Below, piece after piece: positions 1 through 64,000 of a DNA stretch of 64,000 bases. How positions within the stretch are numbered: position 1 is the first letter of the stretch; each line of letters opens with the position of its first letter. This DNA is from an uncultured delta proteobacterium. GTDB lineage: Bacteria; Desulfobacterota; Binatia; Binatales; Binataceae. Under the pieces are notes generated by a model. The model was given only the letters and a program-made list of their open reading frames with translations. It was not told where the DNA came from and did no database searches. The position numbers and the translations under genes are program-made. The stretch lies in assembly GCA_963842085.1 (NCBI GenBank), contig CAWJET010000001.1:2528001-2592000 (forward strand), given 5' to 3'.

Positions 1-23
1 AAAGCGATTAGGGAGGAGACTCA

Positions 24-3000
24 ATGGTTAGGGGGAAGTGTGGACGCGTTTCTTTGGTGGCGGGATTTTCGGTCGCGACGGCGACTGCACTGCTCTTCGC
101 GCTCCTGCATTGGACGACGGGCATAGGGCCACGCAGCGCTGAAGCGGCTGTAGCTTCACCTGCCACTCTCAGCCATGGTGTGTTTTCGGCCGATGCAGTT
201 CTGGGGCAGGGCGGGGCCATGACGCCGGAGGACTTCACACAGTTCGGCGCCAACCAGGGCCAGGACATGATCGCTGCGATGGCGCTTCCAACCGGCACCG
301 CCGTCGATGGTTCAAATCACTTGTGGGTCGTGGACTTCGGCAACAGCCGTGTGCTCGGGTATACGAACGCTTCCGCGTTTACCAACGGTCAACCGGCGGC
401 TATCGTGCTCGGTCAGCCCGATTTCTACTCGGGACTTTGCAACATCAGCGATCACGATGGGGTAATCGACTCGTTCTTCGGGGTCCAGATGCTGACGAGC
501 CAGGAGACGCTCTGCGGCCCGACCGGCGTCGCGGTTGACGGGGGAGGCAACGTGTTCGTCTCGGACACGCTGAACAACCGCGTGGTCGAGTTCAACAATC
601 CTTGGAGCTCGGGCATGACGGCCGGACAGCCGGCGGACGTGGTATTCGGCCAGACGGACTTCACCCGGAACTTTTGCAACGGCGCGGAAGGGGCATTTGG
701 GAGCCCCAGCAGCGAAAGCCTGTGTTTCCCGCTTGGTATAGCGACCGACACCGCGGGTAATCTTTACGTTGCGGACACCCTGAACTTCCGCGTATTGCAA
801 TATTTGGATCCCTTGGGTAACGAGCCGAATACGATCGGTCCAAATGCGCACTTTGTCTACGGACAGGACAGCTTTGTTTCGACCGATGATTGCACTGCGG
901 TGACCGAGACTATGACGGGCGTAGAAAATCGCTGCTATACGACGCCGAGCACGACCTGGACCTGCACCAGCGCGGTCACTACTGGATGTCCAGCCGGCTA
1001 TATATTCGATGGAATGGACAGTCTGTGTCATCCGCTTTCTGGCACGGGTGGCCCCGCAATCCCTCCGCTCGCGCTCTGCGGCGGCGTGCCGTTCTTCGCG
1101 GCAAACTGCCTTGACTTCCCGATTGCAGTTGCGACTGATCCCGTAACCGGCGCATTGTGGATCACAAACAACGATGGTGATTACGATTACGCGGATGACG
1201 TTTACCACTACGCCTCGACGACCGCGACGGTCAGCGATTTTCAGCTGAACGCTACGGGTCCAACTTGGGCCAACGGGGAACCCGAATTCTCCGGTACGCA
1301 TGACGCCGGCGGAGTGGCGGTCGACACTGGCGGAAATCTGTACATTACCGACATCGCCGACAACGAAGTGCTCGAGTTTCCGAACCATCAACATCCGGGT
1401 CCAGGTATCACCACCTGCGACACCCCCGACGCGGAACTTGGAAACTTTCCCCCGACCGGTGGTGGCAATCCCTTGGTGGCGCCCGATCTGTCGCCGGGAG
1501 GCTTATCCGAAACTCTGGACTGCGATGAATACTTCGTTTCCACCGGCACTCCGACGTTCGTGGAGCCGAACGAGTTTTTCGAAGGGTTTGGCTTCCCGTA
1601 TCAGAATAACGTCTGCTTCAGCTTCGACCTCAGCTTTATAGCGCCGCCGGATGTCACGGTGAAGCCGGATATCCCGGTGAACGAGAACGGCTTCGACTGG
1701 CTGCCGTTTGTTGCGCTGGACAAGGACGGCAACGCCTACGTCAGCGACCCGCTCAATAACCGAGTTATGCGGTTCAATCTCGGTATCAACGGCAGTGGAG
1801 GCAATGCTGGCGGCGAGCTGGGTCAGGTTGATTTCCAACACTTCAACTTCAATCTTGCTAGTTTCCTGACCTTCGGTCGCGGTATCGTCAATTACACCAA
1901 TCAAACGGGAATCGCATCGCTTGGTGAGGATATCTTCTTCACGATTTTCGATATCGGTGACGGCGAGATAACCGGCACGATTCCAAAAGGCAGTGCGGCC
2001 TTTCATGCGTCAAGCTCCGCATCGTTACCGTTGGGCGGCAAAAAGACCCATACCTTCGCCTCGTTCGATCTCAATGCTCTGGCGAAGAAAGACTCCAACG
2101 GTAACCTGCCGGCTACCGCAAGCGGCGGTGTGACGTTCCCTGCCAACATGCCAATGGACGCGGTTGCGGTTGATAGCACCACGCAGCCCAACGGGGTGTA
2201 CGTTTCGGATGCGGGGAACAGTCGCGTGCTCGGTTGGCATAACGTCGAGAGCTTCGCAAACGGTTCTCCTGCGGACGTGGTCATCGGGCAGGGCGGAGGG
2301 GTGGAAGGTGATATCGGGTCCTTCTTCGCGTTCTCGGAGCTCGAGAAATTCTCGACCCTGGATCCATTCGGCTCCTATCTGAACTCGATCGACGAAGGCT
2401 TGGCAGGCTGTAACAATACCCTCGACGGCGAGCCGGCGCTCGACAGTCTGTGCTTTCCGATGGGTATCTGGGTTGACGGGTCAGGAAACCTCTGGGTCGC
2501 GGATACTCTCAATAGTCGCGTCATGAAGTTCCCGAGCCCGCTGGCAGCCTTCCATAGCAAGCACCAGCAATCGGCCTTTGTCGCGAGCGAGTTCATCGGC
2601 CAGCCCAGTCCCGATGACTACTTCTGCGACAACACCCCGCTTGATGTCGGGAGTGTTTTTCCGGCTCCCACGAACCCGTTCTCACCGAACGAGCTCTGTC
2701 TGCCAACCAGCGTCTCGACCGACAGTTCGGCGACGAACGTGTTTGTCGCCGACTTTTACAATGACCGTGTGGTGCAGTTCGTCTCACCCGTTACACCGTA
2801 CCCCGCGGCAGTGGCCGTATACGGACAGAACGACCTATTCAGTGACGACGACTGCGACGATGTCACGGCGAGCTATATGTGTGGGCCCAGCGACGCCAAG
2901 CTGGACAGCGGCGGCAACCTCTGGGTAACGGACTTTGGATTTAACCGGGTGCTGGAATTCCTCCATGCGACCCCTGCTCCAGCTATCCCGCCGGCCGCTT

Positions 3001-3917
3001 CGGTGGTGCTAGGCCAGGAAGGGTTCTCGGACTGTGGCTGCAACGTGCCTAACGACGCCGATACCGGCGATTGCGGTCTTGAGGACATCGGCTACGAGAG
3101 CGGGCCTGGTGCGAATACGCTCTGCGGACCGACGGGTCTCGGCTTCGACGGCGGCGGCAACCTGTACGTTGCAGACATGTTCAACAACCGGGTCCTTGGC
3201 TATGCCGATGCCATCGTCAACGAGGAGAACGCCACGCTGGTGATCGGACAGCCGAACTTTAGCACGGCAGTATGTGACGTAGATGCAGATGCCGCTTTCT
3301 TTAGCAGCGTCATCAATGATGACCTCCCGACCTTCCTGCCCAGTGACGTGGCGTCTTCGACCACGCAGTGTCTGCCAACGTTCGTTGCGCTTGACAGGCT
3401 GCAGGATCTGGTGGTCTCCGACGCCGGCAACAACCGTGTGTTGAAGTACGACGGGCCGTTGTTCCCATCGGTGGTGCCAACGCCAACGCCTACGCCAATT
3501 GCGCCCACGCCGACGCCTACGCCGACGCCGACGCCAATCGGGCCCACGCCCACGCCGACGCCAATCGGGCCCACGCCAACGCCGACAGCTACGCCTACGC
3601 CGGTAAATGCGGTCTTAGCATTGTCGCCGGGGGATCAGACGGCCGGTAAGGTAAAGAAGGGCCACACCAGTACGGTGACGTTGTCGCTGATGAATACGGG
3701 TACTGCCACAGCGACAGGGGTGAGCGTAGTGCCCCTCGCACCCCCGTTCTCCGTGGCAGGGACCACGTGTGGTACGACCCTCGCTGCCGGAACAACGTGC
3801 ACAATCCACGTGGCGTTCTCGCCGACGAAGAAAGGGAAGTACTCGGCCACAGTGACGGTGGACAGTACCAATGGCGGGTCTCCGGTGGCTACGGTGACAG
3901 GCAAGACGCCGAATTGA
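24..3917 (+). CDS. Large secreted NHL-repeat (beta-propeller) protein with Cys-rich inserts, Pro/Thr linker and C-terminal Ig-like (ASH/choice-of-anchor D-like) domain
   Basis: RBS GGAGGAG upstream of ATG; N-terminal signal/TM segment; many LCxPxGxAxDxxGNLYVADxxNNRV repeats; (PT)n linker; C-terminal beta-sandwich (LMNTG...TCTIHVAFSP). Confidence 0.9.
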   Translation: MVRGKCGRVSLVAGFSVATATALLFALLHWTTGIGPRSAEAAVASPATLSHGVFSADAVLGQGGAMTPEDFTQFGANQGQDMIAAMALPTGTAVDGSNHLWVVDFGNSRVLGYTNASAFTNGQPAAIVLGQPDFYSGLCNISDHDGVIDSFFGVQMLTSQETLCGPTGVAVDGGGNVFVSDTLNNRVVEFNNPWSSGMTAGQPADVVFGQTDFTRNFCNGAEGAFGSPSSESLCFPLGIATDTAGNLYVADTLNFRVLQYLDPLGNEPNTIGPNAHFVYGQDSFVSTDDCTAVTETMTGVENRCYTTPSTTWTCTSAVTTGCPAGYIFDGMDSLCHPLSGTGGPAIPPLALCGGVPFFAANCLDFPIAVATDPVTGALWITNNDGDYDYADDVYHYASTTATVSDFQLNATGPTWANGEPEFSGTHDAGGVAVDTGGNLYITDIADNEVLEFPNHQHPGPGITTCDTPDAELGNFPPTGGGNPLVAPDLSPGGLSETLDCDEYFVSTGTPTFVEPNEFFEGFGFPYQNNVCFSFDLSFIAPPDVTVKPDIPVNENGFDWLPFVALDKDGNAYVSDPLNNRVMRFNLGINGSGGNAGGELGQVDFQHFNFNLASFLTFGRGIVNYTNQTGIASLGEDIFFTIFDIGDGEITGTIPKGSAAFHASSSASLPLGGKKTHTFASFDLNALAKKDSNGNLPATASGGVTFPANMPMDAVAVDSTTQPNGVYVSDAGNSRVLGWHNVESFANGSPADVVIGQGGGVEGDIGSFFAFSELEKFSTLDPFGSYLNSIDEGLAGCNNTLDGEPALDSLCFPMGIWVDGSGNLWVADTLNSRVMKFPSPLAAFHSKHQQSAFVASEFIGQPSPDDYFCDNTPLDVGSVFPAPTNPFSPNELCLPTSVSTDSSATNVFVADFYNDRVVQFVSPVTPYPAAVAVYGQNDLFSDDDCDDVTASYMCGPSDAKLDSGGNLWVTDFGFNRVLEFLHATPAPAIPPAASVVLGQEGFSDCGCNVPNDADTGDCGLEDIGYESGPGANTLCGPTGLGFDGGGNLYVADMFNNRVLGYADAIVNEENATLVIGQPNFSTAVCDVDADAAFFSSVINDDLPTFLPSDVASSTTQCLPTFVALDRLQDLVVSDAGNNRVLKYDGPLFPSVVPTPTPTPIAPTPTPTPTPTPIGPTPTPTPIGPTPTPTATPTPVNAVLALSPGDQTAGKVKKGHTSTVTLSLMNTGTATATGVSVVPLAPPFSVAGTTCGTTLAAGTTCTIHVAFSPTKKGKYSATVTVDSTNGGSPVATVTGKTPN

Positions 3918-3971
3918 CCGCCCTCTGAACAGAAGAGCCCAGACTGCAAAACGGTCTGGTAGGTAACCAAT

Positions 3972-4006
3972 CGCGGGCCCTGTTGAAGACCTCAACAGGG
4001 CCCGCG
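3972..4006. terminator. Perfect 15-bp stem hairpin after the NHL gene (terminator or mRNA stability element)
   Basis: CGCGGGCCCTGTTGA-agacc-TCAACAGGGCCCGCG; no clear U-tract. Confidence 0.5.
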
Positions 4007-4086
4007 GTGCGAAAAGGGAGTTTATGTATTCCGACCGCTCAGGCTTAACCACCAAATCAACATTGAACACAGGGGCGTTGCGTGGC

Positions 4087-4695
4087 ATGGAGGGAAACCG
4101 CAGAAGGTTTGGCTTTCAGTTGGCGGTGTTGGCGGCTGTAACGTTCTTGCTGTCAGGCGCTGAGGGGTTCGCTTGGGCGGCGGTGGCAGCCAAACCCGAG
4201 GACAAAGCTGTCGCGACGGGTGATCACTGGAAGATAACCGAAAGCGAACTGGACCAGCAGGCCAAGCCGCAAATCGAGTTGCTGGAAAATATGATGAAAC
4301 AGGCGCGCGCAAGGACGCTCAATGCGATGATTGATCGCCGCGTTTTAGATGAGGCGGCCAAGGCCGAAAAACTTACACCCGATGAATTGCTCAAGCACGA
4401 AGTGGACAGTAAGGTTCCTCTCCCCAGCGACGCCGAGGCGAAAGCGTTCTACGACCAGCACAAGAATCTTTTCAGCGCGCCTTATGAGAAAGTCAGTGAC
4501 AAGCTCAAGAAAATGTTGCAGATACGCGAAATTTCCAAGCGCCGCGTTGCTTTTGTCGCAGACCTTCGCAAAAAGGAGAATGTAAAGGCCGATATACTCA
4601 TGCCATCCGAAGGCAGCGTTGGGCCGCGGCCTGGAGGGACGCTGGGTCTGCAGGAATTGCTCAGAAAGAGAATACCGGCCGCGGGTAACCAATAA
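4087..4695 (+). CDS. Exported SurA N-terminal-domain/PrsA-like chaperone protein
   Basis: Signal peptide; VAT..KITESEL, MIDRRVLDEAAK, PSDAEAKAFYDQHK and FVADLRKK match the SurA_N/PrsA scaffold; no PPIase or thioredoxin domain follows. Confidence 0.7.
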   Translation: MEGNRRRFGFQLAVLAAVTFLLSGAEGFAWAAVAAKPEDKAVATGDHWKITESELDQQAKPQIELLENMMKQARARTLNAMIDRRVLDEAAKAEKLTPDELLKHEVDSKVPLPSDAEAKAFYDQHKNLFSAPYEKVSDKLKKMLQIREISKRRVAFVADLRKKENVKADILMPSEGSVGPRPGGTLGLQELLRKRIPAAGNQ

Positions 4696-4969
4696 AAGCC
4701 TTTTGGGAGGATTGAGGGATGGGCCGTGCAAAGGCCCGACGCTCTTCGAAAGCCGCGGTGGTCAGCGCTTGATCAAGGCGGCGGCAGCGCCCGCCAGGGT
4801 TTCGCCGGGCGCCGAGCTCCCGCTTGTAGAAATTTGCGCTTGCTCGCCCTTTGGCAAAGGGACAGGGCGGGGGACCCACTTTATCCGCATAGTCTGTAGC
4901 ACAGACCCGCCGGCGCGGCAGAAGGTGTCGAAACAAATGCTCTGACCTTCTCTGCCTTACTAAGCTTCG

Positions 4970-5560
4970 CGCGCCTCAGCAACGCCGACAGCCAGAACTA
5001 CATTGGAATTACAGTCTATCCGCTCGATCCAAAAGGCGTTGGTTCCAACAATTTCGTCGAGATAGTCAATCTGCTGAATCAGGTGTTTGATAAGGCCGGT
5101 AATGCTCCGACCAATCCGACCCCGTCGGCAGCTTGTTCAGCGCAGTCACAGGATCCTCAACCTCGAGTGCCTACGTGGACCCCACGGGCCAGTCAGACCA
5201 GCTACTTGAGTCCGACAGTTGTCGGCATAGGAGCGTTTGGCTTCGATAGGACGGCCATGCTGGCGTGAATCCGGGCTTTGTCTACTTCAATTTGGGAACC
5301 AGCAGCTCGACCTCGAACTTTTCAAGCGTGCTGCCGGCGACCTGGAAGGTCCTGCGCCTTTTCCCAGCTGCACGCCAATCTACACGGTGGTACTCACCGC
5401 GCCAGAGTTTGACGATCCGCAGGATGAGCTTCGGATCTTCAACTTCACGTCAAATTTCTCGTCACCCAGCGCCTCGACCTTCACGGCGCGCTCGGAAAGT
5501 CCAATCGCAACCGATTCGTTTCAACGCGAACCTGTGGCATTCCGCAACCGGGAACGGGGT
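4970..5560 (+). pseudogene. Degraded fragment of a secreted-protein gene
   Basis: Coding-like stretches in changing frames (NPGFVYFNLG; DLEGPAP; ELRIFNFTSNFSSPSASTFT) broken by stops and frameshifts. Confidence 0.3.
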
Positions 5561-5606
5561 GAAGGATCGAGCGAACGGCCAACATGCCTGTCATGCCGGG
5601 GTGAGA

Positions 5607-5654
5607 TACTATTGAGAATTGCATAATATAGTTACAATGGAAAGAGGTCAGTTC
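5607..5654 (-). mobile_element. Isolated right-end remnant of an IS630-family element
   Basis: The minus strand reads GAC CTC TTT CCA TTG TAA CTATATTATGCAATTCTCAATA (DLFPL-stop plus IR), matching the end of the IS630 at 24440-25522 (ELFPL-stop CTATATTATACAATCCTCAAATA). Confidence 0.75.
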
Positions 5655-5679
5655 ACTCCGGCGCGTCGCTGACTGGTGC

Positions 5680-6024
5680 CGGCGTCATCGGCACGAGCCG
5701 GTGCGCGAACAGTGGGTCGCGCTCAGGCGGAAGCTGCTCGGGCACTATGGGTATTTCGGTATCACCGGAAATTCCCCAGCGCTGTATAACTTCCGCTACC
5801 GGGTCGTTTGCGCGTGGCGCAAGTAGTTGAGTCGTCGCTCGCAGCGAGCCTACATCTCCTGGGACCGAATGGGCCGTCTATTGCGGCATTATCCGCTGCC
5901 GCAGTCGCGCCTCCGTTCCGTCTCGGTCACGTGAGTGAATCCGTGGGCCGAAGAGCCGGATGCGATAGTCTCGCATCTCCGGATCCGTGGGAGCCTCGGG
6001 GAGCGATTCCCGAGGCGACCCGAC
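5680..6024 (+). mobile_element. 3' remnant of a group II intron (maturase domain X fragment, domains V and VI)
   Basis: Translation RKLLGHYGYFGITGNSPALYNFRYRV (domain X); DV GAGCCGGATGCGATAGTCTCGCATCTCCGGATC from 5953 with the AGC triad; DVI hairpin ending CGACCCGAC at 6024. Confidence 0.85.
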
Positions 6025-6278
6025 AAGAGGCAATAGGATCAGACACGTCCCTTCGCCGCCATTACTTCCGCTGGATGGCTTGCTCGATCGGCATACGCGA
6101 TATTGAAGCGGCCGGTGGCTCAGGGGGTACCGGCGAATTGGTAGAGGTTAGGGCGTCGTCATCGGTGGTGGCTTCTCGGCGACATCTGCGCCGCGTTCAT
6201 CTCCGTCTCCGGTCCGCATATGCCGCTCACGCCCGCGGCTATTGCGCGGCAAAACGCCGAACTGTGGCATCGTCACGC

Positions 6279-7863
6279 TTAGCTGTGGATGTTCGTTGCG
6301 GAACTCGGCGATCGCTTCTGCTCGCCTCGCTGTCCATGCATCATCAAGAATTCCCAGAAGAGGCGACGCGCAAGCGGCTGTTCGGATTTCGCCATCTTGG
6401 GGATTGCGCTGCGCCAGATCTCGAGTGCGGCATCCCAGTTGCCCTGACCGTCATAGAGATCTGCCAGCTTGATGGTGAAGGACAACTCGATGGGATTCAT
6501 CATGGCCGACCTCCGATCGAATTCGACCGGATCGTGCCAATAGCTCTCGGCATGAAAAGCCGCCCCGGCATATGCGAGCAAGAGCATCGCAACCGTACCA
6601 ATCACTAGGCGGCGCGCCTGCGGCCAAACTGCAACGACCTCAACGATTCCCGCGCCCATCGCCAGGCACCATCCCAACGCAGGCGTGTACAGGTAGCGAT
6701 CTTGGACTAGCGCGCCACAAGCTTGTTCAGGTTCATCGCGGGCGCCAGCGCCACTGCGAACCAAATCGCGCTAAAAATATAGATCCGAGGCTCGTGGGAG
6801 CGGCGAACCAATAAGACCGCCACCATCGCGAGCACGAACAGTGCCGCTGCTGGCCCATACAGCGCCAGCGACAGTTGCTGCACCCAGCCTGTCGAATGTG
6901 CAGGGCCCGCTAACCATGGAACCGCAAGCAACTTGAAGTACTCGGCGATTACCATAGGCAACGTCGTCAGGATTTCGGTGATGCGGTGCTCTCCGGTAAA
7001 GATGCCGATCGTCATGGATTCGATCTTGGGCAGACCCAAGGCTCCACGAAAGCCCAGCGCGAATACGCGCGCGCCCATGTACGCGACGCTCAGCGCGAGA
7101 AACGGCAGCGTCCGCATCATTGTGATGCGAGCCGCTCGGCTACTGTCCTTCGGGAGTCCGTGCCCTGACTTTCGAACAGATATACGTATGCGGCGATAAT
7201 CAGTGCGAACGGAGCGGCGCTCTCATGGCTTAGCAGCGCACACCCAAAGAAAACCAACGCGAGGGGTGCGACCGCGGAATTGATCCGCGGGCGATCAATA
7301 TACATGAGGAACGACCCGAACATGAACGTTGCGGCGAGCGGCTCGGGGATCGAGCTTATCCAAACGATCGGCTCGACGTGTACCGGCAGAAGGCCGAACA
7401 GAGCCGCGGTCAGCAGCGCGGTCGCCGCACTGCGACTGAGGAGCTGCGCGATCCGGAACACCAAGGCGGTCGCGATCACATGCAACGCAACTTGCGATAG
7501 GTGCCATTCTACGGAATTAAGCCCGAACAAGTAGTAGTTGATGGCGAGCCAGGTGTTCTGCAGGGGACGATAGTAAACACCCTGCGGGAGATGCTGGGGT
7601 GCCCGGAACCACCAACTGTCGTACCTGAAGGAATTCCAGATGAACGACCACTGCCCGATATACGAGTTCTTTACGATTTCGGGAACGTCGTCATAGACCC
7701 AGGTATTGGAGAGGCAGCGCAGATACAACGCGCTGGTGCCAAACAAGATGGCGGCGAATAGCGCAGTTTGTTGCGAGTCGAGCCCCCAACGCTCGAGTGC
7801 CGGGAACTTCCGCGGGGACCGCGCACCCGGCTCATCTGGCCTGATGAATTCTTCAGGCATCAA
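6279..7863 (-). pseudogene. TMTC-like (GT-C, putative protein O-mannosyltransferase-like) membrane protein, split by two frameshifts
   Basis: Three consecutive ORFs (7117-7863, 6707-7120, 6279-6764) carry WVYDD..I..N, YYRPL, PVHVEPIVWIS, LLSHESA, DRYLYTP and a TPR-like tail. Confidence 0.75.
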
Positions 7864-8330
7864 GCTGTGGTGATGTAAGTCGCACGGGCTGTCTCACCGG
7901 ACAACAACCGCTTGGCGGAAACTCTGAGAGCCGTCAGAAGTCGACAGTTCTGCAATCTGCTGAAGGATACTCCAAGTTTGACCCTTGGTCACTTTCGCAC
8001 CGGCTGCGAGGGCGCCCTTGTTTCTATGAGAGCGTGGCCCCCGGTTGTGAAGCACGAACTTCCTCAGGCAAGGGCCGGAAACATTCCTAAGAGCGTAGGC
8101 TCGGTGAAAAGACGAAAGCAGAAATGCCCAAATAGCTGCTGAGCCGCAGCAATCCCTGCTAGGCCGTGACCCGCCCGATTTGTCGATCAAATGATCCGGA
8201 ATTTCAGCTTCGAGTCTCCGATTTCAACAATTCATTATACAGCCCACGACTGCCCGTCACATTTCCGACGCGGTGGCAGCATTTATCGATAGAGCTGTGA
8301 CTCCACTCACTATTATAGCAGGAATACTGG

Positions 8331-10772
8331 CTAATACACGCTGCTACTGACTTGAGCGCTGTTATTTGATTGGTTGGGGTCAACCTGACTGGCGGCTACC
8401 GTCGCAGTGTTTGTGATCGTTCCAGACCGCGAGGGCGCCGTGACTGCGATCGTAACTTGCAGTGATGTCCCGGATGCCATGGTTCCCAGAGCACAAGTCA
8501 CATTCCCGCCTGAACTGGCGCACGTGGGTCCTCCAGGCAGCACCGAATTCACTATGACGCCGATCGGGAGAGTATCAAGCATTGTTACATTAGTTGCCGT
8601 AGATGGGCCGTGGTTGGCGACGGCAATGCTATATGTCAGAGGTCCACCCCGCCGCACTAAGCTCGAGGCCGTCTTAGTGATCGAAAGATCCGCTGTCGTA
8701 GAAGGTGTAGGAGTGGCAGTCGGAGTCGATGTCGCGGTAGGCGTGGCCGTGGCGGTTGGCGTAGCTGTGGGAGTGGTGGTGACTGTGGCCGTCGCCGTGG
8801 CAGTCGGCGTAGCTGCATTAGTCGGGGTGGGCGTTGGGGTGCTGGTCGGAGTGGGAGTCGGAGTGGTGGTGACTGTGGCCGTCGCCGTGGCAGTCGGCGT
8901 AGCTGCATTAGTCGGGGTGGGCGTTGGGGTGCTGGTCGGAGTGGGAGTCGGAGTGGTGGTGACTGTGGCCGTCGCCGTGGCAGTCGGCGTAGCTGCTTTA
9001 GTCGGAGTGGGCGTTGGCGTCCTTGTCGGAGTGGCCGTTGGGGTGCTGGTCGGAGTCGGAGTTGGTGTCCTGGTCGGAGTGGGGGTCGGGGTAGGCGAGG
9101 CCGCAAGTGCGTTGATCAGGCCGGTCCCGTTCGGACTGCCCCAGCCGGTCGCCAAATCGTAGCTGGTTACTGCCGGATAGCCGCCGTTACTGCCGCTCGT
9201 GATGTCGTGGAAATCGGTGGCATAGCCTGACCCCAGACCAAGCTGATAAATGGTCGGATTAATGAAGCCGAGCGGCTTCGAACCGTTGGCAACCGCCTGT
9301 TGATTGACCAGAGCCAGATAGCCGGCCCACATGGGCGCGGCAAAACTGGTCCCGCCCCAATAGTTTGCCGTGCAGGCCTTTTGGTCGGCACAGACGTAAA
9401 AGTCAAAATTGGATTCTGCCGCGACATCCGGGGAGTTGCGCAAACTCGTGGACCCCTCGTTGGTATTGGTGATCACACCGATGGGCTGCTGCCAGGTGGG
9501 AATCGGAATGGCGTCCGGCGTAAAATAGCCGCCGCCACCGTCGGCCCAAGAGGTTTCCGAACTCCAGGGGCCGCCCGCGCTGCTGGTCTGTAAGTCCGTA
9601 CCGCCGACCACCGTGACGTATGCATCATCCGCCGGGTAAACATAAGTGGAAGACGAGGTATAAGCGCCACTGTCGCCGGCCGCTTGGAACAGATTTTGAC
9701 CCTGCGCTGCAAACTTCTTGAAGAAGGGGTCGTCAGTGCTGGGGTCCGACGGGCTCCAGGTCCACGAAGAGCTCAATTGCGCATCCAGCTTTCCATTCGT
9801 GAGATGCGTAGACATGGAACTAAAAATGGCGGTATCGCTGGACCCCACGTACACATTCAGTGCGTTCAGGCCCGGAGCCATGGAGACCGCCTGAGTGATG
9901 TCAAGGGTCTGTTCGGTATCATCGCAGTTCTGAAGGCTTAGAAACTTACCGTAAACGCAGCTCAAGCTGGTCCCATCCGTGGAAATGCCATTGATAGGGA
10001 CATTGTTCGTCTGCTTGGCGTTCGTGAAGTAAGTGTTCACGTCGGCTATGTCATATCCGTAGTACTCCAACAGCCCGAGGGTCTGGCCATTTCCGGTGAG
10101 AGCCGTTCCTCCGTAGTAGGCCGCCCTCATATCGCTGCCGAGATAAGAGCGCGAAGGACCGGAGCCCTTAACAGCATTTGACTGCACACTCAGATTTCTA
10201 TGCACGGTGGCGGGATGCGGGATTGAATAGTTGTCCAAGCCCGAGATGTGCCACGGCCGGAACGGCAGGTTCACCGTGGGCTCCCGGTCCGGAGCGTAGA
10301 ATGTGCGGTTTTCCGTGGGGTGCTGGTAGACTCCCATGGTCACATGGAAGGCTCCCTCGATGGCCGCCACCGAGCCCGTGAGCTGCACGTCCATACCATC
10401 GCGGGAGCCGCCAACCACCGTAAAGCCGTTCGTTTTCGCGAAACCAATCACGGCGTCATAATCCTCCTGGCTGGGACCAAACCTCGCGGTAAACTCTTGC
10501 ACCGTAAGGAATTGCCGGTAGGAGGGGCTTGAAGGATCGTAGAGCTCCTGCAAGAAACTATCCAACTCTGCCTCGTTGCTCAGCGGCAGAACAATGTCGA
10601 TGTGCATGGCCTGCGTTGCGGGGAGCCGCCCGCGCAACGGCGCCTGCCCATTGAGAGTCACTTCACGCACCTGATGCGTCAACGGGGGCCATTCCCGCGC
10701 CTGGCAAACCATATTCGTGCTCGACACCATCACGAAGAGGGTGAGCAAAAATACACTCAATCTTCGAATCAC
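8331..10772 (-). CDS. Secreted S53 (sedolisin/kumamolisin) serine protease with propeptide, Pro/Thr linker and C-terminal DUF11-like Ig domain
   Basis: Activation prodomain ([14 protein letters not shown]); EQTLD catalytic E/D; AAGDSG oxyanion motif; GGTSFAAP nucleophile; [10 protein letters not shown] Ca site; ADLSITK DUF11-like start; GTG start with an AAAGGA RBS. Confidence 0.9.
8773..9040. repeat. About three copies of a 90-bp coding tandem repeat (30-aa Pro/Thr/Ala linker unit)
   Basis: GTGGTGGTGACTGTGGCCGTCGCCGTGGCAGTCGGCGTAGCTGC recurs at 8773, 8863 and 8953. Confidence 0.9.
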
Positions 10773-11019
10773 GATTTTCCTTTCAGCCAGAATTTCCGTT
10801 TTCAGGCGAATGTTTACCCGGAATTTCCAATATCCGCATCGTGCCCCTTGACAATAATTGCACATCGTTCGTTCCTGGAGCAAGCAAACACAAAGAAATC
10901 GACGCTTCCGAGCACTATTTCGTGCATAAAGGTCGGGCAACTGGCGGACCCGAATCATGCCGCGGCCAAGCACAAATGGCCCAGCGTCGAGATTCAGCAT
11001 ATTGCGGACCCGCTCGTCG

Positions 11020-11302
11020 AGGTCACCACCAACGCGATCGAAAACCTGATTGGCACCTCACGCCGAATAAGCCGCGACGTGACCCGCTGGCGCTCAGGCG
11101 AAATGATCGTGCGCTGGACCGCCGCCGGGCTAGTTCAGGCCGAGCAAAACTTCCGCCGCATTCGCGGCTATCGCCATCTGCCATTACTCAAACGCGCCTT
11201 GCGCGTCGAACCATCGAAACTTGATCAAACCGAGGAGGCCGCGTAATCAAAATGCGAGTCGCCGCTGCTCTGCTCAAATTCCACAAGCAGTGGGACATCG
11301 CC
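11020..11302 (+). mobile_element. IS256-family transposase 3' remnant with right end
   Basis: TTNAIENL...VTRWRSGEMIVRWTAAGLVQAEQNFRRIRGY...EEAA-stop, followed by AAATTCCACAAGCAGTGGGACATCGCC. Confidence 0.85.
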
Positions 11303-11766
11303 TAGACGAGCTTCTCGATTTTCCGCACCAACCCGGCGATCTGGTTTCCGGTCATCGAATCGTAAGGGCGAAAGTTCCCCGGGTCGTCAAATTCATGATT
11401 GGCTCCGATAGCGTTTGAGTATCACGGTCTAGCCTTCGATCGACACTGAAAAACGGCCTTTGTCTAACTGGACATTCCGAAAATGCTTAAACTCGAATTT
11501 CCCTCGGGGTCTTCGGGGTCGTAACTAGGGATACGATGCTAGCGTTCGCACCTCGATCTAGTAAGCGACACCTCAAGCCGTCCGGACCACCCCTCCGCGC
11601 GCGCGGGCGCGCGGATGAGGTTTTGACAAGCGGCGGGTTGAGGGGCGATGTTTCGCGGCAAGCGTTACCGTTCACTCTCTCAAGTGGCCCGCGTCATCAC
11701 CGGGAGCCAATTGTCAGGACCGACGGCCGTCCGGATCTAGAACTTGGCGAACATTCTCGAGTGTGT

Positions 11767-13332
11767 TCAGTTGAGCCTCCAAATTCTGATCCTGGGACCG
11801 GCACGCTCCGCGGAGGAGATATTCGCTATTGGCGCATAGTAAGCATCGACTGGATCGTATTTCGGCGGTGGTCGATCGGGTTTGATAGGATTGATATCGA
11901 GCATCTGGGTGCCTCGGGCGCTTAGCTCCTCCATCTCCTCTGGCGAAACACCCCTAGAGTAGAACACGATTGCTGGCAGAGTGTCAGAAAGTACCCACTG
12001 AATGTTTTCCTTCTTGAGGATATCGAGCGGCTGCAAGGCTACGTAACGATAGCTCTGCGGAAGCTGGGGTTTCCCACATAGGTTGGCTAGATCACTTACA
12101 GCTATCTCGGTACCGGGCTGGATGTTCGCCTCAATCCATTTTCGTCCGATAGTGCGTGTGTCGTCTCGCAGCAAAAGTCTGTTGAGTGCTAAGTCGTTAT
12201 GAATCGACGGTAGCAGTAGAAACGCAATTCCGGCGAACACAACAGCACGCGCTCCAATGAAACCGAGCCGAGCTTGGGTTGATTCGATCAGATCTGACAT
12301 AAGGGCCGCAGCAAGCAGAACGAAACCCGGGAGCGGAAATACGAGATAACGATAGAAGAGGTAGCGACTATAAATCAAGGGCATTATGCACGCAACGACG
12401 AAAGCAAACAGGGCCACTGTGCCGGGTTTCCTATGCAGGACTGTCCATGATGCGGCGCCGATGAAGAGACCCATCAGAGCATATCCGTAGGCCTCAGGCG
12501 CGGCGTGAAACATGAGCCACGACCATTTGTACGTGGCGAGGGGGTTTGGCAGACCATCGAGGACGAATCCTCGCTGATACACGTAGTCGTGAACTGTTTG
12601 ACCCCAATCCAAAACGAAATAAGGCGTCGCGCAGAGGAAGGTGACGAGCGTTGCAAATCCCGCAAGGTATATCCGGATATCCAGCAACGACCTAAGTATC
12701 GAACGACCCTCGTGAACGCGAGCTTCACCATGACCAACGACAATAGCGGCGATAACAGCACCGGCAGGATACTTGGTCGCGACGGCGAAGCCTGCGAAGC
12801 AACCTGCCATCAAATAGTTCGTTTCTCTGCCCGCGTAAACCATTCGCACTACCATTGCCAGGCACAGCACCAGCCAAAAAACGGCACCGGCGTCAGTTGT
12901 GGCGTACTTGGACTCGCGCACGTGAAGGGTTGATACCGTCATGATCGCTGCCGCGGCGAGCGCAGCTTCAGCTCCGAGAGGAGCAGCCGCCATGTATATC
13001 GCCGGTATCGTGGCGGTCCCTAGAGCAGCGGAAACGCGGCGGGCGACAAGATATGCACCCGACCCGTTGTCGCCAACGTAGCTCTCACGAAAGTCGGAAT
13101 GATCGCCGGTGAGCTTCGCAACCAAAATGAGAGCTACGTGGTCCACGTACATTTGTGCGGCTGGATAAGTCGCGAAGTGTGGATTCCAATCCTGATCGAA
13201 ACCCAGCGCGCGCGACACCACGTATTCTTCGTCGGGCCGGAACTTATCGGGCAGACCGAAGCTGGTTGCGGTAAAGCGAAGCCAGCCGGCCAAGAGGGTC
13301 ATCAAGCACAAAAGTATGGTTCGAGTTTTCAT
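11767..13332 (-). CDS. ArnT/PMT-like (GT-C) membrane glycosyltransferase
   Basis: WLRF..FGLP..RPDE, NPHF.YP, HVRESKYATTD, ATKYP and RYLVF motifs; multi-TM; the start overlaps the upstream stop (ATGA). Confidence 0.85.
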   Translation of the reverse strand: MKTRTILLCLMTLLAGWLRFTATSFGLPDKFRPDEEYVVSRALGFDQDWNPHFATYPAAQMYVDHVALILVAKLTGDHSDFRESYVGDNGSGAYLVARRVSAALGTATIPAIYMAAAPLGAEAALAAAAIMTVSTLHVRESKYATTDAGAVFWLVLCLAMVVRMVYAGRETNYLMAGCFAGFAVATKYPAGAVIAAIVVGHGEARVHEGRSILRSLLDIRIYLAGFATLVTFLCATPYFVLDWGQTVHDYVYQRGFVLDGLPNPLATYKWSWLMFHAAPEAYGYALMGLFIGAASWTVLHRKPGTVALFAFVVACIMPLIYSRYLFYRYLVFPLPGFVLLAAALMSDLIESTQARLGFIGARAVVFAGIAFLLLPSIHNDLALNRLLLRDDTRTIGRKWIEANIQPGTEIAVSDLANLCGKPQLPQSYRYVALQPLDILKKENIQWVLSDTLPAIVFYSRGVSPEEMEELSARGTQMLDINPIKPDRPPPKYDPVDAYYAPIANISSAERAGPRIRIWRLN

Positions 13333-13997
13333 GGCGGTATCCGCCTGGTCGGCGAGGTCGCGAACCGCCACAGCAAAAGAAGGACACCGGCCGCCAAGAT
13401 GGCGCCGACCAAAGCGAACACGATGGTACGTTGATGTGGCAGGTCGAGAGTCGTACCTCCGTATACCCGGTCAGAGGATTCAGGCGGATTGCCGCCTTCA
13501 GCGATTGAGATCGCGGTAAACTCCGCAGTCCCGGAATTAAGAGAAGCAAAGCCGCCGAGTCGACACTCCAGCCGAAGCGTATGCTGATCCGGGCGTGTCT
13601 TCATCCAAAAGTCAAGCAACTGCCAGCCGACCGTTCCTCGAATGTCTTTCGTGCTATAGCCATTCTCGGTCACGGACAGATAGGCACCCATAGCAGCATC
13701 GCCGACGCCCTCAGTACGAGCCCAGCCTGAAACGCGGTACCACGTCGAAGGAGAAACTGTGATAGTTTGTACCCAGCGCGAATCAGCAGGCTTAAGGTTT
13801 GCGACTTGTAACTCGCCGATGCTCAACGAATCGACGCTCCACTTGAATGAGACGGCTGTCGAGTCGGCAAAGAACGCCTCATGCTGCCAGCCAGTCGGCA
13901 TATTCGCAATCCCTTCTGTTAGCAGCCCATTCTTCACGATCTCGGCTGTCGCGGGCAACGGGTGCACCAGCAGAAGTAATAGTGTCATTCGCACCAT
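13329..13997 (-). CDS. Membrane-anchored carbohydrate-binding-module-like (galactose-binding fold) protein
   Basis: Signal peptide, DSRWVQ..V.P..WY.VSGW.RTE.V...GA.LS..CRLGGFA, C-terminal TM; paralogous to the N-terminal domain of 15478-18396. Confidence 0.65.
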   Translation of the reverse strand: MVRMTLLLLLVHPLPATAEIVKNGLLTEGIANMPTGWQHEAFFADSTAVSFKWSVDSLSIGELQVANLKPADSRWVQTITVSPSTWYRVSGWARTEGVGDAAMGAYLSVTENGYSTKDIRGTVGWQLLDFWMKTRPDQHTLRLECRLGGFASLNSGTAEFTAISIAEGGNPPESSDRVYGGTTLDLPHQRTIVFALVGAILAAGVLLLLWRFATSPTRRIPP

Positions 13998-14061
13998 CAG
14001 GCAAATAGGGCCAACGTAGTAGAGTCTCACGCGCGTCACCCGTCTATGAGAAGGCGTGCGG

Positions 14062-15468
14062 TCAAAAGCCCAAACCGCGGATCTGCCAAACGCCAAAGGA
14101 AACGAGAAAGATCGATGCGACGATCAATACCTTCGCCAATTGATCAGCTTTATGTCTCATGCCGAGAGCCATAAGAACCAGAAGAAATGGATACACCTGC
14201 AAATAATAGCGGGTGCCAAATTGAGCATAGCCACTCGCGTAGATCGTGAGGCTGAACAAGCTGCCGACTGCAGCCATGAGAGCGATCAAACAAGGAATTG
14301 GCCGGCAAAAACTTGGACGAAACGCGAGAACAAATGCCGGACTCGTAAGTGGTAAAGATTGGCCGACTAAAGTGGGGTGTATATAGGGAAAGCGGCCATC
14401 CAAAGCCGGAGCGAGAAACAGAAGGGTATATAGATTAGCTGGCAAATAAGCGAAAGACAGCGGGCCAGTGTCCGGATGATGTTGGGGATCGGTTGGATAG
14501 TAGATCCACATCGTTAGATCGAAAAAAGACCCAAAGCGACTCTTGTTCAAAACAATAAACACCAGCCCAGCCAAGATCCAGCCGGGCAGCATCCAAATCA
14601 GCTCGCGTGGTTTTTTTTTCAAAACGAATAGCGTGAGCGCGTAGAAGGGAAAAGTGAGGGCCAGATCGTAGCGCGCTAGAGCGGCGAAAGCGGTAAGCAG
14701 GCCCAACAGCCAAGCCCGACCCTCTCCGAAAAGCTCGTTAAGTGCCAGCAAGGTCATCAAGACCGATACAACCAGAACAAAATCCCAGCTGTTTCCTACC
14801 GTTGCCTCAAACCACAGAGTCGTTCCAATACCGAAGAACACAGTTAGCCAAATGCGTGGCGCCATGCTTAACCCAAGAAGGCCAAGTAGGCGCCATGCCA
14901 GCGCCACTTCAATCGCGCCCAGGATGACTGAGATTGCGGTTTGGTTCGTGGACATCCCGAACAGCATCACCACCGGCATCAGTAGAATCGCGGACATCGG
15001 AGGATGAACCAAATATTTGCGTCCTTCCCAGGTGATGTGTTCCATGTACTGCGGGACGTTCTCAACCCATATCCGTCCATGGAGAAACGCGTCAGACTGC
15101 CGCACAGGCTCATTGAACGCGGTTGCCTCGCATGATCCGGTGATTGAATAGAAAGCTAGGAAGGCCACCAGAACGGCGAGAAAGCTCCAGGTCGAAGCGT
15201 TGGGCAATCTGAGATGGACGGTCGCTCGATTGTGGGCTTGATGGCTAAGAGGTAGTATCCCGAGGCCCAGGATTCCCAGGCAGAGCGACGTCACAGCCAG
15301 GTAATTTGGCAGTCGGCCGCCTCGTCGAAGCCAAAGAGAATCAACGGCGACTGACAGAACAGCCAATCCGAAAAAGACTCCTGCTACTCTCCAATTCAAG
15401 TCGTCGCGGCCGAGCTTCGTTTCAGTGCCTAATGACTGGTGCATAGGCGTAAACTCGACTGTGGACAT
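14062..15468 (-). CDS. Multi-pass membrane protein, putative GT-C glycosyltransferase
   Basis: AFLHGR, YLVHPP, ARYD, NKSRFGSFFD and GYAQFGTRY motifs; many TM helices. Confidence 0.65.
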   Translation of the reverse strand: MSTVEFTPMHQSLGTETKLGRDDLNWRVAGVFFGLAVLSVAVDSLWLRRGGRLPNYLAVTSLCLGILGLGILPLSHQAHNRATVHLRLPNASTWSFLAVLVAFLAFYSITGSCEATAFNEPVRQSDAFLHGRIWVENVPQYMEHITWEGRKYLVHPPMSAILLMPVVMLFGMSTNQTAISVILGAIEVALAWRLLGLLGLSMAPRIWLTVFFGIGTTLWFEATVGNSWDFVLVVSVLMTLLALNELFGEGRAWLLGLLTAFAALARYDLALTFPFYALTLFVLKKKPRELIWMLPGWILAGLVFIVLNKSRFGSFFDLTMWIYYPTDPQHHPDTGPLSFAYLPANLYTLLFLAPALDGRFPYIHPTLVGQSLPLTSPAFVLAFRPSFCRPIPCLIALMAAVGSLFSLTIYASGYAQFGTRYYLQVYPFLLVLMALGMRHKADQLAKVLIVASIFLVSFGVWQIRGLGF

Positions 15469-15477
15469 AATAATCTC

Positions 15478-18396
15478 CTACCTGGTCTCCGTGGGCACAG
15501 GTTCAGGTATCAGCAATTTTGTAGGCACAACTTCTTCTTGACCTTCTGGACGCACCCAACTCAATTTCATCGACGAAGAGCCCCATATGTTCCGCTGCCC
15601 AACCTCGATGAGATGACGACCACGAGTCAGCAATGCGCTTCCCTCACTCGTAAACCTGGTAACCTGGCCTGGGTCCGCGATCACCGTCTTGCCGTCGATA
15701 CTCAGCCAACCACAATCGTCGGCTAGAATGATAAATCGGTAGGTGCCATCACTTGGTACGTCAATCCAGCCCCGCCAGATCACTACTGACGGGTACGGCA
15801 ACCCACCCAACGAAGAAATATCGTCGAAATCGATCGTCTTGTCTACGCGGATTATGTGAGGAGCAGATTTATTCGCCTCCATCCCTTCATAGTAGAATCC
15901 AAGCAAACCATGCTTCTCGGGCTTCGCGGCGGCCCGAGCAAGACGAGTGAAAAAAGGCGGAGCAAAGAGCATCGCAATTGCAAATGCGATCCCGACTCTT
16001 CGCAGAGTCCCGTCGCGCTGCGTATCGGTGTCGGTAACTGACTTTAGGTAGAGCGCGCAAACTATCCAAAGCGAAGCCAACGGCAACAGCTGAAGCCATC
16101 CTGGGAGACCTATGATCTTTCCAAAGTTGAAAGCAGTCGAGTCACCCACGATCGGCGGACCTCCGAAGTAGGAATTCCTGTTGTATGCGAGGTCGCCACG
16201 GGCAAACGCCTGCCATAAAAAATCACGGAAGGGATTTGTATATTCGTAAGGAAGATGCGGCTCGACGGCGGTTGCCATCAGCATTAGAAACGTCGAAAGA
16301 AGAGCCGATCCAGCCAACGCCGTGTTCCATTTTTTCGGAAGAAAAGTAAGCGCCAAGACCAAAAAGGGTATCGCTGGCAGCATGTGCCTTGGACCGGTGG
16401 CGGTTCCTCCGCCCCAGTAAATGATTGAATCTCCGTAGGATGCGTTTAGCAGTACGAAAGCGAGTATGCTAGAAACGATTACGATGAACTCTGCCCGAAG
16501 GCTGGAACGCCGCCAAAAGAACCACAACCCTGCAGTAGCTAGTATCAACACCGGGTTGCAGAAGAACAGACCGCGCTGTGGACCGAGTAGTACCTGCCAC
16601 AAGACCTCGAGGCGTGGAAATGTCACGCCGCTGAACCCCTGCGCTTGCGCGGGAAATCGCGTGTTCCCAGGAAGCATGTAAGCTTCATAACTGAGAAAGA
16701 ATGGTCGACCAAATGCCAACCAGTCGTAGGTAAAGAGTAAACCTGCTATCAGCGCGGAACCGAGAGCGAACCAGCTAAACTGCCTCGACCACCCAAGCCG
16801 CCAGAGCGCATAGGCAGCGAGAATCGCTGATATGAGAATCGAGGGATAGTCGCAGAGTCCTGCCCAACCGGCTAGCAGACCAGCTCCAAAATAAGGCCAG
16901 AAGGCGGTTTCGCCGTCGTTTGTGAAAAGCAGGTAGAATGCGGCAAGTAGGCAAGTCGCCGCGATCGGTTCACCGGCGAACTCCGTGGCGTGCGGAAACA
17001 TGATCGTCCCGAAAGCGAGTATCAATGCCAGGGCAACACTCCTTTTCTGGCTCGCACCGAAAACGAGCGCCAGCTGATAGATCAGGATGACCATCAGCGA
17101 TACAAGCAGGCCGATTGATAAGACGGTACTGAGATAGGTCACCAAAGCCCAACGCACCGATTCGGTCTTGATCTGAAACAAAGCCGTTATCCAGAGACTC
17201 ACTATCCACGGCACGATGCCAGTTAATGAGCCGCCCGGCGCTTTGTTTGAGTAGTAGTGCGAGCCCCAATCTACTAGATCGGCCGTGTTATATCCGCAGT
17301 ATCCATCGACCCAGAGTGTTCTGCGTTCCAGAAGAGAACGAATCAGGTCAAAACGCACGGCAGTGTTATGATCAGAAGCCTGATAAAAGTATGCGAAGGT
17401 TGCAAGCGATACGCAGAAGAGTGCAACTTCAGCTTTTCGGCTGGGTGCGTTAACCGAGGACGTAATTTGACCGAGAAGCCGCCGTTGCTGCGACAAGATG
17501 GAAGACACGTCTTGCGTGACCAAAACGGCGAGTCTCGGCCATGCCAATACTCCTACCAGCACCAAGGCAGCCAAGAGTACAGCAGCGATAACCTGGCTGG
17601 AATTGTCGATCGCACCACTGGCGGAAGTGATCGCTTTCCCTCCATTGTGAATGATATCTAGGTCGTACTGAAAGCGTTCATTCGGCGAAGGAGGGTCCGA
17701 GCTAACTCCCCTGATGTTTCGGCAGGCTGCGCGACCAGTATTGAGTGCCGCGAATCCGCCCAGGCGGCATGCCAACAGGACATCACCGCCCGAAGTACCA
17801 ATCTTGAGATAGAATCCTACCGGTTGCCAGTCGTTGGTCCCATGGAGATCAGCGGAGATTATTCCGTCCTCCACGATGCTGAGATTTGCTCCGGTGATGC
17901 CCTCGGGGACATTCTCGGTGCGGATGTCAGCGGTGAAGTGGTACCAACCCGCAGCTAGATGCAGAGACTGTACCCACCGCGCATCGTTGGGCTTGGTGCT
18001 GGAGATCGCGAGCTCGTTCGGCGAGTCTTTAGGTCTATTCCAACTGTAGGTGGTGAAATCAGAACCTTCCCGCCATCCTTCGCTCCGCCAATGATCAGGC
18101 GAGCCAGACGCGCCTTCGGTCAAACCAGGGTTCAGCAGGACACTTTCGCCAGCGCGAGCTATCTGGGGGTTGATTTCGGTTAGCAGACATAACATCAGAA
18201 CGATCAGGGCTATGCGGATCGGAGCGAAGCAACCTTTCGACGTGCCTGATAGTTGCTCCTGAGAGAAGACGCATCGGTGCCAGAAGCCACGGTACCTTAT
18301 ATCGAGCGTCCGAAGAGCAGATCGATTGAACCGGTTCCGGCGACGAAAGTAATACCGCTCGTTCATAGCCTTTTCGAGCTTAGGTTCACGTCGCAA
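15478..18396 (-). CDS. GT-C-like membrane protein with N-terminal CBM-like domain and C-terminal PA14 domain (true start uncertain, probably downstream of 18396)
   Basis: YYSNKAPG, CDYP, GPQRGLFFCNP and WGGG..GPRHMLP core motifs; GLLGFYY...RVDKTIDF...WRGWI...ADD..WLSIDGK PA14 domain. Confidence 0.8.
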   Translation of the reverse strand: MRREPKLEKAMNERYYFRRRNRFNRSALRTLDIRYRGFWHRCVFSQEQLSGTSKGCFAPIRIALIVLMLCLLTEINPQIARAGESVLLNPGLTEGASGSPDHWRSEGWREGSDFTTYSWNRPKDSPNELAISSTKPNDARWVQSLHLAAGWYHFTADIRTENVPEGITGANLSIVEDGIISADLHGTNDWQPVGFYLKIGTSGGDVLLACRLGGFAALNTGRAACRNIRGVSSDPPSPNERFQYDLDIIHNGGKAITSASGAIDNSSQVIAAVLLAALVLVGVLAWPRLAVLVTQDVSSILSQQRRLLGQITSSVNAPSRKAEVALFCVSLATFAYFYQASDHNTAVRFDLIRSLLERRTLWVDGYCGYNTADLVDWGSHYYSNKAPGGSLTGIVPWIVSLWITALFQIKTESVRWALVTYLSTVLSIGLLVSLMVILIYQLALVFGASQKRSVALALILAFGTIMFPHATEFAGEPIAATCLLAAFYLLFTNDGETAFWPYFGAGLLAGWAGLCDYPSILISAILAAYALWRLGWSRQFSWFALGSALIAGLLFTYDWLAFGRPFFLSYEAYMLPGNTRFPAQAQGFSGVTFPRLEVLWQVLLGPQRGLFFCNPVLILATAGLWFFWRRSSLRAEFIVIVSSILAFVLLNASYGDSIIYWGGGTATGPRHMLPAIPFLVLALTFLPKKWNTALAGSALLSTFLMLMATAVEPHLPYEYTNPFRDFLWQAFARGDLAYNRNSYFGGPPIVGDSTAFNFGKIIGLPGWLQLLPLASLWIVCALYLKSVTDTDTQRDGTLRRVGIAFAIAMLFAPPFFTRLARAAAKPEKHGLLGFYYEGMEANKSAPHIIRVDKTIDFDDISSLGGLPYPSVVIWRGWIDVPSDGTYRFIILADDCGWLSIDGKTVIADPGQVTRFTSEGSALLTRGRHLIEVGQRNIWGSSSMKLSWVRPEGQEEVVPTKLLIPEPVPTETR

Positions 18397-19844
18397 ACGA
18401 TACCGAAGGTGATCGAGTCCAGCAAGCAGACAAACTTGAGAACAGACGCTGGGACTTCGGGTCCAAGGTCACGGCAATATCCCTGGCCAACAACGTACGA
18501 TGATTCGGTTCTTCTCGCGCGCGGCGACTCTTACCCGTGCTGACAGCTATGCTGAGCGCGGCCTGACGGGAATCAAAACTGGAATACCGCCGCTTTATTG
18601 ACGGCGAACCGGGTCCATATACGCTCGGGTAGCCGCAGTGTGGCAACCGGCGACTCGATCATGTTGCGGTGCGCGGGTGTTTCAACTGACATCGCCGGGC
18701 ATCGCGTGTGTGGACGCCCTATGCTAGGCTACCCGGGGCAACGGGTGCTCTGTCAGCCGATTAACAATGGTCCCTTTGGATGTGGGCGTCCCCGGTCCAG
18801 AAGCCGGGAGCCAGCGTGGACGCGCCGTTCCTGCCGCCATCGTGCCCACCGGTCACCAGAGGCGTGGTGGTAATTGGTTCAGGAGCTCTTATGAGAGTTC
18901 GGATTCGTATGGTGTTTACCGCTGATAAGCGCAATTGGCTGTAGCATTGGGGGCACACAAACGACGCTAAACATTTTTCCTTGGTGTCGCGGAAGCTCCG
19001 GACAGAGATAGCGCGCGGCCGTAGGTGGATATCGCTTGCGCAGATATGTCTCCCTTATACAGGAAGTGTTCCTCCGGACCCGACGCGGTACCACCACGCC
19101 ACCGGTACAGCCAGAGCTGGGCAGGATCGGAACCTCATTGGAAAGAGCAGGCCGCAATAGAAAGAGCAGGCCGCAATAGATTGATAGCTCGTTGAAGTCT
19201 ACGTTCCACGCGATTCCATTATGAGACGTCGATGAAGGACCGGACGCTAGTGCTTCTCGCACGGCTGAGCATCATCTTAGTGTTTGCCCTGCTAGTTGCG
19301 GCCGTGATCACTGCCATCCGTTTCACGGGAACTTGGGGAGTGTGATCTCTCGCTCGTGCCGCTGATTGCGGATGCGATGCCGTGCTTTTCCTCATTCGAG
19401 GGAGCGGTGTCGCGGGTCGTGGCTCGGCCCCAAATGAGGGGTGAAATTAACAGAACATTGTTTTGGTCTTAGCGCACAGCAGGCACGATCATCGCATAAT
19501 AGCAAGTTCAGAAATCGTCGAGACGATACTGAGTTTCCCGGTCTAAGGGCGTCCGAAATGGACGCGTCTTTTTCTCGTGAGCGGGCCGCGAGCTTTCCCG
19601 CACGATCGCCGTGGCCCGCTCGCGACCGACACTAGCGATTATCCGTTCCGGCGATCGGAAATCTCCAGCCCGCTGGCTCGCTCGCGCGCGATAACTACGT
19701 TGGCGTGCCGCGCGCACAATTCGATCTGCCGAACGTGTCAGCTGGCCCAGTCGCCCTTTTCGGCGATCAGGGTCGCGCGCTCCCGGCATCGGGTCTTCTT
19801 ACAAATGAGGACAGAATCGCGTATTTTAGTCCCTGGGCCGGAAA

Positions 19845-20306
19845 TTGTTTGAATTCTGCGCCGGGAGGATACAGCTCGTGCTATCAATTCGCTCCTTTCA
19901 ATGCCGTCCGCGTGTTGCAATTCTTGGCGCGATTCTGGCGCTTGGCTCTTGTCTTGCTGTTGCTCCTGCATGTTATGCGGAACCTCCCGTCTTGACAACC
20001 GTCGTCCCAACCACTGTCTCGACAACCGTCGTCCCAACCACCCAGCAGTTCTGCATCTCCCAGGGGGAAGCGACAGCCCAAGTCATTTCGCAATGCCCGA
20101 GTCGTGAAGTCGTAGTTGGCGGCGCCGGCGCCTTTTCTCCTGAGCTCTCTAATGGCTTCGCGCAAAATGTGAACTTGAGTATTCCTACCTCAAGCGGGGA
20201 CGGATGGATTGGCCAGCAAACTTTAGTGAATAATTCTACCGAGCAGATTTGCTATCAAATAACGGTCTACGCGATCTGCGTTCCGGGCACGGCGACCGTC
20301 CTATAG
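19845..20306 (+). CDS. Small secreted Cys-containing protein (start uncertain)
   Basis: Signal-like segment ending ACYA; CP....VVGG.G...S.P...GDGW...ITVYAIC pattern; internal 27-bp tandem duplication (TTVVPTT). Confidence 0.55.
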   Translation: MFEFCAGRIQLVLSIRSFQCRPRVAILGAILALGSCLAVAPACYAEPPVLTTVVPTTVSTTVVPTTQQFCISQGEATAQVISQCPSREVVVGGAGAFSPELSNGFAQNVNLSIPTSSGDGWIGQQTLVNNSTEQICYQITVYAICVPGTATVL

Positions 20307-20342
20307 CTTAGGAGAACATAGGATGCGCCCCAAATGGGATAC

Positions 20343-20624
20343 TTACCAATGATGATCTGTCTCGATGTTCTCGTCCGGATCTGGGAAGGCATGCATGAAG
20401 CATCCGATGGGTATGCTCACCCGTGACAGGTTGCGGTCGAGCGCATAACGGTCATCAAGGGCATACGCGACGAACGCGGCACCCCCGGACGGCCTTGTTG
20501 AGGAAGCGCGGCGATCCCGTCTGCGACGAACCAGGCACAGGGCCGGCGTGGTGAATATCAAATAGCGATAGAAAAGCAAGTCCTTGTGGAATAACGCGAG
20601 GCCGATCAGCGCCAACGGTACCAC
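20343..20624 (-). pseudogene. Fragment of an ArnT-like glycosyltransferase paralog
   Basis: LLFYRYLIFTTPAL resembles YLFYRYLVFPLPGF in 11767-13332. Confidence 0.35.
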
Positions 20625-21068
20625 GATTGCCGAGGCGGCCAGCGCGTCCGCAATTGCCTTCTAACGCGACTCATTCCACGCCCGCACAAAGCCGACCACA
20701 CCCAGCTCGACCGTACGCCTAAGGATCAGCGCCTGCGTGCACGAGTTGGACGCGCTGATGGTAATCCTGGCGTCCTGGTTTTTCTCCGGGCGGGAAGGCG
20801 GGGAGCTCGACAGTCGTGCCTTGTTCGGGGGCTTGAGCCCTGGTGGTGGCTATGTTAGCGCGTCTTGACGCCGTTCCCGCGGCGGTCGCGATATGGCTGT
20901 ACGGCGCGGCGGTGCATGGAAGCTGGTTCTTAATTTGCCTGATCGGTGGTCGCGAATGACACGACGAACGCGGCTTGCCGTGGCAGACCCGCTCGGCGGA
21001 GGTCCTGAACATTACCAAAGTTTGTGGGCGCCTGTTGACCTTTGTGCGAGAGTGCGAGAGATCCGGAT

Positions 21069-22349
21069 ATGCCCAAGGCGCCGGATGACTACCAGTTGCG
21101 GTATCCGATAGATTTCGGTGATATCGACCCGTCGATTCGCCAACGGCCCGTGCAGCTCTACGCGGCCGACTTCGGCAAATCGCGCGGCATCCTTTATACG
21201 CCGGCCAACGGCAAGCCGCGCACCGTCGTGCTCATGGCGCACCCGCGCGCCGACTTCAGCACGCACTATTCGATTCCCTACTGGGTCGACGCCGGCTTTG
21301 CCGCGTTCGGCTTCAACACGCGCTACCTCAACAACGACGCGATGATGCTCCACGAAAATCTGCTGCTCGATCTCGCTGCGGGAATTTGTTTCCTGCGCGA
21401 AGAGGAAGGCTTCGAGAAAATCGTGATGCTCGGAAATTCCGGTGGCGGCTCGTTATTCGCTTACTACGACGCACAAGCGTGCACACCGGCCGGTGGCCGC
21501 GTGACAGCGCCACCCGGCGGCGGCCCGCCGAATCTAAACAAGTTCGACCTGCCGACTGCGGACGGATATATCGCGCTCGCCGCGCATCCGGGACAGGGGA
21601 TGGTGCTGATGTCGTGCCTCGACGCGGCGGTCGTCGATGAATCCGATCCGCTCGCGAGCGATCCGGCGCTGGATATGTACGACGAGCGCAACGGCTTCAA
21701 GCCGCCGCCGGCCGAGAGCCGTTACTCAAAGGATTTCGTCGAGCGATACCGCGCGGCGCAACGCGCGCGATGCGCCCGAGTCGACGCGATCGCGCGCCGC
21801 CATATCGCCGAGGCGAGCAGCGGTCGCGCTGCGATGCGTGCGCCCGACTTTGCGGCGTCGAGCGCAGACAGTCGCAATTACGTTGCGCGGCGTGCGATGG
21901 CGCCGCGCTACATGCTCGTCTATCGCACGCAGGCGAACCTCAACTATCTCGACTTGTCGATCGATCCCTCGGAGCGCGCCGTCGGATCGATCATCTCGCC
22001 GCGACCCGATCTCGCGAACTACTCACCATTCGGCCTGGGTCGCATCGTTACACCCGACGCGTGGCTGTCGACATGGTCGGGAATGTCATCGTACGCGAAG
22101 ATGGCGTCGAATCTGCCTAAGGTGACGGTGCCGACGCTGGTGGTGGGCGCGAACGGCGACCAGGACATTTTCAATTCCGACGTGCGCGGCGAGTTCGAAG
22201 CGTCGGGCGCGAGCGACAAGACCATTGCGTTCATCGAAGGCGCCGATCACTTCATGCGCGCCGGCGGCGCCAAGTCGCATCTCGGCGACCCGCGGCCGCG
22301 CCTGATGAAGGTGCTGACAGAATGGACCCGCGCTCGTTTCGCTACCTAG
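21069..22349 (+). CDS. Alpha/beta-fold hydrolase
   Basis: GNSGGG nucleophile elbow; VPTLVV..GDQD acid residue; IEGADH histidine. Confidence 0.85.
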   Translation: MPKAPDDYQLRYPIDFGDIDPSIRQRPVQLYAADFGKSRGILYTPANGKPRTVVLMAHPRADFSTHYSIPYWVDAGFAAFGFNTRYLNNDAMMLHENLLLDLAAGICFLREEEGFEKIVMLGNSGGGSLFAYYDAQACTPAGGRVTAPPGGGPPNLNKFDLPTADGYIALAAHPGQGMVLMSCLDAAVVDESDPLASDPALDMYDERNGFKPPPAESRYSKDFVERYRAAQRARCARVDAIARRHIAEASSGRAAMRAPDFAASSADSRNYVARRAMAPRYMLVYRTQANLNYLDLSIDPSERAVGSIISPRPDLANYSPFGLGRIVTPDAWLSTWSGMSSYAKMASNLPKVTVPTLVVGANGDQDIFNSDVRGEFEASGASDKTIAFIEGADHFMRAGGAKSHLGDPRPRLMKVLTEWTRARFAT

Positions 22350-22375
22350 CCGATAGCATTCAGGAGGGATCGCAA

Positions 22376-23329
22376 ATGCCGACGCACCCAATTCGATTTG
22401 GCCTTCAAACCGGTCAGCAACTCGTGGACTGGAACGAACTGAAAGAGCTATGGCGCAGCGCCGACGGTTGGGGTTACGACTCGCTCTGGACCTTTGATCA
22501 TTTCTATCCAATCTTCGTTCCCGACCCGACCGGACCGTGCCTTGAAGGATGGACCACGCTCACCGCGCTCAGTCAGCAGACCAAGCGCGCGCGAATCGGC
22601 GCAATGGTAAACGGCAACACTTATCGCAACCCGTGCATCACGGCAAAGATGGCGGCGACGCTCGATCACGTCAGCGACGGCCGTCTGAATCTCGGCATCG
22701 GCGCGGGATGGTTCGAGCTCGAGCATCGCAGCTTCGGCATTGACTTCAAGACGATTCCCGGACGGCTGCAGGCGCTCGACGAATCGCTGCAAATTATCAA
22801 AGGGATGTTCGAGCAGGAAAAAACAACTTTGCACGGGCGCCACTACAACGTGACCGACGCGGTCTGCAGTCCGAAGCCCATCCAGAAGCCGCATCCACCA
22901 ATCATGATCGGCGGCCAGGGCCAGAAGGTATTGCTAAAAATCGTCGCCAAGCACGCTGACATGTGGAACGTCCCGGGCGCGAGCGCAGAACGATACGCCG
23001 AACTGTTGAAAGTGATCGAACGACACGGCGACACCGTCGGCCGCGACACTGATCAGATCGAGAAGACGATCATGATGGGGTTGTGCTATCGAGCGCCGGC
23101 GGAGCGAGAAAACGCCGCGCTCGCGCGAGTTGCCGCGATGTCGGGTGCCTCGGCCGAGCAAGCGCGCCGCCAGCTAATGATCGGCTCGCGCGAGGAATGC
23201 CTGGCGACGATCGATCGCTACGTCAAGGTTGGCGTCACGCACTTCATCTTCACGCTGCCGCGGCCGTTCTTCGCGGATGAAGTTCAGCGCTTTGCCGAAG
23301 AGGTGATTCCCGCGGTGCGCCCGAACTAG
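22376..23329 (+). CDS. LLM-class F420-dependent oxidoreductase (TIGR03560-like)
   Basis: GYDSLWTFDHF, EGWTTL, GNTYRNP, TLDHVSDGRLNLGIGAGW and PKPIQKPHPPIMIGG motifs; AGGAGG RBS. Confidence 0.9.
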   Translation: MPTHPIRFGLQTGQQLVDWNELKELWRSADGWGYDSLWTFDHFYPIFVPDPTGPCLEGWTTLTALSQQTKRARIGAMVNGNTYRNPCITAKMAATLDHVSDGRLNLGIGAGWFELEHRSFGIDFKTIPGRLQALDESLQIIKGMFEQEKTTLHGRHYNVTDAVCSPKPIQKPHPPIMIGGQGQKVLLKIVAKHADMWNVPGASAERYAELLKVIERHGDTVGRDTDQIEKTIMMGLCYRAPAERENAALARVAAMSGASAEQARRQLMIGSREECLATIDRYVKVGVTHFIFTLPRPFFADEVQRFAEEVIPAVRPN

Positions 23330-24111
23330 CGCGCGGTGAGCAACACGCAGTCGGCGGCGTCGGCGTGGGCAGCGTCGAAGGGTGCTGCGATTCCAGCAAA
23401 TGCGCCCGAGTCGAGGTCGCGCTCCAGCTCGGCCAGTCCGCTGGCAACTCCTGCGCTCGCCAGGCGCCGAAATCCGGAAGTCGAGGCACGGAACCCGGGA
23501 TCGAACAGGAGGTCGGGCCGCGTGCGTGCCGCTTCAAAGGTAAGGTCGCCCCGCCCCGAGTAAAAGATCTTCGCTGCCGCGACGCGTGAAAATCCAGCGT
23601 GAAACATCGCAGTGATCAGGCCGCCGAGCGTCGGATGAAGCGGTAGCAGCACCTCGTCGATCTCGGGAAAATAATGGCGATACCACAGCGTCTCGAGGTT
23701 CTCGCGGACGACCGCCTGCAGCACGGCGGCGGCCCGCGCCACACGCCTGAATTCGGCGAGCACGGCCGCAAGAACCGGGAGATGGTGCAATACGTTGACT
23801 CCGGCGACCGCGTCCACCGAGCGCGGGCGAAGCGGGAGCGACGATGCGTCAGCGAGAATCCATCGCGCCGACGCCTTCCGCGCGCCGATTTCAACCATCG
23901 CAGGCGACCGATCGAGCGCAATCACCGAAAATCCGCTCGCCGTCAATGCGCCGGTGTAATTCCCAGTGCCGGCGCCGACTTCGAGTACGGATCTAACGCG
24001 TAAGTGCCGCAGGACTTCGACCAGCGCGACAGCAATCGCGGGCTCGACGCCCCGCGAATTGTCATACCCGGAGACAACTGGTCCATAGTTAATGGAAGTC
24101 GGAACTGGCAC
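23326..24111 (-). CDS. Class I SAM-dependent methyltransferase
   Basis: VLEVGAGTG motif I; LDRSPAM; ADASSLPL; VLHH. Confidence 0.85.
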   Translation of the reverse strand: MPVPTSINYGPVVSGYDNSRGVEPAIAVALVEVLRHLRVRSVLEVGAGTGNYTGALTASGFSVIALDRSPAMVEIGARKASARWILADASSLPLRPRSVDAVAGVNVLHHLPVLAAVLAEFRRVARAAAVLQAVVRENLETLWYRHYFPEIDEVLLPLHPTLGGLITAMFHAGFSRVAAAKIFYSGRGDLTFEAARTRPDLLFDPGFRASTSGFRRLASAGVASGLAELERDLDSGAFAGIAAPFDAAHADAADCVLLTAR

Positions 24112-24298
24112 CGCAAAAACTCAATGAGGTGTTCAAAACAGACGATGCGCTCCCGGCAGGTGTGAGGCAAACGGCCCCAATGTTGGGGGTGTTCTGAATC
24201 GCGCCATACAGACTGCTAATGACGTCGACGTGAGTCTTTCTCGCCACCGCCGGCTTCGCTAATCTGCTATTTCCGTCGGCGGCAGTGCGCGATGGAGA

Positions 24299-24374
24299 GC
24301 CACCCTAGCTCAGTTGGTAGAGCAGCTGATTCGTAATCAGCAGGTCGCCGGTTCGAATCCGGCGGGTGGCTCCA
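24299..24374 (+). tRNA. tRNA-Thr(CGT)
   Basis: GCCACCC/GGGTGGC acceptor stem, AGCTCAGTTGGTAGAGC D arm, GCTGA-TTCGTAA-TCAGC anticodon arm, GGTTCGAATCC T loop, encoded CCA. Confidence 0.97.
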
Positions 24375-24439
24375 GAAAACCCCACGCAGAGAACGAGTTC
24401 AACTCACCGAAGCAAAACGCTTGCCCACAAAAGCCAATC

Positions 24440-25522
24440 TATTGGTGCTTGCATAATATAGATACATATGCTAGCCTACTGACATGGGTAATCCAGCAGG
24501 AGTGCGGCGGGACTTCGAGGCACTGGAACGGCGGCGGATGGAGGCGGCGCGATTGCTCAAGCAGGGCGTGAGCCAGAGCGAAGTGGCTCGGCGCCTTGGC
24601 GTGCACCGGCAATCGGTGATCCGCTGGGCGCGGCAGCTGGCGCAGGCGGGCCGGGTTGGTTTGAAGAAGGCGGGTCGCGCCGGACGCAGGCCCAAGCTCG
24701 GGGCTGGCCAACTGCGCAAGATCGAGCAAGCGCTCAAGCGCGGGCCCGAGGCCCTCGGATACCCCAACGGGTTGTGGACTGCGGGTCGGGTGCGCGAGCT
24801 AATCGAAGGGCAGACCGGAGTGCAATATCACGAGGCCCACGTCTGGCGCATTCTGCGCAAGTTGGGCTGGAGCTGCCAGCGTCCGAGCGGGCGGGCCTTG
24901 GAGCGTGACGAGCAGGCCATTCGGCACTAGAAGCAGTACCGTTGGCCGCAGATTAAAAAAAAGCGTTCTGCGAGAGGCGCACCATCGTCTTCATCGACGA
25001 GAGCGGATTGAGCGAACGGCCCCATCGCTGTCGCACCTGGGCGCCGCGCGGGCAGACCCCGGTACTGCAGTACCACTTCAACTGGAAGACGCTGTCGGCG
25101 ATGGCGGGAGTGAGCTGGTGGAATTTCTACTTTCGGCTCTTTCCCGGCGCCATTCGCAGTCCGCAAGTGGTGGAGTTCCTGCGCCATCTGATGCGCCATC
25201 TGCGGGGCAGGCTGCTGATTGTTTGGGACGGCTTGCGCGCCCATCGCAGTCGCCTGGTGTGGGACTTTGTTCGCCACCGGCGCGGGCGGCTGTGGCTGGA
25301 ATTTCTTCCCGCCTATGCACCGGAACTCAACCCGGTCGAGTACCTGTGGTCGCACTGGAAACAACACCAACTATCCAACTTCTGTCCGCAGACCTTCGCC
25401 CAGTTGAGCCACCACGCGCGCCGCGCACTCACACGCATGCGCCGCCGGCCCGCTCTGGTCATGGCCTTCTGGGAGCAAGCCGAACTGTTCCCCTTGTAAC
25501 TATATTATACAATCCTCAAATA
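24440..25522 (+). mobile_element. IS630-family insertion sequence, probably inactive (HTH ORF 24484-24930 plus DDE ORF to 25499)
   Basis: Imperfect IRs TATTGGTGCTTGCATAATATAGATACA / TGTAACTATATTATACAATCCTCAAATA with TA at both ends; winged-HTH; FIDESG, WDG..AH and LPAYAPELNPVE DDE motifs; A8G slippery site at 24955-24963; in-frame TAG (probably from TGG) at 24928. Confidence 0.92.
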
Positions 25523-25601
25523 AGTATTTCAGTGGAGACGGACGTGGGAGACGGGAGGGTGTAGGGGGGCGAGCCTGCGACTGGATGGCCGGGTGACCCC
25601 C
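25523..25601. repeat. Intergenic repeat family: partial module B (+) and inverted module A
   Basis: AGTATTTCAGTGGAGACGG...GGGAGGGTG, then GGGGGGCGAGCC...CCGGGTGACC (reverse complement of module A). Confidence 0.65.
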
Positions 25602-26713
25602 ACGCCTTTCCAGTCGCGACATGCACCGGGAACGAGAGGTAAGCGGGCAGCTACGGCAAATCCAATGGCCCGCGCTCTTGCAACTCGTGGTCGATCGAAC
25701 GGCGCGGTTTTTGGAGAGGGTAGTCCGCGGGCCAGAGTGGACAAAATTTAAGGAGGCGGCGCCTCAGTTTTCCAAGGCGCGAGGATCTTGCCTGGTTTAT
25801 CTCAGGTTTCCAATACCGGATTCCAATCGACCTGGTTGGCAGCATCCTCGCGCCCTCCCAGTCCATTCACACCTTTCATCCCGCTCATCCGAACCGCCCG
25901 CTTCCTATGGGCAGCAATGAATGTGCCACGAGCGATTGGTAAATAACGCTCCGAATAGGCGGCGCGCTCCTGCTATCAATCAGCCGATAGCTACAAATTG
26001 TAGAATTACTGCAACGATGTGTCGCTAACGCTACTTATCTTGATTGCGATGACCGACTTTTACGGAACGGGTGGCTGAGAGCCCGCGGGCTGGAAAGGCA
26101 ATGGTCTTCAGCACTTACTTGATTCGCCAGTACAGAGTTTCCTTCGGCCAGGGCATCACGAACAGATCGAGAAGAGACGATGCTCGACTGTTCGGCTCGG
26201 GCGATGCGGTCATTTGGCGCCGTGCCGAGCTTCGGGATGCGCGGAGCGTCGCCGAGCCCGCGCCGAGATGCCAGCAGTCGATCCGACGTCAACGTTGAAC
26301 CGATTGCGCAACTGGGCGGAAGCCCCTTCGGGCCTACTCGCTAACGGCCGGCTGTTTCCAGACTGGTGAAGGTTGACCTACGGCGAGCCGATCCCACTCG
26401 CGCCGCTCTCTCAACGGTCGCGCCGCATGGAGAGTGAGCGCTCGTGGACGACGCATACCGTGTGTCAAGCAGCTATCGATAACCGCTATCGGGTGGTTCC
26501 TGGCGAATCGGTGGAACTGCCGTCCGCATGATGGTGGATCAGCTTCCATTTGCCCTCTTCGAGCCGGAAGATGTTGGTTGCGCGTTGATAGTAACAGAGG
26601 CTTATGCGGCTTCAACTCTCACCTGTTTCGTGTCTCGCCATTGCAAACCGACTCTTCAGAATAGCTATGGCGATTGAGATTTTCGCCGCGCGTGAGCTAT
26701 AAGGGAATTGGGT

Positions 26714-26926
26714 TTAGTCGGTGAACACTTCCAGTCCAGCCTTTCCCAGCGTTGTCAGAGCTGCCGCCTTATCAAACGGATTAACAAGAACCACCGCGCA
26801 GCCGTTAGCGATGCCGCCTGGACGAGCGGAGAAGATACGCGACTGATGGAGAACAGTGCAGGCGTGCGCGACGAGTCCATCGGATGGGTGGCCTGCGGGG
26901 TCGGGCGGTCGTACGAAGATTCTCAT
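26714..26926 (-). CDS. Small hypothetical protein
   Basis: 70-aa ORF (MRIFVRPPDP...GLEVFTD) with globular-looking composition; same strand as the neighbouring cargo genes. Confidence 0.4.
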   Translation of the reverse strand: MRIFVRPPDPAGHPSDGLVAHACTVLHQSRIFSARPGGIANGCAVVLVNPFDKAAALTTLGKAGLEVFTD

Positions 26927-27166
26927 GCCTGAGACCTCAGAGATTAGATACGCAGGAACGTACCAGCGGCTCAAGTTAATGACAAGAGTACGACCTCGCA
27001 ATCACAGCTTACGAACGTACGAAATAAACGAACTGTCAGGGTCTAAATGAGGACTTTGCGTCTCTACGCCCGTCCCTTCGAGGGCAACGTGTCGTTGGCG
27101 ACTCGGTCATCGGCGAGCCAGCGCAGGGAGTGCGCCAGCGCCGCGCCGCCGTTCTCGCGTACCCAC

Positions 27167-27280
27167 CACCCTGATATCCGGGCGCCAAGGGCTCGCCACC
27201 CATCGATGCCTGGGAATGGATGGTGCACTGTCGTACAGCCGGTGCGGTACTCTTTAGGGAAGTGTGGAGAAGGGAGGGTG
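27167..27280 (+). repeat. Intergenic repeat family copy (A+B)
   Basis: CACCCTGATATCCGGGCGCCAAGGGCTCGCCACCCATCGA...GGTGCACTGTCGTACAGCCGGTGCGGTA. Confidence 0.85.
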
Positions 27281-27315
27281 TGAGGTCGTCCGGAGCATGA
27301 TTGAGCTTGCGGGTG

Positions 27316-27472
27316 GAGTTATTGTCAAATGTTGTGGATCCGCCGGTCATGATCAGGCGGCTTCCCTTGGTTGACTGTGAGTTGATTGGATAAGGTGATT
27401 GGCCGGATCGACTTGGACACCATCGGCGAACTTCACCCCGGCACGAATCAGCGGCAATAGCTCCAGTCTGGA
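27316..27472 (-). mobile_element. IS256-family 3' remnant with right IR
   Basis: LLPLIRAGVKFADGVQV...EAA-stop, followed by ATCCACAACATTTGACAATAACTC. Confidence 0.75.
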
Positions 27473-27480
27473 GTTGTGGT

Positions 27481-27660
27481 GAATGAAGGATGGTACGTTG
27501 TGGGACAGCAGCACGGTTAGTATTTCAGCGAAGACAGGCAAAGAACAGAAAAGGGTAAGGTCACCCGGATATCCGGACGCCAGAGGCTCGACCTCCCATC
27601 CATGCCTGCTGGGTGTACGACGTGACTATTCCGGCTTGAGACGAACAGAAGCGGGAGGGG
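27481..27660 (+). repeat. Intergenic repeat family copies (B, A, degenerate B)
   Basis: TATTTCAGCGAAGACAGGCAAAGAACAGAAAAGGGTAAGGTCACCCGGATATCCGGACGCCAGAGGCTCG. Confidence 0.9.
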
Positions 27661-27727
27661 CTGATCTCGCTCATAGACGATGAGACATTGGATCATCCAT
27701 GGAGCCTTTCATCGTCGGCAGGCGTTT

Positions 27728-28186
27728 CTATTTTTTCTGTATCGTCTCGACGTAACGAACGATCTCGGTAATTCTCTGTTTTACCGCGGCGTCGTTCTCA
27801 GGAGTGAGCTGGTGGCCTTGGTTCTGGAGATACGTGCCCCAGAACGGCATCGCGAACCGCTTGTGCGAATCCATCATTCCTCGGCCGTCGACTATCCGAT
27901 ACACCTTCTCGAAGGGGAATTTACCACCGTTCCTCGAGCTGATGTCAGTGAGGTCCGGTGGATTCGTCTCTGTAAGGTCTCTTCCTTTTCCAGTACCGTC
28001 AGTTCCGTGACAGGGAGCGCAAAGCTGTTCGAAATCATGTTTGCCGGTAGACTGGCTGACGGCGCTCGTTCCGCCACCAAATACCACAAGAAGACAGGCC
28101 ATCGCACCAATCGCTGCTGCAGAAAGAGCTTGCCGAATTGACCGTCTTGTGATGCTCACCTCGGTTCGTCGGTTCATCTGGTTCAC
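27728..28186 (-). CDS. Monoheme class I cytochrome c
   Basis: Signal peptide; CAPCH heme motif; PPDLT...NGGKFP; distal Met in AMPFWG; GTG start with a GAGG RBS. Confidence 0.9.
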   Translation of the reverse strand: MNQMNRRTEVSITRRSIRQALSAAAIGAMACLLVVFGGGTSAVSQSTGKHDFEQLCAPCHGTDGTGKGRDLTETNPPDLTDISSRNGGKFPFEKVYRIVDGRGMMDSHKRFAMPFWGTYLQNQGHQLTPENDAAVKQRITEIVRYVETIQKK

Positions 28187-28248
28187 GTTCGCCTCACCTG
28201 TCGAAAGCTGCTCGTAGAAATAATGTGACAAATCGAACGCTCCGGCGA

Positions 28249-28387
28249 GGGGGTCACCCAGATATTCGGGCGCCAGAGGCTCGCCCCCCATCGACATGCG
28301 GATGGTGCACTTCCCGGAGGGTGCGCTCTGGTACACCCGGTGCGGTAACTATTTCAGCGAACACGGGCAAGAACAGAAAAGGGTAAC
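28249..28387 (+). repeat. Intergenic repeat family, full copy (A+B)
   Basis: GGGGGTCACCCAGATATTCGGGCGCCAGAGGCTCGCCCCCCATCGA...GGTGCGGTAACTATTTCAGCGAACACGGGCAAGAACAGAAAAGGGTAAC. Confidence 0.92.
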
Positions 28388-28495
28388 TTGCCGTCGGATC
28401 AGCTTGCGTACCCCCTCTCTAGGGGTTGCCTCTTCCACCCCCGCGCAGAGAGTGCCTGCTTCAATCCCTCTATAGCAAATGGTCTCGTTGCACCA

Positions 28496-30813
28496 TCAGG
28501 GAAGGTCCGGCGAGATCGATGCTATCGACTGTCTCAGGGCCTTCAACTGGTTATAGATCCCCACCAGCTTCCCGCGATTGCGCTGATTTGCGGCCTTCTT
28601 CAACTCGACCTGGAGGTTCTTTGCCTGGGTCTGAACGGTGAGGTAATTGTCCGGCACGGTCACGTGCGCGCCCGCAATGACGCGGTCAACGTCGCCAAGA
28701 TCCGAGGTGCAGTTGAGGACCGGTACTGTAATGGGCAAGCCGGCATCAATTCGATTGATGGAATCGTCCACCAGCCGCTCGCAATCGGCGATGCTGTATA
28801 CGGTGCTCAACGCGCGCAGGAAGAACCCGATCTGATTCAATACCTGCTGCGTGTCGCCGCCGGTATAGGTGCTCGCCAGGCTGTTGAGCGAAAAGGCGCC
28901 GCAAGAAGGAATCCCCCTTGGGCAATTTCTGCCTGTTGGGACAGCAGTATGCGCCACGCCGGCTACCGATTGGTCGAAGGCAGGGCTGAAGTAGAACGAC
29001 GCGGCATCCTCGATATTGGTGGCGATTCCGCTGTCGTGGAAGAACGCATTCTTGCGAGGGGCTTCGATGATCGACTGGATATTAAAGTCGCCCTGAACCG
29101 CTCCCGGATCCTGCGGAATCACGACCGGGGAAACCACCTCGTTTAGCGCAAGCGAGCCACCGGAGCCCGAAAAACTGGCGAACGGATCGCCAAGATCCCT
29201 CAAGCCGTCTGCATTAGTGTCTGAGATAAAGTTTCTTCCCGCTTTGCCCAGCCGTTGACTAGCGATTCCAAGATTGAGCCAGGTGATTTCGTTATCTACC
29301 ACCGTGTCTCCGATCACGGTTGGCCAAGCCGGCTCGACCGCGCCAGAAGTCCCAACAGCACCGGCGCTGCTGGTGTAGGCGAGGAAGAGATACGGATTGG
29401 TCGAATCGGTCGGCGTTACAACACCCCATACCATATCGGTCGGTGAGCCGATCGCCGGGATGTACGTCTGATCTGGCTGCCATGTCGTCGAGACATTTTC
29501 CGGGCTGACGACCAGCGCCGGCGCTACAGCCGGCACTCCGAGATCGTCACCGATAGTGTCCTGTGCTCCGCCGTTGAAGTGGCAGAGATTACAGCTCGCA
29601 CGGCTGTCGAGAAAGATTGCCTTGCCCGTCTCCGCAACAGCGTCGTTGAAGGTGATTACGCTTTGCGAGAATGAAGTCTGAGTTCCGTTCCTGCCTGTGG
29701 CGAAAGCGCTGGCCGAGAACTGCGCGCCCGTGCAAATCGCCGAGGGAGCCGAGTTGGAACAGAGCGCGAGTTCGAATTGGCGGCCTAGGTATTCCTGGAA
29801 TGCTGCCATCGCGTCGAGTTCGGCGGCAGTTGGGCATCGAAAATCGGGGCCGGGAACCCGGTTCAGCTGCGCGTAAAATGTTTGCGGACCGCGCCAAGTG
29901 AAAATGTCCGGAGCGCAAGCGTGAGATCGGTCGGACGCGCCGCAAACTCATTGATCGCGTCAACGCAGTCGGCGTTCTTCGGAGAATTGGCAATTATCGA
30001 CGGATCGATCAGGGCACCGTCTCCACCCCATCCAAGTTCAATATCCCGGGTGCCGTCGTCGGCGACGCCTCCTCCGATAGCTGCACCCGGACAAGGTGCA
30101 GCAACTATCATGAAGCCGCCGCTGCCTGTGCCCGAGGTCACCGACGCGAAAGTGAACTGCGTCGCCGAGAGCACGCCGGAGGCTGTAGTAGGCGCGATCA
30201 GGCCAGTTACCGTTGCGGTCGCATTGAATCCATCAATCGAATTGTTTTCGAATGAGATTGTCTCTCCTTCGAAAAGCTCCATGGGTTCGATCATCGTCAC
30301 GGTAGCAGTCGCACCGTCGCCCGTGATCGAGGAAACCACCCCGGAATTCACGCAGAGGTTCGAGGTCGTAAACGCCAAACCTCCGAGCGCCATCGAAGCC
30401 CGGAGCGGACCTTCGGGGTTGTTGACGTTGCCCGGGGGTCCGTTCGCGATGTTGAACAACGTTAGCTTCTGAACTGTCGTCGGGTTTTCAAGATTCGGGT
30501 TCTTAGTCGCCAGAACCAGGTTCCTGTCGTGAGCACTCATCGAGGCGAGGTCCGAGGGAGCCAGGCCGTAGTCGTGCTCGGGTATATGGCAGGTCTTGCA
30601 GGTGCGGCCGTTGCCGTTGAATGTTTCCTGGGTGAAAAGCTTGAATCCCTTATCGATCAGCTTCGCGCTTTTTACGTCGAACGCCCACGCGCTTCTCGGG
30701 GTAATCGTCCCCAGAGCCAGCAAAACCAGGGCATCGAATGTGAGGATCCACCGCCACGTGGTTTGCCTCGCGACTGTTTCACGGAAAGAAGTTAGTGCCG
30801 TCTGCATTTTCAA
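28496..30813 (-). pseudogene. Di-heme cytochrome c peroxidase/MauG-like exported protein with inserted beta domains, one frameshift
   Basis: ETFNGNGRTCKTCH (heme 1) and CNLCH (heme 2); FFHD; adding one base at ~29865 restores HFTRSLNRVPGPDFRCPTAAELDAMAAFQ across the two ORFs. Confidence 0.8.
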
Positions 30814-31096
30814 CGCAAATCCTCCTGTTCCGGACAGGCACGCCGATCCCCGCACTGAGCGTTGAACGTGGCCGCGACCCCGAGCGCCAACTGCACGGAG
30901 TTTCCCCGAGCGCGAACATAGCAGGCGCCCACAGATAGGCAAAACGGACGCAGCCTTGAATAACCATCATTTGAGTCTCCAAGAAGTCGTTTCCGGCGGC
31001 TACACTGCGATCAGTTTTCTTTAAGCAGCAAGGGTGAAGATTTTCACGAGCATCGGGACGAGAGCAAGCCTGGTTCCAATCCGCCCCGTAGTGCAA

Positions 31097-31396
31097 CTCG
31101 CTCACCATCGATCTCTGAAGGGGTGCTCACAGCAAGGATGGTCAGGCGTGGTCACCCGGATAATCCGGCGCCAGGGGCTCACCCCCCATCGATCCGCGGA
31201 TGCGCGCACTTCCCGGAGGGTGCACTGTCGTTCAGCGGTGCGGTAACTATTTCAGCGAAGACGGGCAAGAACAGAAAAGGGTAAGGTCGCCCGGATATCC
31301 GGGCACCAGGGGCTCGCCCCCCGTCGGTGTGTGGATGATGCACCCGGTGCGGTAACTGTTTCAGCGAGGATGGGCGCGGACATGGGGAGGGAGGTG
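31097..31396 (+). repeat. Intergenic repeat family: partial copy plus two tandem copies (31150-31283, 31285-31396)
   Basis: GGTCACCCGGATAATCCGGCGCCAGGGGCTCACCCCCCATCGA...TAACTATTTCAGCGAAGACGGGCAAGAACAGAAAAGGGTAA, then GGTCGCCCGGATATCCGGGCACCAGGGGCTCGCCCCCC. Confidence 0.92.
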
Positions 31397-31675
31397 CTGA
31401 CTGGGGTTGGCCCCGGCTGGCGTTCTCGTGCGCCGGCCCGTTCTTTTTCCCGATTGCGGCGAGTATCTATCCGGGGGCTTATGTGCTACACGACGATCAG
31501 GAAGCAGGCTGCGTCGAACATCCGAGGCACATTAGGCTCTCGCAGAACGGAGCCGGGAACCTCGGGCGCACAACCTGCTTTTTCGACGTCAAATACCGGG
31601 TCACAGCAGCGAGCGCAGCGGTGTGGCGGCGCTGTTTTAGCAAACACGGTGATGAAAAGCCGCGCTCGGCGTTCG

Positions 31676-31915
31676 TCAGACGTCGCGAATCATGTGCGAG
31701 ATCCAGACCAAGATGACGGCACCGATGGTCGCGATGACGATGCCACCGATCAAACCGTTGGGTCCGGGAATGCCGAGCGCGCCGAATAGCGAGCCGCCGA
31801 CGAGGCCTCCTATCAGGCCGAGTATGAGATCGCCGATTAATCCGAAACCTTCGCCATGCACGAGCTTGCCGGCCAGCCAGCCCGCGATAATTCCGACTAC
31901 GATCCAGTAAAGCAT
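31676..31915 (-). CDS. GlsB/YeaQ/YmgE (transglycosylase-associated) small membrane protein
   Basis: WIVVGIIAGWLAG...GFGLIGDLILGLIGGLVG...IATIGAVIL. Confidence 0.92.
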   Translation of the reverse strand: MLYWIVVGIIAGWLAGKLVHGEGFGLIGDLILGLIGGLVGGSLFGALGIPGPNGLIGGIVIATIGAVILVWISHMIRDV

Positions 31916-32153
31916 CGTGGGGTCCTCATTGCATTTTTCTCGAAGTGATCTGCACTCGCATTGGTAGCGACCTCTGGATGGCACATCCTGCGCGCGGTCA
32001 GCAAGCAACCAGCACGGATTTGTCCACAATCTCCAAGCCTCGCTTTCGCTGGCGCTCGATGACGATGTCGCAGTGCTGCTTGCACAGTTCGATCTGGCGA
32101 ACGTATCTGCCAGGCGCCATCAACCTTCTCGGCGATCGGTGTCGCGCGCTCCT

Positions 32154-32410
32154 GGTCACCCTGATCTCAGGGTCGCCAGGGGCTCGTCCCCCATCGATGC
32201 CAAGAGTGGTGCTCACAGCAAGGATGGTCGCACTGTTGTACGGGTGGTGCGCCTAACTATTTCAGTGGAGATGGAACGTGGAGATGAGACGGGGTCACCC
32301 GGATCTCCCCAGGCTCGCCCCCCTGGAGTGGTGCTGAATGAGGGATGGTGCATTGTCGGACAGCCAGCGCATCAACTATTCCAAGAAAGTAGGACCTGAA
32401 GAGGAGGGTG
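32154..32410 (+). repeat. Intergenic repeat family, two tandem divergent copies
   Basis: GGTCACCCTGATCTCAGGGTCGCCAGGGGCTCGTCCCCCATCGA...GGTGCGCCTAACTATTTCAG; GGGGTCACCCGGATCTCCCCAGGCTCGCCCCCC...CAACTATTCC. Confidence 0.88.
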
Positions 32411-32553
32411 AAGCATCAGAAGTTCGCCATGGGGCTTTAGCTAGTCAGGGGTTGCCGTGAGTGTTTGGGTACACGGTCTAGCGCGAAACGACCTTGAGTT
32501 TAGTTCTTTTCAGGCTTTGCCAACCCAGCCGGGATTGCGGGAGTGGTGCGTCC

Positions 32554-33735
32554 CTATTGACGCCCGGTCGGCTTGCGGGAGGTGCCTGTAGGTACGGCTC
32601 CTGCCAGGCCGAACCGGTTCAGCATTCGGTAAACCGTGTAGCGCGATACGCCCAACAGTTCGGCCGCGCGATGGCAATTGCCCTCGGTCGCCTGCAGCGC
32701 GCGAATCAGCGCGAGCTTCGAGGTTTCGCGGATTACGGCGTCGAGCGAGTAGGGCCAATCCTTCGCGGCGCTATTGACCCCGCCCTCGGCCGGGTCGCAT
32801 GCGCCATTTGGCAGCATCGTGTCGACTGGCACGCCCATCGCTTCGCCACCTGTATCGTCATGGCGGAAAGGCAGGTCGTCGAGATCTACCCGGTCGCTGT
32901 CGGTCATCAGAACCGCGTTTTCGATCGCGTGCCCAAGCTCGCGGACGTTACCGAGCCATTGGTCGGCGCACAGCGCGTCCAATGCGCCCCGCGAAACGAA
33001 CTTCACATTCTTCTCGAACAGGCGGTTGAAATGCTCGATGAAATGGGCGACGAAAGCTGGGATTGCCTCGCGCCGCTCGCGCAGCGGTGGGACCAGGATA
33101 GAGGCTGCGTTGAGGCGGTAGTACAGGTCGTCTCGAAATCGACCCGCCTTCACCATCGCGCGTAGCTCGCGATTACTCGCCGCGACCAGCCGAATATCAA
33201 CCGGGTACGAACGCGACGAACCGACCGGCTGGATTTCGTGAGTCTCAACCGCCCGCAGCAGCTTGGGTTGCAGTCGCAGCGGGAGCTCTCCGATCTCGTC
33301 CAGGAACAGGGTTCCGCCATTGGCGGAGCGGAAATAGCCGAGCAAATCCTCCCGCGCATCGGTGAAGGCGCCGCGCACATGGCCGAAGAGCTGCGATTCG
33401 GCCAGCGACTCGACTAGGTTGGAGCAATTGAAGGTGACGAACGGGCCGCCCGCGGTCGAGCCCAACATATGCAATGCTCGAGCAACGAGTTCCTTACCGG
33501 TTCCGGATTCGCCGTGAATCAGGACAGTTGCTTTGTACGGACTCAAGCGTGAAATGGTTTTCAGCACTCTGCGCACTTGCGCCGACCTCACCACCATCCC
33601 GCCAACCCTCTCCGAGCCATGCGCAAGATGCTCCAGACTCAACCATTCGCACGCGGCAGCCGCCGGCTCGGCGCGAAGATTACTCATCGCAGCCGCGACC
33701 GGCGAGGCGTTCGCCGAGTACTCATGAAGGGGCAT
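32554..33735 (-). CDS. Sigma-54-dependent enhancer-binding protein (AAA+ plus Fis HTH), no receiver domain
   Basis: GESGTGKE Walker A; ESQLFGHVRGAFTDA; GTLFLDEIG; GRFRDDLYYRL; WLGNVREL; C-terminal AAELLGVSR HTH. Confidence 0.93.
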   Translation of the reverse strand: MPLHEYSANASPVAAAMSNLRAEPAAAACEWLSLEHLAHGSERVGGMVVRSAQVRRVLKTISRLSPYKATVLIHGESGTGKELVARALHMLGSTAGGPFVTFNCSNLVESLAESQLFGHVRGAFTDAREDLLGYFRSANGGTLFLDEIGELPLRLQPKLLRAVETHEIQPVGSSRSYPVDIRLVAASNRELRAMVKAGRFRDDLYYRLNAASILVPPLRERREAIPAFVAHFIEHFNRLFEKNVKFVSRGALDALCADQWLGNVRELGHAIENAVLMTDSDRVDLDDLPFRHDDTGGEAMGVPVDTMLPNGACDPAEGGVNSAAKDWPYSLDAVIRETSKLALIRALQATEGNCHRAAELLGVSRYTVYRMLNRFGLAGAVPTGTSRKPTGRQ

Positions 33736-34037
33736 CTTTGGTTCCTTCCCTAGCGCGTATATCGGTCTGCAGCTGTCAAACTATTCAATTCTGATTTTTA
33801 TCATCAGGATCAAGCCGAGGCAAGTTTACTTATGTTTTATTATCGCATCTTCTATCATGCCGAGCGGGGTGCATTCGCGACGCGATGATAGCCACCTTTG
33901 GCTATCCGCGATGCAACAAATCGCTCGAGTGCAACAAGATCAAAAGATTCAAATTCGTATCACAATGGCCGGAGCAGCCCGAAATAACCAATGAATCCGG
34001 TACAAATCTGACGGTTGTGTTCGAAAAGCACATTTCT

Positions 34038-34053
34038 TGGCCCCGCCTTTGCT
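34038..34053 (+). promoter_or_regulatory. Putative sigma-54 -24/-12 promoter
   Basis: TGGC-CCCGCCT-TTGCT has the exact GG-N10-GC spacing, ~75 bp upstream of the receiver gene and divergent from the bEBP. Confidence 0.55.
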
Positions 34054-34126
34054 ACATCGCAAAAAAGAGTGTCTGTGAACGCCTGGGAACCAGGCGGGGA
34101 CAGGCTCATCCAAGGAGGAGCCAGTT

Positions 34127-34549
34127 ATGGCAGTGCGAGTGCTCATTGCGGACAGCTCGGGGATCGTGCGCGATACTATACGCAGTCATCTCGAGTGCGC
34201 CGGATGCCAGGTGGTAGCGGAAACCATGACCGTTGCACAGACAATTGACCTCGTTCGAACGACGCGTCCTGATGTGATCACTCTCGACATCGGGCTGCGC
34301 AGTGCCCAAGGTCTCGGCGCGTTATCGTTGTTCAGGACGATTCGTAGGACGTCGCCGGCGACATCGATCTTGGTCGTTGGCGCGGCACAATCATCGGACA
34401 ACCAGCGAATCTACCGGCGCAAGGGCGCGCTCGAATGTATCGCGGAGCCGCTCGACAATTTCGGGCTGAAGCGGATGTGGCGACGGCTGTCGGACACCTT
34501 TCCAGAGCTCAAACGCAGCAAAGAGGCCGCCCCCGAGCGCCGAATCTAA
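34127..34549 (+). CDS. Stand-alone response regulator receiver domain (atypical)
   Basis: RVLIADSS...RPDVITLDIGL; AGGAGG RBS; the conserved Lys position appears replaced (IAEP). Confidence 0.8.
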   Translation: MAVRVLIADSSGIVRDTIRSHLECAGCQVVAETMTVAQTIDLVRTTRPDVITLDIGLRSAQGLGALSLFRTIRRTSPATSILVVGAAQSSDNQRIYRRKGALECIAEPLDNFGLKRMWRRLSDTFPELKRSKEAAPERRI

Positions 34550-34621
34550 CCGACCGTCAGCTTTTAAGTTGAGACCGGCTGACTGGCTGCGCATTGACTC
34601 ATTGCACGAACCCCGGAATTC

Positions 34622-34927
34622 GGTCACCCCGGAAACCTGGGCGCCAAAGGCTCGTCCCCCATCGACGTGCGGGACACCATCGCTGACAGGCGTGCGTCGT
34701 GGGCAGCACTGCAGCGGCGTCCGTGCACACTCCATCGCATCGGTGCAGCGCGCAATAACTATTTCAGGATGGGCACGCGCACATTGCGGGAGTACTGTTT
34801 TTTCGCGGCGCGACGGCGCAGGCCCTCCCATCGATTACGTGGATGCGCGCACTTCCCGGAGGGTGCCACTGTCGTACAGTGGTGCGGTAAGTATTTCAGC
34901 GAAGACAGGCAAGAACAGAAAAGGGTA
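34622..34927 (+). repeat. Intergenic repeat family, two copies
   Basis: GGTCACCCCGGAAACCTGGGCGCCAAAGGCTCGTCCCCCATCGA...TAACTATTTCAG; CCCATCGA...CCACTGTCGTACAGTGGTGCGGTAAGTATTTCAGCGAAGACAGGCAAGAACAGAAAAGGGTA. Confidence 0.88.
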
Positions 34928-34993
34928 CCTCGTCCCCGACACTCTTGGTGCCAGCTATCCGCAGGTGCGATGATGACCTGATGCGCTGGGGCG

Positions 34994-35465
34994 CTAAGGG
35001 CTCTGGTGCCGTTGTCCGCTACCGAGCGGCCAGACCCTCTGGATCATGGCGAACAGAAAAGCCGTGGTTAGTCCGAATAGCAGCATACCATCTAGCGCCT
35101 CCAATACGCCCATTAACTGCCAGCGATCTTCAAGAAACCGGTTCGCGTGGCCATAGGTGGTCATCGCGCTGAGCGAGTAGAGCATCGCGGACCAGGTCGT
35201 CTGGCAGCGCGCCCAGAAACCGGTACGCGGCGGCCCAAATGACCCCCTCGATTCCGTGCAGAAGCGTGGCCAGCAAGGCTGTAACGCCCATGACCACTGC
35301 GAATCTGGGCATGACCCTGCTGCGATCCACGGACGCGCTCAGTGCACCGACAACTCTTTCACTGACGAGAGCGAGGCCGCATACGTGAATCACCACCGTC
35401 AGCACAATCAAAGGTAGGCTCCAAGCCCAGTCGCCGATCCATGTGCCGACGTTCGTTGGATTCAT
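34994..35465 (-). pseudogene. Small two-TM ion-channel-like (Ion_trans_2) membrane protein, frameshifted
   Basis: LHGIEGVIWAAAY, then in another frame MLYSLSAMTTYGH (pore-like) WQLMGVLEALDGMLLFGLTTAFL. Confidence 0.7.
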
Positions 35466-35626
35466 CTTTCCCCCTGATGGCTGGCGTTTCTCGCACCCGA
35501 AATCGTCCGAAGCATCTGCAATGGATTACAAGCCAGCCAACTTCACAACCGAAGCGCTGAAGCGCAGCGCCGAAGCAGCCCGCAGGTCTGGCCGAATCCG
35601 ATGCGTCCCTCCAGGCGACAAATGTG

Positions 35627-35850
35627 TCATAGGCTGGTCTTTGCTTCGATCTCAGCTTCGAAAGTCGCGAGTTCCTTCTCAAGCTTCTCCACGTGCTTCG
35701 CAGTTGATTCCAAGAGGTTGGAGCGGCCGAGCGAGATGTTCTCGCTTAAACTGGCCTCCCTGAACAATTCCTCGGCGCGGCGAAGAGCCTTCTTGGTATT
35801 GCGGATGCCATTTTCAGCTCCTCGATCGTGAGCTTCGTCGAATCAGCCAT
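35627..35850 (-). pseudogene. Small coiled-coil protein with one frameshift in an A-run
   Basis: MADSTKLTIEELK joins NGIRNTKKALRRAEELF...VEKLEKELATFEAEIEAK if one A is added near 35812. Confidence 0.4.
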
Positions 35851-36093
35851 CGTCTGGTTCCTTAGAGCGTAGGGTAAGGGAAATCAGGTTACAGGGATAT
35901 GCACATGAGCCAGCTGCGCGCTTACGGTGCAAACGCCGCCGGTCGGGCTGACGGCGCTCGGATGGTGGCGATCCCGTCTTGCGTCTCGTAGATGATGTCC
36001 TGAAATGCCATCTCCGTCTCCTTCGGCCGCGTCGCATCATCTCGCCGGTTACCTCGCGCTCGAACAGGCTGCGCTCGTCTCAGCGTTAGGCGA

Positions 36094-36324
36094 TCACTCT
36101 ACGATTTCAAGAGTAACCCTGCGGTTCTTCCGCGCTGCGACCGCGGTCAGAATCGTGCGAATCGATTTTGCGGTATGGCCCTGCTTGCCGATCACCCGTC
36201 CAAGGTCTTCCTTCGCAACCCGCAGCTCGAGCACCGAGGCGGTCTCGCCCTGCGTTTCCTTCACCTCCACCGCGTCAGGATTGTTTACCAATTGTTGTGC
36301 GATGAACTGAACGAGCTCCTTCAT
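36094..36324 (-). CDS. khpA: KH-domain RNA-binding protein (KhpA/YlqC family)
   Basis: MKELVQFIAQQLVNNPDAV...LELRVAKEDLGRVIGKQG..AKSIRTIL, with the GxxG KH motif; 76 aa. Confidence 0.9.
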   Translation of the reverse strand: MKELVQFIAQQLVNNPDAVEVKETQGETASVLELRVAKEDLGRVIGKQGHTAKSIRTILTAVAARKNRRVTLEIVE

Positions 36325-36628
36325 GGGGTAACTCCGTTGAAGAAGTCGAACGAAAGTTTTTACAGGCCGCCATTACCCAGCCTAGTCTTAAGTAGGTCTT
36401 ATAGATACGTGCCTATAGTTATTACAGCCCACCTTGAATTTAGGACACTGGATTCACCCTGCAGCTGCCGCACCGATGGCGCGATCGTGCAGGCGGCGCA
36501 TGACACGCTGGTCGCGTCCAATTCGCCCGAATTCGTTGCCGCGCGTTCCGCGCTTCGGGGAAGAAAGAAAAAGCCCCAGATTGCTACGGGGCTATGTGAC
36601 CGAATCGACGATCGGTTGAAATCGATTC

Positions 36629-37093
36629 TTACTTTATGAGCTTCTTGGTTTCCTTAATCGTAGCGGTTGCCTCGTCGGCCTTGCTCCTCAGCGCCTCAAG
36701 CAGTTCCGGTATATGCTGCAAGGCATTAATTCGAACCTGACGTGAAGCATCGAGCAGCCGAGTCGATCCGGGAATCGGAAGCGGATACCAATCGAAATCA
36801 CCACTACGCGGATCTCTTTTCCCTTCCCGGACCCGCACGGCAAGCGACCAATCGGTGCCGATCTTCGCAAAACCAAGTTCGGTATCCTGGTACATATATT
36901 CGCTGATTTTGATACTCGTGAGCGAATCGGGAACCCATACGTCAAACCCGAGATTCATCTTGGTGAGCTGGGTTTCCACCGACGCCAATACGGAGTTAAC
37001 CGTCTCGGTTCCCGCATTCAGCTCGCTCGCGCTTTTGTTGAGTTCGGAAAGCAGATTAGAAAAGTCGACGTCAGTCATTGGATTCAGGGCCAT
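36629..37093 (-). CDS. Hypothetical protein
   Basis: 154-aa ORF with a helical-beta-helical, protein-like composition; no family recognised. Confidence 0.65.
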   Translation of the reverse strand: MALNPMTDVDFSNLLSELNKSASELNAGTETVNSVLASVETQLTKMNLGFDVWVPDSLTSIKISEYMYQDTELGFAKIGTDWSLAVRVREGKRDPRSGDFDWYPLPIPGSTRLLDASRQVRINALQHIPELLEALRSKADEATATIKETKKLIK

Positions 37094-38373
37094 TCCGGCT
37101 GTTATGAGCAGCTTCCACCGCTCGATTTGTTTGCCGATCGGTCACAACCAGCAGGTTCAATTCTAGCGGCATCTCGCTCGAATCAAGCACGAATTCAAGC
37201 GAGGTGTTCAAACTCGGACGATAATTTCGTGATGCCCGGAGTGCTGCCAGTCGCGCTCGAGGGCACGGCAAGGTTGATCGTCGAGCCGTGCGTGCTGTGG
37301 TCGCAGTATGCTGTGGTCGCAGTATAAGGAAGCCGAATTTCGCGAGCAGATGAACCAGATCCGCCGCAATCAAACGGGAAACGACGAACTCTGGATCAAC
37401 GGCGAGAACCACAGCGGCCCCTTGTTGCCGGTTGCCGCCTCGATGTTGCAGGGGGCCTGTTCGATCGTTCGTGCGCTCGCGCTCGATGTGTTCGCTGCGT
37501 TGACAACCGCGATGCTGCGGCGCTGGGTTGTCGCGCGCCCGATTGTGGTAATCCACGCATGATTTCGGGACTGGCCTCTGCGGCGAGAGCCAGCCATGAT
37601 GTCGGCGAACGCGCCCGCGACGGGCGATGATGGAACGCAGCGCTCGGAATGGAGGCAATCAATGAAAAGGTTCGCGACACTTTCAATTCTCGCTGTCGCC
37701 ACGGCGCTGACAATCTCGATTCTGACCGCCCGACCGGCGGGCTGCGCGGGGTTCTCCGATCCCGAACTCAAGGCCTTCGACCAGGCCACGATTGTTTATG
37801 TCGCGACCGTGCGCAAGGACGGCAATCAGCACGCGGGGATCGTCGTGGATATTCTCGTCTTCGGCGCGTCGCTATCAGCGTGCGCGCCCCTTACCGTCCA
37901 GTAGGAAACCAGGCTGTCGCTGGCCAGCCCTCGCTAGTCGCGCAGTCGCGCATCGAACTCAGCGGAATTAGCTCTAACCGGAGTCTGTGCGACAGGATTT
38001 GGGAGCGGCAACAACGTCTGTCGTCGAGGGAGAACATCAAAGACGGTGATTGTCGGATTCGATTCGCGCAGCACCCCATAGTCCGCTGCGATCGTCGTTA
38101 ACGTCGCGCCGGTGCTCGTCAACACGTTCGCGGTGATCCTCTGAATCGCGTATGCAGCGGACACTTTTCGATGATTAGTGAAGCTTGAAATACCCGGACT
38201 TGCCTGCTCGAAGTCGTTCGCGACGCAGTACGCCTCTGCGTAAGGGCCGCCTAGGCATCACGATGACGTGGATTAGTTATCATCGCAGCCAGCGCCGAGC
38301 CTGAGGCGGACTCGCTGGCCTCGAGCCCGATGACAAGCCGGGCCAGCGCGATGTAGTGTTACGCTAGGCCGTA

Positions 38374-41343
38374 ATGAGTGGATATCCCGCCGCTGAGAAT
38401 CCTCCCGCCGCCGGTCGCTTGCAATACCGATTTACCTCTGCGCACCAGCGGCTTCGCGAAACCGGTGCGCTGGATCGAATCATTTGTATCGGCTTGTTAA
38501 TCGGCACGATGGCGCTGGTCGGATGGGTGCGGCTGTTGCCCCACGCTCTAGGCGGCGTCGAGAGACCGGCCGCGGTCCTTGCGCGCGAAATGATCGCCGC
38601 CGAAGCCTACGGGCAACTGCCGGCTGATTCGCCGCAGCGGCGCGCCCCGATCGATCAAACGGTGCGCGCGTGGATGAGGGATCATCCCGCCGAATTCCAG
38701 AAATTGGATCACGAGATCGTCGGCCTGCTCGCTTCGGAATTTCGCTATATGGGTGACGACGGCCGCAAACACGTCTTCCTGGGTGACTATGACAGCTACC
38801 ACTGGCTGCGAATGGCCCGCAATTATCTGCAAGCGGGAACGACCTGCGATCGCATCGTAGACGGCATCTGCCGCGACACCTACACCAACGCACCGGTAGG
38901 CCGGATCAACGTCTATAACCGCTCGCTGCATATCGCTGCGATTATCACACTCAACCGCCTAATCACTCTTTTCAGGCCCGGGTTTCCGATTCCCGCCGGC
39001 TCCTTCCTGGTGCAGGCGTTGATCGGGATGCTCGGGGTCATTCCCGCCTTCGCGATAGGGCGCCGGGTCGCGGGTAATCTCGGCGGTTTCTGTGCCTCGA
39101 TCGTGCTGGGACTCAACCCGCTCTTCCTGGGACGGAGTCTTGGAAGCGACGACGACGTCTGGAATGTCGTCCTCCCGCTCTTCACGGTCTGGGCGCTGAT
39201 CGAGGCGTCGGCCGCGCCGTCATATCGCCGGCAGATCGCTTACGCGACTCTCGGCGCGGTGTTCGTCGGCCTGCACGCCGCTTCATGGAGCGGATGGCCG
39301 TTCGCCTATGGTGTCCTGATGATCGCGCTGCTCGCGAATCTGCTCTTCGAGTCGATCAAGCTGGCGCTGCGCAGAGCACGATCGGAAATTTCATCCGGAG
39401 CCGGAGTCCGACGCGCGGCTCTGGTCGTCGCGGTCTTTTGCTTTTCGGCGTGGATTACGACCTCGCTAGCAGGCGCCTCGTACTTTGCGACCGCACGACG
39501 CATTGCACGACCGGTAGCCGCCGTACTGCGGATTCATCCGGGCGGAGCGGACGTGGCTGCGGGCTCGCGTCCGAGTCCGCCCGGCGAGAGCGTGTGGCCG
39601 CGTAGTTTTTCCTTCGTCGAGGAGCTCAAGAAGGGCGACGCGACCCAGTTCGCGCTCTGGATGGGCGGGGAATGGGTGTTGTTCGCGGGCTGCCTTGGCC
39701 TGCTCCTGTTGGCCCTCCCGCACCGACGATGGAGATGGTGGGACTTCGCCTTGCTGATCGGCGCTGCCGGTCTTTATCGGTATGGGCTGACCGCCTCGCT
39801 CACAGGCGATTGGCAACTTCCGGCGCTGATCGCTGCGCCCATCGCGGTGGCTGTTCTGATCGACCTGACGCCGAATGCCCGACCTCCGCAAGAGGATCGA
39901 AGCGCGGTTTTGATTGTAACAGTCTGGTTCTGCGCAGCGCTGTATCTGAGCTTCTCGGCCGTGCGTTTCATCACGCTCCTCGCCGTGCCCTTTGCGATCG
40001 CGTTCGGTGCGATTCCCGGCCGCGCGCATCTATGGATCAGCAGGCTCATCCGTGAACGCCAGCCGCGCTACCCGGGGCCGGTGAGCGCTGCGGTCTTCGT
40101 GCTGCTAGCCGCGTGGACAATTGTGCCGGCCAAAGCCGGCTACCTGGAGGCGCGCAACTATATGCCCGACATCAACCAGGCCTGGTGGACGACGCTGGAG
40201 GACTTGTGCGAGCAAAGCCCGCCCAACGCTATCATCAACGCGGATTGGATCTATGGATACTGGATCAAGTACGCGGCGGAGCGGCGCGTCGTGGCGGACG
40301 GGGGCTCGCTCTCGACGCACATTCCGTACTGGCTCTCGCGCGCGCTGCTGGCGCCGAATGACAATCAGGCGGTAGGCGTGTTGCGGATGCTCGATTGCGG
40401 ATCGGACGCGATGCCGCAGCCGGAGGGCCAACTGGGAGCCTACGGCAAATTGATTGCGCAGGGCCTCGACCCGATAGCGGCTCAATCGATGGTGCTGGAG
40501 ATCGCGGGTCTGGACTTCGCCGCCGCCAAGGCTCGCCTGGCGCGCAGCGGGTTGGGCGAGGCGGCACAGGCCAGCGTGCTGGCTTCCACCCATTGCGACG
40601 CGCCGCCCGCGTACCTGATTCTTTCCACCAAAATGCTGCGCTTGGGGTGGTCTCAGCTCGGTAACTGGGATTGGGACTTCCGCCGCGCCTATGCTTACGA
40701 GAACGAGCGATCGATACCGGCAGCCGCCGCGGTTGATGATCTTGCCGCTCGCTTCGGGATGCAGCCGGCGGACGCGCGCACGCTCTTTCAACAGGTGCAC
40801 GGCCCGCATTCGGACGAAGACGCACAACGATTCATCGCATCGGCGCAAGCCCTCCGTGCGGGATGGATGCCATGCGGCGGTCTCACCCGCGGCGAGCTGG
40901 TTTGCACCAGTAACCTGCCGCTATCGCAGCGCCCAACCATAACCGGCCTCGTCTATCGGCCCACCGACACTACGCTGAAAATTGGTTTTCTGTCCGACCA
41001 CGGCGAGGTTCAGCCGCGGGACGAGACGCCGGCGATCGTACTGATCGCGGGCGACAAGGAGATCGTTGAGCATACAGTGGATTCGCCGACCGACCCGGAC
41101 GTGGCGGTGATGGTCGACCTGGTGCATTCTAGGGCCCTAGTCGGCCCGTCGAATCTGATCCGCTCAACCTTCACGAGGCTGGTGCTGCTCGACGGCGACT
41201 ACAGCCCGCTCTTCACCAAAGTCTATAAAGCCACAGTGATCGGAGAGACTGTAACCGCGTGGAAGATCAACTGGCCGGACCTTGAAAGATCGAGCTCGGG
41301 CCCGAACCCGAAACAACCGTCCACGCCTTCACCCGGCGCGTAA
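38374..41343 (+). CDS. STT3/AglB/PglB-family oligosaccharyltransferase
   Basis: GDYDSYHWLRMA (EL1 Asp); LGRSLGSDDD (DxD); SWSGW; FVEEL (TIxE/SVSE-like); RFITLLAVP; IINADWIYGYWIKY..RRVVADGG (WWDYG-position variant); many TM helices plus a soluble C-terminal domain. Confidence 0.88.
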   Translation: MSGYPAAENPPAAGRLQYRFTSAHQRLRETGALDRIICIGLLIGTMALVGWVRLLPHALGGVERPAAVLAREMIAAEAYGQLPADSPQRRAPIDQTVRAWMRDHPAEFQKLDHEIVGLLASEFRYMGDDGRKHVFLGDYDSYHWLRMARNYLQAGTTCDRIVDGICRDTYTNAPVGRINVYNRSLHIAAIITLNRLITLFRPGFPIPAGSFLVQALIGMLGVIPAFAIGRRVAGNLGGFCASIVLGLNPLFLGRSLGSDDDVWNVVLPLFTVWALIEASAAPSYRRQIAYATLGAVFVGLHAASWSGWPFAYGVLMIALLANLLFESIKLALRRARSEISSGAGVRRAALVVAVFCFSAWITTSLAGASYFATARRIARPVAAVLRIHPGGADVAAGSRPSPPGESVWPRSFSFVEELKKGDATQFALWMGGEWVLFAGCLGLLLLALPHRRWRWWDFALLIGAAGLYRYGLTASLTGDWQLPALIAAPIAVAVLIDLTPNARPPQEDRSAVLIVTVWFCAALYLSFSAVRFITLLAVPFAIAFGAIPGRAHLWISRLIRERQPRYPGPVSAAVFVLLAAWTIVPAKAGYLEARNYMPDINQAWWTTLEDLCEQSPPNAIINADWIYGYWIKYAAERRVVADGGSLSTHIPYWLSRALLAPNDNQAVGVLRMLDCGSDAMPQPEGQLGAYGKLIAQGLDPIAAQSMVLEIAGLDFAAAKARLARSGLGEAAQASVLASTHCDAPPAYLILSTKMLRLGWSQLGNWDWDFRRAYAYENERSIPAAAAVDDLAARFGMQPADARTLFQQVHGPHSDEDAQRFIASAQALRAGWMPCGGLTRGELVCTSNLPLSQRPTITGLVYRPTDTTLKIGFLSDHGEVQPRDETPAIVLIAGDKEIVEHTVDSPTDPDVAVMVDLVHSRALVGPSNLIRSTFTRLVLLDGDYSPLFTKVYKATVIGETVTAWKINWPDLERSSSGPNPKQPSTPSPGA

Positions 41344-41380
41344 GCCGCGCACGCGAAATAGCCGCGCGCCGGCATTGCGG

Positions 41381-42676
41381 TCAAGCGCCGTTCAGCAATC
41401 CCTCACAGCAGGCGATCACGGCCACAGCCGCACCCGGGGCGGCGAAGTTTCGCATGCGATTCGATGCGGCCATCCAGACCTCGCGGTCACGCAACACCGA
41501 CGTGATGTGCGCAGCGAGCTTTTCCGGCTCCCAGGCCTCTTCAGTCACCCAACGGGTTCCGGTCCGGGCGGAAAATGCGCGCGCGGTGTAAAGCTGGTGA
41601 TTGTGAGCCACGGAAGCCATCGGAACTATAAGTGCTGGAAGCCGAAGGACCGCAAGTTCGGCAAGCGTGTTCGCTCCCGCGCACGAGATCGCGAAGTCCG
41701 CCCATCGGTAGGCTTCAGCCATGTCCTCGATATAGCGCGCGGTGCGCGCCTTCACGCCGCAGGCAGCGTACTGGGCGACCACCCCCTCTGGCCCGTCAAG
41801 GCCGGCCCGATACCCGGTCTGATGCAGCACCTCCAGCGCCGGGACGCTTTGCTGAAGGAGTTCGAGCAGCCGAGGCACCCGCTCGTTGAGAAAAGCCGAG
41901 CCCAGCGAGCCGCCGGTGACCAGAATCCGCGCGGGACGACCGCCGCCCGGAGCGATGCGCACCTCGAGCGCCAGCTTTATGATCTCGCCGCGAATGGGCG
42001 TGCCGGTCACCACTGTGCGCTCAGGCGGAAACCACTTGCCTGCCTCCTCGAACGTGACGCAGATCCGGTGGACCAGCCGGCCGAGGACCCGGTTGGTGAG
42101 CCCCGGAACTGGATTGGACTCGTGAACCACCGTGCGCAGGCCCAGCGAGCGCGCTGCCAGCAGGGTACCCGCGCAGGCGTAACCGCCGAAGCCGATCGCA
42201 AGCTCGATCCGTTCGGCCCTCAAGATCGCCCGCGCGCGAACGAAGCCGGAGCCGAGATTCGCCAGAGCGCGCGCCTTTCCCGAGATTCGCTCACGCAGCA
42301 TCGGAGAGGCCGCGATCGGTGCGAACCGGTATCCGCTCCGGCTGGCGGCCTGCGACTCGAGACTGCATTCGCGTCCGAAGATCAGGATCTGCGCGCGATC
42401 GCTCGCCGCGGCGTAGTTCTCGGCGAGCGCAAGTCCCGGGTAGGTGTGGCCGGCAGTGCCACCGACCGTGATTGCGATACGCCGAGGGCGGGCGACTCCG
42501 GACGAAGCGTGGTTGCGGTCGGCTCCGTTCGACGCGTGGGACACGCCGTAGCGGTGCGGCGAGTTCTCTGCGAACGACACCGCGCCGGACTGCCGCGCAG
42601 TCAGGGCACCACGCTGATCCTGAACGGAAACGTTACTCACGAAAGAAGACCGCGCCACCACGCGATCCGCGCGCAC
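41381..42676 (-). CDS. MurG-like GT28 UDP-GlcNAc transferase outside a dcw cluster (start probably downstream of 42676)
   Basis: GGTAGH, GFGGY, HESN.VPG.TN, TGTPIR, TGGSLGS, AGANTLAE and HQ..A motifs. Confidence 0.88.
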   Translation of the reverse strand: MRADRVVARSSFVSNVSVQDQRGALTARQSGAVSFAENSPHRYGVSHASNGADRNHASSGVARPRRIAITVGGTAGHTYPGLALAENYAAASDRAQILIFGRECSLESQAASRSGYRFAPIAASPMLRERISGKARALANLGSGFVRARAILRAERIELAIGFGGYACAGTLLAARSLGLRTVVHESNPVPGLTNRVLGRLVHRICVTFEEAGKWFPPERTVVTGTPIRGEIIKLALEVRIAPGGGRPARILVTGGSLGSAFLNERVPRLLELLQQSVPALEVLHQTGYRAGLDGPEGVVAQYAACGVKARTARYIEDMAEAYRWADFAISCAGANTLAELAVLRLPALIVPMASVAHNHQLYTARAFSARTGTRWVTEEAWEPEKLAAHITSVLRDREVWMAASNRMRNFAAPGAAVAVIACCEGLLNGA

Positions 42677-42822
42677 TCATCGCCGCACCCCATCTCCAAA
42701 ATCTCTCCCCCTCGCCGCCCACAATCCAAATCGAATCAAGGTTTTCTTTAGCAATAGAAACATATTGGAGCAATGAAACGGATTAGTGTTTTTCCCCAGA
42801 AGTTTCGATAGTCGTTAGGTTT

Positions 42823-43749
42823 CTAGCGCAATCGGTGCGGGCTGTTCCCGGGACCATACAGATAGCCCATCAGCTCGCCGGCGGCATGGAAGTGCAGAAT
42901 CACGACGATTAGCGGAAAGCTCTTTAAGGCCTGCCACCGATAAGCCGGCTTGCGGACGACCATCCGTGCAGCGATCCGCAGGCTGTCTTTAGCGACTCGC
43001 AGAGGCATCAAGAGGGCGCGCAAAACGTGGTATATGCACTGTGCGCGACCTAACTTGGCTTGGGCAAAGCCGGCACTGGTGCGACCGTCGTGATAGTGGA
43101 TTAGACAATTACCTAGCGCACCAAGCGGCAGCACGTGGACGACCACGAGGCGATCGTCGCTAATCAGGATTCGGCCAGAACCACGCAGGTCCCTCGTGTA
43201 ATCGCTCTCTACGACACCGTGGGGAGGCAGATCCTCGGGCAACGCCCAGCGCTTATACGAAATGTTAGCCTGACCGGCGATGGTGGGGCGCTCTCCGTTT
43301 GGTATAGGGGGCAGAAAGGCACCGCCGGAGATGAAGAAACTCGCTCGATCCCACAGACTGTCGACGGCGCCATTGTCAACCACGCCACCTATCACGGCCG
43401 CCTGAGGATTCTCCCGATGCGCGCGCAGCACCTGCTCGCACCAATCTGGCGCCACCCGGCAATGGTCTTCAGTGACGGCAACAACCTCGCCGCGGGCTTC
43501 GGCGAGACCGATAGCGCGTAATTGAAACACGGTGTCGCCGGGCCGGCGCAGCCATCGAACGCCTGCGTAACCGTGATTCTCGCACAAGCCCTGGCCGTGT
43601 CCATCGACCACGACTAGCTCCGCTCCCAGAGCCCGCGTCTGGGCATATACCGAATCCAAGACACCGCGCATCTCCAGCCATGGCTGGCTGGTGGCTATGA
43701 CTACAGACAGAGGAGGAACACACTCGGCGAGCGACCTATCATCCTGCAA
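42823..43749 (-). CDS. GT2/GT-A fold glycosyltransferase
   Basis: PLSVVIAT, ELVVVD, LRAIGL..ARGEVVAVTEDH, VIGG.V, ANISYKR. Confidence 0.8.
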   Translation of the reverse strand: MQDDRSLAECVPPLSVVIATSQPWLEMRGVLDSVYAQTRALGAELVVVDGHGQGLCENHGYAGVRWLRRPGDTVFQLRAIGLAEARGEVVAVTEDHCRVAPDWCEQVLRAHRENPQAAVIGGVVDNGAVDSLWDRASFFISGGAFLPPIPNGERPTIAGQANISYKRWALPEDLPPHGVVESDYTRDLRGSGRILISDDRLVVVHVLPLGALGNCLIHYHDGRTSAGFAQAKLGRAQCIYHVLRALLMPLRVAKDSLRIAARMVVRKPAYRWQALKSFPLIVVILHFHAAGELMGYLYGPGNSPHRLR

Positions 43750-44017
43750 AGACCGCTCCTCTCACGGTTCGATTATTTGTCGGGGCTTCCGTTTGAATCT
43801 CCGATTCCAACTGGCCGTATAGACCGAACGGCCTTCCTCTGCAAGGCGTGCAGCCGGGTTTTAGTCCACTCTGTTTCCAGCGGCACCGCATAGGGCCGGT
43901 TTCGCGGCAGGCGTGCAAACAACGCGCGGTTGACACAACCGCCTGCGGACTCTATCAACGTACAGTCAGCGAAACAGGCGTAGTTTTTTTCCCGCCTGAA
44001 GTCGCCGCCCCATCCGT

Positions 44018-45256
44018 ATGCGAGTAGTGATTGTCGTCCTCGGGGATTTCGGCCAAAGTCCCCGCATGCAGTATCACGCTCTGGCGTTAGCCGATTCGGG
44101 CAGAGATGTAGAGGTTATTGCATATACCGGCTCTGCGCCGTTTCGGGCGGTCAGTGAAAATCCGCGGATCACGATTCATCTGACGTACGCTCCGATCGCT
44201 GCCACGCGCCATTTGCCGGGGTTACTGTTCGTGGCCTGGCAATTCATGCGGCTCTGCGGTCAGGGTCTGGGCCTGCTGTGGAACCTTCTGCTGACCGTCG
44301 GCAAGCCTGACGTAGTACTGGTGCAGAATCCCCCAGCCGTCCCAACCTTGCTGATCGCGCTGGTCGCCGCGCGCCTTCGATCGGCGCGGCTCGTAATCGA
44401 CTGGCATAACTTCAGCCATGCGATGCTCGCGCTCAGGCTGGGATCGGATCACTATGCGGTGCGAATGTTGCGATGGCACGAGCGCGCGGTCGGGCGCCGC
44501 GCCGACGCGCATCTGTGCGTCTCGCGCGCGATGCAGTCCGAGCTTCGCGCGCACTGGCAGATTCCCGGCGCTGTCGTCCTGTACGATCGTCCCGCTGAAA
44601 TGTTCACGCCGACGCCGCCGGAGGCGCAGCCCGCGGTGCTCCGCCGCGTCCTGGCGGGCGTCGCTTCCGCCCAGGACGACGGCCGGCGGCCCGCGATTGT
44701 CGTATGCCCTACGAGCTGGACTTCGGATGAAGACATTTCGATTCTGATTCGGGCCGCGGCGCGCTGCGATGAAATGGTCCGAACCGGCAAGAGCTTCGCT
44801 GAACTGCTGATTCTTATCACCGGCCGTGGCGCGCTGCGCGATCAACACGAGGAGGAGATCCGGAAGTTGACGCTGCGAAGAATCCATCTGCACACGCTGT
44901 GGCTTGCGGCCGAAGATTACGCGCTATTGCTGGGCTGCGCCGACCTCGGCGTCTCGTGTCACAGGTCGGCCTCGGGAATCGACCTGCCGATGAAGATCGC
45001 GGATCTGTTCGGCGCGGGAGTGCCGGTCTGCGCGCTGGACTACGGTCCCGTTCTCGCCGAACAGGTGCGCCACGGCGCCAATGGCCTCCTGTTCGCCGAC
45101 GCCGAACAGCTAGCCACGCAGCTCTACGAATTGTTCGAGGGCTTTCCCGTCCATACGCCGCTGCTGGATCGCCTGCGTGACCAGGTCCGCGGCCAGCCCC
45201 GGATTTCCTGGCGCGACGGATGGAATACCGAGGCAGCTCATGTCTTTGCGGATTGA
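44018..45256 (+). CDS. ALG1-like chitobiosyl-PP-lipid beta-1,4-mannosyltransferase (GT33)
   Basis: VLGDFGQSPRMQYHA, QNPPAVP, IDWHN, LYDRP, TSWTSDED, ITGRG and WLAAEDYALLLGCADLGVSCH.SASGIDLPMKIADLFG match the eukaryotic ALG1 signature blocks. Confidence 0.93.
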   Translation: MRVVIVVLGDFGQSPRMQYHALALADSGRDVEVIAYTGSAPFRAVSENPRITIHLTYAPIAATRHLPGLLFVAWQFMRLCGQGLGLLWNLLLTVGKPDVVLVQNPPAVPTLLIALVAARLRSARLVIDWHNFSHAMLALRLGSDHYAVRMLRWHERAVGRRADAHLCVSRAMQSELRAHWQIPGAVVLYDRPAEMFTPTPPEAQPAVLRRVLAGVASAQDDGRRPAIVVCPTSWTSDEDISILIRAAARCDEMVRTGKSFAELLILITGRGALRDQHEEEIRKLTLRRIHLHTLWLAAEDYALLLGCADLGVSCHRSASGIDLPMKIADLFGAGVPVCALDYGPVLAEQVRHGANGLLFADAEQLATQLYELFEGFPVHTPLLDRLRDQVRGQPRISWRDGWNTEAAHVFAD

Positions 45257-45274
45257 CCGTCGCGACGGACCGTC

Positions 45275-46489
45275 ATGAGACAATCGCTGCGGATCGGTTT
45301 CGTCCATCCCCAGCTAGGCGTCGGAGGTGCCGAACGCCTGGTGCTCGACGCCGCAAGCTGTCTTCAGCAGGCTGGCCATCGCGTTACGATTTTCACCTCG
45401 CGTCACAATCGCGACCATAGTCTTGACGACGCGCGTCACGGCGCGGTCGAGGTCCGCACTTACGGGGACTTCCTGCCGCTTGACATCGCCGACCGCATGC
45501 TGGCGCCATTTAATGTTGGCCGGACCTGCTACGCCGCTTTCCGCCTGGCGATGAGCCGCGAGCACTTCGACGTGATCTTCACCGACCTGGTGTCACAATC
45601 GATTCCGATACTGCGGCTGATGACGCGGGCCAAAATCATCTTCTACTGTCATTTCCCCGACCGGTTGCTCGCTCCGCAACGCGGCGGTCTCTACCGCTGG
45701 TACCGCATCCCCATCGACTGGTCGGAACGAGTCGCCATCGGCATGGCGCATCTAGTGATCGCCAACAGCAGATTCACGGCCTCGATAATCGGTCGCACTT
45801 TCCCGCGGCTCGGCCCGCCACAGCTGCTCTATCCCGGGGTTGACGTCGCGAGCTTCGCGAGCAACGGCCGAATCGCTCACGACGACTCGATCATGCTGCT
45901 TGCGATCAACCGCTACGATCGCCGCAAGAACACCGGCCTCGCGATCGAGGCGCTGGCCGGGCTCGAGGCGCGGCTGCCGACCGAAATCTTCCGCCGCGTG
46001 CAACTGGTGATTGCCGGCGGCTTCGACGACCGCAGCCGCCAGAACCACGAAGTCCTGCGCGAGCTGCAAGTGCTGGCAAACCGGCCTGCTCTGACCGGCA
46101 AAGTGGTCTTTCTGCGCTCGCCCGACGACCGGCAGATTCAAGAGCTTCTTTCGCGCTGTCGATGCGTGGTTTATACCTCGGAGTATGAGCATTTCGGCTA
46201 CGTACCGTTGGAGGCTATGGCCGCCGCGCGGCCGGTGATATCGGTGAACACCGGCGGTCCGGCGGAGACGATTGTGGATGGCACCACCGGCCTGCTCTGC
46301 TCGGCCAGGCCGGCGGCTTTTGCCGACGCTCTCGCCGGCTTGGTGGCGGACCCCGACGGTGGCGATCGACTGGGCCGGGCCGGCCGGGCGCACGTGGCCG
46401 CAAAATTCTCGAAAGCGGTCTTCGGCGCGCAACTCGAACAGATCGTCGAGGAAGCGGTTGGCAACTCCCGTAATTCAGGACTTGAATAG
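45275..46489 (+). CDS. ALG2-like alpha-1,3/1,6-mannosyltransferase (GT4)
   Basis: FVHPQLGVGGAERLVLDAA, GDFLP, FYCHFPD.LL, YRIPIDW.E, NSRFT, INRYDRRKN, AGGFD.R and EHFGYVPLEAM match the ALG2 signature blocks. Confidence 0.92.
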   Translation: MRQSLRIGFVHPQLGVGGAERLVLDAASCLQQAGHRVTIFTSRHNRDHSLDDARHGAVEVRTYGDFLPLDIADRMLAPFNVGRTCYAAFRLAMSREHFDVIFTDLVSQSIPILRLMTRAKIIFYCHFPDRLLAPQRGGLYRWYRIPIDWSERVAIGMAHLVIANSRFTASIIGRTFPRLGPPQLLYPGVDVASFASNGRIAHDDSIMLLAINRYDRRKNTGLAIEALAGLEARLPTEIFRRVQLVIAGGFDDRSRQNHEVLRELQVLANRPALTGKVVFLRSPDDRQIQELLSRCRCVVYTSEYEHFGYVPLEAMAAARPVISVNTGGPAETIVDGTTGLLCSARPAAFADALAGLVADPDGGDRLGRAGRAHVAAKFSKAVFGAQLEQIVEEAVGNSRNSGLE

Positions 46490-48335
46490 CCGCGCATCAC
46501 ACGGTCGGAGCTCCCGCTTCCCAGCCATCCGAGTTTTGGCCAGCTGCTTCGCGATGCTTCCCGGCGCAATCCGATGGCGCTGGGCGATACTCGCGCCGAT
46601 TGCATTCCTGCGCGGCACGCTCGAGGCCATAGCGGCCGGGGCGGTGTTCGCGCTGATCAAGATCATCAGCGATCCGCCCGCGATCGCTCACCTGCCAGTC
46701 GTCTCAAGGGTCGCATCGATGCTGCCCTGGCGCGGCGCCCCGGCCCAGATCGTCGCGCTGACCGGACTGGTCGCGCTTTTTTACCTGTTCAAGAACCTGT
46801 TTGCCCTCGGCATGGAATACTTCACCCACAAGGTCGTGGGTGAATCGGTGTTGGCGCTCAAAAGTACGATGATGAGGGGCTATCTCGCGATGCCCTACCC
46901 GTTTTATCTGCGCCGCAACTCCGCGGATCTGATCTGGAACGTCGACGCCGCGGTGAACCGGGTCTGCGAAGAAGGAATGTTGCCGGCGGTCGCCGTGGTG
47001 TCGGAAGTTCTGGCCGCTGCGAGCATCGCCGCGGTGCTGGTGTACACCGCGCCAAAGATTACCCTGATCGCCGGATGCCTGCTGGGCGGCGGACTCGCCT
47101 TGCTGCTGCGACTCACGCGCGCGATGGCGCATCGCTATGGATCCGAGAGGGACCGGCTGTCACGCGGCATTCTGCGCGATCTCCAGCAAGCCTTCGGCGG
47201 AGTCAAGGAGATCAAGGTGCTCGGCCGCGAACAGTTTTTTGTCGGGGCGCTCGAGCAGAAACTGCGCGGCATCCTCAAACTCGGATACCTCGCCAAAACC
47301 CTCGAGACCAGCGCGCCGTTGTTCACTGAGACCCTGTTCGTGGGCGGGGCGCTGGTCGTGATCGCGCTGCTGAGCGCAAGGGGCGCGGTCCGCAGCGAAG
47401 GGCTGCCGCTGCTGGCGCTGTTCTCCTATGCCGCGTTCCGGATCGTTCCGTCCGTCAACCGGATCGGGTGGCGGATCAATCAGATCCGCGGCGTGGCGGT
47501 ATCGGCCAGCAATCTCTACGACGACTATCTGCTCATAGCCGGTGTCGAGCGCGGCAACGCCGACGTTGATGACGGTCATGCAGTGATGCTCCACAGCGCA
47601 ATCGAATTCGAGCGCGTTTCGTTTACGTACCCGGAGGCCGGGCAATCGGCGCTGCATGAGATCTCGCTTACGATTCGCCGCGGCGAATCAATCGGCGTCG
47701 TGGGACCTACTGGCGCGGGCAAGAGCACGTTCGCCGACCTCCTGGTGGGATTGCTCACTCCCTCCTCGGGCCTCGTTCTGATCGACGGCCGAGACCTGTC
47801 TGATCGGCGGTTGGCCTGGAAGCATCGGATCGGCTACGTGCCGCAATCAATCTTTCTCCTCGACGACAGCCTGACCCGCAACATTGCGTTTGGCTTTGCC
47901 GACGCCGAGATCAAGCTTGACCGCGTGCGCGCCGTGGTCCGAATGGTGCAACTCGATCAGTTGGTCGCCACGCTGCCGGCGGGCCTCGACACCGTGGTCG
48001 GTGAGCGCGGCGTTCGCTTCTCCGGCGGCGAACGGCAACGCGTCGGGATCGCCCGCGCGCTCTATCACGATCCCGACCTGCTGGTATTCGATGAGGCCAC
48101 CTCCGCCCTCGACCAGGCCACCGAGGCCGACGTGACGAACGCGATTGAGACGCTGCAAGGCCGCAAGACAATGCTGGTCATCGCCCATCGCCTGGCTACG
48201 GTAAAGCATTGCGATCGGCTGGTCTTCATCGCCGACGGACGGATCCGCGCGTGCGGCAGCTACGATGAATTGATGCGCGACGTCGACGAATTCCGCCGAA
48301 TGGCGGCGGCAGGCGAAACGCGCTCGGCAGGCTGA
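46482..48335 (+). CDS. ABC exporter (TMD+NBD), PglK-like lipid-linked oligosaccharide flippase
   Basis: TM domain with YLAMPYPFYLRRNS, GGVKEIK and AAFRIVPS.NRI; GPTGAGKS Walker A; FSGGERQR signature; LVFDEATSALD; TTG start overlapping the ALG2 stop (alternative ATG at 46554). Confidence 0.88.
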   Translation: MNSRASHGRSSRFPAIRVLASCFAMLPGAIRWRWAILAPIAFLRGTLEAIAAGAVFALIKIISDPPAIAHLPVVSRVASMLPWRGAPAQIVALTGLVALFYLFKNLFALGMEYFTHKVVGESVLALKSTMMRGYLAMPYPFYLRRNSADLIWNVDAAVNRVCEEGMLPAVAVVSEVLAAASIAAVLVYTAPKITLIAGCLLGGGLALLLRLTRAMAHRYGSERDRLSRGILRDLQQAFGGVKEIKVLGREQFFVGALEQKLRGILKLGYLAKTLETSAPLFTETLFVGGALVVIALLSARGAVRSEGLPLLALFSYAAFRIVPSVNRIGWRINQIRGVAVSASNLYDDYLLIAGVERGNADVDDGHAVMLHSAIEFERVSFTYPEAGQSALHEISLTIRRGESIGVVGPTGAGKSTFADLLVGLLTPSSGLVLIDGRDLSDRRLAWKHRIGYVPQSIFLLDDSLTRNIAFGFADAEIKLDRVRAVVRMVQLDQLVATLPAGLDTVVGERGVRFSGGERQRVGIARALYHDPDLLVFDEATSALDQATEADVTNAIETLQGRKTMLVIAHRLATVKHCDRLVFIADGRIRACGSYDELMRDVDEFRRMAAAGETRSAG

Positions 48336-48347
48336 GCAAGCGAAGCG

Positions 48348-49192
48348 ATGGATTTTGGATCTTCGTTAAGTTGGCGCCGTTACTCGCGCGGACTCGGTTC
48401 GAACGCGAAGACCTGGCCCGCTGGCCCGACGCATTCGCTGAGCGCCAGCGTTGTCCCAGCCGAGGTTGGCTCCCACGTCGATACATACGCCGCCACTGAG
48501 ATCCAACAAGCGGAACAGCGCGAGCAACTCGGGCTCCCAGGTTCGGATCAGGAATAGGGTGCTACCGATCGCGACGTCGCGCAAGTCAATCCGGAGGCGA
48601 AAATGATCGGCGGCGATAACCGCCCGCGGGTAAATACGCCGGCGGAAAGGGGTGATCCAATGTCGCCGAGCGATCGGCGCTGGGAGAGCGAAAAGAGACC
48701 ACCTGGCTGTGGCTTAATTCACACAACTGGGGAGACAACCGGATCGTGTCGGAACGCAAAGCTGGCGAACAATATGAGTCAGTAGCAGTCAAAGTGGGCG
48801 ACGAGATCCTGTCGGCGCTGCCGGCCGGCGCGATCAAGCTGGTGAAGGTCGACGCGCAGGGCTACGACCTGTTCGTGGTGAAAGGTTTACGCGACTCGCT
48901 GATGCGCAGTCCCGACGCGGTCCTGGCCGTGGAAGTCGCGCCAGGGCACTTACGTGAAGCGGGCACCTGCCCGGGCGCGTTCGTCGCATACCTGGTCGAG
49001 CAGGGTTTCCGCGGCTGGGAGCTACACCCTCATCGCGCATTTCCGGTCCTTGCACCCCAAGACTACGAACTCAGCGACGACGGCGGGGAAACGAACCTGG
49101 TGTTGTCTCGCCGGCCAGAAGCGCTCGCCCGCGCGATTGGCAGGATGTTTCCCGGCTTGACCGGATCTTCAGCTCCGCGCATCGAGCGCTAG
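48348..49192 (+). pseudogene. FkbM-family methyltransferase broken by an internal inversion (48374-48680) and indels
   Basis: The minus strand carries WEPE...CIDVGANLG...VGPAGQVFAFEP; the plus strand carries ALG...NWGDNRI...KLVKVDAQGYD..VVKG. Confidence 0.78.
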
Positions 49193-50118
49193 CCCCGCTC
49201 TGCGGCCTTCGGCGCAATGCGGTTTGGCTCCGGCCTTGACAGTCGCTGCCTGGCCAGGCCGAGGTACAGTTTCGCCAACAGCCGCATTCGCTGCGCGAAG
49301 GGAACAATCGGGACATCGCCCAGGATCTCATCCCGCAAGTCCCACCAATCCGCCCAAAGATCATGGAATATGGGATGGGCCGTCGGGAGCAAACGGTAAG
49401 CGTCCTCGGGCCGCCAAAACCAGGGCTTACCCAGGTGGCTGAAGTGAACCAGCATCGCCATCCGCCGAGCGCGCTCGGCATCTCCGAAGTAAAACGGACC
49501 GGTGGCGGAGCACCACTCCGAATTCAAACAGCCATACTCGTCGGCGAGGAAATGAATCTCATCGTCGAACTCCAGATTGATGATATTCATGTCATACAGG
49601 CGCTTCTCAAAGGCGGAAGCGAAGTGCCGTTGAACCCGATCCCAATTGCCCATTGATGGGGTTACGACCAGCAACAGGCTGGTCGCCTTAAACTGTCGCG
49701 TCCAGTAGGCGCGCGGAGCCGCGATGGTCTGCGCAAAAGGCAAGGTGAAAAGATGGTCGAGATTCTGGAGCGGAAGTGAGTCCGAGTCGATGAAGACCAC
49801 CCGCTCGTACTCCACGAGCTGAAAAATCCGCAGCTTGGTAAGACAATCGCGGTAGTACTTGCCGCGGGTGAACCGCAGCGGTTCCACCTCTCTTAGAATG
49901 AAGTTCGCGTGGCGGGCCCTGGTTACCATGGCCGGCGACACGCCGTGGTAGATGAAGACGAACCCGATATCGCGGCCGGCGCCAGTTCTGCGCAGCGCCG
50001 TCGCGGCAATGATCGCGCCTGCGGCGTACGCGTCGTCGGTCGCATAAAAGACGTATGCAAACCGGTTCACGGCCGCTCGTGATCCGCCTAATTCCTCACT
50101 CGTGCTCAAGGTCTGCAC
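49189..50118 (-). CDS. GT8 glycosyltransferase, fungal GNT1/glycogenin-like
   Basis: FAYVFYATDDAY, TKLRIFQLVEYERVVFIDSD (DxD), NLDHLF, AAPRAYW, YDMNIIN, VHFS..GKPW. Confidence 0.85.
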   Translation of the reverse strand: MQTLSTSEELGGSRAAVNRFAYVFYATDDAYAAGAIIAATALRRTGAGRDIGFVFIYHGVSPAMVTRARHANFILREVEPLRFTRGKYYRDCLTKLRIFQLVEYERVVFIDSDSLPLQNLDHLFTLPFAQTIAAPRAYWTRQFKATSLLLVVTPSMGNWDRVQRHFASAFEKRLYDMNIINLEFDDEIHFLADEYGCLNSEWCSATGPFYFGDAERARRMAMLVHFSHLGKPWFWRPEDAYRLLPTAHPIFHDLWADWWDLRDEILGDVPIVPFAQRMRLLAKLYLGLARQRLSRPEPNRIAPKAAERG

Positions 50119-51323
50119 TCTGGCGGCTCTTCTCCGCTCTTCGGCGACGACGCCAATCTGATCGCGGGCGCGTTCCGAACCGGCGACACCTGGAGGTAAT
50201 CACACACTGCCTGGAGACGACTCACGAAGCGCTCCGAAGTGAACAAGTTGCGGCGCGACGCGATATGATTGCGCAGGCTCGCCTGACAGTCCGGGTCGCG
50301 CAGCGCGCGCAGAATTTTGTGCACCGCGTCCTCGCGCGAGTAGTAGATCAGACGTTCGTCGTCGCCGACGATCTCGACCTGCCCGCCGCTGTTCGGAACG
50401 AAGGTGATACATCCAGCGCTGACGAGTTCGGCGACCGCCATCCCGAAGGGCTCTTCGTCCATCGCGTGGATGCCGTAGCGATGACTCGCAATCAACTCGA
50501 CGAGCTCCGGTCGCGATATGTTTTCGTGCAGATGGACCCAGGGCGCGTTGGCCTGAACCAGGCGCCGGATCGAGTCAAGGTAGACGGGGTCCCATCGATT
50601 GCCGACCACATGGAGATGCACCTGGGGACCGGCCAGCCGCACCGCGGAGAGAATCTCGATCATCAGTTCGATCCGTTTCTCACCGGAGATCCGCCCGATG
50701 CATACGAAGCCTTCCTTGCGCCGATCCCACGGCACTTCGGGAAACTTGCCAGTGGCAGGAGGATAAATCACCACCGGCTCGATCCCGAATACCCCGCGGA
50801 TAGCGCGGGCCGTGAACTCCGAGTTGGCCAGTGTAAGATTGCTCTTCATCCTGTCGATCGAAAACCCGGTCAGGCGCTCAGCGATCGCTTCATAAGCGCG
50901 CACGGCGGCTGAAGAGTGATACCAGCTCAGCGATACGGGATCTTTCGACAACGCTTCCGGGAAGTGGATGTACTGAATTCCGCGCGGCCCCAGATCAGCC
51001 TCGTTAGCGGCTGTAATCACCGCGTCGAAGCGCCCGGCGCAGCGCCGTGCCTCCATAAATACATAGAGATCTCGGAGCCCGACAGCCGGCGTTGGGAGCA
51101 TCTTCGCCAGCCGATCCACCCATGGCTTTACAGTAGTGGCTTCGATTTCCGAGGGTTGAAGCTCGGTCCCGAAAGACCAGTTCAGGGCCGCGAAATCCAC
51201 CGGTTCCCAGGTGAGCAGGTTGAGCCGATAGTCACGCTTGAGAGCCTCGAGGATCCAGGCGGCGAGACCGTCGGCACCGCTTACCGATCCAATTCTGCGC
51301 TGTGCGAACAGGATACGCTTCAT
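50106..51323 (-). CDS. ALG11-like GT4 glycosyltransferase (copy 1)
   Basis: SGADGLAAW, QYIHFP, LANSEFT, VIYPP, GRISGEK, GIHAMDEEPFGMAVAELVSAG, PNSGG. Confidence 0.75.
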   Translation of the reverse strand: MKRILFAQRRIGSVSGADGLAAWILEALKRDYRLNLLTWEPVDFAALNWSFGTELQPSEIEATTVKPWVDRLAKMLPTPAVGLRDLYVFMEARRCAGRFDAVITAANEADLGPRGIQYIHFPEALSKDPVSLSWYHSSAAVRAYEAIAERLTGFSIDRMKSNLTLANSEFTARAIRGVFGIEPVVIYPPATGKFPEVPWDRRKEGFVCIGRISGEKRIELMIEILSAVRLAGPQVHLHVVGNRWDPVYLDSIRRLVQANAPWVHLHENISRPELVELIASHRYGIHAMDEEPFGMAVAELVSAGCITFVPNSGGQVEIVGDDERLIYYSREDAVHKILRALRDPDCQASLRNHIASRRNLFTSERFVSRLQAVCDYLQVSPVRNAPAIRLASSPKSGEEPPECRP

Positions 51324-53095
51324 CGCGACCTAACCCGGTCCGCGCCCAGCCGCCGCTCGCGGAGATAGTCGCCGACCACTTCCCGAATCCGGCTCACGAA
51401 ACGCTCGGCCGCAAACAAGTTGCGGCGCGACGCGATGTGACTGCGCAGGCTCGCCTGACATTCGCTGTCACCTAGCGCGCGCAGAATCTTGTTCACCGCG
51501 TCCTGTCGCGAGGTGTAAGTCAGCCGTTCATCGTTGCCGACAATCTCGACCTGCCCGCCGCTGTTCGGAATGAAGGTGATGCATCCGGCGCTGACGAGTT
51601 CGGCGACCGCCATGCCGAAAGGCTCCTCGTTCATCGCATGGATGCCGTAGCGATGACTCGCGATCAGCTCGACGAGCTCCGGGCGCGATATTCCTTCGTG
51701 CAGATGGACCCAGGACGCGTGGTCCTGAACCAGCCGCCGGATCGAAGCCACGTAGCCGGGGGATTCTCCCTTTCCCACCACGTGGAGATGCACCGCTAGG
51801 CCGGCAGCCCGGACCGCGGACAAAATCTCGATCATCAGCTCAATCTGTTTGCAGGGTATGAGGCGCCCGACGCAAACGAATCCGTCCTCGCGCCGCTCCC
51901 AGGGCACGTCCGGAAATTCGCCAATCGCCGGCGGATACACCGTCATGGTCTCGACGCCGAACAATTCCCGGACGCTGCGTCCTGTAAAGTCCGAGTTCAC
52001 CAGCGTGAGATTTTTCCGCATCCGCTCCCATGAGACCCCGGTCAGGCGGTCGATCGTAGCGCGATACGTCCGTACTGCCGGCGCCAGCCACCAGTATGCC
52101 TCCGCTCTCGACGCGTTACGTCCGTTTTTCGGGGAGTGAATATACTGGATGCCGCGGAAGCCGACGTCAGCCTCGTTGTGGCCCGATAGAACCACATCGA
52201 AGCGGTCTGCGATCCGGCGGCTCCGCCTCCACAGATACTGATTCTCGATCCTGGTCAGAGATTTCTGCGCGACGGCACGGACCAGCGGGTTCATGACCAG
52301 GAATTCGGCGTCTGAAGCGCAAAGATCGGTCGCAAAAAAACGGTTCAATCCCTCGAGATCGGGAGGAGTCCAGGTCAACACAGTCAGCCGATAGTCGCGC
52401 TTCAGCGACTCGAGGATCCACGCAAGCAGGCCTTCTCCTCCGCCGGGCGGTTCGAGTTTGGATGCGACGATCAAAATGCGCTTCATCGGCGCCTGAACTG
52501 CTTCGGCCGGGAGCGCACTTCCGTCGAGCCTGGCTTGCGCGTGGTGGTCCTTCACGACTTCCAGCTCGTTGTGCAACTCCTCGGCTGGAAAGAACGCCGA
52601 GAAGCGGCGTTCGTATCTTGGCGGATTCCAATTGGCCAATCTGGCACCGACTCTCTCCAGGATGCGCGTCCGTGTTGGCGGAAAAACGAGCCACGTGTTG
52701 CGCCGCCTGAACCGCGGCTCGCCAAACGCGTTTGGGTGCTCGCCGGTGAAAAACTGGAAGCTGTAGTAGCCGAAGAAATGGCAATGCGTCGGGTCGGTGA
52801 ACGCATTGGGCGAGGAAAAGTGCGGCGTAACTATTTTGACTGTCGCGCCATGACGGCAGACGCGATGGATTTCCTCCATTGTGGCGACCGTGTCGTGAGG
52901 ATGTTCGATCACATGAGTCGCGATCACCGCTCCGAACCGATTGTCGGGAAACGGCCAGGGACGCTGATTGAGATCGTGCACGACATCCGCACCTACGTCC
53001 GCGCGCACGTCGACGTTGATCGCCCCCGCAATCAGGTTATGCCCGCAGCCGAGGTGCAGGACATCTTTCTTTCTTCTGGTCGTGGCTGTCCTCCA
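51320..53095 (-). CDS. SAM methyltransferase domain in frame with ALG11-like GT4 (copy 2; GT domain from ATG 52486); 5' end abuts an IS110 remnant
   Basis: VLHLGCG..INVD..ADVVHDL..PWPF..HVIEH..DPTH methyltransferase domain, then GGGEGLLAW, YIHSP, NSDFT, VYPP and GIHAMNEEPFGMAVAELVSAG. Confidence 0.75.
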   Translation of the reverse strand, partial: WRTATTRRKKDVLHLGCGHNLIAGAINVDVRADVGADVVHDLNQRPWPFPDNRFGAVIATHVIEHPHDTVATMEEIHRVCRHGATVKIVTPHFSSPNAFTDPTHCHFFGYYSFQFFTGEHPNAFGEPRFRRRNTWLVFPPTRTRILERVGARLANWNPPRYERRFSAFFPAEELHNELEVVKDHHAQARLDGSALPAEAVQAPMKRILIVASKLEPPGGGEGLLAWILESLKRDYRLTVLTWTPPDLEGLNRFFATDLCASDAEFLVMNPLVRAVAQKSLTRIENQYLWRRSRRIADRFDVVLSGHNEADVGFRGIQYIHSPKNGRNASRAEAYWWLAPAVRTYRATIDRLTGVSWERMRKNLTLVNSDFTGRSVRELFGVETMTVYPPAIGEFPDVPWERREDGFVCVGRLIPCKQIELMIEILSAVRAAGLAVHLHVVGKGESPGYVASIRRLVQDHASWVHLHEGISRPELVELIASHRYGIHAMNEEPFGMAVAELVSAGCITFIPNSGGQVEIVGNDERLTYTSRQDAVNKILRALGDSECQASLRSHIASRRNLFAAERFVSRIREVVGDYLRERRLGADRVRSR

Positions 53096-53104
53096 TGGGG
53101 ACGC

Positions 53105-53675
53105 CGGTTGGTGCCGCGTCAGCACTCCAGCGGCAATCATAACGTGCTGCTCGGCATCAGCAAGCGCGGCGATCGCTACTTGCGCACCCTGCTCATTCAC
53201 GGGGCCCGCTCAGCTTTGTCCAGGGTCGAGCGCAGACGCGACCGGCGCAGCATCTGGGCGAACCGACTCAAGCTCGCGCGCGGGTTCAATGTGGCGGCGG
53301 TGGCGCTGGCGAACAAGAACGCGCGCATCATCTGGGCGTTGCTCACGCGCGGCGATAACTATCGACCGGCGGTCTCTGTCTCTACCGACCCGGGTAAGCA
53401 AGCAGCCCGATCAAACGCTCTCTTATCGGAGGAACAATCTCACCATGGTTGCGGAGGTCGTTTTGTCGGTGATGGGTAACCGGTCGGACCGGCGCTTTCC
53501 AAACCTGTCCTGTCGCTAGGCCCTCGAGGCCGTTCAGTTGACCAGGAGAAGGCGCGCGGATTTCCATCAGGGCCAGGAGTTATAATCATGCTCCTTAAAC
53601 AGGCCGAATATATCGCTGCAACCGTTTCACCTTCCCACCAGACAATCGCCTTTCGCTCGGGGCTGGGTCCACATA
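53105..53675 (+). mobile_element. IS110/IS1111-family 3' remnant: transposase C-terminus plus long non-coding right end
   Basis: LVPRQHSSG...GISKRGDRYLRTLLIHGARS...AAVALANKNARIIWALL; downstream GGTCGGACCGG...GCGGATTTCCATCAGGGCC...AGGCCGAATATAT...GGGTCCACATA. Confidence 0.85.
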
Positions 53676-54091
53676 AGGCGACGAAGCCGCCGTTTTCGAT
53701 TACCTCCGCCGGCACGCCTTCGACCTCTTTCCTGGCGAGTATGGGTTTCACGGCTTCACCCCGGCAAACTCGCGCAGCGCCGACGATGGCACGTGAGTTG
53801 CCCGCCAACGTGTAGGGAGGTGATGGTTATGCCAGTTGGTTTGCTACTTCTCCTTGTGCTGATTACATTTGCGCTGTATTTCGATCAAAACGGGAGCGTT
53901 CGGGAGGAGAAATTGGGCCAGCCATCTGCCGCCTTTCGGCACAGGCACAAAAATAATGCCACCTTTTGGCACAGGTATAGAAGTAATCAGAATTCCTCAG
54001 ATTCGTCACGCTAGGTTTTCCCGAGGGCGGGCCGAGTTCAGCCTTTCACGGGGACAAGTTCCAGGAGGAAGGCCCAGCAAGAGCGTCCGAG

Positions 54092-54562
54092 CTAGGGGGC
54101 GGTCGCCTTCTTTCCTCGCGCTGTCGTCAGAATTCGCTTTGAAGTAACGCCGGGCGAAGCTACAACCGCAGTGAGTCTCGTAGGAATCTTATCCCGAACC
54201 TTCCGCGGCGCCGACATCAGGTATCCGTCTTTCAGAATCGGCGCGGTCTGGTCCCATTTGACTTTGTAATCGATACGAACGCCTACCCATCCTTTCTTGC
54301 CCATATATGGCGGAACAAAAAACCGCTTCGGATCCGAGTTGACAAGGAGTTCCTGAACCATCGCGGGCGCCTTGATCCACACCGCCAGGTGGCCGCTGTC
54401 GTGGTGATTGTTGTCAGTCATGGCGAACATGCTTCCACCAGTGACGCGAAACGTACACTCGCCCCAGGCCTCTTTCTCGAAGACCTCGGGTAGTGCGAGA
54501 CAGATCTCGCGCAACCGCTTTATCGCACGATTCGAATCGTCATACATGCGAGGATGTGCCAT
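54092..54562 (-). CDS. MmcQ/YjbR family protein
   Basis: LREICLALPEV.E..AWGE.TFRV...MFAM...RFFVPPYMG.KGWVG. Confidence 0.88.
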   Translation of the reverse strand: MAHPRMYDDSNRAIKRLREICLALPEVFEKEAWGECTFRVTGGSMFAMTDNNHHDSGHLAVWIKAPAMVQELLVNSDPKRFFVPPYMGKKGWVGVRIDYKVKWDQTAPILKDGYLMSAPRKVRDKIPTRLTAVVASPGVTSKRILTTARGKKATAP

Positions 54563-54574
54563 CGGATGATTCGC

Positions 54575-54960
54575 TCACTTCTTATTGGTAGCAATCCACC
54601 AGGTGTTGCCGGAGGTGTCCTTCACGCCGCCGACCCGGTCGCCCCAGGTCATGTCGGCCGGTTCTCTGATTGCCTTGGCGCCGAGGCTCACCGCGCGTTT
54701 GTAGGTGGCATCGAGGTCGGGAACGTAGAGATAGATCGCTGCCGCCATCGAGGGGTCGGAAAAATAGCCGTTGCCAAACAGCAGTTGCGCGTCGCCGATT
54801 CGGGCCTCGGCATGGAATTGCCCCTCGCGTCGGGTGTCGGGGTATGTGTCACCTCGGCGCCGAAGGCGTTCTTGAGAAAGTCTACAAGGTCGAGCTTCGC
54901 ATACAGATACGGCGTGATTGTCGTGTAACCGGGCTGAATGTGCTTGGTCGTTGCGCTCAT
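54575..54960 (-). pseudogene. VOC/PhnB-like glyoxalase family protein, frameshifted
   Basis: PGYTTITPYL...FLKNAFGA, then in other frames HAEARIGD, YVPDLDATYKRA and WGDRVGGVKDTSGNTWWIAT. Confidence 0.8.
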
Positions 54961-55299
54961 GAGACTCCTCCTTTGCGATCGCGCGGTTGATAATACGCGG
55001 GTGTCCTGATTATTAGAACCTCCCAATCCGAAACGTCACGGGCCCGAACGAAGCGGTGCAACGCCGTGCACCTCTCCGCGGCCTCAGTGAGGTTTATCGA
55101 ATCCTGTTAAGCTGGTCGTTGTTCGCGAGCAATCACGGCCTCGGCATGGCGATCGCGCAACTCGATTTGACGAACTGGACGGCCTGCCGCATCGACCTTC
55201 CGTAGAACTATCGTTGCATGGCCCGTCGCGGCGCGTGGCAGGGCGCCGGGTAGCCGCATCGCCCGATCTGAACGGCCGTCGGTGCGGGATCGAAGTCGG

Positions 55300-55860
55300 G
55301 CTCCAGCATCCTCAGTACGATCGAGGTCCTCGCGCCGGAGCGTCCCGATCAATCTCTCAACGAAAGCATGAGAACGGGGCGTACAGAGAATGGCTTTAAT
55401 CTCGTGAATTTCAAGTATCCGAAGGTTCGAAAACCATCGGTGGAAACGAAACACTGCCTCGTTATCTGAGGAAAGAAATTTCGGTGTGGTCTGCCGAACA
55501 TCCGGCAGATGAGCGGGCCGTCGAGATTAGCCGCGGCAACGCCAAAGCCGATGTTGCGGCGCGTGAATACGTCCATCACGACCATGACCCAGAAGCTCCT
55601 GAGCAGAATCGATTCGCAGCGAAACAGGTCGACGCTCCACAGGTTGTCTCTGGCGTGCCCGATCACGGTGAGCCACGAAAGGCCCTCACCACCTGGCAGC
55701 GGTCTGTAGTGTTGGATGAGTATGCGACGCACGATATCCTTATTGATGTCGATACCGAACGCGCTCGATATTTGCTCGGCAATCTTTCGGCAGCCGAAGC
55801 GGGGGTTGCGTCGTTTCATCTCGAGGATCGTGTCGATGAGGTCGCTTGAGGGACCTTTGG
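55300..55860 (-). mobile_element. Degraded integrase-core (rve, IS481/IS3-like) transposase remnant
   Basis: ILEMKRRNPRFGCRKIA...LWSVDLFRCES...VMDVFTRR; FVERLIGTLRRE.LD in another frame. Confidence 0.8.
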
Positions 55861-55886
55861 TCTCGTCGGCGTCGGTGCGATGGAGA

Positions 55887-55962
55887 GCCACCCTAGCTCA
55901 GTTGGTAGAGCAGCTGATTTGTATTCAGCAGGTCGTCGGTTCGAATCCGACGGGCGGCTCCA
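55887..55962 (+). tRNA. tRNA-Thr(TGT)-like, probably chimeric or pseudo
   Basis: Full cloverleaf with CCA; anticodon loop TTTGTAT; A-C mismatch in the acceptor stem (GCCACCC/GGGCGGC); first 33 nt identical to the tRNA at 24299. Confidence 0.8.
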
Positions 55963-56008
55963 GGAAAGGGGGGAGTGATCCCGCGGTTTTATCGACGATA
56001 GGGACTCC

Positions 56009-56038
56009 TTGCATCTTACATTTCTATAATACTAGAAT
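56009..56038 (+). promoter_or_regulatory. Putative arsR promoter/operator
   Basis: TTGCAT (-35-like) and TAGAAT (-10-like) overlapped by the inverted repeat TTCTA-TAATAC-TAGAA, just upstream of the arsR ATG. Confidence 0.55.
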
Positions 56039-56045
56039 AATCGTA

Positions 56046-56414
56046 ATGGGACGGTTTGTCTCTCAACTGAACGCACTTGGACAGTCCGGTCGCCTTGAAA
56101 TCTTCCGCCTGCTGGTCCGCGCCGGCCCGCAGGGGAACTGCGTCGAGGAGATCAAGCGGCGGGTCAAGATGCCGGGCTCGACGCTGTCTCATCACCTTGA
56201 CGCACTGACCCGATGCGAGCTGCTGACCGCACAGCGCTCCGGGCGATTCATCTACTACGCAATCGATTGGGCGAAAACTGCAAAGTTGATCCGATTCATG
56301 ACTGAAGACTGTTGCGCCGATCTCCACAAGACCCTCGGCGCATCACCGGATCGTTCGCTATCCGCCAATCGCAAGAAATTAGATAGACGAAGGTTTCCAG
56401 TAGCAACAACCTAA
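56046..56414 (+). CDS. arsR: ArsR/SmtB family repressor with C-terminal CC (AfArsR-type)
   Basis: ALGQSGRLEIFRLLV.AGP.G...STLSHHL..L...RSGRFIYY...MTEDCC; directly upstream of arsM. Confidence 0.88.
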   Translation: MGRFVSQLNALGQSGRLEIFRLLVRAGPQGNCVEEIKRRVKMPGSTLSHHLDALTRCELLTAQRSGRFIYYAIDWAKTAKLIRFMTEDCCADLHKTLGASPDRSLSANRKKLDRRRFPVATT

Positions 56415-56459
56415 TCAATTGGCTTCCGCGATTTTCGCGGGCAACTTTGGAGGTCCACG

Positions 56460-57272
56460 ATGAGTAACGAATCGATAAGGGAAAGGGTCAGGGAAGAGTA
56501 CGCGCAAGCGGCGCTGCGGGTCACGAATCAGGGCGGCACATGCTGCGGTTCGGCAGCGCCTGCGGGAAACCCGATCACGTCGAATCTCTACGCGGACGGC
56601 GAGACCACTGCGCTTCCCGCCGAGGCGGTTGCAGCGTCGCTCGGATGCGGGAATCCAACCGCGCTCGCCGAGCTGAAGCCAGGCGACACCGTGCTCGACC
56701 TGGGATCGGGCGGCGGAATCGACGTGCTGCTCTCCGCGCGCAGAGTCGGACCTGCGGGCAAGGCGTATGGGCTCGACATGACCGACGAGATGCTCGCGCT
56801 GGCGCGCGAGAACCAGCGCAAATCGGGCGTTCAGAATGTCGAATTCCTCAAAGGCGAGATCGAGCATATTCCGCTGCCCGACAACTCGGTCGACGTGATC
56901 ATCTCGAACTGTGTGATCAATCTCTCGGGCGATAAAGATCGCGTGCTGAGTGAAGCGTTTCGCGTGCTGAAACCGGGTGGGCGATTCGCCGTTTCGGATG
57001 TCGTGGTGCGCGGCGAGATGCCCGGCGGCATTCGCCACCGCGTCGAGTTGTGGGCCGGATGCATCGCAGGTGCGTTGGAGGAATCGGAATACCGAACGAA
57101 GCTCGCCGCGGCTGGATTCGACCAGATCGGGGTAGAACCGACGCGCATTTACACGGCGGCTGACGCGAAGGGACTTCTTGCGAAAAATGAAGACGTGGAG
57201 AAAGTCGCGCAGATGGTGGACGGCAAATTCATGAGCGCTCTTGTCCGTGCCCGCAAGCCAGCGCGAAGCTAA
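56460..57272 (+). CDS. arsM: Arsenite S-adenosylmethionine methyltransferase
   Basis: [52 protein letters not shown]. Confidence 0.95.
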
Positions 57273-57589
57273 AGCGAGACAGTTTCGATGGCACTAACAT
57301 TCCTGATTCACTCATAGGCAGCCGCGCCGCATGGCTTGGCGTTGAGCAAGCCATGCGAAGCGACTGGATCTATGTCCCGCAGCACCCGGATTCATCGTGA
57401 CGGGAAGAAAAAGATCGACTGACCTGCCTGTTGACACCTGAAACGGCTGCTCGCCCACGACATTCAACCACTCTTCATGGTGGCGAACGCGGTCCAGCTC
57501 AGGACCAAACGCCACAGCTGGTTGACAAGGCGCACGGTCGCGCACGCGGACCGGCATCGCCGGGCTTGACGTAATCGAGCGCATATTGG

Positions 57590-59851
57590 ATGTTTCGTTC
57601 GGCTGTCGTGAATGCGATAAACCCCGTCGCGCGAGGAGATGACTTGCCCGAACAGAACCCGATCAGAGTTGCGGTTATCGGCGGTGGGTGCGCCGCGATT
57701 GCGGCAGCTTTCGAGTTAAGCCGTCCCGCACACAAAGGCAAATACCAGGTAACCATTTATCAGCTCGGTTGGCGGCTAGGAGGGAAAGGAGCTTCGGGCC
57801 GCGGCCCGGCGGATCGAATAGAAGAGCACGGCCTCCATCTGTGGATGGGATCCTATGAGAATGCATTTCGGCTGATACGCGAGTGCTATGCGGAACTCAA
57901 GCGGGATCGAACTAAGTGCAGAATCGCGGACTGGCGCGATGCATTTTCTCCGGCGCCTTTCATTGGCCTGGCGGAGCGAGCACGCGACGGCTCCTATTGG
58001 AACTTTCTTTCGTACTTTCCGCCGGGGGATGGTCTTCCGGGCGATCCCCTTAGCGAAAATGATCCTTTCACTGTAACGTCCTATCTAGCGCGCACCGCCA
58101 GCATACTGCGTACGCTGCTGCTTGCCGTGCAAGCGGGGCGGAGCAGTAGGAGTGCGCCGAACGTAGGGCGCGGAACCTCGAATAGCCAGCGCTCCCATAA
58201 GTCAGGTCTTAACGCGGGCGAAGTATCCGGCGATCCTTCCCAGCGTGTCGCGCGTCTCCTCGGTCTGGGCGGGATTGCGACCACGGCCGGACTTATCGAG
58301 GCCGTCGAAATGCTCGAGATGTTGTTCGCGCCGCGCTCGAGCTACCCGGCTAATGGAATCGTGCAGCTCCTTGACCTGATCGCGGCTAGCGCCCGCCGCC
58401 AACTCGAGGCTTTGATCGAGAACGATCCCGAGCTGCTGGTGCTATGGCAGGGAATCGATCTGGCGATGGCATCGATGCGGGGAATTCTTCGCTTCGGACT
58501 GGTTTCAGACCCGCGGGGTTTCGACGCGATCAACGATTACGACTTTCGCGAATGGCTGCGAATCAACGGCGCGTCGGAGCGCTCGATCGAGTCACCCTTT
58601 ATCCGCGGCGCATACGATCTGGTGTTCGCGTACGAAGATGGAGACTATCAGCAACCGAAACACGGGGCAGGCGTTGCGCTGCGCGGCGCATTGCGCATGC
58701 TGTTCAGCTCGCGCGGCGCGATCTTCTGGAGAATGAACGCCGGCATGGGAGATACGGTCTTCGCGCCCATGTACGAGGTGCTTAAGAAGCGCGGAGTCGT
58801 CTTCAGATTTTTCCATCGCCTGGAGAGAGTAAGACTCGCGGATCCCGCCGACCTTGCCGAGGGTGAGCGCGCTTACGTCAAGGCGTTGGAATTCGACGTG
58901 CAGGCCAAGGTCAAGGAGGGAAAGGAGTATGCGCCGTTGATTGATGTGGGCGGGCTGCCATGCTGGCCGTCGAAGCCGGATTGGTCGCAACTGATTGACG
59001 GGCGCAGGTTCGACCGCGAAGGGTGGGACTTCGAATCGCATTGGGACAAGAGAAAAGCCGGTACCGAGGTATTGCGCGTGATCGATGATTTCGATTTCGT
59101 CGTGCTAGGTGTCGGGCTGGGAGCTATTCCATACGTATGCCAGGACTTTATCGAGCGCGATCAGCGATGGTCCGACATGGTTACGCATTTGAAGACCGTT
59201 AATACACAGGCGTTTCAGATCTGGCTGCGCGATGACATGGAACAACTGGGATGGAATGATCCTCCGCTAGCCCTGTCGGCGTTCGTGCAGCCATTTGAAA
59301 CCTGGGCCGACATGAGCCACTTGATAGGAGAGGAAGGATGGAAGGTCCGGCCGGGAGCTATTGCGTACTTCTGCAGCGCGCTGAAGGACCCTGTCTCGCC
59401 GCGAGCAACATCGGATGCCAGTTACGCCAAGCGACGACGGCAGGAAGTTCGCGAAAAGGCGATTCGCTATCTTAATAATGACATCGTACAGCTATGGCCT
59501 AAGGCGGTAAGGCGTCGCGGCGAATTCAGGTGGGATATATTGATGGACCCAAAAGAGAAGGCGCCTGGTCGTCAAGCGCGTGGCAAGAATGAGGCGCGCT
59601 TCGATTCTCAGCATTGGACGGCAAACGTGAATCCGAGCGACCGGTACGTCCTTTCGCTGCCAGGGACGCAGAAGTACCGCATCTCGCCACTGGACAACAC
59701 CTACGACAATCTGACAATAGCTGGTGATTGGACGACGTGCGGGTTGGATGCGGGATGCGTTGAAGCGGCAGTGATTTCCGGCCGGTTGGCGGCACACGCG
59801 ATTGCATCTTCGCCGCCGCTCGAAGATATAGTCGCGTATGACCATCCTTGA
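57590..59851 (+). CDS. FAD-dependent oxidoreductase, carotenoid desaturase/amine oxidase-like (likely TTG start at 57644)
   Basis: VAVIGGGCA Rossmann motif; YQLGWRLGGKGASGR; RIEEHGLHLWMG.Y.NAF; AGMGD; NLTIAGDW..GCVEAAV.SG. Confidence 0.88.
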   Translation: MFRSAVVNAINPVARGDDLPEQNPIRVAVIGGGCAAIAAAFELSRPAHKGKYQVTIYQLGWRLGGKGASGRGPADRIEEHGLHLWMGSYENAFRLIRECYAELKRDRTKCRIADWRDAFSPAPFIGLAERARDGSYWNFLSYFPPGDGLPGDPLSENDPFTVTSYLARTASILRTLLLAVQAGRSSRSAPNVGRGTSNSQRSHKSGLNAGEVSGDPSQRVARLLGLGGIATTAGLIEAVEMLEMLFAPRSSYPANGIVQLLDLIAASARRQLEALIENDPELLVLWQGIDLAMASMRGILRFGLVSDPRGFDAINDYDFREWLRINGASERSIESPFIRGAYDLVFAYEDGDYQQPKHGAGVALRGALRMLFSSRGAIFWRMNAGMGDTVFAPMYEVLKKRGVVFRFFHRLERVRLADPADLAEGERAYVKALEFDVQAKVKEGKEYAPLIDVGGLPCWPSKPDWSQLIDGRRFDREGWDFESHWDKRKAGTEVLRVIDDFDFVVLGVGLGAIPYVCQDFIERDQRWSDMVTHLKTVNTQAFQIWLRDDMEQLGWNDPPLALSAFVQPFETWADMSHLIGEEGWKVRPGAIAYFCSALKDPVSPRATSDASYAKRRRQEVREKAIRYLNNDIVQLWPKAVRRRGEFRWDILMDPKEKAPGRQARGKNEARFDSQHWTANVNPSDRYVLSLPGTQKYRISPLDNTYDNLTIAGDWTTCGLDAGCVEAAVISGRLAAHAIASSPPLEDIVAYDHP

Positions 59852-59865
59852 GAGGTGGGGCGAAC

Positions 59866-60591
59866 ATGAGCGAGCGGAAACGTCTTCATCGCGATGATCC
59901 GGCCAGAATTTCGCCGATCCGTGATTTCTCGAAACTCTACCACCGGCCCAATTTGGTGAACGGCACCAATCCTGCCAAGCCGGTTCCTTCCGAAGGGCCG
60001 CGCCGCGCTCCGGCGGGCGGCCCTCTGGCAGAAGGCGTCGGACTAGCCTATAGCGTCATCGAAAAGTATATCGCGGAAGGGCGGCGAACGGCCGAAGGGT
60101 TTAGCAGTCAGCCTTACACAACTCGCGCGGCGACCGATAACCTGCAGGACATTCTCGAACGGATTCTGCGTTTCCAGGCCGAGATAGTTCCGCTCTTCAT
60201 CGAGACGCTGGCCACAGTGGTGAGAGTCGATCCGTCGCGAAACGGTTATGCAGCAGCGCCCGATGTCTGGCCGCGGCCAAACGGCGCGCCAATTAACGCG
60301 ACAATGCCGGTATCTATCGAAGTAGTCTCAGTCCGACCGGTCCAGGTGTCGGTTGAAGTTCGGCCGAATTCCGAACCGCAGTCCCTCGTCGCGCTCGGCT
60401 TGAACGCGGTCGATCCCAGGAAACCCGCGCTGACGGAGGTCAGTTTCGTGCCTGACGACGAGGTTCGAGGACGGGCCAGACTACGTATTCGAATACCAGA
60501 CCGTCAACCACCTGGTACCTATTCTGGAGTGATTGTGAACCGGGACAGTGGCGAGACTCGGGGGACACTGAGCATTCGAATTGCTGGCTAG
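59866..60591 (+). CDS. Hypothetical protein (helical N-terminus, beta-sandwich C-terminus)
   Basis: GAGGTGG RBS; EGVGLAYSVIEKYIAEGRR; RIRIPDRQPPGTYSGVI; in operon with neighbours. Confidence 0.75.
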   Translation: MSERKRLHRDDPARISPIRDFSKLYHRPNLVNGTNPAKPVPSEGPRRAPAGGPLAEGVGLAYSVIEKYIAEGRRTAEGFSSQPYTTRAATDNLQDILERILRFQAEIVPLFIETLATVVRVDPSRNGYAAAPDVWPRPNGAPINATMPVSIEVVSVRPVQVSVEVRPNSEPQSLVALGLNAVDPRKPALTEVSFVPDDEVRGRARLRIRIPDRQPPGTYSGVIVNRDSGETRGTLSIRIAG

Positions 60592-60615
60592 TAAAGTGTA
60601 CTGACCATAGGACTT

Positions 60616-61644
60616 ATGAGTACTACGTTTCCCCTGGTTCCGATGATGCTGCGCGAGTACGGGGACCTGACTCGCGCCGCCCTTGGCAAGTATCTACCGT
60701 CCAGAGAACCGCGCCGCTACCTATACGATCTACTCAGTGACTATCCGCAACGCGGTGGCAAAATGATGCGTCCGAGCATGTGTATCGCGGCAGCGCGCCT
60801 TTTCGGCGCACCGCTCGAGGACGCGATGAGCACGGCAGTCGCGATCGAGTTGCTGCATAACGCGTTGCTCATACATGACGACATCGAAGACGACAGCGAG
60901 AAGCGCCGCGGCCGTCCGACTCTGCATCGCTTGCACGGTGTGCCGCTTGCGCTGAACGCCGGCGACACGTTGACGCTCATGAGCCTCAGGCCCTTGCTCG
61001 AGAATCGCAGCCGGATCGGCGAACGCCTGACGCTCAGGATCATCGAGGAGACCGAGCGAATGGCCCGTGAATGTGCGGAAGGTCAGGCCATGGAACTCGG
61101 ATGGCGCCGGTACAACATGAGCGAAATCGGTGACGCTGACTACCTGGAAATGGTCCTCAAGAAAACCTGCTGGCTGGCGACGATTTATCCGATTCGCGTC
61201 GGCGCTCTGATCGGAAGCCGCGACTCGGTGGATTTGGAGCCGTTCGTGCGCTACGGATTTTTTCTCGGCGCTGCCTTCCAAATCCAGGATGACCTGCTCA
61301 ACCTGGTCGGTGATGAGGCATATGGCAAGGAGATCGACGGCGATATCTGGGAAGGTAAGCGAACGTTGATGCTGATTCACGCGATCCGGGAATCGACGCC
61401 GGAGCAACGCGCGCGATTGTCCGCGATGCTGTGCAGGCCGAGAGAAGAACGCAAGCCTTCGGAAGTCAAATGGATACGCGGACTGATGGAAAAGTATGGA
61501 TGCACTGAGTATGCCCGCAAGATAGCACATGGGTTGGCGGGGGCCGCCTTGCACGAATACTCACTGCTGAGCGCCGGACTGCCTGACTCTCGCGACAAGA
61601 GGTTCCTGGAACAGATAGTCACATGGGTGATCCAACGGAACTAG
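60616..61644 (+). CDS. Polyprenyl diphosphate synthase family (trans-IDS)
   Basis: GGKMMRP; FARM HDDIEDDS.KRRG; GQAMEL; KKT; SARM variant FQIQDDLLN; DIWEGKRT. Confidence 0.93.
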   Translation: MSTTFPLVPMMLREYGDLTRAALGKYLPSREPRRYLYDLLSDYPQRGGKMMRPSMCIAAARLFGAPLEDAMSTAVAIELLHNALLIHDDIEDDSEKRRGRPTLHRLHGVPLALNAGDTLTLMSLRPLLENRSRIGERLTLRIIEETERMARECAEGQAMELGWRRYNMSEIGDADYLEMVLKKTCWLATIYPIRVGALIGSRDSVDLEPFVRYGFFLGAAFQIQDDLLNLVGDEAYGKEIDGDIWEGKRTLMLIHAIRESTPEQRARLSAMLCRPREERKPSEVKWIRGLMEKYGCTEYARKIAHGLAGAALHEYSLLSAGLPDSRDKRFLEQIVTWVIQRN

Positions 61645-61654
61645 AGGGGACATC

Positions 61655-63868
61655 ATGCCGAAGGTTACTCTTCCTAAATTCAACTCGGCTCTGGGCGAGC
61701 TGCTGGCGCTGCCGGCGCATCTCGAGCAGAGGTACAGCGACGTAGTCACACAGATATATCCGCTGAAAGCCAGCCTGAATCGGCTCCAGGAATTTTGTGA
61801 CGCTTACCTTAATCTGGACGAGGACTCGCCGGTGTCCTTCAAGGCTGCAGTTCCATGGGTCTTGATGCAGGTGTGCGATTACGGAGCGATGGCCTCCACA
61901 TCCAGGAACGTAGGCTGGTTTTCCCAGCACGAGCTGGCATTCGGCGTACCGATTCGATGGTATAAGAAAGAGAGAGGTAAGTGGGTATTCGTCGATTGGG
62001 CAATGGTATTCCCGTTTATCTTTGTGGACAATCCCCTTTCCATGTCAGGCGGCCGCAAGATCTATGGATGGTCGAAGTCTGGAATTCAGATCGACACTAC
62101 CGCGCCGATTTTCGAACCGGGTAACCTGCGCCGCCTGGTTAGCATCAGCCTCGTTACGTCAGGTTCTAATTACGGCGACCTGGCGGACACCGAAGAGTTT
62201 CTTCAGATCTTTCAACGCCGGCCTTTCGTGTCGGCCAGTTCGGCAGCTTCGGATCTGTTCAGCATCATTCCAAGAGCTATAGCCAGTTCTATGACGGCCG
62301 CATATAGCATTTTCGAAACCACAGGCTTGTTCCCTTTCGGTTACTCCGATCGCGATCTTCAATCTCTACAGGAGATGATGTCGCGCTTTTATGGAATGTT
62401 GAGTACCTTCGGACCAGAGTCGTTTCGCGCACCGGGGACAAAGGGGCCAGCGCAGCAAGCTTCGGACCGGAGCTCGGGTGCTTCCAAGTTCAACATCGTC
62501 ACCATGAAACAGGTCCGCGACGTGCGTTGCTCATCTGCCGCGTGCTTTCAGGCAATCGTCGGATCGAAAATGCAAATCGAAAGAAGCACCGACGGCGGCT
62601 ATCTTTTCGATCCTCTCTCGGGAGACGTCTCTGGCGGAATTTATATCAACCTGCTCGACACCAAGGTTCAGCCAATCGTGCGTACATTGGGACTTGAGAC
62701 TTCTGAATACTCGAGTGTCGGGGGCAAGCCGGCAGCAACGCTGAGGCCATTGATGCCGTTCTGGCTGAAGATGGACTTGGGTTACGGCCTGGCGGACTCC
62801 CAGTGCTGGCGTACTGACACAACCACCTGGACAGTCGGCGACGCACTCCACCATATACCGCGCAGGGAGATTCCGTATCTCGCGGTGGGAAGCGGTGCAG
62901 GTGAGGAGGTGGGGGGGCCCTACCATTTCCCGCGCATCACACTTCGCGTGATGCCGCTTAGAGCCGAAAAGAAGAAATTACAGAGCTTGCTCGATGGCTA
63001 TTTGAAAAACGACTTCTTTGAATTCGAGGTAACGGGCCAGATTAAAGCGCGCGGAGTACATTCTGTCGTATGTCTGATCGGCGCCAACTTCAAAGAGATG
63101 AGCGCGGCTTCCAATCCCGACACTGACTATTCGGATCGCGAACTATTCTTCGCCGTGCCGGTATTCTGGTGGGAGAAGAGCAAGCCTCGCTCCAAGCATC
63201 CGGCGTTGATTCCACTGTACACTTTCATGGGTACCGATTGGAACGCCGTCACGGCGTACGAGGTATATGGCCAAGTGGCGCTCAAGTCGATTTTCGTTAA
63301 TCCGGATACTTCGTGGCTGACGGATCCGGCAAGCGCGCATAAGTCCGAAACTCCGCTACTGACTGTCAAGACCGAGCTCTTTCCAGAGCCTGGCAAGAGC
63401 CAGGAGGCCCAGGAGATGACAGTGCTCGAAGTCTTATCCGCCCCGGGGGCCGCATCCCGCGGTTCAATCGCGACTTACCTGGACCAGCTGGGTCTGAGTC
63501 ACTTCCTGACCGGGAATCAGTTTCACAGCATCGCGCTGAAGCAAGTCATGGACGCGAAAGACTGTGCCCTTGCGAACTATCAGGCGCTAGTAGGACTCCG
63601 GCGTCAATTCAAAGGAATCAAAGACCAGGGAAACCCGGCGACGGGCATGCTCCCGCTAATCTTAATCAACGTCTTCGAATATCCGACTTTCCCGATAGTC
63701 GGAACGCTGGGATTGATATCGGAAAAGTGCGATAGGACCGGGCCATACCCCATAGACACGTTGAAACCGATCGATCCGTTCTGGGTCTCGGGTGCTATGG
63801 ACGGCGATGCGGGAATCGAGATGTGTTGGCGCGTCGGAACCGATTGGCAGCGGAACCCGAGCTTTTGA
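61655..63868 (+). CDS. Protein with tandem acetoacetate-decarboxylase-like domains
   Basis: PFIFVDNPLSMSGGRKIYGWSK (ADC-like motif with the Schiff-base Lys position); second repeat AYEVYGQVALKS; both halves end in KQV.D....A..QA.V. Confidence 0.65.
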   Translation: MPKVTLPKFNSALGELLALPAHLEQRYSDVVTQIYPLKASLNRLQEFCDAYLNLDEDSPVSFKAAVPWVLMQVCDYGAMASTSRNVGWFSQHELAFGVPIRWYKKERGKWVFVDWAMVFPFIFVDNPLSMSGGRKIYGWSKSGIQIDTTAPIFEPGNLRRLVSISLVTSGSNYGDLADTEEFLQIFQRRPFVSASSAASDLFSIIPRAIASSMTAAYSIFETTGLFPFGYSDRDLQSLQEMMSRFYGMLSTFGPESFRAPGTKGPAQQASDRSSGASKFNIVTMKQVRDVRCSSAACFQAIVGSKMQIERSTDGGYLFDPLSGDVSGGIYINLLDTKVQPIVRTLGLETSEYSSVGGKPAATLRPLMPFWLKMDLGYGLADSQCWRTDTTTWTVGDALHHIPRREIPYLAVGSGAGEEVGGPYHFPRITLRVMPLRAEKKKLQSLLDGYLKNDFFEFEVTGQIKARGVHSVVCLIGANFKEMSAASNPDTDYSDRELFFAVPVFWWEKSKPRSKHPALIPLYTFMGTDWNAVTAYEVYGQVALKSIFVNPDTSWLTDPASAHKSETPLLTVKTELFPEPGKSQEAQEMTVLEVLSAPGAASRGSIATYLDQLGLSHFLTGNQFHSIALKQVMDAKDCALANYQALVGLRRQFKGIKDQGNPATGMLPLILINVFEYPTFPIVGTLGLISEKCDRTGPYPIDTLKPIDPFWVSGAMDGDAGIEMCWRVGTDWQRNPSF

Positions 63869-64000
63869 TGCGGCAATCGCGGACGACAATTAAGCAGCCG
63901 GACGTAAACGCGGTCTTCCAAAGTAAGAGAAGAAAGCGTGGTGGGGAAACCTGGGAGAAGATTGAATACTGTGTACTTACCCGGTTTCAGCAATAGCCAA

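What the first reader, a model, noticed from the sequence alone, without database searches (positions are those of the whole stretch)
38374..53095. Bacterial gene cluster encoding a eukaryote-type (ALG) N-glycosylation pathway with its own oligosaccharyltransferase
Seen: within 15 kb there is an STT3-family OST, an extra MurG-like GT28, a protein with the ALG1 (GT33) signature blocks, one with the ALG2 blocks, two ALG11-like GT4s, a PglK-like ABC exporter co-transcribed with ALG1-ALG2, a GT2, a GNT1-like GT8 and methyltransferases. Established: on the cytosolic ER face, ALG13/14 (MurG homologues), ALG1, ALG2 and ALG11 build Man5GlcNAc2-PP-dolichol, which is flipped, extended and transferred by STT3. 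Characterised bacterial systems such as Campylobacter pgl use unrelated bacillosamine/GalNAc glycans. Inference: this bacterium may build a chitobiose-trimannosyl core on a polyprenol carrier, flip it with an ABC transporter and transfer it to periplasmic proteins. This bears on the origin of the eukaryotic pathway and on glycoengineering. The initiating GlcNAc-1-P transferase (ALG7/WecA-like) is not in the window. I cannot check whether similar loci have been reported.
Basis: partly seen in the sequence, partly recalled or inferred. Interest (0 to 1): 0.95.

Follow-up and report, generated by a model that had tools for sequence, protein, structure and literature searches.

The report
Bacterial ALG-type N-glycosylation gene cluster

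Summary
The genes are real and at the stated coordinates. The 412-aa GT is a true ALG1 (GT33) relative: 40-44% identical to six named eukaryotic ALG1s (E 8e-81 to 3e-91). The next GT carries both published ALG2 signature motifs, each found only once in the 4.9-Mb genome. The GT28 is a second MurG paralogue. The 989-aa protein is an STT3/AglB/PglB-fold enzyme.

In 201 Binatia genomes, 25 have both ALG1-like and STT3, 2 have ALG1-like only, 1 has STT3 only, and 173 have neither. In 16 of the 25 the two genes lie within 10 kb. In 16 related loci a WecA-like initiating transferase sits directly upstream of STT3.

Two points fail. The "ALG11-like" label has no support. This genome's only STT3 reads DWIYG where the family has WWDYG, so its own transfer step is uncertain.

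A 2025 preprint already shows that bacterial ALG1 (including a Binatia one) and ALG2 are active. It never mentions an OST, operon or gene cluster, and six other literature searches found no report of the cluster.

Verdict: a new variant of bacterial N-glycosylation, high interest, function inferred and not shown.

The parts
38374..41343 (+). STT3/AglB/PglB-family oligosaccharyltransferase, 989 aa. It is the only STT3 in the genome. The WWDYG position reads DWIYG (codons at 40243-40257).
   Evidence: Pfam PF02516, 2.8e-26. The family profile hits only OSTs in the PDB. AlphaFold model pLDDT 79.6, pTM 0.80. Foldseek ranks 1-17 are all OST catalytic subunits, with PglB best at 8.1e-14. Motif. The same letters occur in contigs of 4 runs. 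Single copy.
41381..42676 (-). Second MurG-like GT28, proposed to add the second GlcNAc (the ALG13/14 role). The conserved part starts near residue 64, so the true start may be later.
   Evidence: PF03033 and PF04101. TIGR01133 at 230 bits, below the 250.25 cut-off, while the housekeeping murG scores 277 bits on contig C2. All 3 PDB hits are MurG, best 4.3e-43. 30% identical to the organism's own MurG. Next to STT3 in 27 of 64 bacterial loci.
42823..43749 (-). GT2 glycosyltransferase, a probable tailoring enzyme.
   Evidence: PF00535, 1.5e-10. Conserved in L002 and L005 (84-85%) and L013 (53%).
44018..45256 (+). ALG1-family (GT33) beta-1,4-mannosyltransferase homologue, 412 aa.
   Evidence: JGI names of relatives read 'beta-1,4-mannosyltransferase'. 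40-44% identity, E 8.4e-81 to 2.7e-91, to six named eukaryotic proteins. BLASTP against Globisporangium Beta-1,4-mannosyltransferase: 39% over 447 columns, 3e-104. Tree. Found in 28 of 64 STT3 loci.
45275..46489 (+). ALG2-like GT4, proposed alpha-1,3/1,6-mannosyltransferase, 404 aa, starting 18 nt after ALG1-like.
   Evidence: GVGGAER at residues 15-21 and EHFGYVPLE at 305-313 match the ALG2 signatures of the preprint. Each strict motif occurs once in the six-frame genome, against 66 generic E.FG....E matches. The nearest ESM Atlas clusters are named ALG2 (a lead only).
46554..48335 (+). ABC exporter (MsbA/PglK type), proposed flippase. The open frame begins at 46272 and the first ATG is at 46554.
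   Evidence: PF00005 and PF00664. MsbA 266 bits and PglK 243 bits, both below cut-off. PglK 5c73 is a full-length hit at 7.9e-60. A homologous ABC gene occurs in 24 of 64 loci, usually right after ALG1-like or ALG2-like.
48366..49192 (.). Two short ORFs on opposite strands (48366-48584 - and 48746-49192 +). They look like remnants of a methyltransferase, a resemblance that rests on recall only.
   Evidence: No Pfam family for the 148-aa ORF; the 72-aa ORF was not scanned. Translations. Only parts are conserved in L002, L003 and L005.
49189..50118 (-). GT8 glycosyltransferase, a probable tailoring enzyme.
   Evidence: PF01501, 1.8e-8. Found in only one other locus, L010 at 51%.
50106..51323 (-). 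GT4 of a family associated with Binatia-type clusters. Function unknown, and not shown to be ALG11-like.
   Evidence: PF00534, 1.8e-15. No ALG11_N match at E<=10. Generic names. This family occurs in 14 of 64 loci.
51320..53200 (-). Fusion of a SAM-methyltransferase domain (about residues 41-160) with a GT4 paralogous to the previous gene.
   Evidence: PF08241, PF13489 and PF00534. 61% identical to the neighbouring GT4 over 379 residues. Fused forms of 591-602 aa occur in relatives.

Best explanation
This is a chromosomal locus of a soil Binatia bacterium for making a lipid-linked oligosaccharide and transferring it en bloc.

Inferred order of steps:
1. A WecA-like enzyme puts HexNAc-1-P (probably GlcNAc-1-P) on a polyprenyl phosphate. 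It is encoded elsewhere in this genome but lies directly upstream of STT3 in 16 related loci.
2. The extra MurG paralogue adds the second GlcNAc.
3. The ALG1-family enzyme adds beta-1,4-mannose.
4. [quoted passage not shown]
5. The GT2, the GT8, the two paralogous GT4s and the fused methyltransferase decorate the glycan.
6. The ABC exporter flips the glycan to the periplasmic face.
7. The single-subunit STT3-family enzyme transfers it to protein asparagines.

Shown here: the family memberships, the gene order, its conservation, and the co-occurrence of the genes. Shown by others for homologues, not for these proteins: ALG1 and ALG2 activity. Inferred: the glycan structure, the carrier lipid, the flipping, and the acceptor. 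In this genome the last step may be altered or weakened, because WWDYG reads DWIYG.
For: ALG1 membership:
- 996 library proteins match at E<=1e-30.
- Six named eukaryotic proteins match at 40-44% identity, E 8.4e-81 to 2.7e-91.
- BLASTP against an oomycete 'Beta-1,4-mannosyltransferase' gives 39% over 447 columns, E 3e-104.
- In a FastTree of 137 rows, a branch with 100 SH-like support separates 61 rows from 76 rows. The 61 rows hold all 8 rows known to be eukaryotic. The 76 rows hold the window protein and three rows that match bacterial MAG loci.

ALG2: both signature motifs are present and each is unique in the genome.

Published activity (preprint sections read): a Binatia ALG1 homologue complements yeast alg1 and makes Man-GlcNAc2-PP-phytanyl, and bacterial ALG2 homologues make Man3GlcNAc2.

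OST: Pfam, a profile search against the PDB and a fold search all return OSTs.

Linkage:
- STT3, GT28, ALG1-like, ALG2-like and ABC all lie together in 9 other loci.
- WecA-like, STT3, GT28 and ALG1-like lie together in 8 loci.
- Of 201 Binatia genomes, 25 have both ALG1-like and STT3, 2 have ALG1-like only, 1 has STT3 only, and 173 have neither. One of the 25, G329, is unpublished.
- In 16 of the 25 the two genes are within 10 kb.
- The extra GT28 is present in 2 of 3 cluster-bearing genomes checked and in 0 of 2 cluster-lacking genomes of the same genus.

Supply: two GDP-mannose-pyrophosphorylase-like genes and two WecA-like genes occur elsewhere in the genome.
Against: - The window's STT3 has DWIYG where 51 of 62 family motif instances read WWDYG. 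Its five closest relatives keep the Asp. It is the only STT3 in the genome. By recall, the WWD residues bind the +2 Ser/Thr of the sequon in PglB.
- STT3 dN/dS against close relatives is 0.33-0.44, higher than ALG1-like at 0.18-0.28.
- No initiating transferase lies in the window.
- The extra GT28 is missing from one cluster-bearing genome, G160.
- 13 of the 28 STT3 loci with full flanks have none of the partner genes within 10 kb.
- ALG2 kinship to eukaryotic ALG2 rests on motifs and an embedding search. No alignment with named eukaryotic sequences was made.
- The identity between the window's ALG1-like protein and the preprint's BiALG1 is unknown, because the accession is in supplements I could not open.
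- No glycan, glycoprotein or transcript has been observed.
Confidence: 0.7

Rival explanations
1. The glycan is assembled as proposed, but in this genome the STT3-like enzyme is inactive or has changed acceptor. The product would then end up elsewhere, for example as a free or lipid-bound glycan or on a non-canonical site, or the pathway is being lost in this lineage.
For: - DWIYG replaces WWDYG in the only STT3 of the genome, with the same letters in contigs of 4 runs.
- The first Trp is already variable in the five closest relatives: D, N, Q, W and N.
- dN/dS is 0.33-0.44.
- There are fragmentary ORFs between the ABC and GT8 genes.
- The cluster was found in only 3 of the 10 genus members searched.
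Against: - The 989-codon frame is intact and keeps every column that is invariant in the 18-sequence family alignment, including the acidic loop residues.
- dN/dS is well below 1.
- All partner genes are intact.
Confidence: 0.2
2. This is an ordinary bacterial exopolysaccharide or LPS-type cluster. Its GT4 enzymes only superficially resemble ALG enzymes, and the STT3-like protein is an unrelated GT-C enzyme.
For: - Pfam and NCBIfam give only generic GT4/GT2/GT8 names, with weak EpsE/EpsD/WcaI-type matches.
- The two further GT4s have no ALG signature.
- The two WecA-like genes elsewhere in the genome sit in polysaccharide-type surroundings.
Against: - The 412-aa GT is 40-44% identical to eukaryotic ALG1 over its whole length.
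- The ALG2 motifs are unique in the genome.
- The GT-C protein matches OSTs ahead of ArnT, PMT or DPY19.
- No Wzy, Wzx, Wzz or Wza-type gene is among the families that recur around STT3 in 6 or more loci.
Confidence: 0.05
3. The eukaryote-like genes are contamination, or a recent transfer from a eukaryote into one assembly.
For: Several of the nearest ESM Atlas clusters are mostly eukaryotic.
Against: - The locus lies inside a 3.24-Mb contig of a genome with 1.07% contamination.
- The cluster GC equals the genome GC.
- The same gene order occurs in many independent MAGs, down to 35-45% STT3 identity.
- The window's side of the ALG1 tree has 76 representatives at the 50%-identity level and is separated from the eukaryote-bearing side by a fully supported branch.
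Confidence: 0.02

Closest known systems
Cytosolic half of the eukaryotic dolichol pathway (ALG7, ALG13/14, ALG1, ALG2, ALG11) plus STT3
   Same: - ALG1-family and ALG2-signature enzymes are encoded next to each other.
- A GT28-fold enzyme is in the position of ALG13/14.
- An STT3-family transferase is present.
- The implied order of sugars is GlcNAc2 followed by Man1-3.
   Different: - The GT28 is a one-piece MurG paralogue, not ALG13/14.
- The initiating enzyme in related loci is WecA-like.
- No ALG11 could be identified.
- An ABC exporter stands where eukaryotes need a flippase.
- The ALG1-like protein starts directly at the conserved N-terminal motif, without the N-terminal extension seen in the aligned eukaryotic protein.
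- The OST is a single 989-aa protein with its own C-terminal domain.
- No luminal ALG3/9/12/6/8/10 equivalents were looked for.
Bacterial ALG1 and ALG2 homologues of Xu et al., bioRxiv 10.1101/2025.10.15.682550 (abstract and sections 5, 7, 8, 9, 10 read)
   Same: Same protein families and one of the same bacterial classes (Binatia). That work shows beta-1,4-mannosyltransferase activity and yeast alg1 complementation for a Binatia homologue, and ALG2 activity for Gammaproteobacteria, Polyangia and Deltaproteobacteria homologues.
   Different: - The preprint treats the enzymes singly. Its main text has 0 occurrences of STT3, operon or gene cluster and 0 of 'physiological'.
- It does not report the link to an OST, an extra MurG, a WecA-like enzyme or an ABC exporter.
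- Whether its BiALG1 is close to the window protein is unknown, because the accession is in supplements that are closed.
Campylobacter pgl locus (PglB, PglK, PglC/A/J/H/I)
   Same: A bacterial cluster with cytoplasmic GTs, an ABC flippase and a single-subunit STT3-family OST. PglB is the best structural match of the model, and PglK is a full-length match of the ABC protein.
   Different: - There are no bacillosamine genes and no PglC-type initiator in the window.
- The GTs are of ALG1/ALG2 type.
- The OST is 989 aa and only distantly related: the profile E-value to PglB is 8e-7.
- Both the NCBIfam PglK and PglJ cut-offs are missed by a wide margin.
Archaeal AglB systems (e.g. DPANN and Methanosarcinales loci fetched here; Sulfolobus Agl24, from the abstract seen)
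   Same: The nearest relatives of the bacterial STT3 family in this scan are archaeal proteins of the same length, at 24-37% identity over nearly the whole length.
   Different: The archaeal loci carry a GT2 (8 of 12) and a geranylgeranyl-reductase-like gene (7 of 12). They carry none of GT28, ALG1-like, ALG2-like or ABC (0 of 12 each).
Engineered E. coli pathway making Man3GlcNAc2 with yeast ALG13/14/1/2 and PglB (Valderrama-Rincon et al. 2012; recalled, not read here)
   Same: The same logic: host WecA, a chitobiose-forming enzyme, ALG1, ALG2, a flippase and a single-subunit OST.
   Different: That system is synthetic. This locus would be a natural counterpart with bacterial versions of every step.

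Membership tests
STT3/AglB/PglB oligosaccharyltransferases (GT66) | STT3 N-terminal membrane domain above Pfam's cut-off | tested here: met
   PF02516 at 93.4 bits against a cut-off of 24.5.
STT3/AglB/PglB oligosaccharyltransferases (GT66) | OST fold: a GT-C membrane part plus a C-terminal soluble domain | tested here: met
   Model pLDDT 79.6, pTM 0.80. Foldseek ranks 1-17 are OST catalytic subunits, with PglB TM-score 0.66 normalised to the target. ArnT, DPY19 and PMT rank lower.
STT3/AglB/PglB oligosaccharyltransferases (GT66) | WWDYG motif | tested here: not met
   The window protein reads DWIYG, confirmed in contigs of 4 runs. The family as a whole meets the feature: 51 of 62 motif instances in 78 loci read WWDYG.
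STT3/AglB/PglB oligosaccharyltransferases (GT66) | Conserved acidic residues in the first and second external loops | tested here: inconclusive
   D140, D259 and D261 are invariant and E417 is conserved in the 18-sequence alignment. Their equivalence to the catalytic residues of PglB rests on recall and was not checked by structural superposition.
STT3/AglB/PglB oligosaccharyltransferases (GT66) | Transfer of a lipid-linked glycan to Asn | not testable with these tools
   Needs an enzyme assay or glycoproteomics.
ALG1 (GT33) beta-1,4-mannosyltransferase | Full-length sequence kinship with eukaryotic ALG1 | tested here: met
   40-44% identity, E 8.4e-81 to 2.7e-91, to six named eukaryotic proteins. 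39% over 447 columns to UniRef 'Beta-1,4-mannosyltransferase'. JGI names agree.
ALG1 (GT33) beta-1,4-mannosyltransferase | Placement with ALG1 sequences in a tree, not among generic GT4s | tested here: met
   All 137 rows of the tree are hits at E<=1e-75. The window protein lies in a 76-row group opposite a 61-row group that holds all 8 rows known to be eukaryotic (support 100, FastTree). Only 8 rows of the eukaryote-bearing side and 3 rows of the window's side could be given an organism.
ALG1 (GT33) beta-1,4-mannosyltransferase | Beta-1,4-mannose transfer to GlcNAc2-PP-lipid | not testable with these tools
   Shown for a Binatia homologue in the preprint, not for this protein.
ALG2 alpha-1,3/1,6-mannosyltransferase | N-terminal G-rich loop G-I-G-G-A-E-R | tested here: met
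   GVGGAER at residues 15-21. It is the only match to G[IV]GGAER in the six-frame genome. Motif definition from the preprint.
ALG2 alpha-1,3/1,6-mannosyltransferase | EX7E motif E-H-F-G-I-V-P-L-E with the conserved Val | tested here: met
   EHFGYVPLE at residues 305-313. It is the only strict match in the genome, against 66 generic E.FG....E matches.
ALG2 alpha-1,3/1,6-mannosyltransferase | Alignment-based closeness to named eukaryotic ALG2 | not tested
   Only an embedding search points there: Atlas clusters named ALG2 at scores 0.99-1.00.
ALG11 alpha-1,2-mannosyltransferase | ALG11 N-terminal domain (Pfam ALG11_N) | tested here: not met
   No match for either GT4 even at E<=10. Names of 120 listed relatives are generic.
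MurG (equivalog TIGR01133) | Score above the curated cut-off, and being the cell-wall copy | tested here: not met
   230 bits against a cut-off of 250.25. A 277-bit copy lies about 2.7 kb from an MraY-type PF00953 gene (the weakest match to the WecA-like F369 protein) on contig C2. It is a GT28 member, and the best PDB hits are MurG.
PglK (NCBIfam NF050066) | Score above the curated cut-off | tested here: not met
   243 bits against a cut-off of 1000. MsbA scores slightly higher at 266 bits. It works like an ABC lipid exporter, but membership in PglK is not supported.

The most novel reading that the evidence does not exclude
Binatia and some other soil bacteria natively N-glycosylate periplasmic or surface proteins with a glycan that has the eukaryotic GlcNAc2Man3 core. 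The core is built on a polyprenyl diphosphate by a WecA-like enzyme, a MurG paralogue, ALG1 and ALG2, flipped by an ABC exporter, and transferred by an AglB-like single-subunit OST. Such a bacterial cluster would be the physiological home, and possibly the source, of the ALG1-ALG2 mannosylation module that eukaryotes use. That module was thought in 2016 to have no prokaryotic counterpart for ALG1.
Probability: 0.4. Interest if true: 0.92.

Novelty: new variant of a known kind. Interest (0 to 1): 0.8.

Why it matters
Lombard (2016; section read) could find no prokaryotic relative of ALG1 and called it a possible eukaryotic innovation. A 2025 preprint then found active bacterial ALG1 and ALG2, but it does not say what these enzymes do in bacteria.

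The linkage shown here gives them a physiological setting: a complete-looking N-glycosylation pathway, encoded together with an STT3-family transferase, an extra MurG, a WecA-like enzyme and an ABC exporter, and gained or lost as a unit across Binatia genomes. This makes three questions testable:
- whether bacteria make a eukaryote-type N-glycan core;
- whether the ALG1-ALG2 pair came to eukaryotes as a module from such a cluster;
- whether a compact, all-bacterial gene set can be used to make Man3GlcNAc2 glycoproteins in laboratory bacteria.

Tried and rejected
Dead ends and slips:
- PDB sequence searches gave nothing for the ALG1-like protein (0 hits at E<=1) and only generic GT4s for the ALG2-like protein.
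- My first synteny table used an ABC query cut in the wrong frame, so its ABC column is unreliable. It was replaced by clustering all ORFs. That clustering missed the window's own GT28, because a longer antisense ORF (41282-42751 +, no Pfam family) shadowed it. The two methods also disagree for a few loci: tblastn finds GT28 and ALG1-like in L036, the clustering does not.
- The promoter/terminator scan gave counts near the shuffles (6 against 4.1 and 16 against 12.5) and says nothing.
- No RNA holder was listed for the locus, so expression could not be examined.
- A phylum-level sample was dominated by other classes and was uninformative (3 of 151).
It was corrected and sent again.

Considered and rejected:
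- A GC-based 'foreign island' reading. The cluster is at 62.7% against 61.5% for the genome, and 30% of same-size genome windows are at least as GC-rich.
- The ALG11 label for the two paralogous GT4s.
- Contamination (see rival explanations).

Not done:
- A rooted ALG1 tree, an ALG2/ALG11 phylogeny with eukaryotic sequences, and an OST tree including PglB and eukaryotic STT3.
- Complex prediction. I make no binding claim.

Literature searches for a report of the cluster. Only the 2025 preprint and the 2024 Kifer preprint (passages seen: ALG1 has significant matches only in bacteria) bear on it. Subscription journals and supplements were not searchable.

Full report
**What is there.** Between 38374 and 53200 the window holds nine intact genes in four transcription blocks.
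- Block 1: a 989-aa STT3-family protein (+).
- Block 2: a GT28 and a GT2 (both -).
- Block 3, after a 268-nt divergent gap: a 412-aa GT, a 404-aa GT4 starting 18 nt later, and an ABC exporter whose frame overlaps the end of the GT4 (all +).
- Block 4, after 0.85 kb with only short unannotatable ORFs: a GT8, a 405-aa GT4, and a 626-aa methyltransferase-GT4 fusion (all -, with overlapping stop and start codons).

The 489-aa ORF on the + strand opposite the GT28 has no family and is a shadow frame. The flanks hold unrelated small genes (YjbR, HTH proteins) and a tRNA-Thr at 55887-55962.

**Organism and assembly.** Record titles of the closest loci name Candidatus Binatus, Binataceae and Binatia, with older labels reading 'delta proteobacterium'. 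The genome is 4.93 Mb in 2 contigs, 100% complete with 1.07% contamination. The cluster GC is 62.7% against 61.5% for the genome. Contigs of 7 runs from 2 studies of soil and sediment metagenomes hold at least 70% of the sampled words of the locus. Chimerism and contamination are therefore excluded.

**ALG1.**
- Pfam gives the 412-aa protein only generic GT4-clan domains, and the PDB gives nothing.
- JGI annotates its relatives as beta-1,4-mannosyltransferase.
- An exhaustive HMMER search finds 996 proteins at E<=1e-30. I looked up ten of the listed hits that looked eukaryote-like in length. Six are eukaryotic: an oomycete protein named Beta-1,4-mannosyltransferase, three fungi, a green alga and a holozoan. 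They match at 40-44% identity with E 8.4e-81 to 2.7e-91. One is a JGI metagenome protein with the same name, and three have no name.
- A pairwise BLASTP with the oomycete protein covers residues 4-410 at 39% identity, E 3e-104.
- I built a FastTree from 137 rows: the window protein plus 136 of the 150 listed hits, dropping 14 that were shorter than 370 aa or longer than 560 aa. One branch with support 100 separates 61 rows from 76 rows. The 61 rows contain all eight rows I could show to be eukaryotic. The 76 rows contain the window protein and three rows that match bacterial MAG loci at 73-99.8%. Most rows remain unlabelled and the tree is unrooted, so it shows two sister groups and no direction of transfer.

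**ALG2.** The 404-aa GT4 has GVGGAER at residues 15-21 and EHFGYVPLE at residues 305-313. The preprint defines G-I-G-G-A-E-R and E-H-F-G-I-V-P-L-E, including the Val, as the ALG2 signatures. It reports them in eukaryotic and bacterial homologues but not in archaeal ones. In a six-frame scan of the whole genome each strict pattern occurs exactly once, both in this gene, against 66 generic E.FG....E matches. The ESM Atlas lists clusters named ALG2 (Streptophyta, Arthropoda) as nearest; I treat that as a lead. I could not align the protein with named eukaryotic ALG2.

**ALG11 is not supported.** The 405-aa GT4 and the GT4 part of the 626-aa fusion are 61% identical tandem paralogues. Neither matches Pfam ALG11_N even at E<=10. 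The named ones among their 120 listed relatives carry only generic glycosyltransferase names. The single PDB hit is weak. They belong to a family that recurs in 14 of 64 related loci, so they are probably part of the pathway, but with unknown linkage.

**GT28.** It is a MurG-type single polypeptide: all three PDB hits are MurG, the best at 4.3e-43. It scores 230 bits, under the murG cut-off. A 277-bit copy lies on the other contig about 2.7 kb from an MraY-type gene. The two copies are 30% identical. Of three other cluster-bearing genomes checked, two have the extra copy beside STT3 and one (G160) does not. Two cluster-lacking genomes of the same genus have only the housekeeping copy.

**OST.**
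- Pfam STT3 is clear.
- A profile of 18 family members hits 17 PDB sequences, all of them AglB, PglB or STT3, at E 5.6e-8 to 5.6e-3.
- The AlphaFold model built with that alignment has pLDDT 79.6 and pTM 0.80. Its 17 best Foldseek matches are OST catalytic subunits, led by PglB.
- The family comprises about 900-1000-aa proteins (158 hits). It has conserved cysteines and a family-specific C-terminal region.
- In a tree of 74 proteins, the 59 bacterial rows plus the window protein separate with support 100 from 14 archaeal rows labelled Woesearchaeota, Nanoarchaeota or Methanosarcinales. That sample was drawn with patterns from this family and is not an unbiased view of OST diversity.

**The weak point.** Where the family has WWDYGYW, the window reads DWIYGYW.
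- Across 78 loci, 51 of 62 motif instances read WWDYG.
- The five closest relatives read DWDYG, NWDYG, QWDYG, WWDYG and NWDYG. The first Trp is therefore already free in this clade, but only the window has also lost the Asp.
- The letters are the same in contigs of four runs. The same samples also hold relatives with the WWD form.
- This is the only STT3 in the genome.
- dN/dS against close relatives is 0.33-0.44 for STT3 and 0.18-0.28 for ALG1-like. STT3 is thus constrained, but less so than ALG1-like.
- By recall (Lizak et al. 2011, not read here), the WWD residues hold the +2 Ser/Thr of the sequon in PglB. The acceptor rule or the activity may therefore differ here.

**Linkage.** I clustered all ORFs of the 78 loci and the window. 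This gives 64 loci with the bacterial type of STT3 and 12 with the archaeal type; 2 were lost to the ORF filter.
- Around the bacterial type: GT28 in 27 loci, ALG1-like in 28, ABC in 24, ALG2-like in 16, the further GT4 in 14, and a 359-369-aa PF00953 protein in 16. Many of these contigs are short.
- The PF00953 protein lies directly upstream of STT3. It is WecA-like: Pfam 5.9e-43, and TIGR02380 at 107 bits, below the cut-off.
- Nine loci have STT3, GT28, ALG1-like, ALG2-like and ABC together. Eight have WecA-like, STT3, GT28 and ALG1-like together.
- Of the 28 loci with at least 8 kb on both sides, 15 have at least one of GT28, ALG1-like or ALG2-like, and 13 have none. At least one of those 13 (L014) is a second copy in a genome that has the cluster on the same contig (L002).
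- None of these partners occurs in the 12 archaeal loci, which instead have a GT2 and a geranylgeranyl-reductase-like gene.

**Co-occurrence at genome level.** The same sample of 201 Binatia genomes was searched twice. ALG1-like is in 27 genomes and STT3 in 26. Both are present in 25, ALG1-like only in 2, STT3 only in 1, and neither in 173. In 16 of the 25 the two genes are within 10 kb. One of the 25 is an unpublished genome (G329). Related genomes are not independent, but the pattern spans 18 genera, and within the window's own genus only 3 of 10 genomes have the pair.

**Missing first step and sugar supply.** The genome has three PF00953 genes, one of which is MraY. The best match to the cluster-type WecA-like protein lies at C1:1623975 (38% identity, 3.7e-50), about 0.94 Mb away. 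Two GDP-mannose-pyrophosphorylase-like genes exist.

**What is already known.**
- Xu et al. (bioRxiv 2025; abstract and sections 5, 7, 8, 9 and 10 read) found 204 bacterial ALG1 homologues and essentially none in archaea. They showed that homologues from Gammaproteobacteria, Polyangia and Binatia complement yeast alg1 and make Man-GlcNAc2-PP-phytanyl, which human ALG2 extends. They also showed that bacterial ALG2 homologues make Man3GlcNAc2. Their main text does not mention STT3, operons or gene clusters, nor a physiological role.
- Kifer et al. (bioRxiv 2024; passages read) note that ALG1 has significant matches only in bacteria.
- Lombard (2016; section 11 read) could not find prokaryotic relatives of ALG1.
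- Seven full-text searches found no report of the cluster itself. Supplements and subscription journals were out of reach.

**Verdict.** The pathway is a mosaic: a bacterial WecA-like initiator and MurG paralogue, ALG1/ALG2-family mannosyltransferases shared with eukaryotes, an ABC flippase candidate, and an OST whose nearest relatives found here are archaeal. It is not a copy of the eukaryotic pathway. The ALG11 claim should be dropped. The function of the OST in this particular genome is in doubt. The enzyme-level novelty is taken by the 2025 preprint. The cluster, its co-inheritance with an OST and the implied native bacterial N-glycan with a eukaryote-type core appear unreported in what I could search.

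Noticed in passing
window 48366-48584 (-) and 48746-49192 (+): Two short ORFs on opposite strands between the ABC and GT8 genes carry what I recall as the N-terminal (..DVGAN.G..) and C-terminal (..K.D..G.....) motifs of FkbM-type methyltransferases. The longer one has no Pfam family; the other was not scanned. Only parts are conserved in L002, L003 and L005. This looks like a broken, partly inverted gene.
   Followed up: partly
other Binatia genomes, e.g. G214:C4:139512-142109, G278:C3:5591-8191, G166:C347:3256-6036: the genome search reports one in-frame TGA (sometimes TAG or TAA) inside the STT3 match in about a dozen genomes. These could be assembly frameshifts, alignment joins or real breaks. 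I did not cut them out to look.
   Followed up: no
L024:2938-8669 and L029:7188-12832: Two STT3-family genes stand in tandem in these loci, and each copy groups with the matching copy of the other genome. This indicates an older duplication, with both copies reading WWDYG.
   Followed up: partly
L055, L059, L061, L064, L067, L070, L071, L076, L077, L078 (archaeal loci): The archaeal relatives of this STT3 are flanked by a small GT2 (8 of 12 loci) and a geranylgeranyl-reductase-like gene (7 of 12 loci). That is a different, dolichol-type setting.
   Followed up: partly
window 40251-40283, contigs of runs X1, X2, X4: Short contigs from the same soil samples match only this stretch and continue upstream with letters that encode ..VNAWWD... 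Relatives with the canonical motif therefore live alongside the DWIYG population.
   Followed up: partly
window 50106-53200: The 405-aa GT4 and the GT4 half of the 626-aa fusion are 61% identical tandem paralogues. Relatives occur both fused to the methyltransferase (591-602 aa) and unfused.
   Followed up: partly
window 1-38000 and 53200-64000: The rest of the window is at 58.0% GC, below the genome's 61.5%. It holds several very long ORFs (24-3917, 8331-11000, 15478-18396) that I did not examine.
   Followed up: no
G000:C1:1623975-1640069: The best own-genome match to the cluster-type WecA-like protein lies about 15 kb from one of the two GDP-mannose-pyrophosphorylase-like genes, with a GT4 just upstream. 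This may be a second glycan locus that could supply the first step.
   Followed up: partly

What the first reader, a model, noticed from the sequence alone, without database searches (positions are those of the whole stretch)
44018..46489. Adjacent ALG1 and ALG2 homologues in pathway order in a prokaryotic operon
Seen: two intron-free ORFs 18 bp apart, followed by an overlapping ABC flippase gene. Both appear to lack the hydrophobic anchors of the eukaryotic enzymes: the ALG1-like protein starts directly at RVVIVVLGD, and the ALG2-like protein ends without a TM tail. Established: GT33/ALG1 is regarded as mainly eukaryotic. Inference: these are soluble or peripheral prokaryotic versions, either ancestral or acquired by HGT and adapted to operon structure.
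Basis: partly seen in the sequence, partly recalled or inferred. Interest (0 to 1): 0.8.

Follow-up and report, generated by a model that had tools for sequence, protein, structure and literature searches.

The report
Bacterial ALG1–ALG2 pair in N-glycosylation cluster
A soil bacterium of the class Binatia carries true relatives of the eukaryotic mannosyltransferases ALG1 and ALG2 side by side, inside a conserved gene cluster that also encodes an STT3-type oligosaccharyltransferase, a MurG-like enzyme and a flippase-type transporter, so it looks like a bacterial version of the early eukaryotic N-glycosylation pathway.

Summary
There are two intact ORFs (44018-45256, 412 aa; 45275-46489, 404 aa), 18 nt apart. 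Neither has a membrane anchor. An ABC exporter gene follows, though the claimed overlap is probably an artefact of taking the longest ORF.

The first protein belongs to the ALG1/GT33 family. It matches named eukaryotic ALG1 proteins at E 1e-81 to 1e-94 (40-48% identity) and shares the family motifs. The second carries both ALG2 signature motifs.

This is not new in itself. An October 2025 bioRxiv preprint already showed that bacterial ALG1 homologues (including one from Binatia) and bacterial ALG2 homologues are active.

What I did not find in print is the genomic context. In 47 related loci, the ALG1-like gene lies within about 10 kb of an STT3-type oligosaccharyltransferase in 30, a MurG paralogue in 31, an ABC exporter in 34 and a WecA-like phosphotransferase in 21. 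Thirteen loci hold all four.

The likely product is a lipid-linked Man3GlcNAc2-type glycan that is flipped and transferred to protein.

One caveat applies to this genome: its transferase reads DWIYG where the family has WWDYG. The variant is real, seen in contigs of 4 runs.

The direction of transfer between bacteria and eukaryotes is unresolved.

The parts
38374..41343 (+). STT3/PglB/AglB-type oligosaccharyltransferase (989 aa, multi-span membrane protein plus a periplasmic domain). It is the only STT3 match in the genome.
   Evidence: Pfam STT3 E 2.8e-26, 93.4 bits against a cut-off of 24.5. Single match in the genome. A family profile hits 18 PDB sequences, all oligosaccharyltransferases. 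AF2 model: pLDDT 77.9, pTM 0.80. The top 20 Foldseek hits are all N-oligosaccharyltransferases; the best is PglB 5ogl at E 1.7e-14.
40243..40257 (+). The WWDYG sequon-binding motif position. It reads D624-W625-I626-Y627-G628 (GAT TGG ATC TAT GGA) in this genome.
   Evidence: Alignment to Pyrococcus AglB. In the family alignment A1, D is nearly invariant at position 626. DNA alignment with 4 close relatives. Of 120 homologues, 106 had a recognisable motif: 89 read WWDYG, and DWIYG appears only in the window's own protein. Contigs of 4 runs from 2 studies span the site with 0 differences.
41381..42676 (-). MurG-like GT28 glycosyltransferase. It is a second, divergent MurG paralogue. The longest ORF is 431 aa; homology starts near residue 60-66.
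   Evidence: Pfam Glyco_transf_28 and Glyco_tran_28_C. TIGR01133 murG scores 230 bits, below the cut-off of 250. The canonical murG (277 bits) lies on the other contig, 2.7 kb from mraY. The two paralogues are 30% identical.
42823..43749 (-). GT2-family glycosyltransferase (308 aa). It is a variable part of the cluster.
   Evidence: Pfam Glycos_transf_2 E 1.5e-10. Found in 3 of 47 related loci.
44018..45256 (+). ALG1-like (GT33-family) glycosyltransferase, 412 aa, with no membrane anchor.
45275..46489 (+). ALG2-like GT4 glycosyltransferase, 404 aa. It has the G-rich loop GVGGAER (residues 15-21) and the EX7E motif EHFGYVPLE (residues 305-313).
   Evidence: The motif definitions come from the preprint.
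46536..48335 (+). ABC exporter with fused permease and ATPase domains (MsbA/PglK type), a candidate flippase. The longest ORF would start at 46272.
   Evidence: Pfam ABC_tran and ABC_membrane. NCBIfam MsbA 266 bits and PglK 243 bits, both below their cut-offs. The start is inferred.
49189..50118 (-). GT8-family glycosyltransferase (309 aa).
   Evidence: Pfam Glyco_transf_8 E 1.8e-8.
50106..51323 (-). Further GT4 glycosyltransferase ('GT1b', 405 aa). Relatives of it lie beside ALG1-like genes in 14 of 47 loci.
   Evidence: Pfam Glycos_transf_1. It has no ALG2 G-loop, and its EX7E motif reads EPFGMAVAE. Synteny.
51320..53200 (-). Methyltransferase-GT4 fusion (626 aa). Its GT4 domain is 61% identical to GT1b.
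   Evidence: Pfam Methyltransf_11/23 plus Glycos_transf_1. BLASTP comparison.

Best explanation
The two genes encode bacterial members of the ALG1 (GT33, beta-1,4-mannosyltransferase) and ALG2 (GT4, alpha-1,3/1,6-mannosyltransferase) families. [quoted passage not shown]

Proposed order (inferred, not shown):
1. A WecA-like phosphotransferase makes polyprenyl-PP-HexNAc. This gene is encoded elsewhere in this genome but sits inside the cluster in 21 of 47 related loci.
2. The MurG paralogue adds the second GlcNAc.
3. The ALG1-like enzyme adds beta-1,4-mannose from GDP-Man.
4. The ALG2-like enzyme adds the two branching mannoses.
5. The other glycosyltransferases and the methyltransferase decorate the glycan.
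6. The ABC exporter flips it.
7. The oligosaccharyltransferase transfers it to protein.

Both mannosyltransferases lack membrane anchors and presumably work as peripheral enzymes. In this particular genome the transfer step is uncertain, because the transferase has DWIYG in place of WWDYG.
For: ALG1 membership:
- P0001 finds 996 family clusters at E<=1e-30.
- These include named eukaryotic proteins: Diphasiastrum 3.5e-94, Anaeramoeba 'chitobiosyldiphosphodolichol beta-mannosyltransferase' 3.0e-89, Syssomonas 3.3e-84 and Blyttiomyces 8.4e-81.
- The motifs GxSPRM, DWHN and DLPMK..D.FG.G.P occur on both sides of the tree.
- JGI names the close relatives beta-1,4-mannosyltransferase.
- The model is a confident GT-B fold (pLDDT 93.6).

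ALG2 membership:
- Both motifs that the preprint showed to be needed for ALG2 activity are present.
- The two other GT4s of the window lack them.
- The nearest Atlas clusters are bacterial and plant ALG2.
- JGI names relatives alpha-1,3/alpha-1,6-mannosyltransferase.

Function:
- The preprint reports yeast alg1 complementation and in-vitro M1GN2 formation by a Binatia ALG1 homologue.
- It reports M3GN2 formation by three bacterial ALG2 homologues.

Pathway context:
- Of 47 related ALG1-like loci, 30 hold the STT3-type transferase, 31 the GT28, 34 the ABC exporter and 18 an ALG2-like gene (16 of them within 400 nt).
- 21 hold a WecA-like gene.
- 13 hold GPT+OST+GT28+ABC together, and 5 of those also hold an ALG2-like gene.
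- The transferase family keeps invariant D140, D259 and E417 and a WWDYG consensus.
- The window's transferase folds like PglB, STT3 and AglB.
Against: - No enzyme of this window was assayed, and donor and acceptor specificity are inferred from relatives. In the preprint, two of five bacterial ALG1 homologues and one of four ALG2 homologues were inactive.
- The window's transferase has I in place of the motif's D, a residue kept in 102 of 106 homologues with a recognisable motif. It may be impaired or may have a different acceptor rule.
- No WecA-like gene lies in the window.
- The ALG1-like gene is patchy: 47 of 401 genomes of the class, and 3 of 29 other genomes of the same genus.
- Two genomes with the ALG1-like gene (G038, 100% complete; G397, 92% complete) show no STT3 match at all. 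The glycan therefore need not always end on protein.
- In 29 of 47 loci no ALG2-like gene was seen in the fetched stretch, though many stretches end at a contig end.
- No glycoprotein and no transcript is known for these organisms (one search lists no RNA holder).
Confidence: 0.7

Rival explanations
1. The lipid-linked glycan is made, but its end use is not N-glycosylation of protein. It could be released as free oligosaccharide, or transferred to a lipid, a polysaccharide or an S-layer component by another route. In this genome the STT3-like protein would be inactive or re-purposed.
For: The window's protein has DWIYG instead of WWDYG. Two genomes with an ALG1-like gene have no STT3 match. 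The window holds extra GT2, GT8, GT4 and methyltransferase genes, as polysaccharide loci do.
Against: The STT3-type gene lies within about 10 kb in 30 of 47 loci, and often within 1-2 kb. The ORF is intact at 989 aa, with the acidic residues that are invariant in the family. Eighty-nine of 106 homologues keep WWDYG.
Confidence: 0.17
2. The two enzymes are ordinary GT4-like polysaccharide glycosyltransferases with another donor or acceptor, and the ALG names are only annotation transfer.
For: Pfam and NCBIfam give only generic GT4/GT1 domains. Two of five bacterial ALG1 homologues were inactive in the preprint's assays.
Against: Identity to named eukaryotic ALG1 is 40-48% over the full length, at E down to 1e-94. 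Family-specific motifs are present. A Binatia ALG1 homologue was active in the preprint. The genes are linked to a MurG paralogue and an oligosaccharyltransferase.
Confidence: 0.08
3. The pair was acquired recently from a eukaryote by horizontal transfer and has no long history in bacteria.
For: High similarity to eukaryotic proteins. Patchy distribution inside Binatia.
Against: The query and the other bacterial-side rows are separated from the clade holding all 4 named eukaryotes by one branch (support 97; 92). They are not nested inside it. The bacterial side is deep, with end branches of about 0.5-1.5 changes per column, and includes a named Phycisphaeraceae member. GC content matches the flanks at about 0.62-0.64. 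The partners are bacterial-type genes in conserved order.
Confidence: 0.03

Closest known systems
Bacterial ALG1 and ALG2 homologues characterised by Xu et al., bioRxiv 10.1101/2025.10.15.682550. I read the abstract, Results and Discussion.
   Same: The same two families in bacteria, including an ALG1 homologue from Binatia. The ALG2 signature motifs (GIGGAER-type loop, EHFGxVPLE) are present here. Those proteins complemented yeast mutants or made M1GN2 / M3GN2 in vitro.
   Different: The preprint's main text does not contain 'operon' or 'gene cluster', and it does not discuss a bacterial oligosaccharyltransferase, a MurG paralogue or a flippase next to these genes. I cannot tell whether its BiALG1 is close to this protein, because the accession tables are in the supplements.
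Eukaryotic ALG1 (GT33) and ALG2 (GT4) of the ER dolichol pathway
   Same: Full-length homology, shared motifs and the order of action. Gene order here follows pathway order.
   Different: There is no N-terminal anchor on the ALG1-like protein. The lipid carrier is presumably undecaprenyl-type rather than dolichol (inferred). The genes sit in an operon-like cluster. The chitobiose step is probably done by a fused MurG-like GT28 rather than by split Alg13/Alg14.
Campylobacter pgl N-glycosylation locus (PglB, PglK, PglA/H/I/J, PglC); recalled from general knowledge
   Same: One locus combines an STT3-family transferase, an ABC flippase-type exporter and several GT-B glycosyltransferases. The best structural match of the transferase is PglB. 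PglK is among the best NCBIfam matches of the exporter.
   Different: The glycan-building enzymes here are ALG1- and ALG2-type plus a MurG paralogue, not bacillosamine-pathway enzymes. The transferase is about 990 aa with a larger C-terminal region. Sequence similarity to PglB is very low (11-12% in the structural alignment).
Engineered E. coli pathway using yeast Alg13/14, Alg1 and Alg2 with PglB to make Man3GlcNAc2 glycoproteins. Papers were seen only as search listings; the details are recalled.
   Same: The same logical set of steps: chitobiose formation, ALG1, ALG2, flipping, single-subunit transferase.
   Different: That pathway is synthetic and mixes yeast and Campylobacter genes. This one is a natural bacterial cluster.
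Archaeal Agl24 (abstract of PMC8993221 seen in the listing)
   Same: A MurG/GT28-related enzyme proposed or shown to make the lipid-linked chitobiose core.
   Different: Agl24 is archaeal and was characterised experimentally. The window's GT28 is a bacterial MurG paralogue, and its acceptor is only inferred.

Membership tests
ALG1 / CAZy GT33 beta-1,4-mannosyltransferase | Full-length sequence homology to eukaryotic ALG1, stronger than to other GT-B families | tested here: met
   One search gives E 3.5e-94 to 8.4e-81 for proteins that names as eukaryotic; one is annotated chitobiosyldiphosphodolichol beta-mannosyltransferase. There was no PDB sequence hit at E<=0.01. BLASTP against the window's own GT4s gives E>1.
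ALG1 / CAZy GT33 beta-1,4-mannosyltransferase | Family motifs shared by eukaryotic and bacterial members (GxSPRM near the N-terminus, DWHN, DLPMK..D.FG.G.P) | tested here: met
   present in P0001 at residues 12, 128 and 322. DWHN occurs in 63/65 eukaryote-side rows and 75/76 other rows. The motifs were read from these alignments, not from a curated definition.
ALG1 / CAZy GT33 beta-1,4-mannosyltransferase | GT-B fold | tested here: met
   AF2 model with pLDDT 93.6 and pTM 0.92. The nearest solved folds are GT-B GT4 enzymes, for example MshA at TM 0.73-0.76.
ALG1 / CAZy GT33 beta-1,4-mannosyltransferase | Transfers beta-1,4-mannose from GDP-Man to GlcNAc2-PP-polyprenol | not testable with these tools
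   Reported for a Binatia homologue and two other bacterial homologues in the preprint. Not measured for this protein.
ALG1 / CAZy GT33 beta-1,4-mannosyltransferase | N-terminal transmembrane anchor (typical of yeast and animal ALG1, not defining) | tested here: not met
   The open frame allows only 6 codons upstream. There is no hydrophobic N-terminus. The anchor is also missing in 46 of 65 eukaryote-side rows, some of which may be truncated gene models.
ALG2 (GT4 alpha-1,3/1,6-mannosyltransferase) | N-terminal G-rich loop (GIGGAER type) and EX7E motif with valine (EHFGIVPLE type), both shown in the preprint to be needed for activity | tested here: met
   GVGGAER at 15-21 and EHFGYVPLE at 305-313. 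104 of 120 family members have the loop. The window's other GT4s lack it.
ALG2 (GT4 alpha-1,3/1,6-mannosyltransferase) | Closer to eukaryotic ALG2 than to ALG11 or other GT4 enzymes in a tree | not tested
Only leads are available: Atlas nearest clusters and JGI names.
ALG2 (GT4 alpha-1,3/1,6-mannosyltransferase) | [quoted passage not shown] | not testable with these tools
   Reported for three of four bacterial homologues in the preprint.
STT3 / PglB / AglB oligosaccharyltransferase | STT3 domain above the curated threshold, and the GT-C transferase fold | tested here: met
   93.4 bits against a cut-off of 24.5; the top 20 structural hits are all N-oligosaccharyltransferases.
STT3 / PglB / AglB oligosaccharyltransferase | Conserved acidic residues in the first external loops and in the EL5 loop | tested here: inconclusive
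   D140, D259 and E417 are invariant, and D261 is nearly invariant, in 19 family members. Their equivalence to the catalytic residues of PglB is inferred from motif context and was not checked by superposition.
STT3 / PglB / AglB oligosaccharyltransferase | WWDYG motif that binds the +2 Ser/Thr of the sequon | tested here: not met
   The window's protein reads DWIYG, and this was verified in contigs of 4 runs. The family as a whole meets the feature: 89 of 106 read WWDYG.
Bacterial pgl-type N-glycosylation locus | Transferase, flippase, initiating phosphotransferase and glycosyltransferases in one locus | tested here: inconclusive
   The window holds all of these except the phosphotransferase. 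Two PF00953 genes lie elsewhere in the genome. Thirteen of 47 related loci hold the whole set.

The most novel reading that the evidence does not exclude
Part of the Binatia, and probably some Myxococcota and other soil bacteria, naturally N-glycosylate proteins with the eukaryotic-type Man3GlcNAc2 core. They would use a compact cluster that unites counterparts of Alg7 (WecA-like), Alg13/14 (a MurG paralogue), Alg1, Alg2, a flippase and Stt3. This would be a free-living bacterial equivalent of the cytosolic half of the ER pathway, and a candidate source of ALG1 and ALG2 in the eukaryotic stem lineage.
Probability: 0.35. Interest if true: 0.85.

Novelty: new variant of a known kind. Interest (0 to 1): 0.62.

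Why it matters
**Origin of eukaryotic N-glycosylation.** The origin of ALG1 was called unknown in 2016 (Lombard, PMC4973528, passages read). A 2025 preprint argues for a bacterial origin from single genes. A 2026 Nature paper assigns the cytoplasmic N-glycan transferases to Asgard archaea (passage read). If bacterial ALG1 and ALG2 work inside a complete transferase-dependent pathway, the question shifts from single enzymes to a possible pathway module. It also becomes testable by cloning one cluster.

**Glycoengineering.** A natural single-subunit bacterial transferase that has evolved alongside ALG1 and ALG2 is a candidate enzyme for putting eukaryotic-type core glycans on proteins in E. coli.

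**Structural biology.** No member of the ALG1 family has a solved structure detectable by sequence. An anchorless, confidently modelled bacterial member would be a convenient target.

Tried and rejected
- The search for related loci with a single protein returned only 7 loci: six Binatia-type MAGs (81-92% identical, one at 66%) and one Myxococcales MAG at 45%. I used the genome search for breadth instead.
- phmmer of P0001 against PDB sequences gave nothing at E<=0.01.
- The promoter and terminator scans of 38000-49500 were at chance level (2 found against 2.2 expected; 12 against 8.8). They say nothing about transcription units.
- No RNA holder was listed for 43800-48400, so expression could not be examined.
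- Complex prediction on the ALG1-like and ALG2-like proteins with alignments A3 and A4 returned no verdict. This is not evidence either way.
- Hydrophobic-moment analysis of the long helix 68-93 of the ALG1-like protein gave moderate values only (mean hydrophobicity 0.50, moment 0.31). The idea that it is the membrane-binding element remains a guess.
- I considered that the DWIYG motif was an assembly error. I rejected this after finding identical contigs in 4 runs; X1 may be the source sample.
- I considered that the GT28 was the housekeeping MurG. I rejected this because a better-scoring murG lies beside mraY on the other contig.
- Literature searches that found nothing on the cluster: Binatota + glycosylation gave 0 papers. 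Binat* + oligosaccharyltransferase gave 5 papers (4 listed); only the Xu preprint is relevant. Terms on bacterial STT3 / PglB homologues / chitobiose gave 0. Myxococcota / N-glycosylation / eukaryogenesis gave 21 papers (15 listed); none of the listed titles or abstracts concerns such a cluster. GT33 + Alg1 + bacteria gave 2 papers, neither on this. The library lacks most subscription journals, so 'not in print' means not found in these searches.
Full report
**What is there.** The window has about 58-64% GC. It lies in a 4.93-Mb, two-contig genome that is 100% complete by marker genes. The closest database proteins carry names such as Candidatus Binatus sp., Binatales and Binataceae. The organism is therefore a member of the class Binatia, known from soil metagenomes. 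Seven DNA runs from two studies hold at least half of the sampled words of the region; they are six soil runs and one freshwater-sediment run.

**The two ORFs.** They are as described: 44018-45256 (412 aa) and 45275-46489 (404 aa), 18 nt apart on the + strand. The open frame of the first is only 418 codons, so it cannot carry an N-terminal anchor. Neither protein has a transmembrane-grade hydrophobic stretch. The ABC gene behind them overlaps only if the longest ORF (TTG 46272) is taken. Homologues align from the residue encoded by TTG 46536, which gives a gap of about 46 nt.

**ALG1-like protein: sequence evidence.**
- Pfam and NCBIfam give only generic GT-B domains.
- A full HMMER scan of 1.84 billion representatives finds 3421 proteins at E<=1e-3 and 996 at E<=1e-30.
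- I built a FastTree tree from 140 of the best 150 plus the query. Ten rows were dropped for lengths outside 380-620 aa. A 65-row clade (support 97) separates from the other 76 rows, which include the query.
- Of 10 rows looked up from the 65-row clade and its neighbour group, 4 carried names, and all 4 are eukaryotes: Blyttiomyces, Diphasiastrum, Syssomonas and Anaeramoeba. The last is annotated chitobiosyldiphosphodolichol beta-mannosyltransferase. The other 6 had no name.
- These four match P0001 at E 8.4e-81 to 3.5e-94 with 40-48% identity.
- Of 10 rows looked up from the other side, 3 clusters had names: two JGI 'beta-1,4-mannosyltransferase' and one Phycisphaeraceae bacterium.
- An IQ-TREE run with a mixture model on 49 rows kept the split (SH-aLRT 92). 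The two groups were defined from the first tree, so this is not an independent test.
- The motifs GxSPRM, DWHN and DLPMK..D.FG.G.P occur on both sides and in P0001.
- The Atlas lists eukaryotic ALG1 clusters among the nearest. JGI names many relatives beta-1,4-mannosyltransferase.

**ALG1-like protein: structure and anchor.** The AF2 model is a confident GT-B fold (pLDDT 93.6). The nearest solved structures are GT4 enzymes at 12-19% identity, and no PDB sequence matches at E<=0.01. An N-terminal hydrophobic segment before the first motif occurs in 19 of the 65 eukaryote-side rows and in none of the 76 others.

**ALG2-like protein.**
- It has GT4 domains.
- It has the loop GVGGAER (15-21) and the EX7E motif EHFGYVPLE (305-313). 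The preprint shows by mutagenesis that the G-rich loop and the valine of the EX7E motif matter for ALG2 activity. It also reports the loop as absent from archaeal homologues.
- 104 of 120 family members have the loop.
- The two other GT4 proteins of the window have no such loop and read EPFGMAVAE.
- The nearest Atlas clusters are 'ALG2 family' from bacteria and ALG2 from plants and arthropods, 408-419 aa long. JGI names relatives alpha-1,3/alpha-1,6-mannosyltransferase.
- I could not build a tree with eukaryotic ALG2 and ALG11, so this assignment is less secure than that of ALG1.

**What is already known.**
- Xu et al. (bioRxiv 10.1101/2025.10.15.682550; abstract, Results and Discussion read) found 204 bacterial ALG1 homologues by BLAST and one unreliable archaeal one.
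- ALG1 homologues from a gammaproteobacterium, a Polyangia member and a Binatia member complemented yeast alg1 and made M1GN2 in vitro. Two others did not.
- Three of four bacterial ALG2 homologues made M2GN2 and M3GN2, while six archaeal ones did not.
- Lombard 2016 had left the origin of Alg1 open. Kifer et al. noted that ALG1 has matches only in bacteria.
- The existence and likely activity of such genes is therefore not new.
- The preprint's main text has no occurrence of 'operon' or 'gene cluster', and it mentions oligosaccharyltransferase only for eukaryotes and in references.

**The surrounding cluster in the window.**
- Upstream lies a 989-aa STT3-type oligosaccharyltransferase at 38374-41343 (Pfam E 2.8e-26). 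It is the only one in the genome.
- Next is a MurG-like GT28 on the opposite strand. It scores below the murG cut-off (230 against 250 bits) and is 30% identical to the genome's own murG. That murG scores 277 bits and lies 2.7 kb from mraY on the other contig.
- A GT2 follows on the opposite strand.
- Downstream of the ABC exporter lie a GT8, a GT4 and a methyltransferase-GT4 fusion.

**The same neighbourhood in related genomes.**
- I searched a sample of the class with P0001. 47 of 401 genomes matched at E<=1e-30. That count includes the window's genome and one unpublished genome, G474, which I did not fetch. In the same genus, 3 of 29 other genomes matched.
- In a sample of the wider phylum, 3 of 301 genomes matched.
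- I fetched up to about 19 kb around the gene in the other 45 genomes of that class tally. I added two loci from named MAGs, one Binatia-type and one Myxococcales, and searched them with the window's proteins.
- Of these 47 loci, many cut short by contig ends, 30 hold the STT3-type gene, 31 the GT28 (21 within 400 nt) and 34 the ABC exporter. 18 hold an ALG2-like gene (16 within 400 nt), and 28 hold some GT4.
- A WecA-like PF00953 gene lies in 21 of the loci, in 20 of them together with the transferase.
- Thirteen loci hold phosphotransferase, transferase, GT28 and exporter together with the ALG1-like gene. Five of these also hold an ALG2-like gene.
- The window itself has no WecA-like gene. 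The genome has two elsewhere, each with a weak wecA match of about 80 bits.
- Three genomes whose ALG1 locus lacked the transferase have STT3 matches elsewhere, among them the Myxococcales genome. Two genomes (G038, G397) have none.

**The transferase.**
- An alignment of 19 family members shows invariant D140, D259, E417, W625, G628 and D642-G643, and a WWDYGYW consensus.
- A profile of this alignment hits only oligosaccharyltransferases in the PDB: 18 sequences, best E 6e-8.
- The AF2 model (pLDDT 77.9, pTM 0.80) matches PglB best (E 1.7e-14, TM 0.64-0.67 on the target). Human and yeast STT3 and AglB follow.
- JGI names relatives 'asparagine N-glycosylation enzyme membrane subunit Stt3'. NCBI names some 'STT3 domain-containing protein' in Binatia, Bryobacteraceae and Solirubrobacteraceae.
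- The window's own protein reads DWIYG at the WWDYG position.
- Among 120 homologues, 106 had a recognisable motif and 89 read WWDYG. The D is replaced in only 4: P three times, and I once in the window's own protein. One more has E.
- Contigs with no differences span the site in four runs of two studies, so this is a real variant. The same samples also hold relatives with the canonical codons.
- From general knowledge, the WWD residues bind the hydroxyl of the +2 Ser/Thr. This enzyme may therefore be weakened or may follow another acceptor rule.

**Mechanism proposed.**
- Shown here: family membership of the ALG1-like protein; the ALG2 motifs; the transferase fold; and conserved linkage of these genes.
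- Taken from the preprint: relatives have the ALG1 and ALG2 activities.
- Inferred: the MurG paralogue makes the chitobiose core; the ABC exporter flips the glycan; the further transferases decorate it; and the product is put on protein.
- Not known: which proteins are modified, and whether the enzymes bind each other. The complex prediction gave no verdict.

**Verdict.** The bare claim is already covered by a preprint. The conserved cluster around the pair was not found in the literature searched. It turns the pair into a candidate complete bacterial N-glycosylation pathway of eukaryotic type. This is a prediction that can be tested by cloning one locus.

Noticed in passing
window 11767-13371 (-), with 24-3917 (+), 8331-11000 (-), 15478-18396 (-): A second GT-C enzyme of the PMT/PMT_2 type (protein O-mannosyltransferase-like, 534 aa) lies among genes for very large, probably secreted proteins: NHL-repeat (1297 aa), pro-kumamolisin peptidase with DUF11 (889 aa) and a PA14-domain protein (972 aa). 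These could be glycoprotein substrates, but nothing was tested.
   Followed up: no
window 52535-53479 (+): An ORF with an IS110/IS116/IS902-family transposase domain (E 8.9e-9) overlaps the 5' end of the methyltransferase-GT4 ORF on the other strand. It may mark an edge of the cluster or a past insertion.
   Followed up: no
L036:11392-14181 (-) and L036:14253-17036 (-): One related genome has two STT3-type transferase genes in tandem next to its GT28, ALG1-like, ALG2-like and ABC genes.
   Followed up: partly
L011:6645-7911 (-) and L011:11264-12476 (+): In one close relative (83% identical ALG1-like protein), the GT28 and the ALG2-like gene each align as two pieces in different frames. These are either frameshifted pseudogenes or sequencing errors of that assembly.
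   Followed up: no
genomes G038 and G397 (loci L020/L021, L050): Two genomes of one genus carry an ALG1-like gene (41-43% identical) but show no STT3 match anywhere (100% and 92% complete). In G038 the ALG2-like gene lies 12.6 kb away. The glycan may have another use there.
   Followed up: partly
window 60616-61644 (+) and 57590-59851 (+): A polyprenyl synthetase (E 5e-58) and a flavin amine-oxidase/desaturase-like protein lie about 7-12 kb downstream of the cluster. Any link to the lipid carrier or to pigments is not known.
   Followed up: no
window 32554-33735 (-) and 34127-34549 (+): A sigma-54-dependent activator and a stand-alone response-regulator receiver lie upstream of the cluster. 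The stretch 34.5-38.3 kb holds only short ORFs without Pfam matches.
   Followed up: no
window 44219-44296 (residues 68-93 of the ALG1-like protein): The model shows one unusually long, rather hydrophobic helix in the N-terminal domain (mean hydrophobicity 0.50). It is a candidate membrane-contact element for an enzyme without an anchor.
   Followed up: partly
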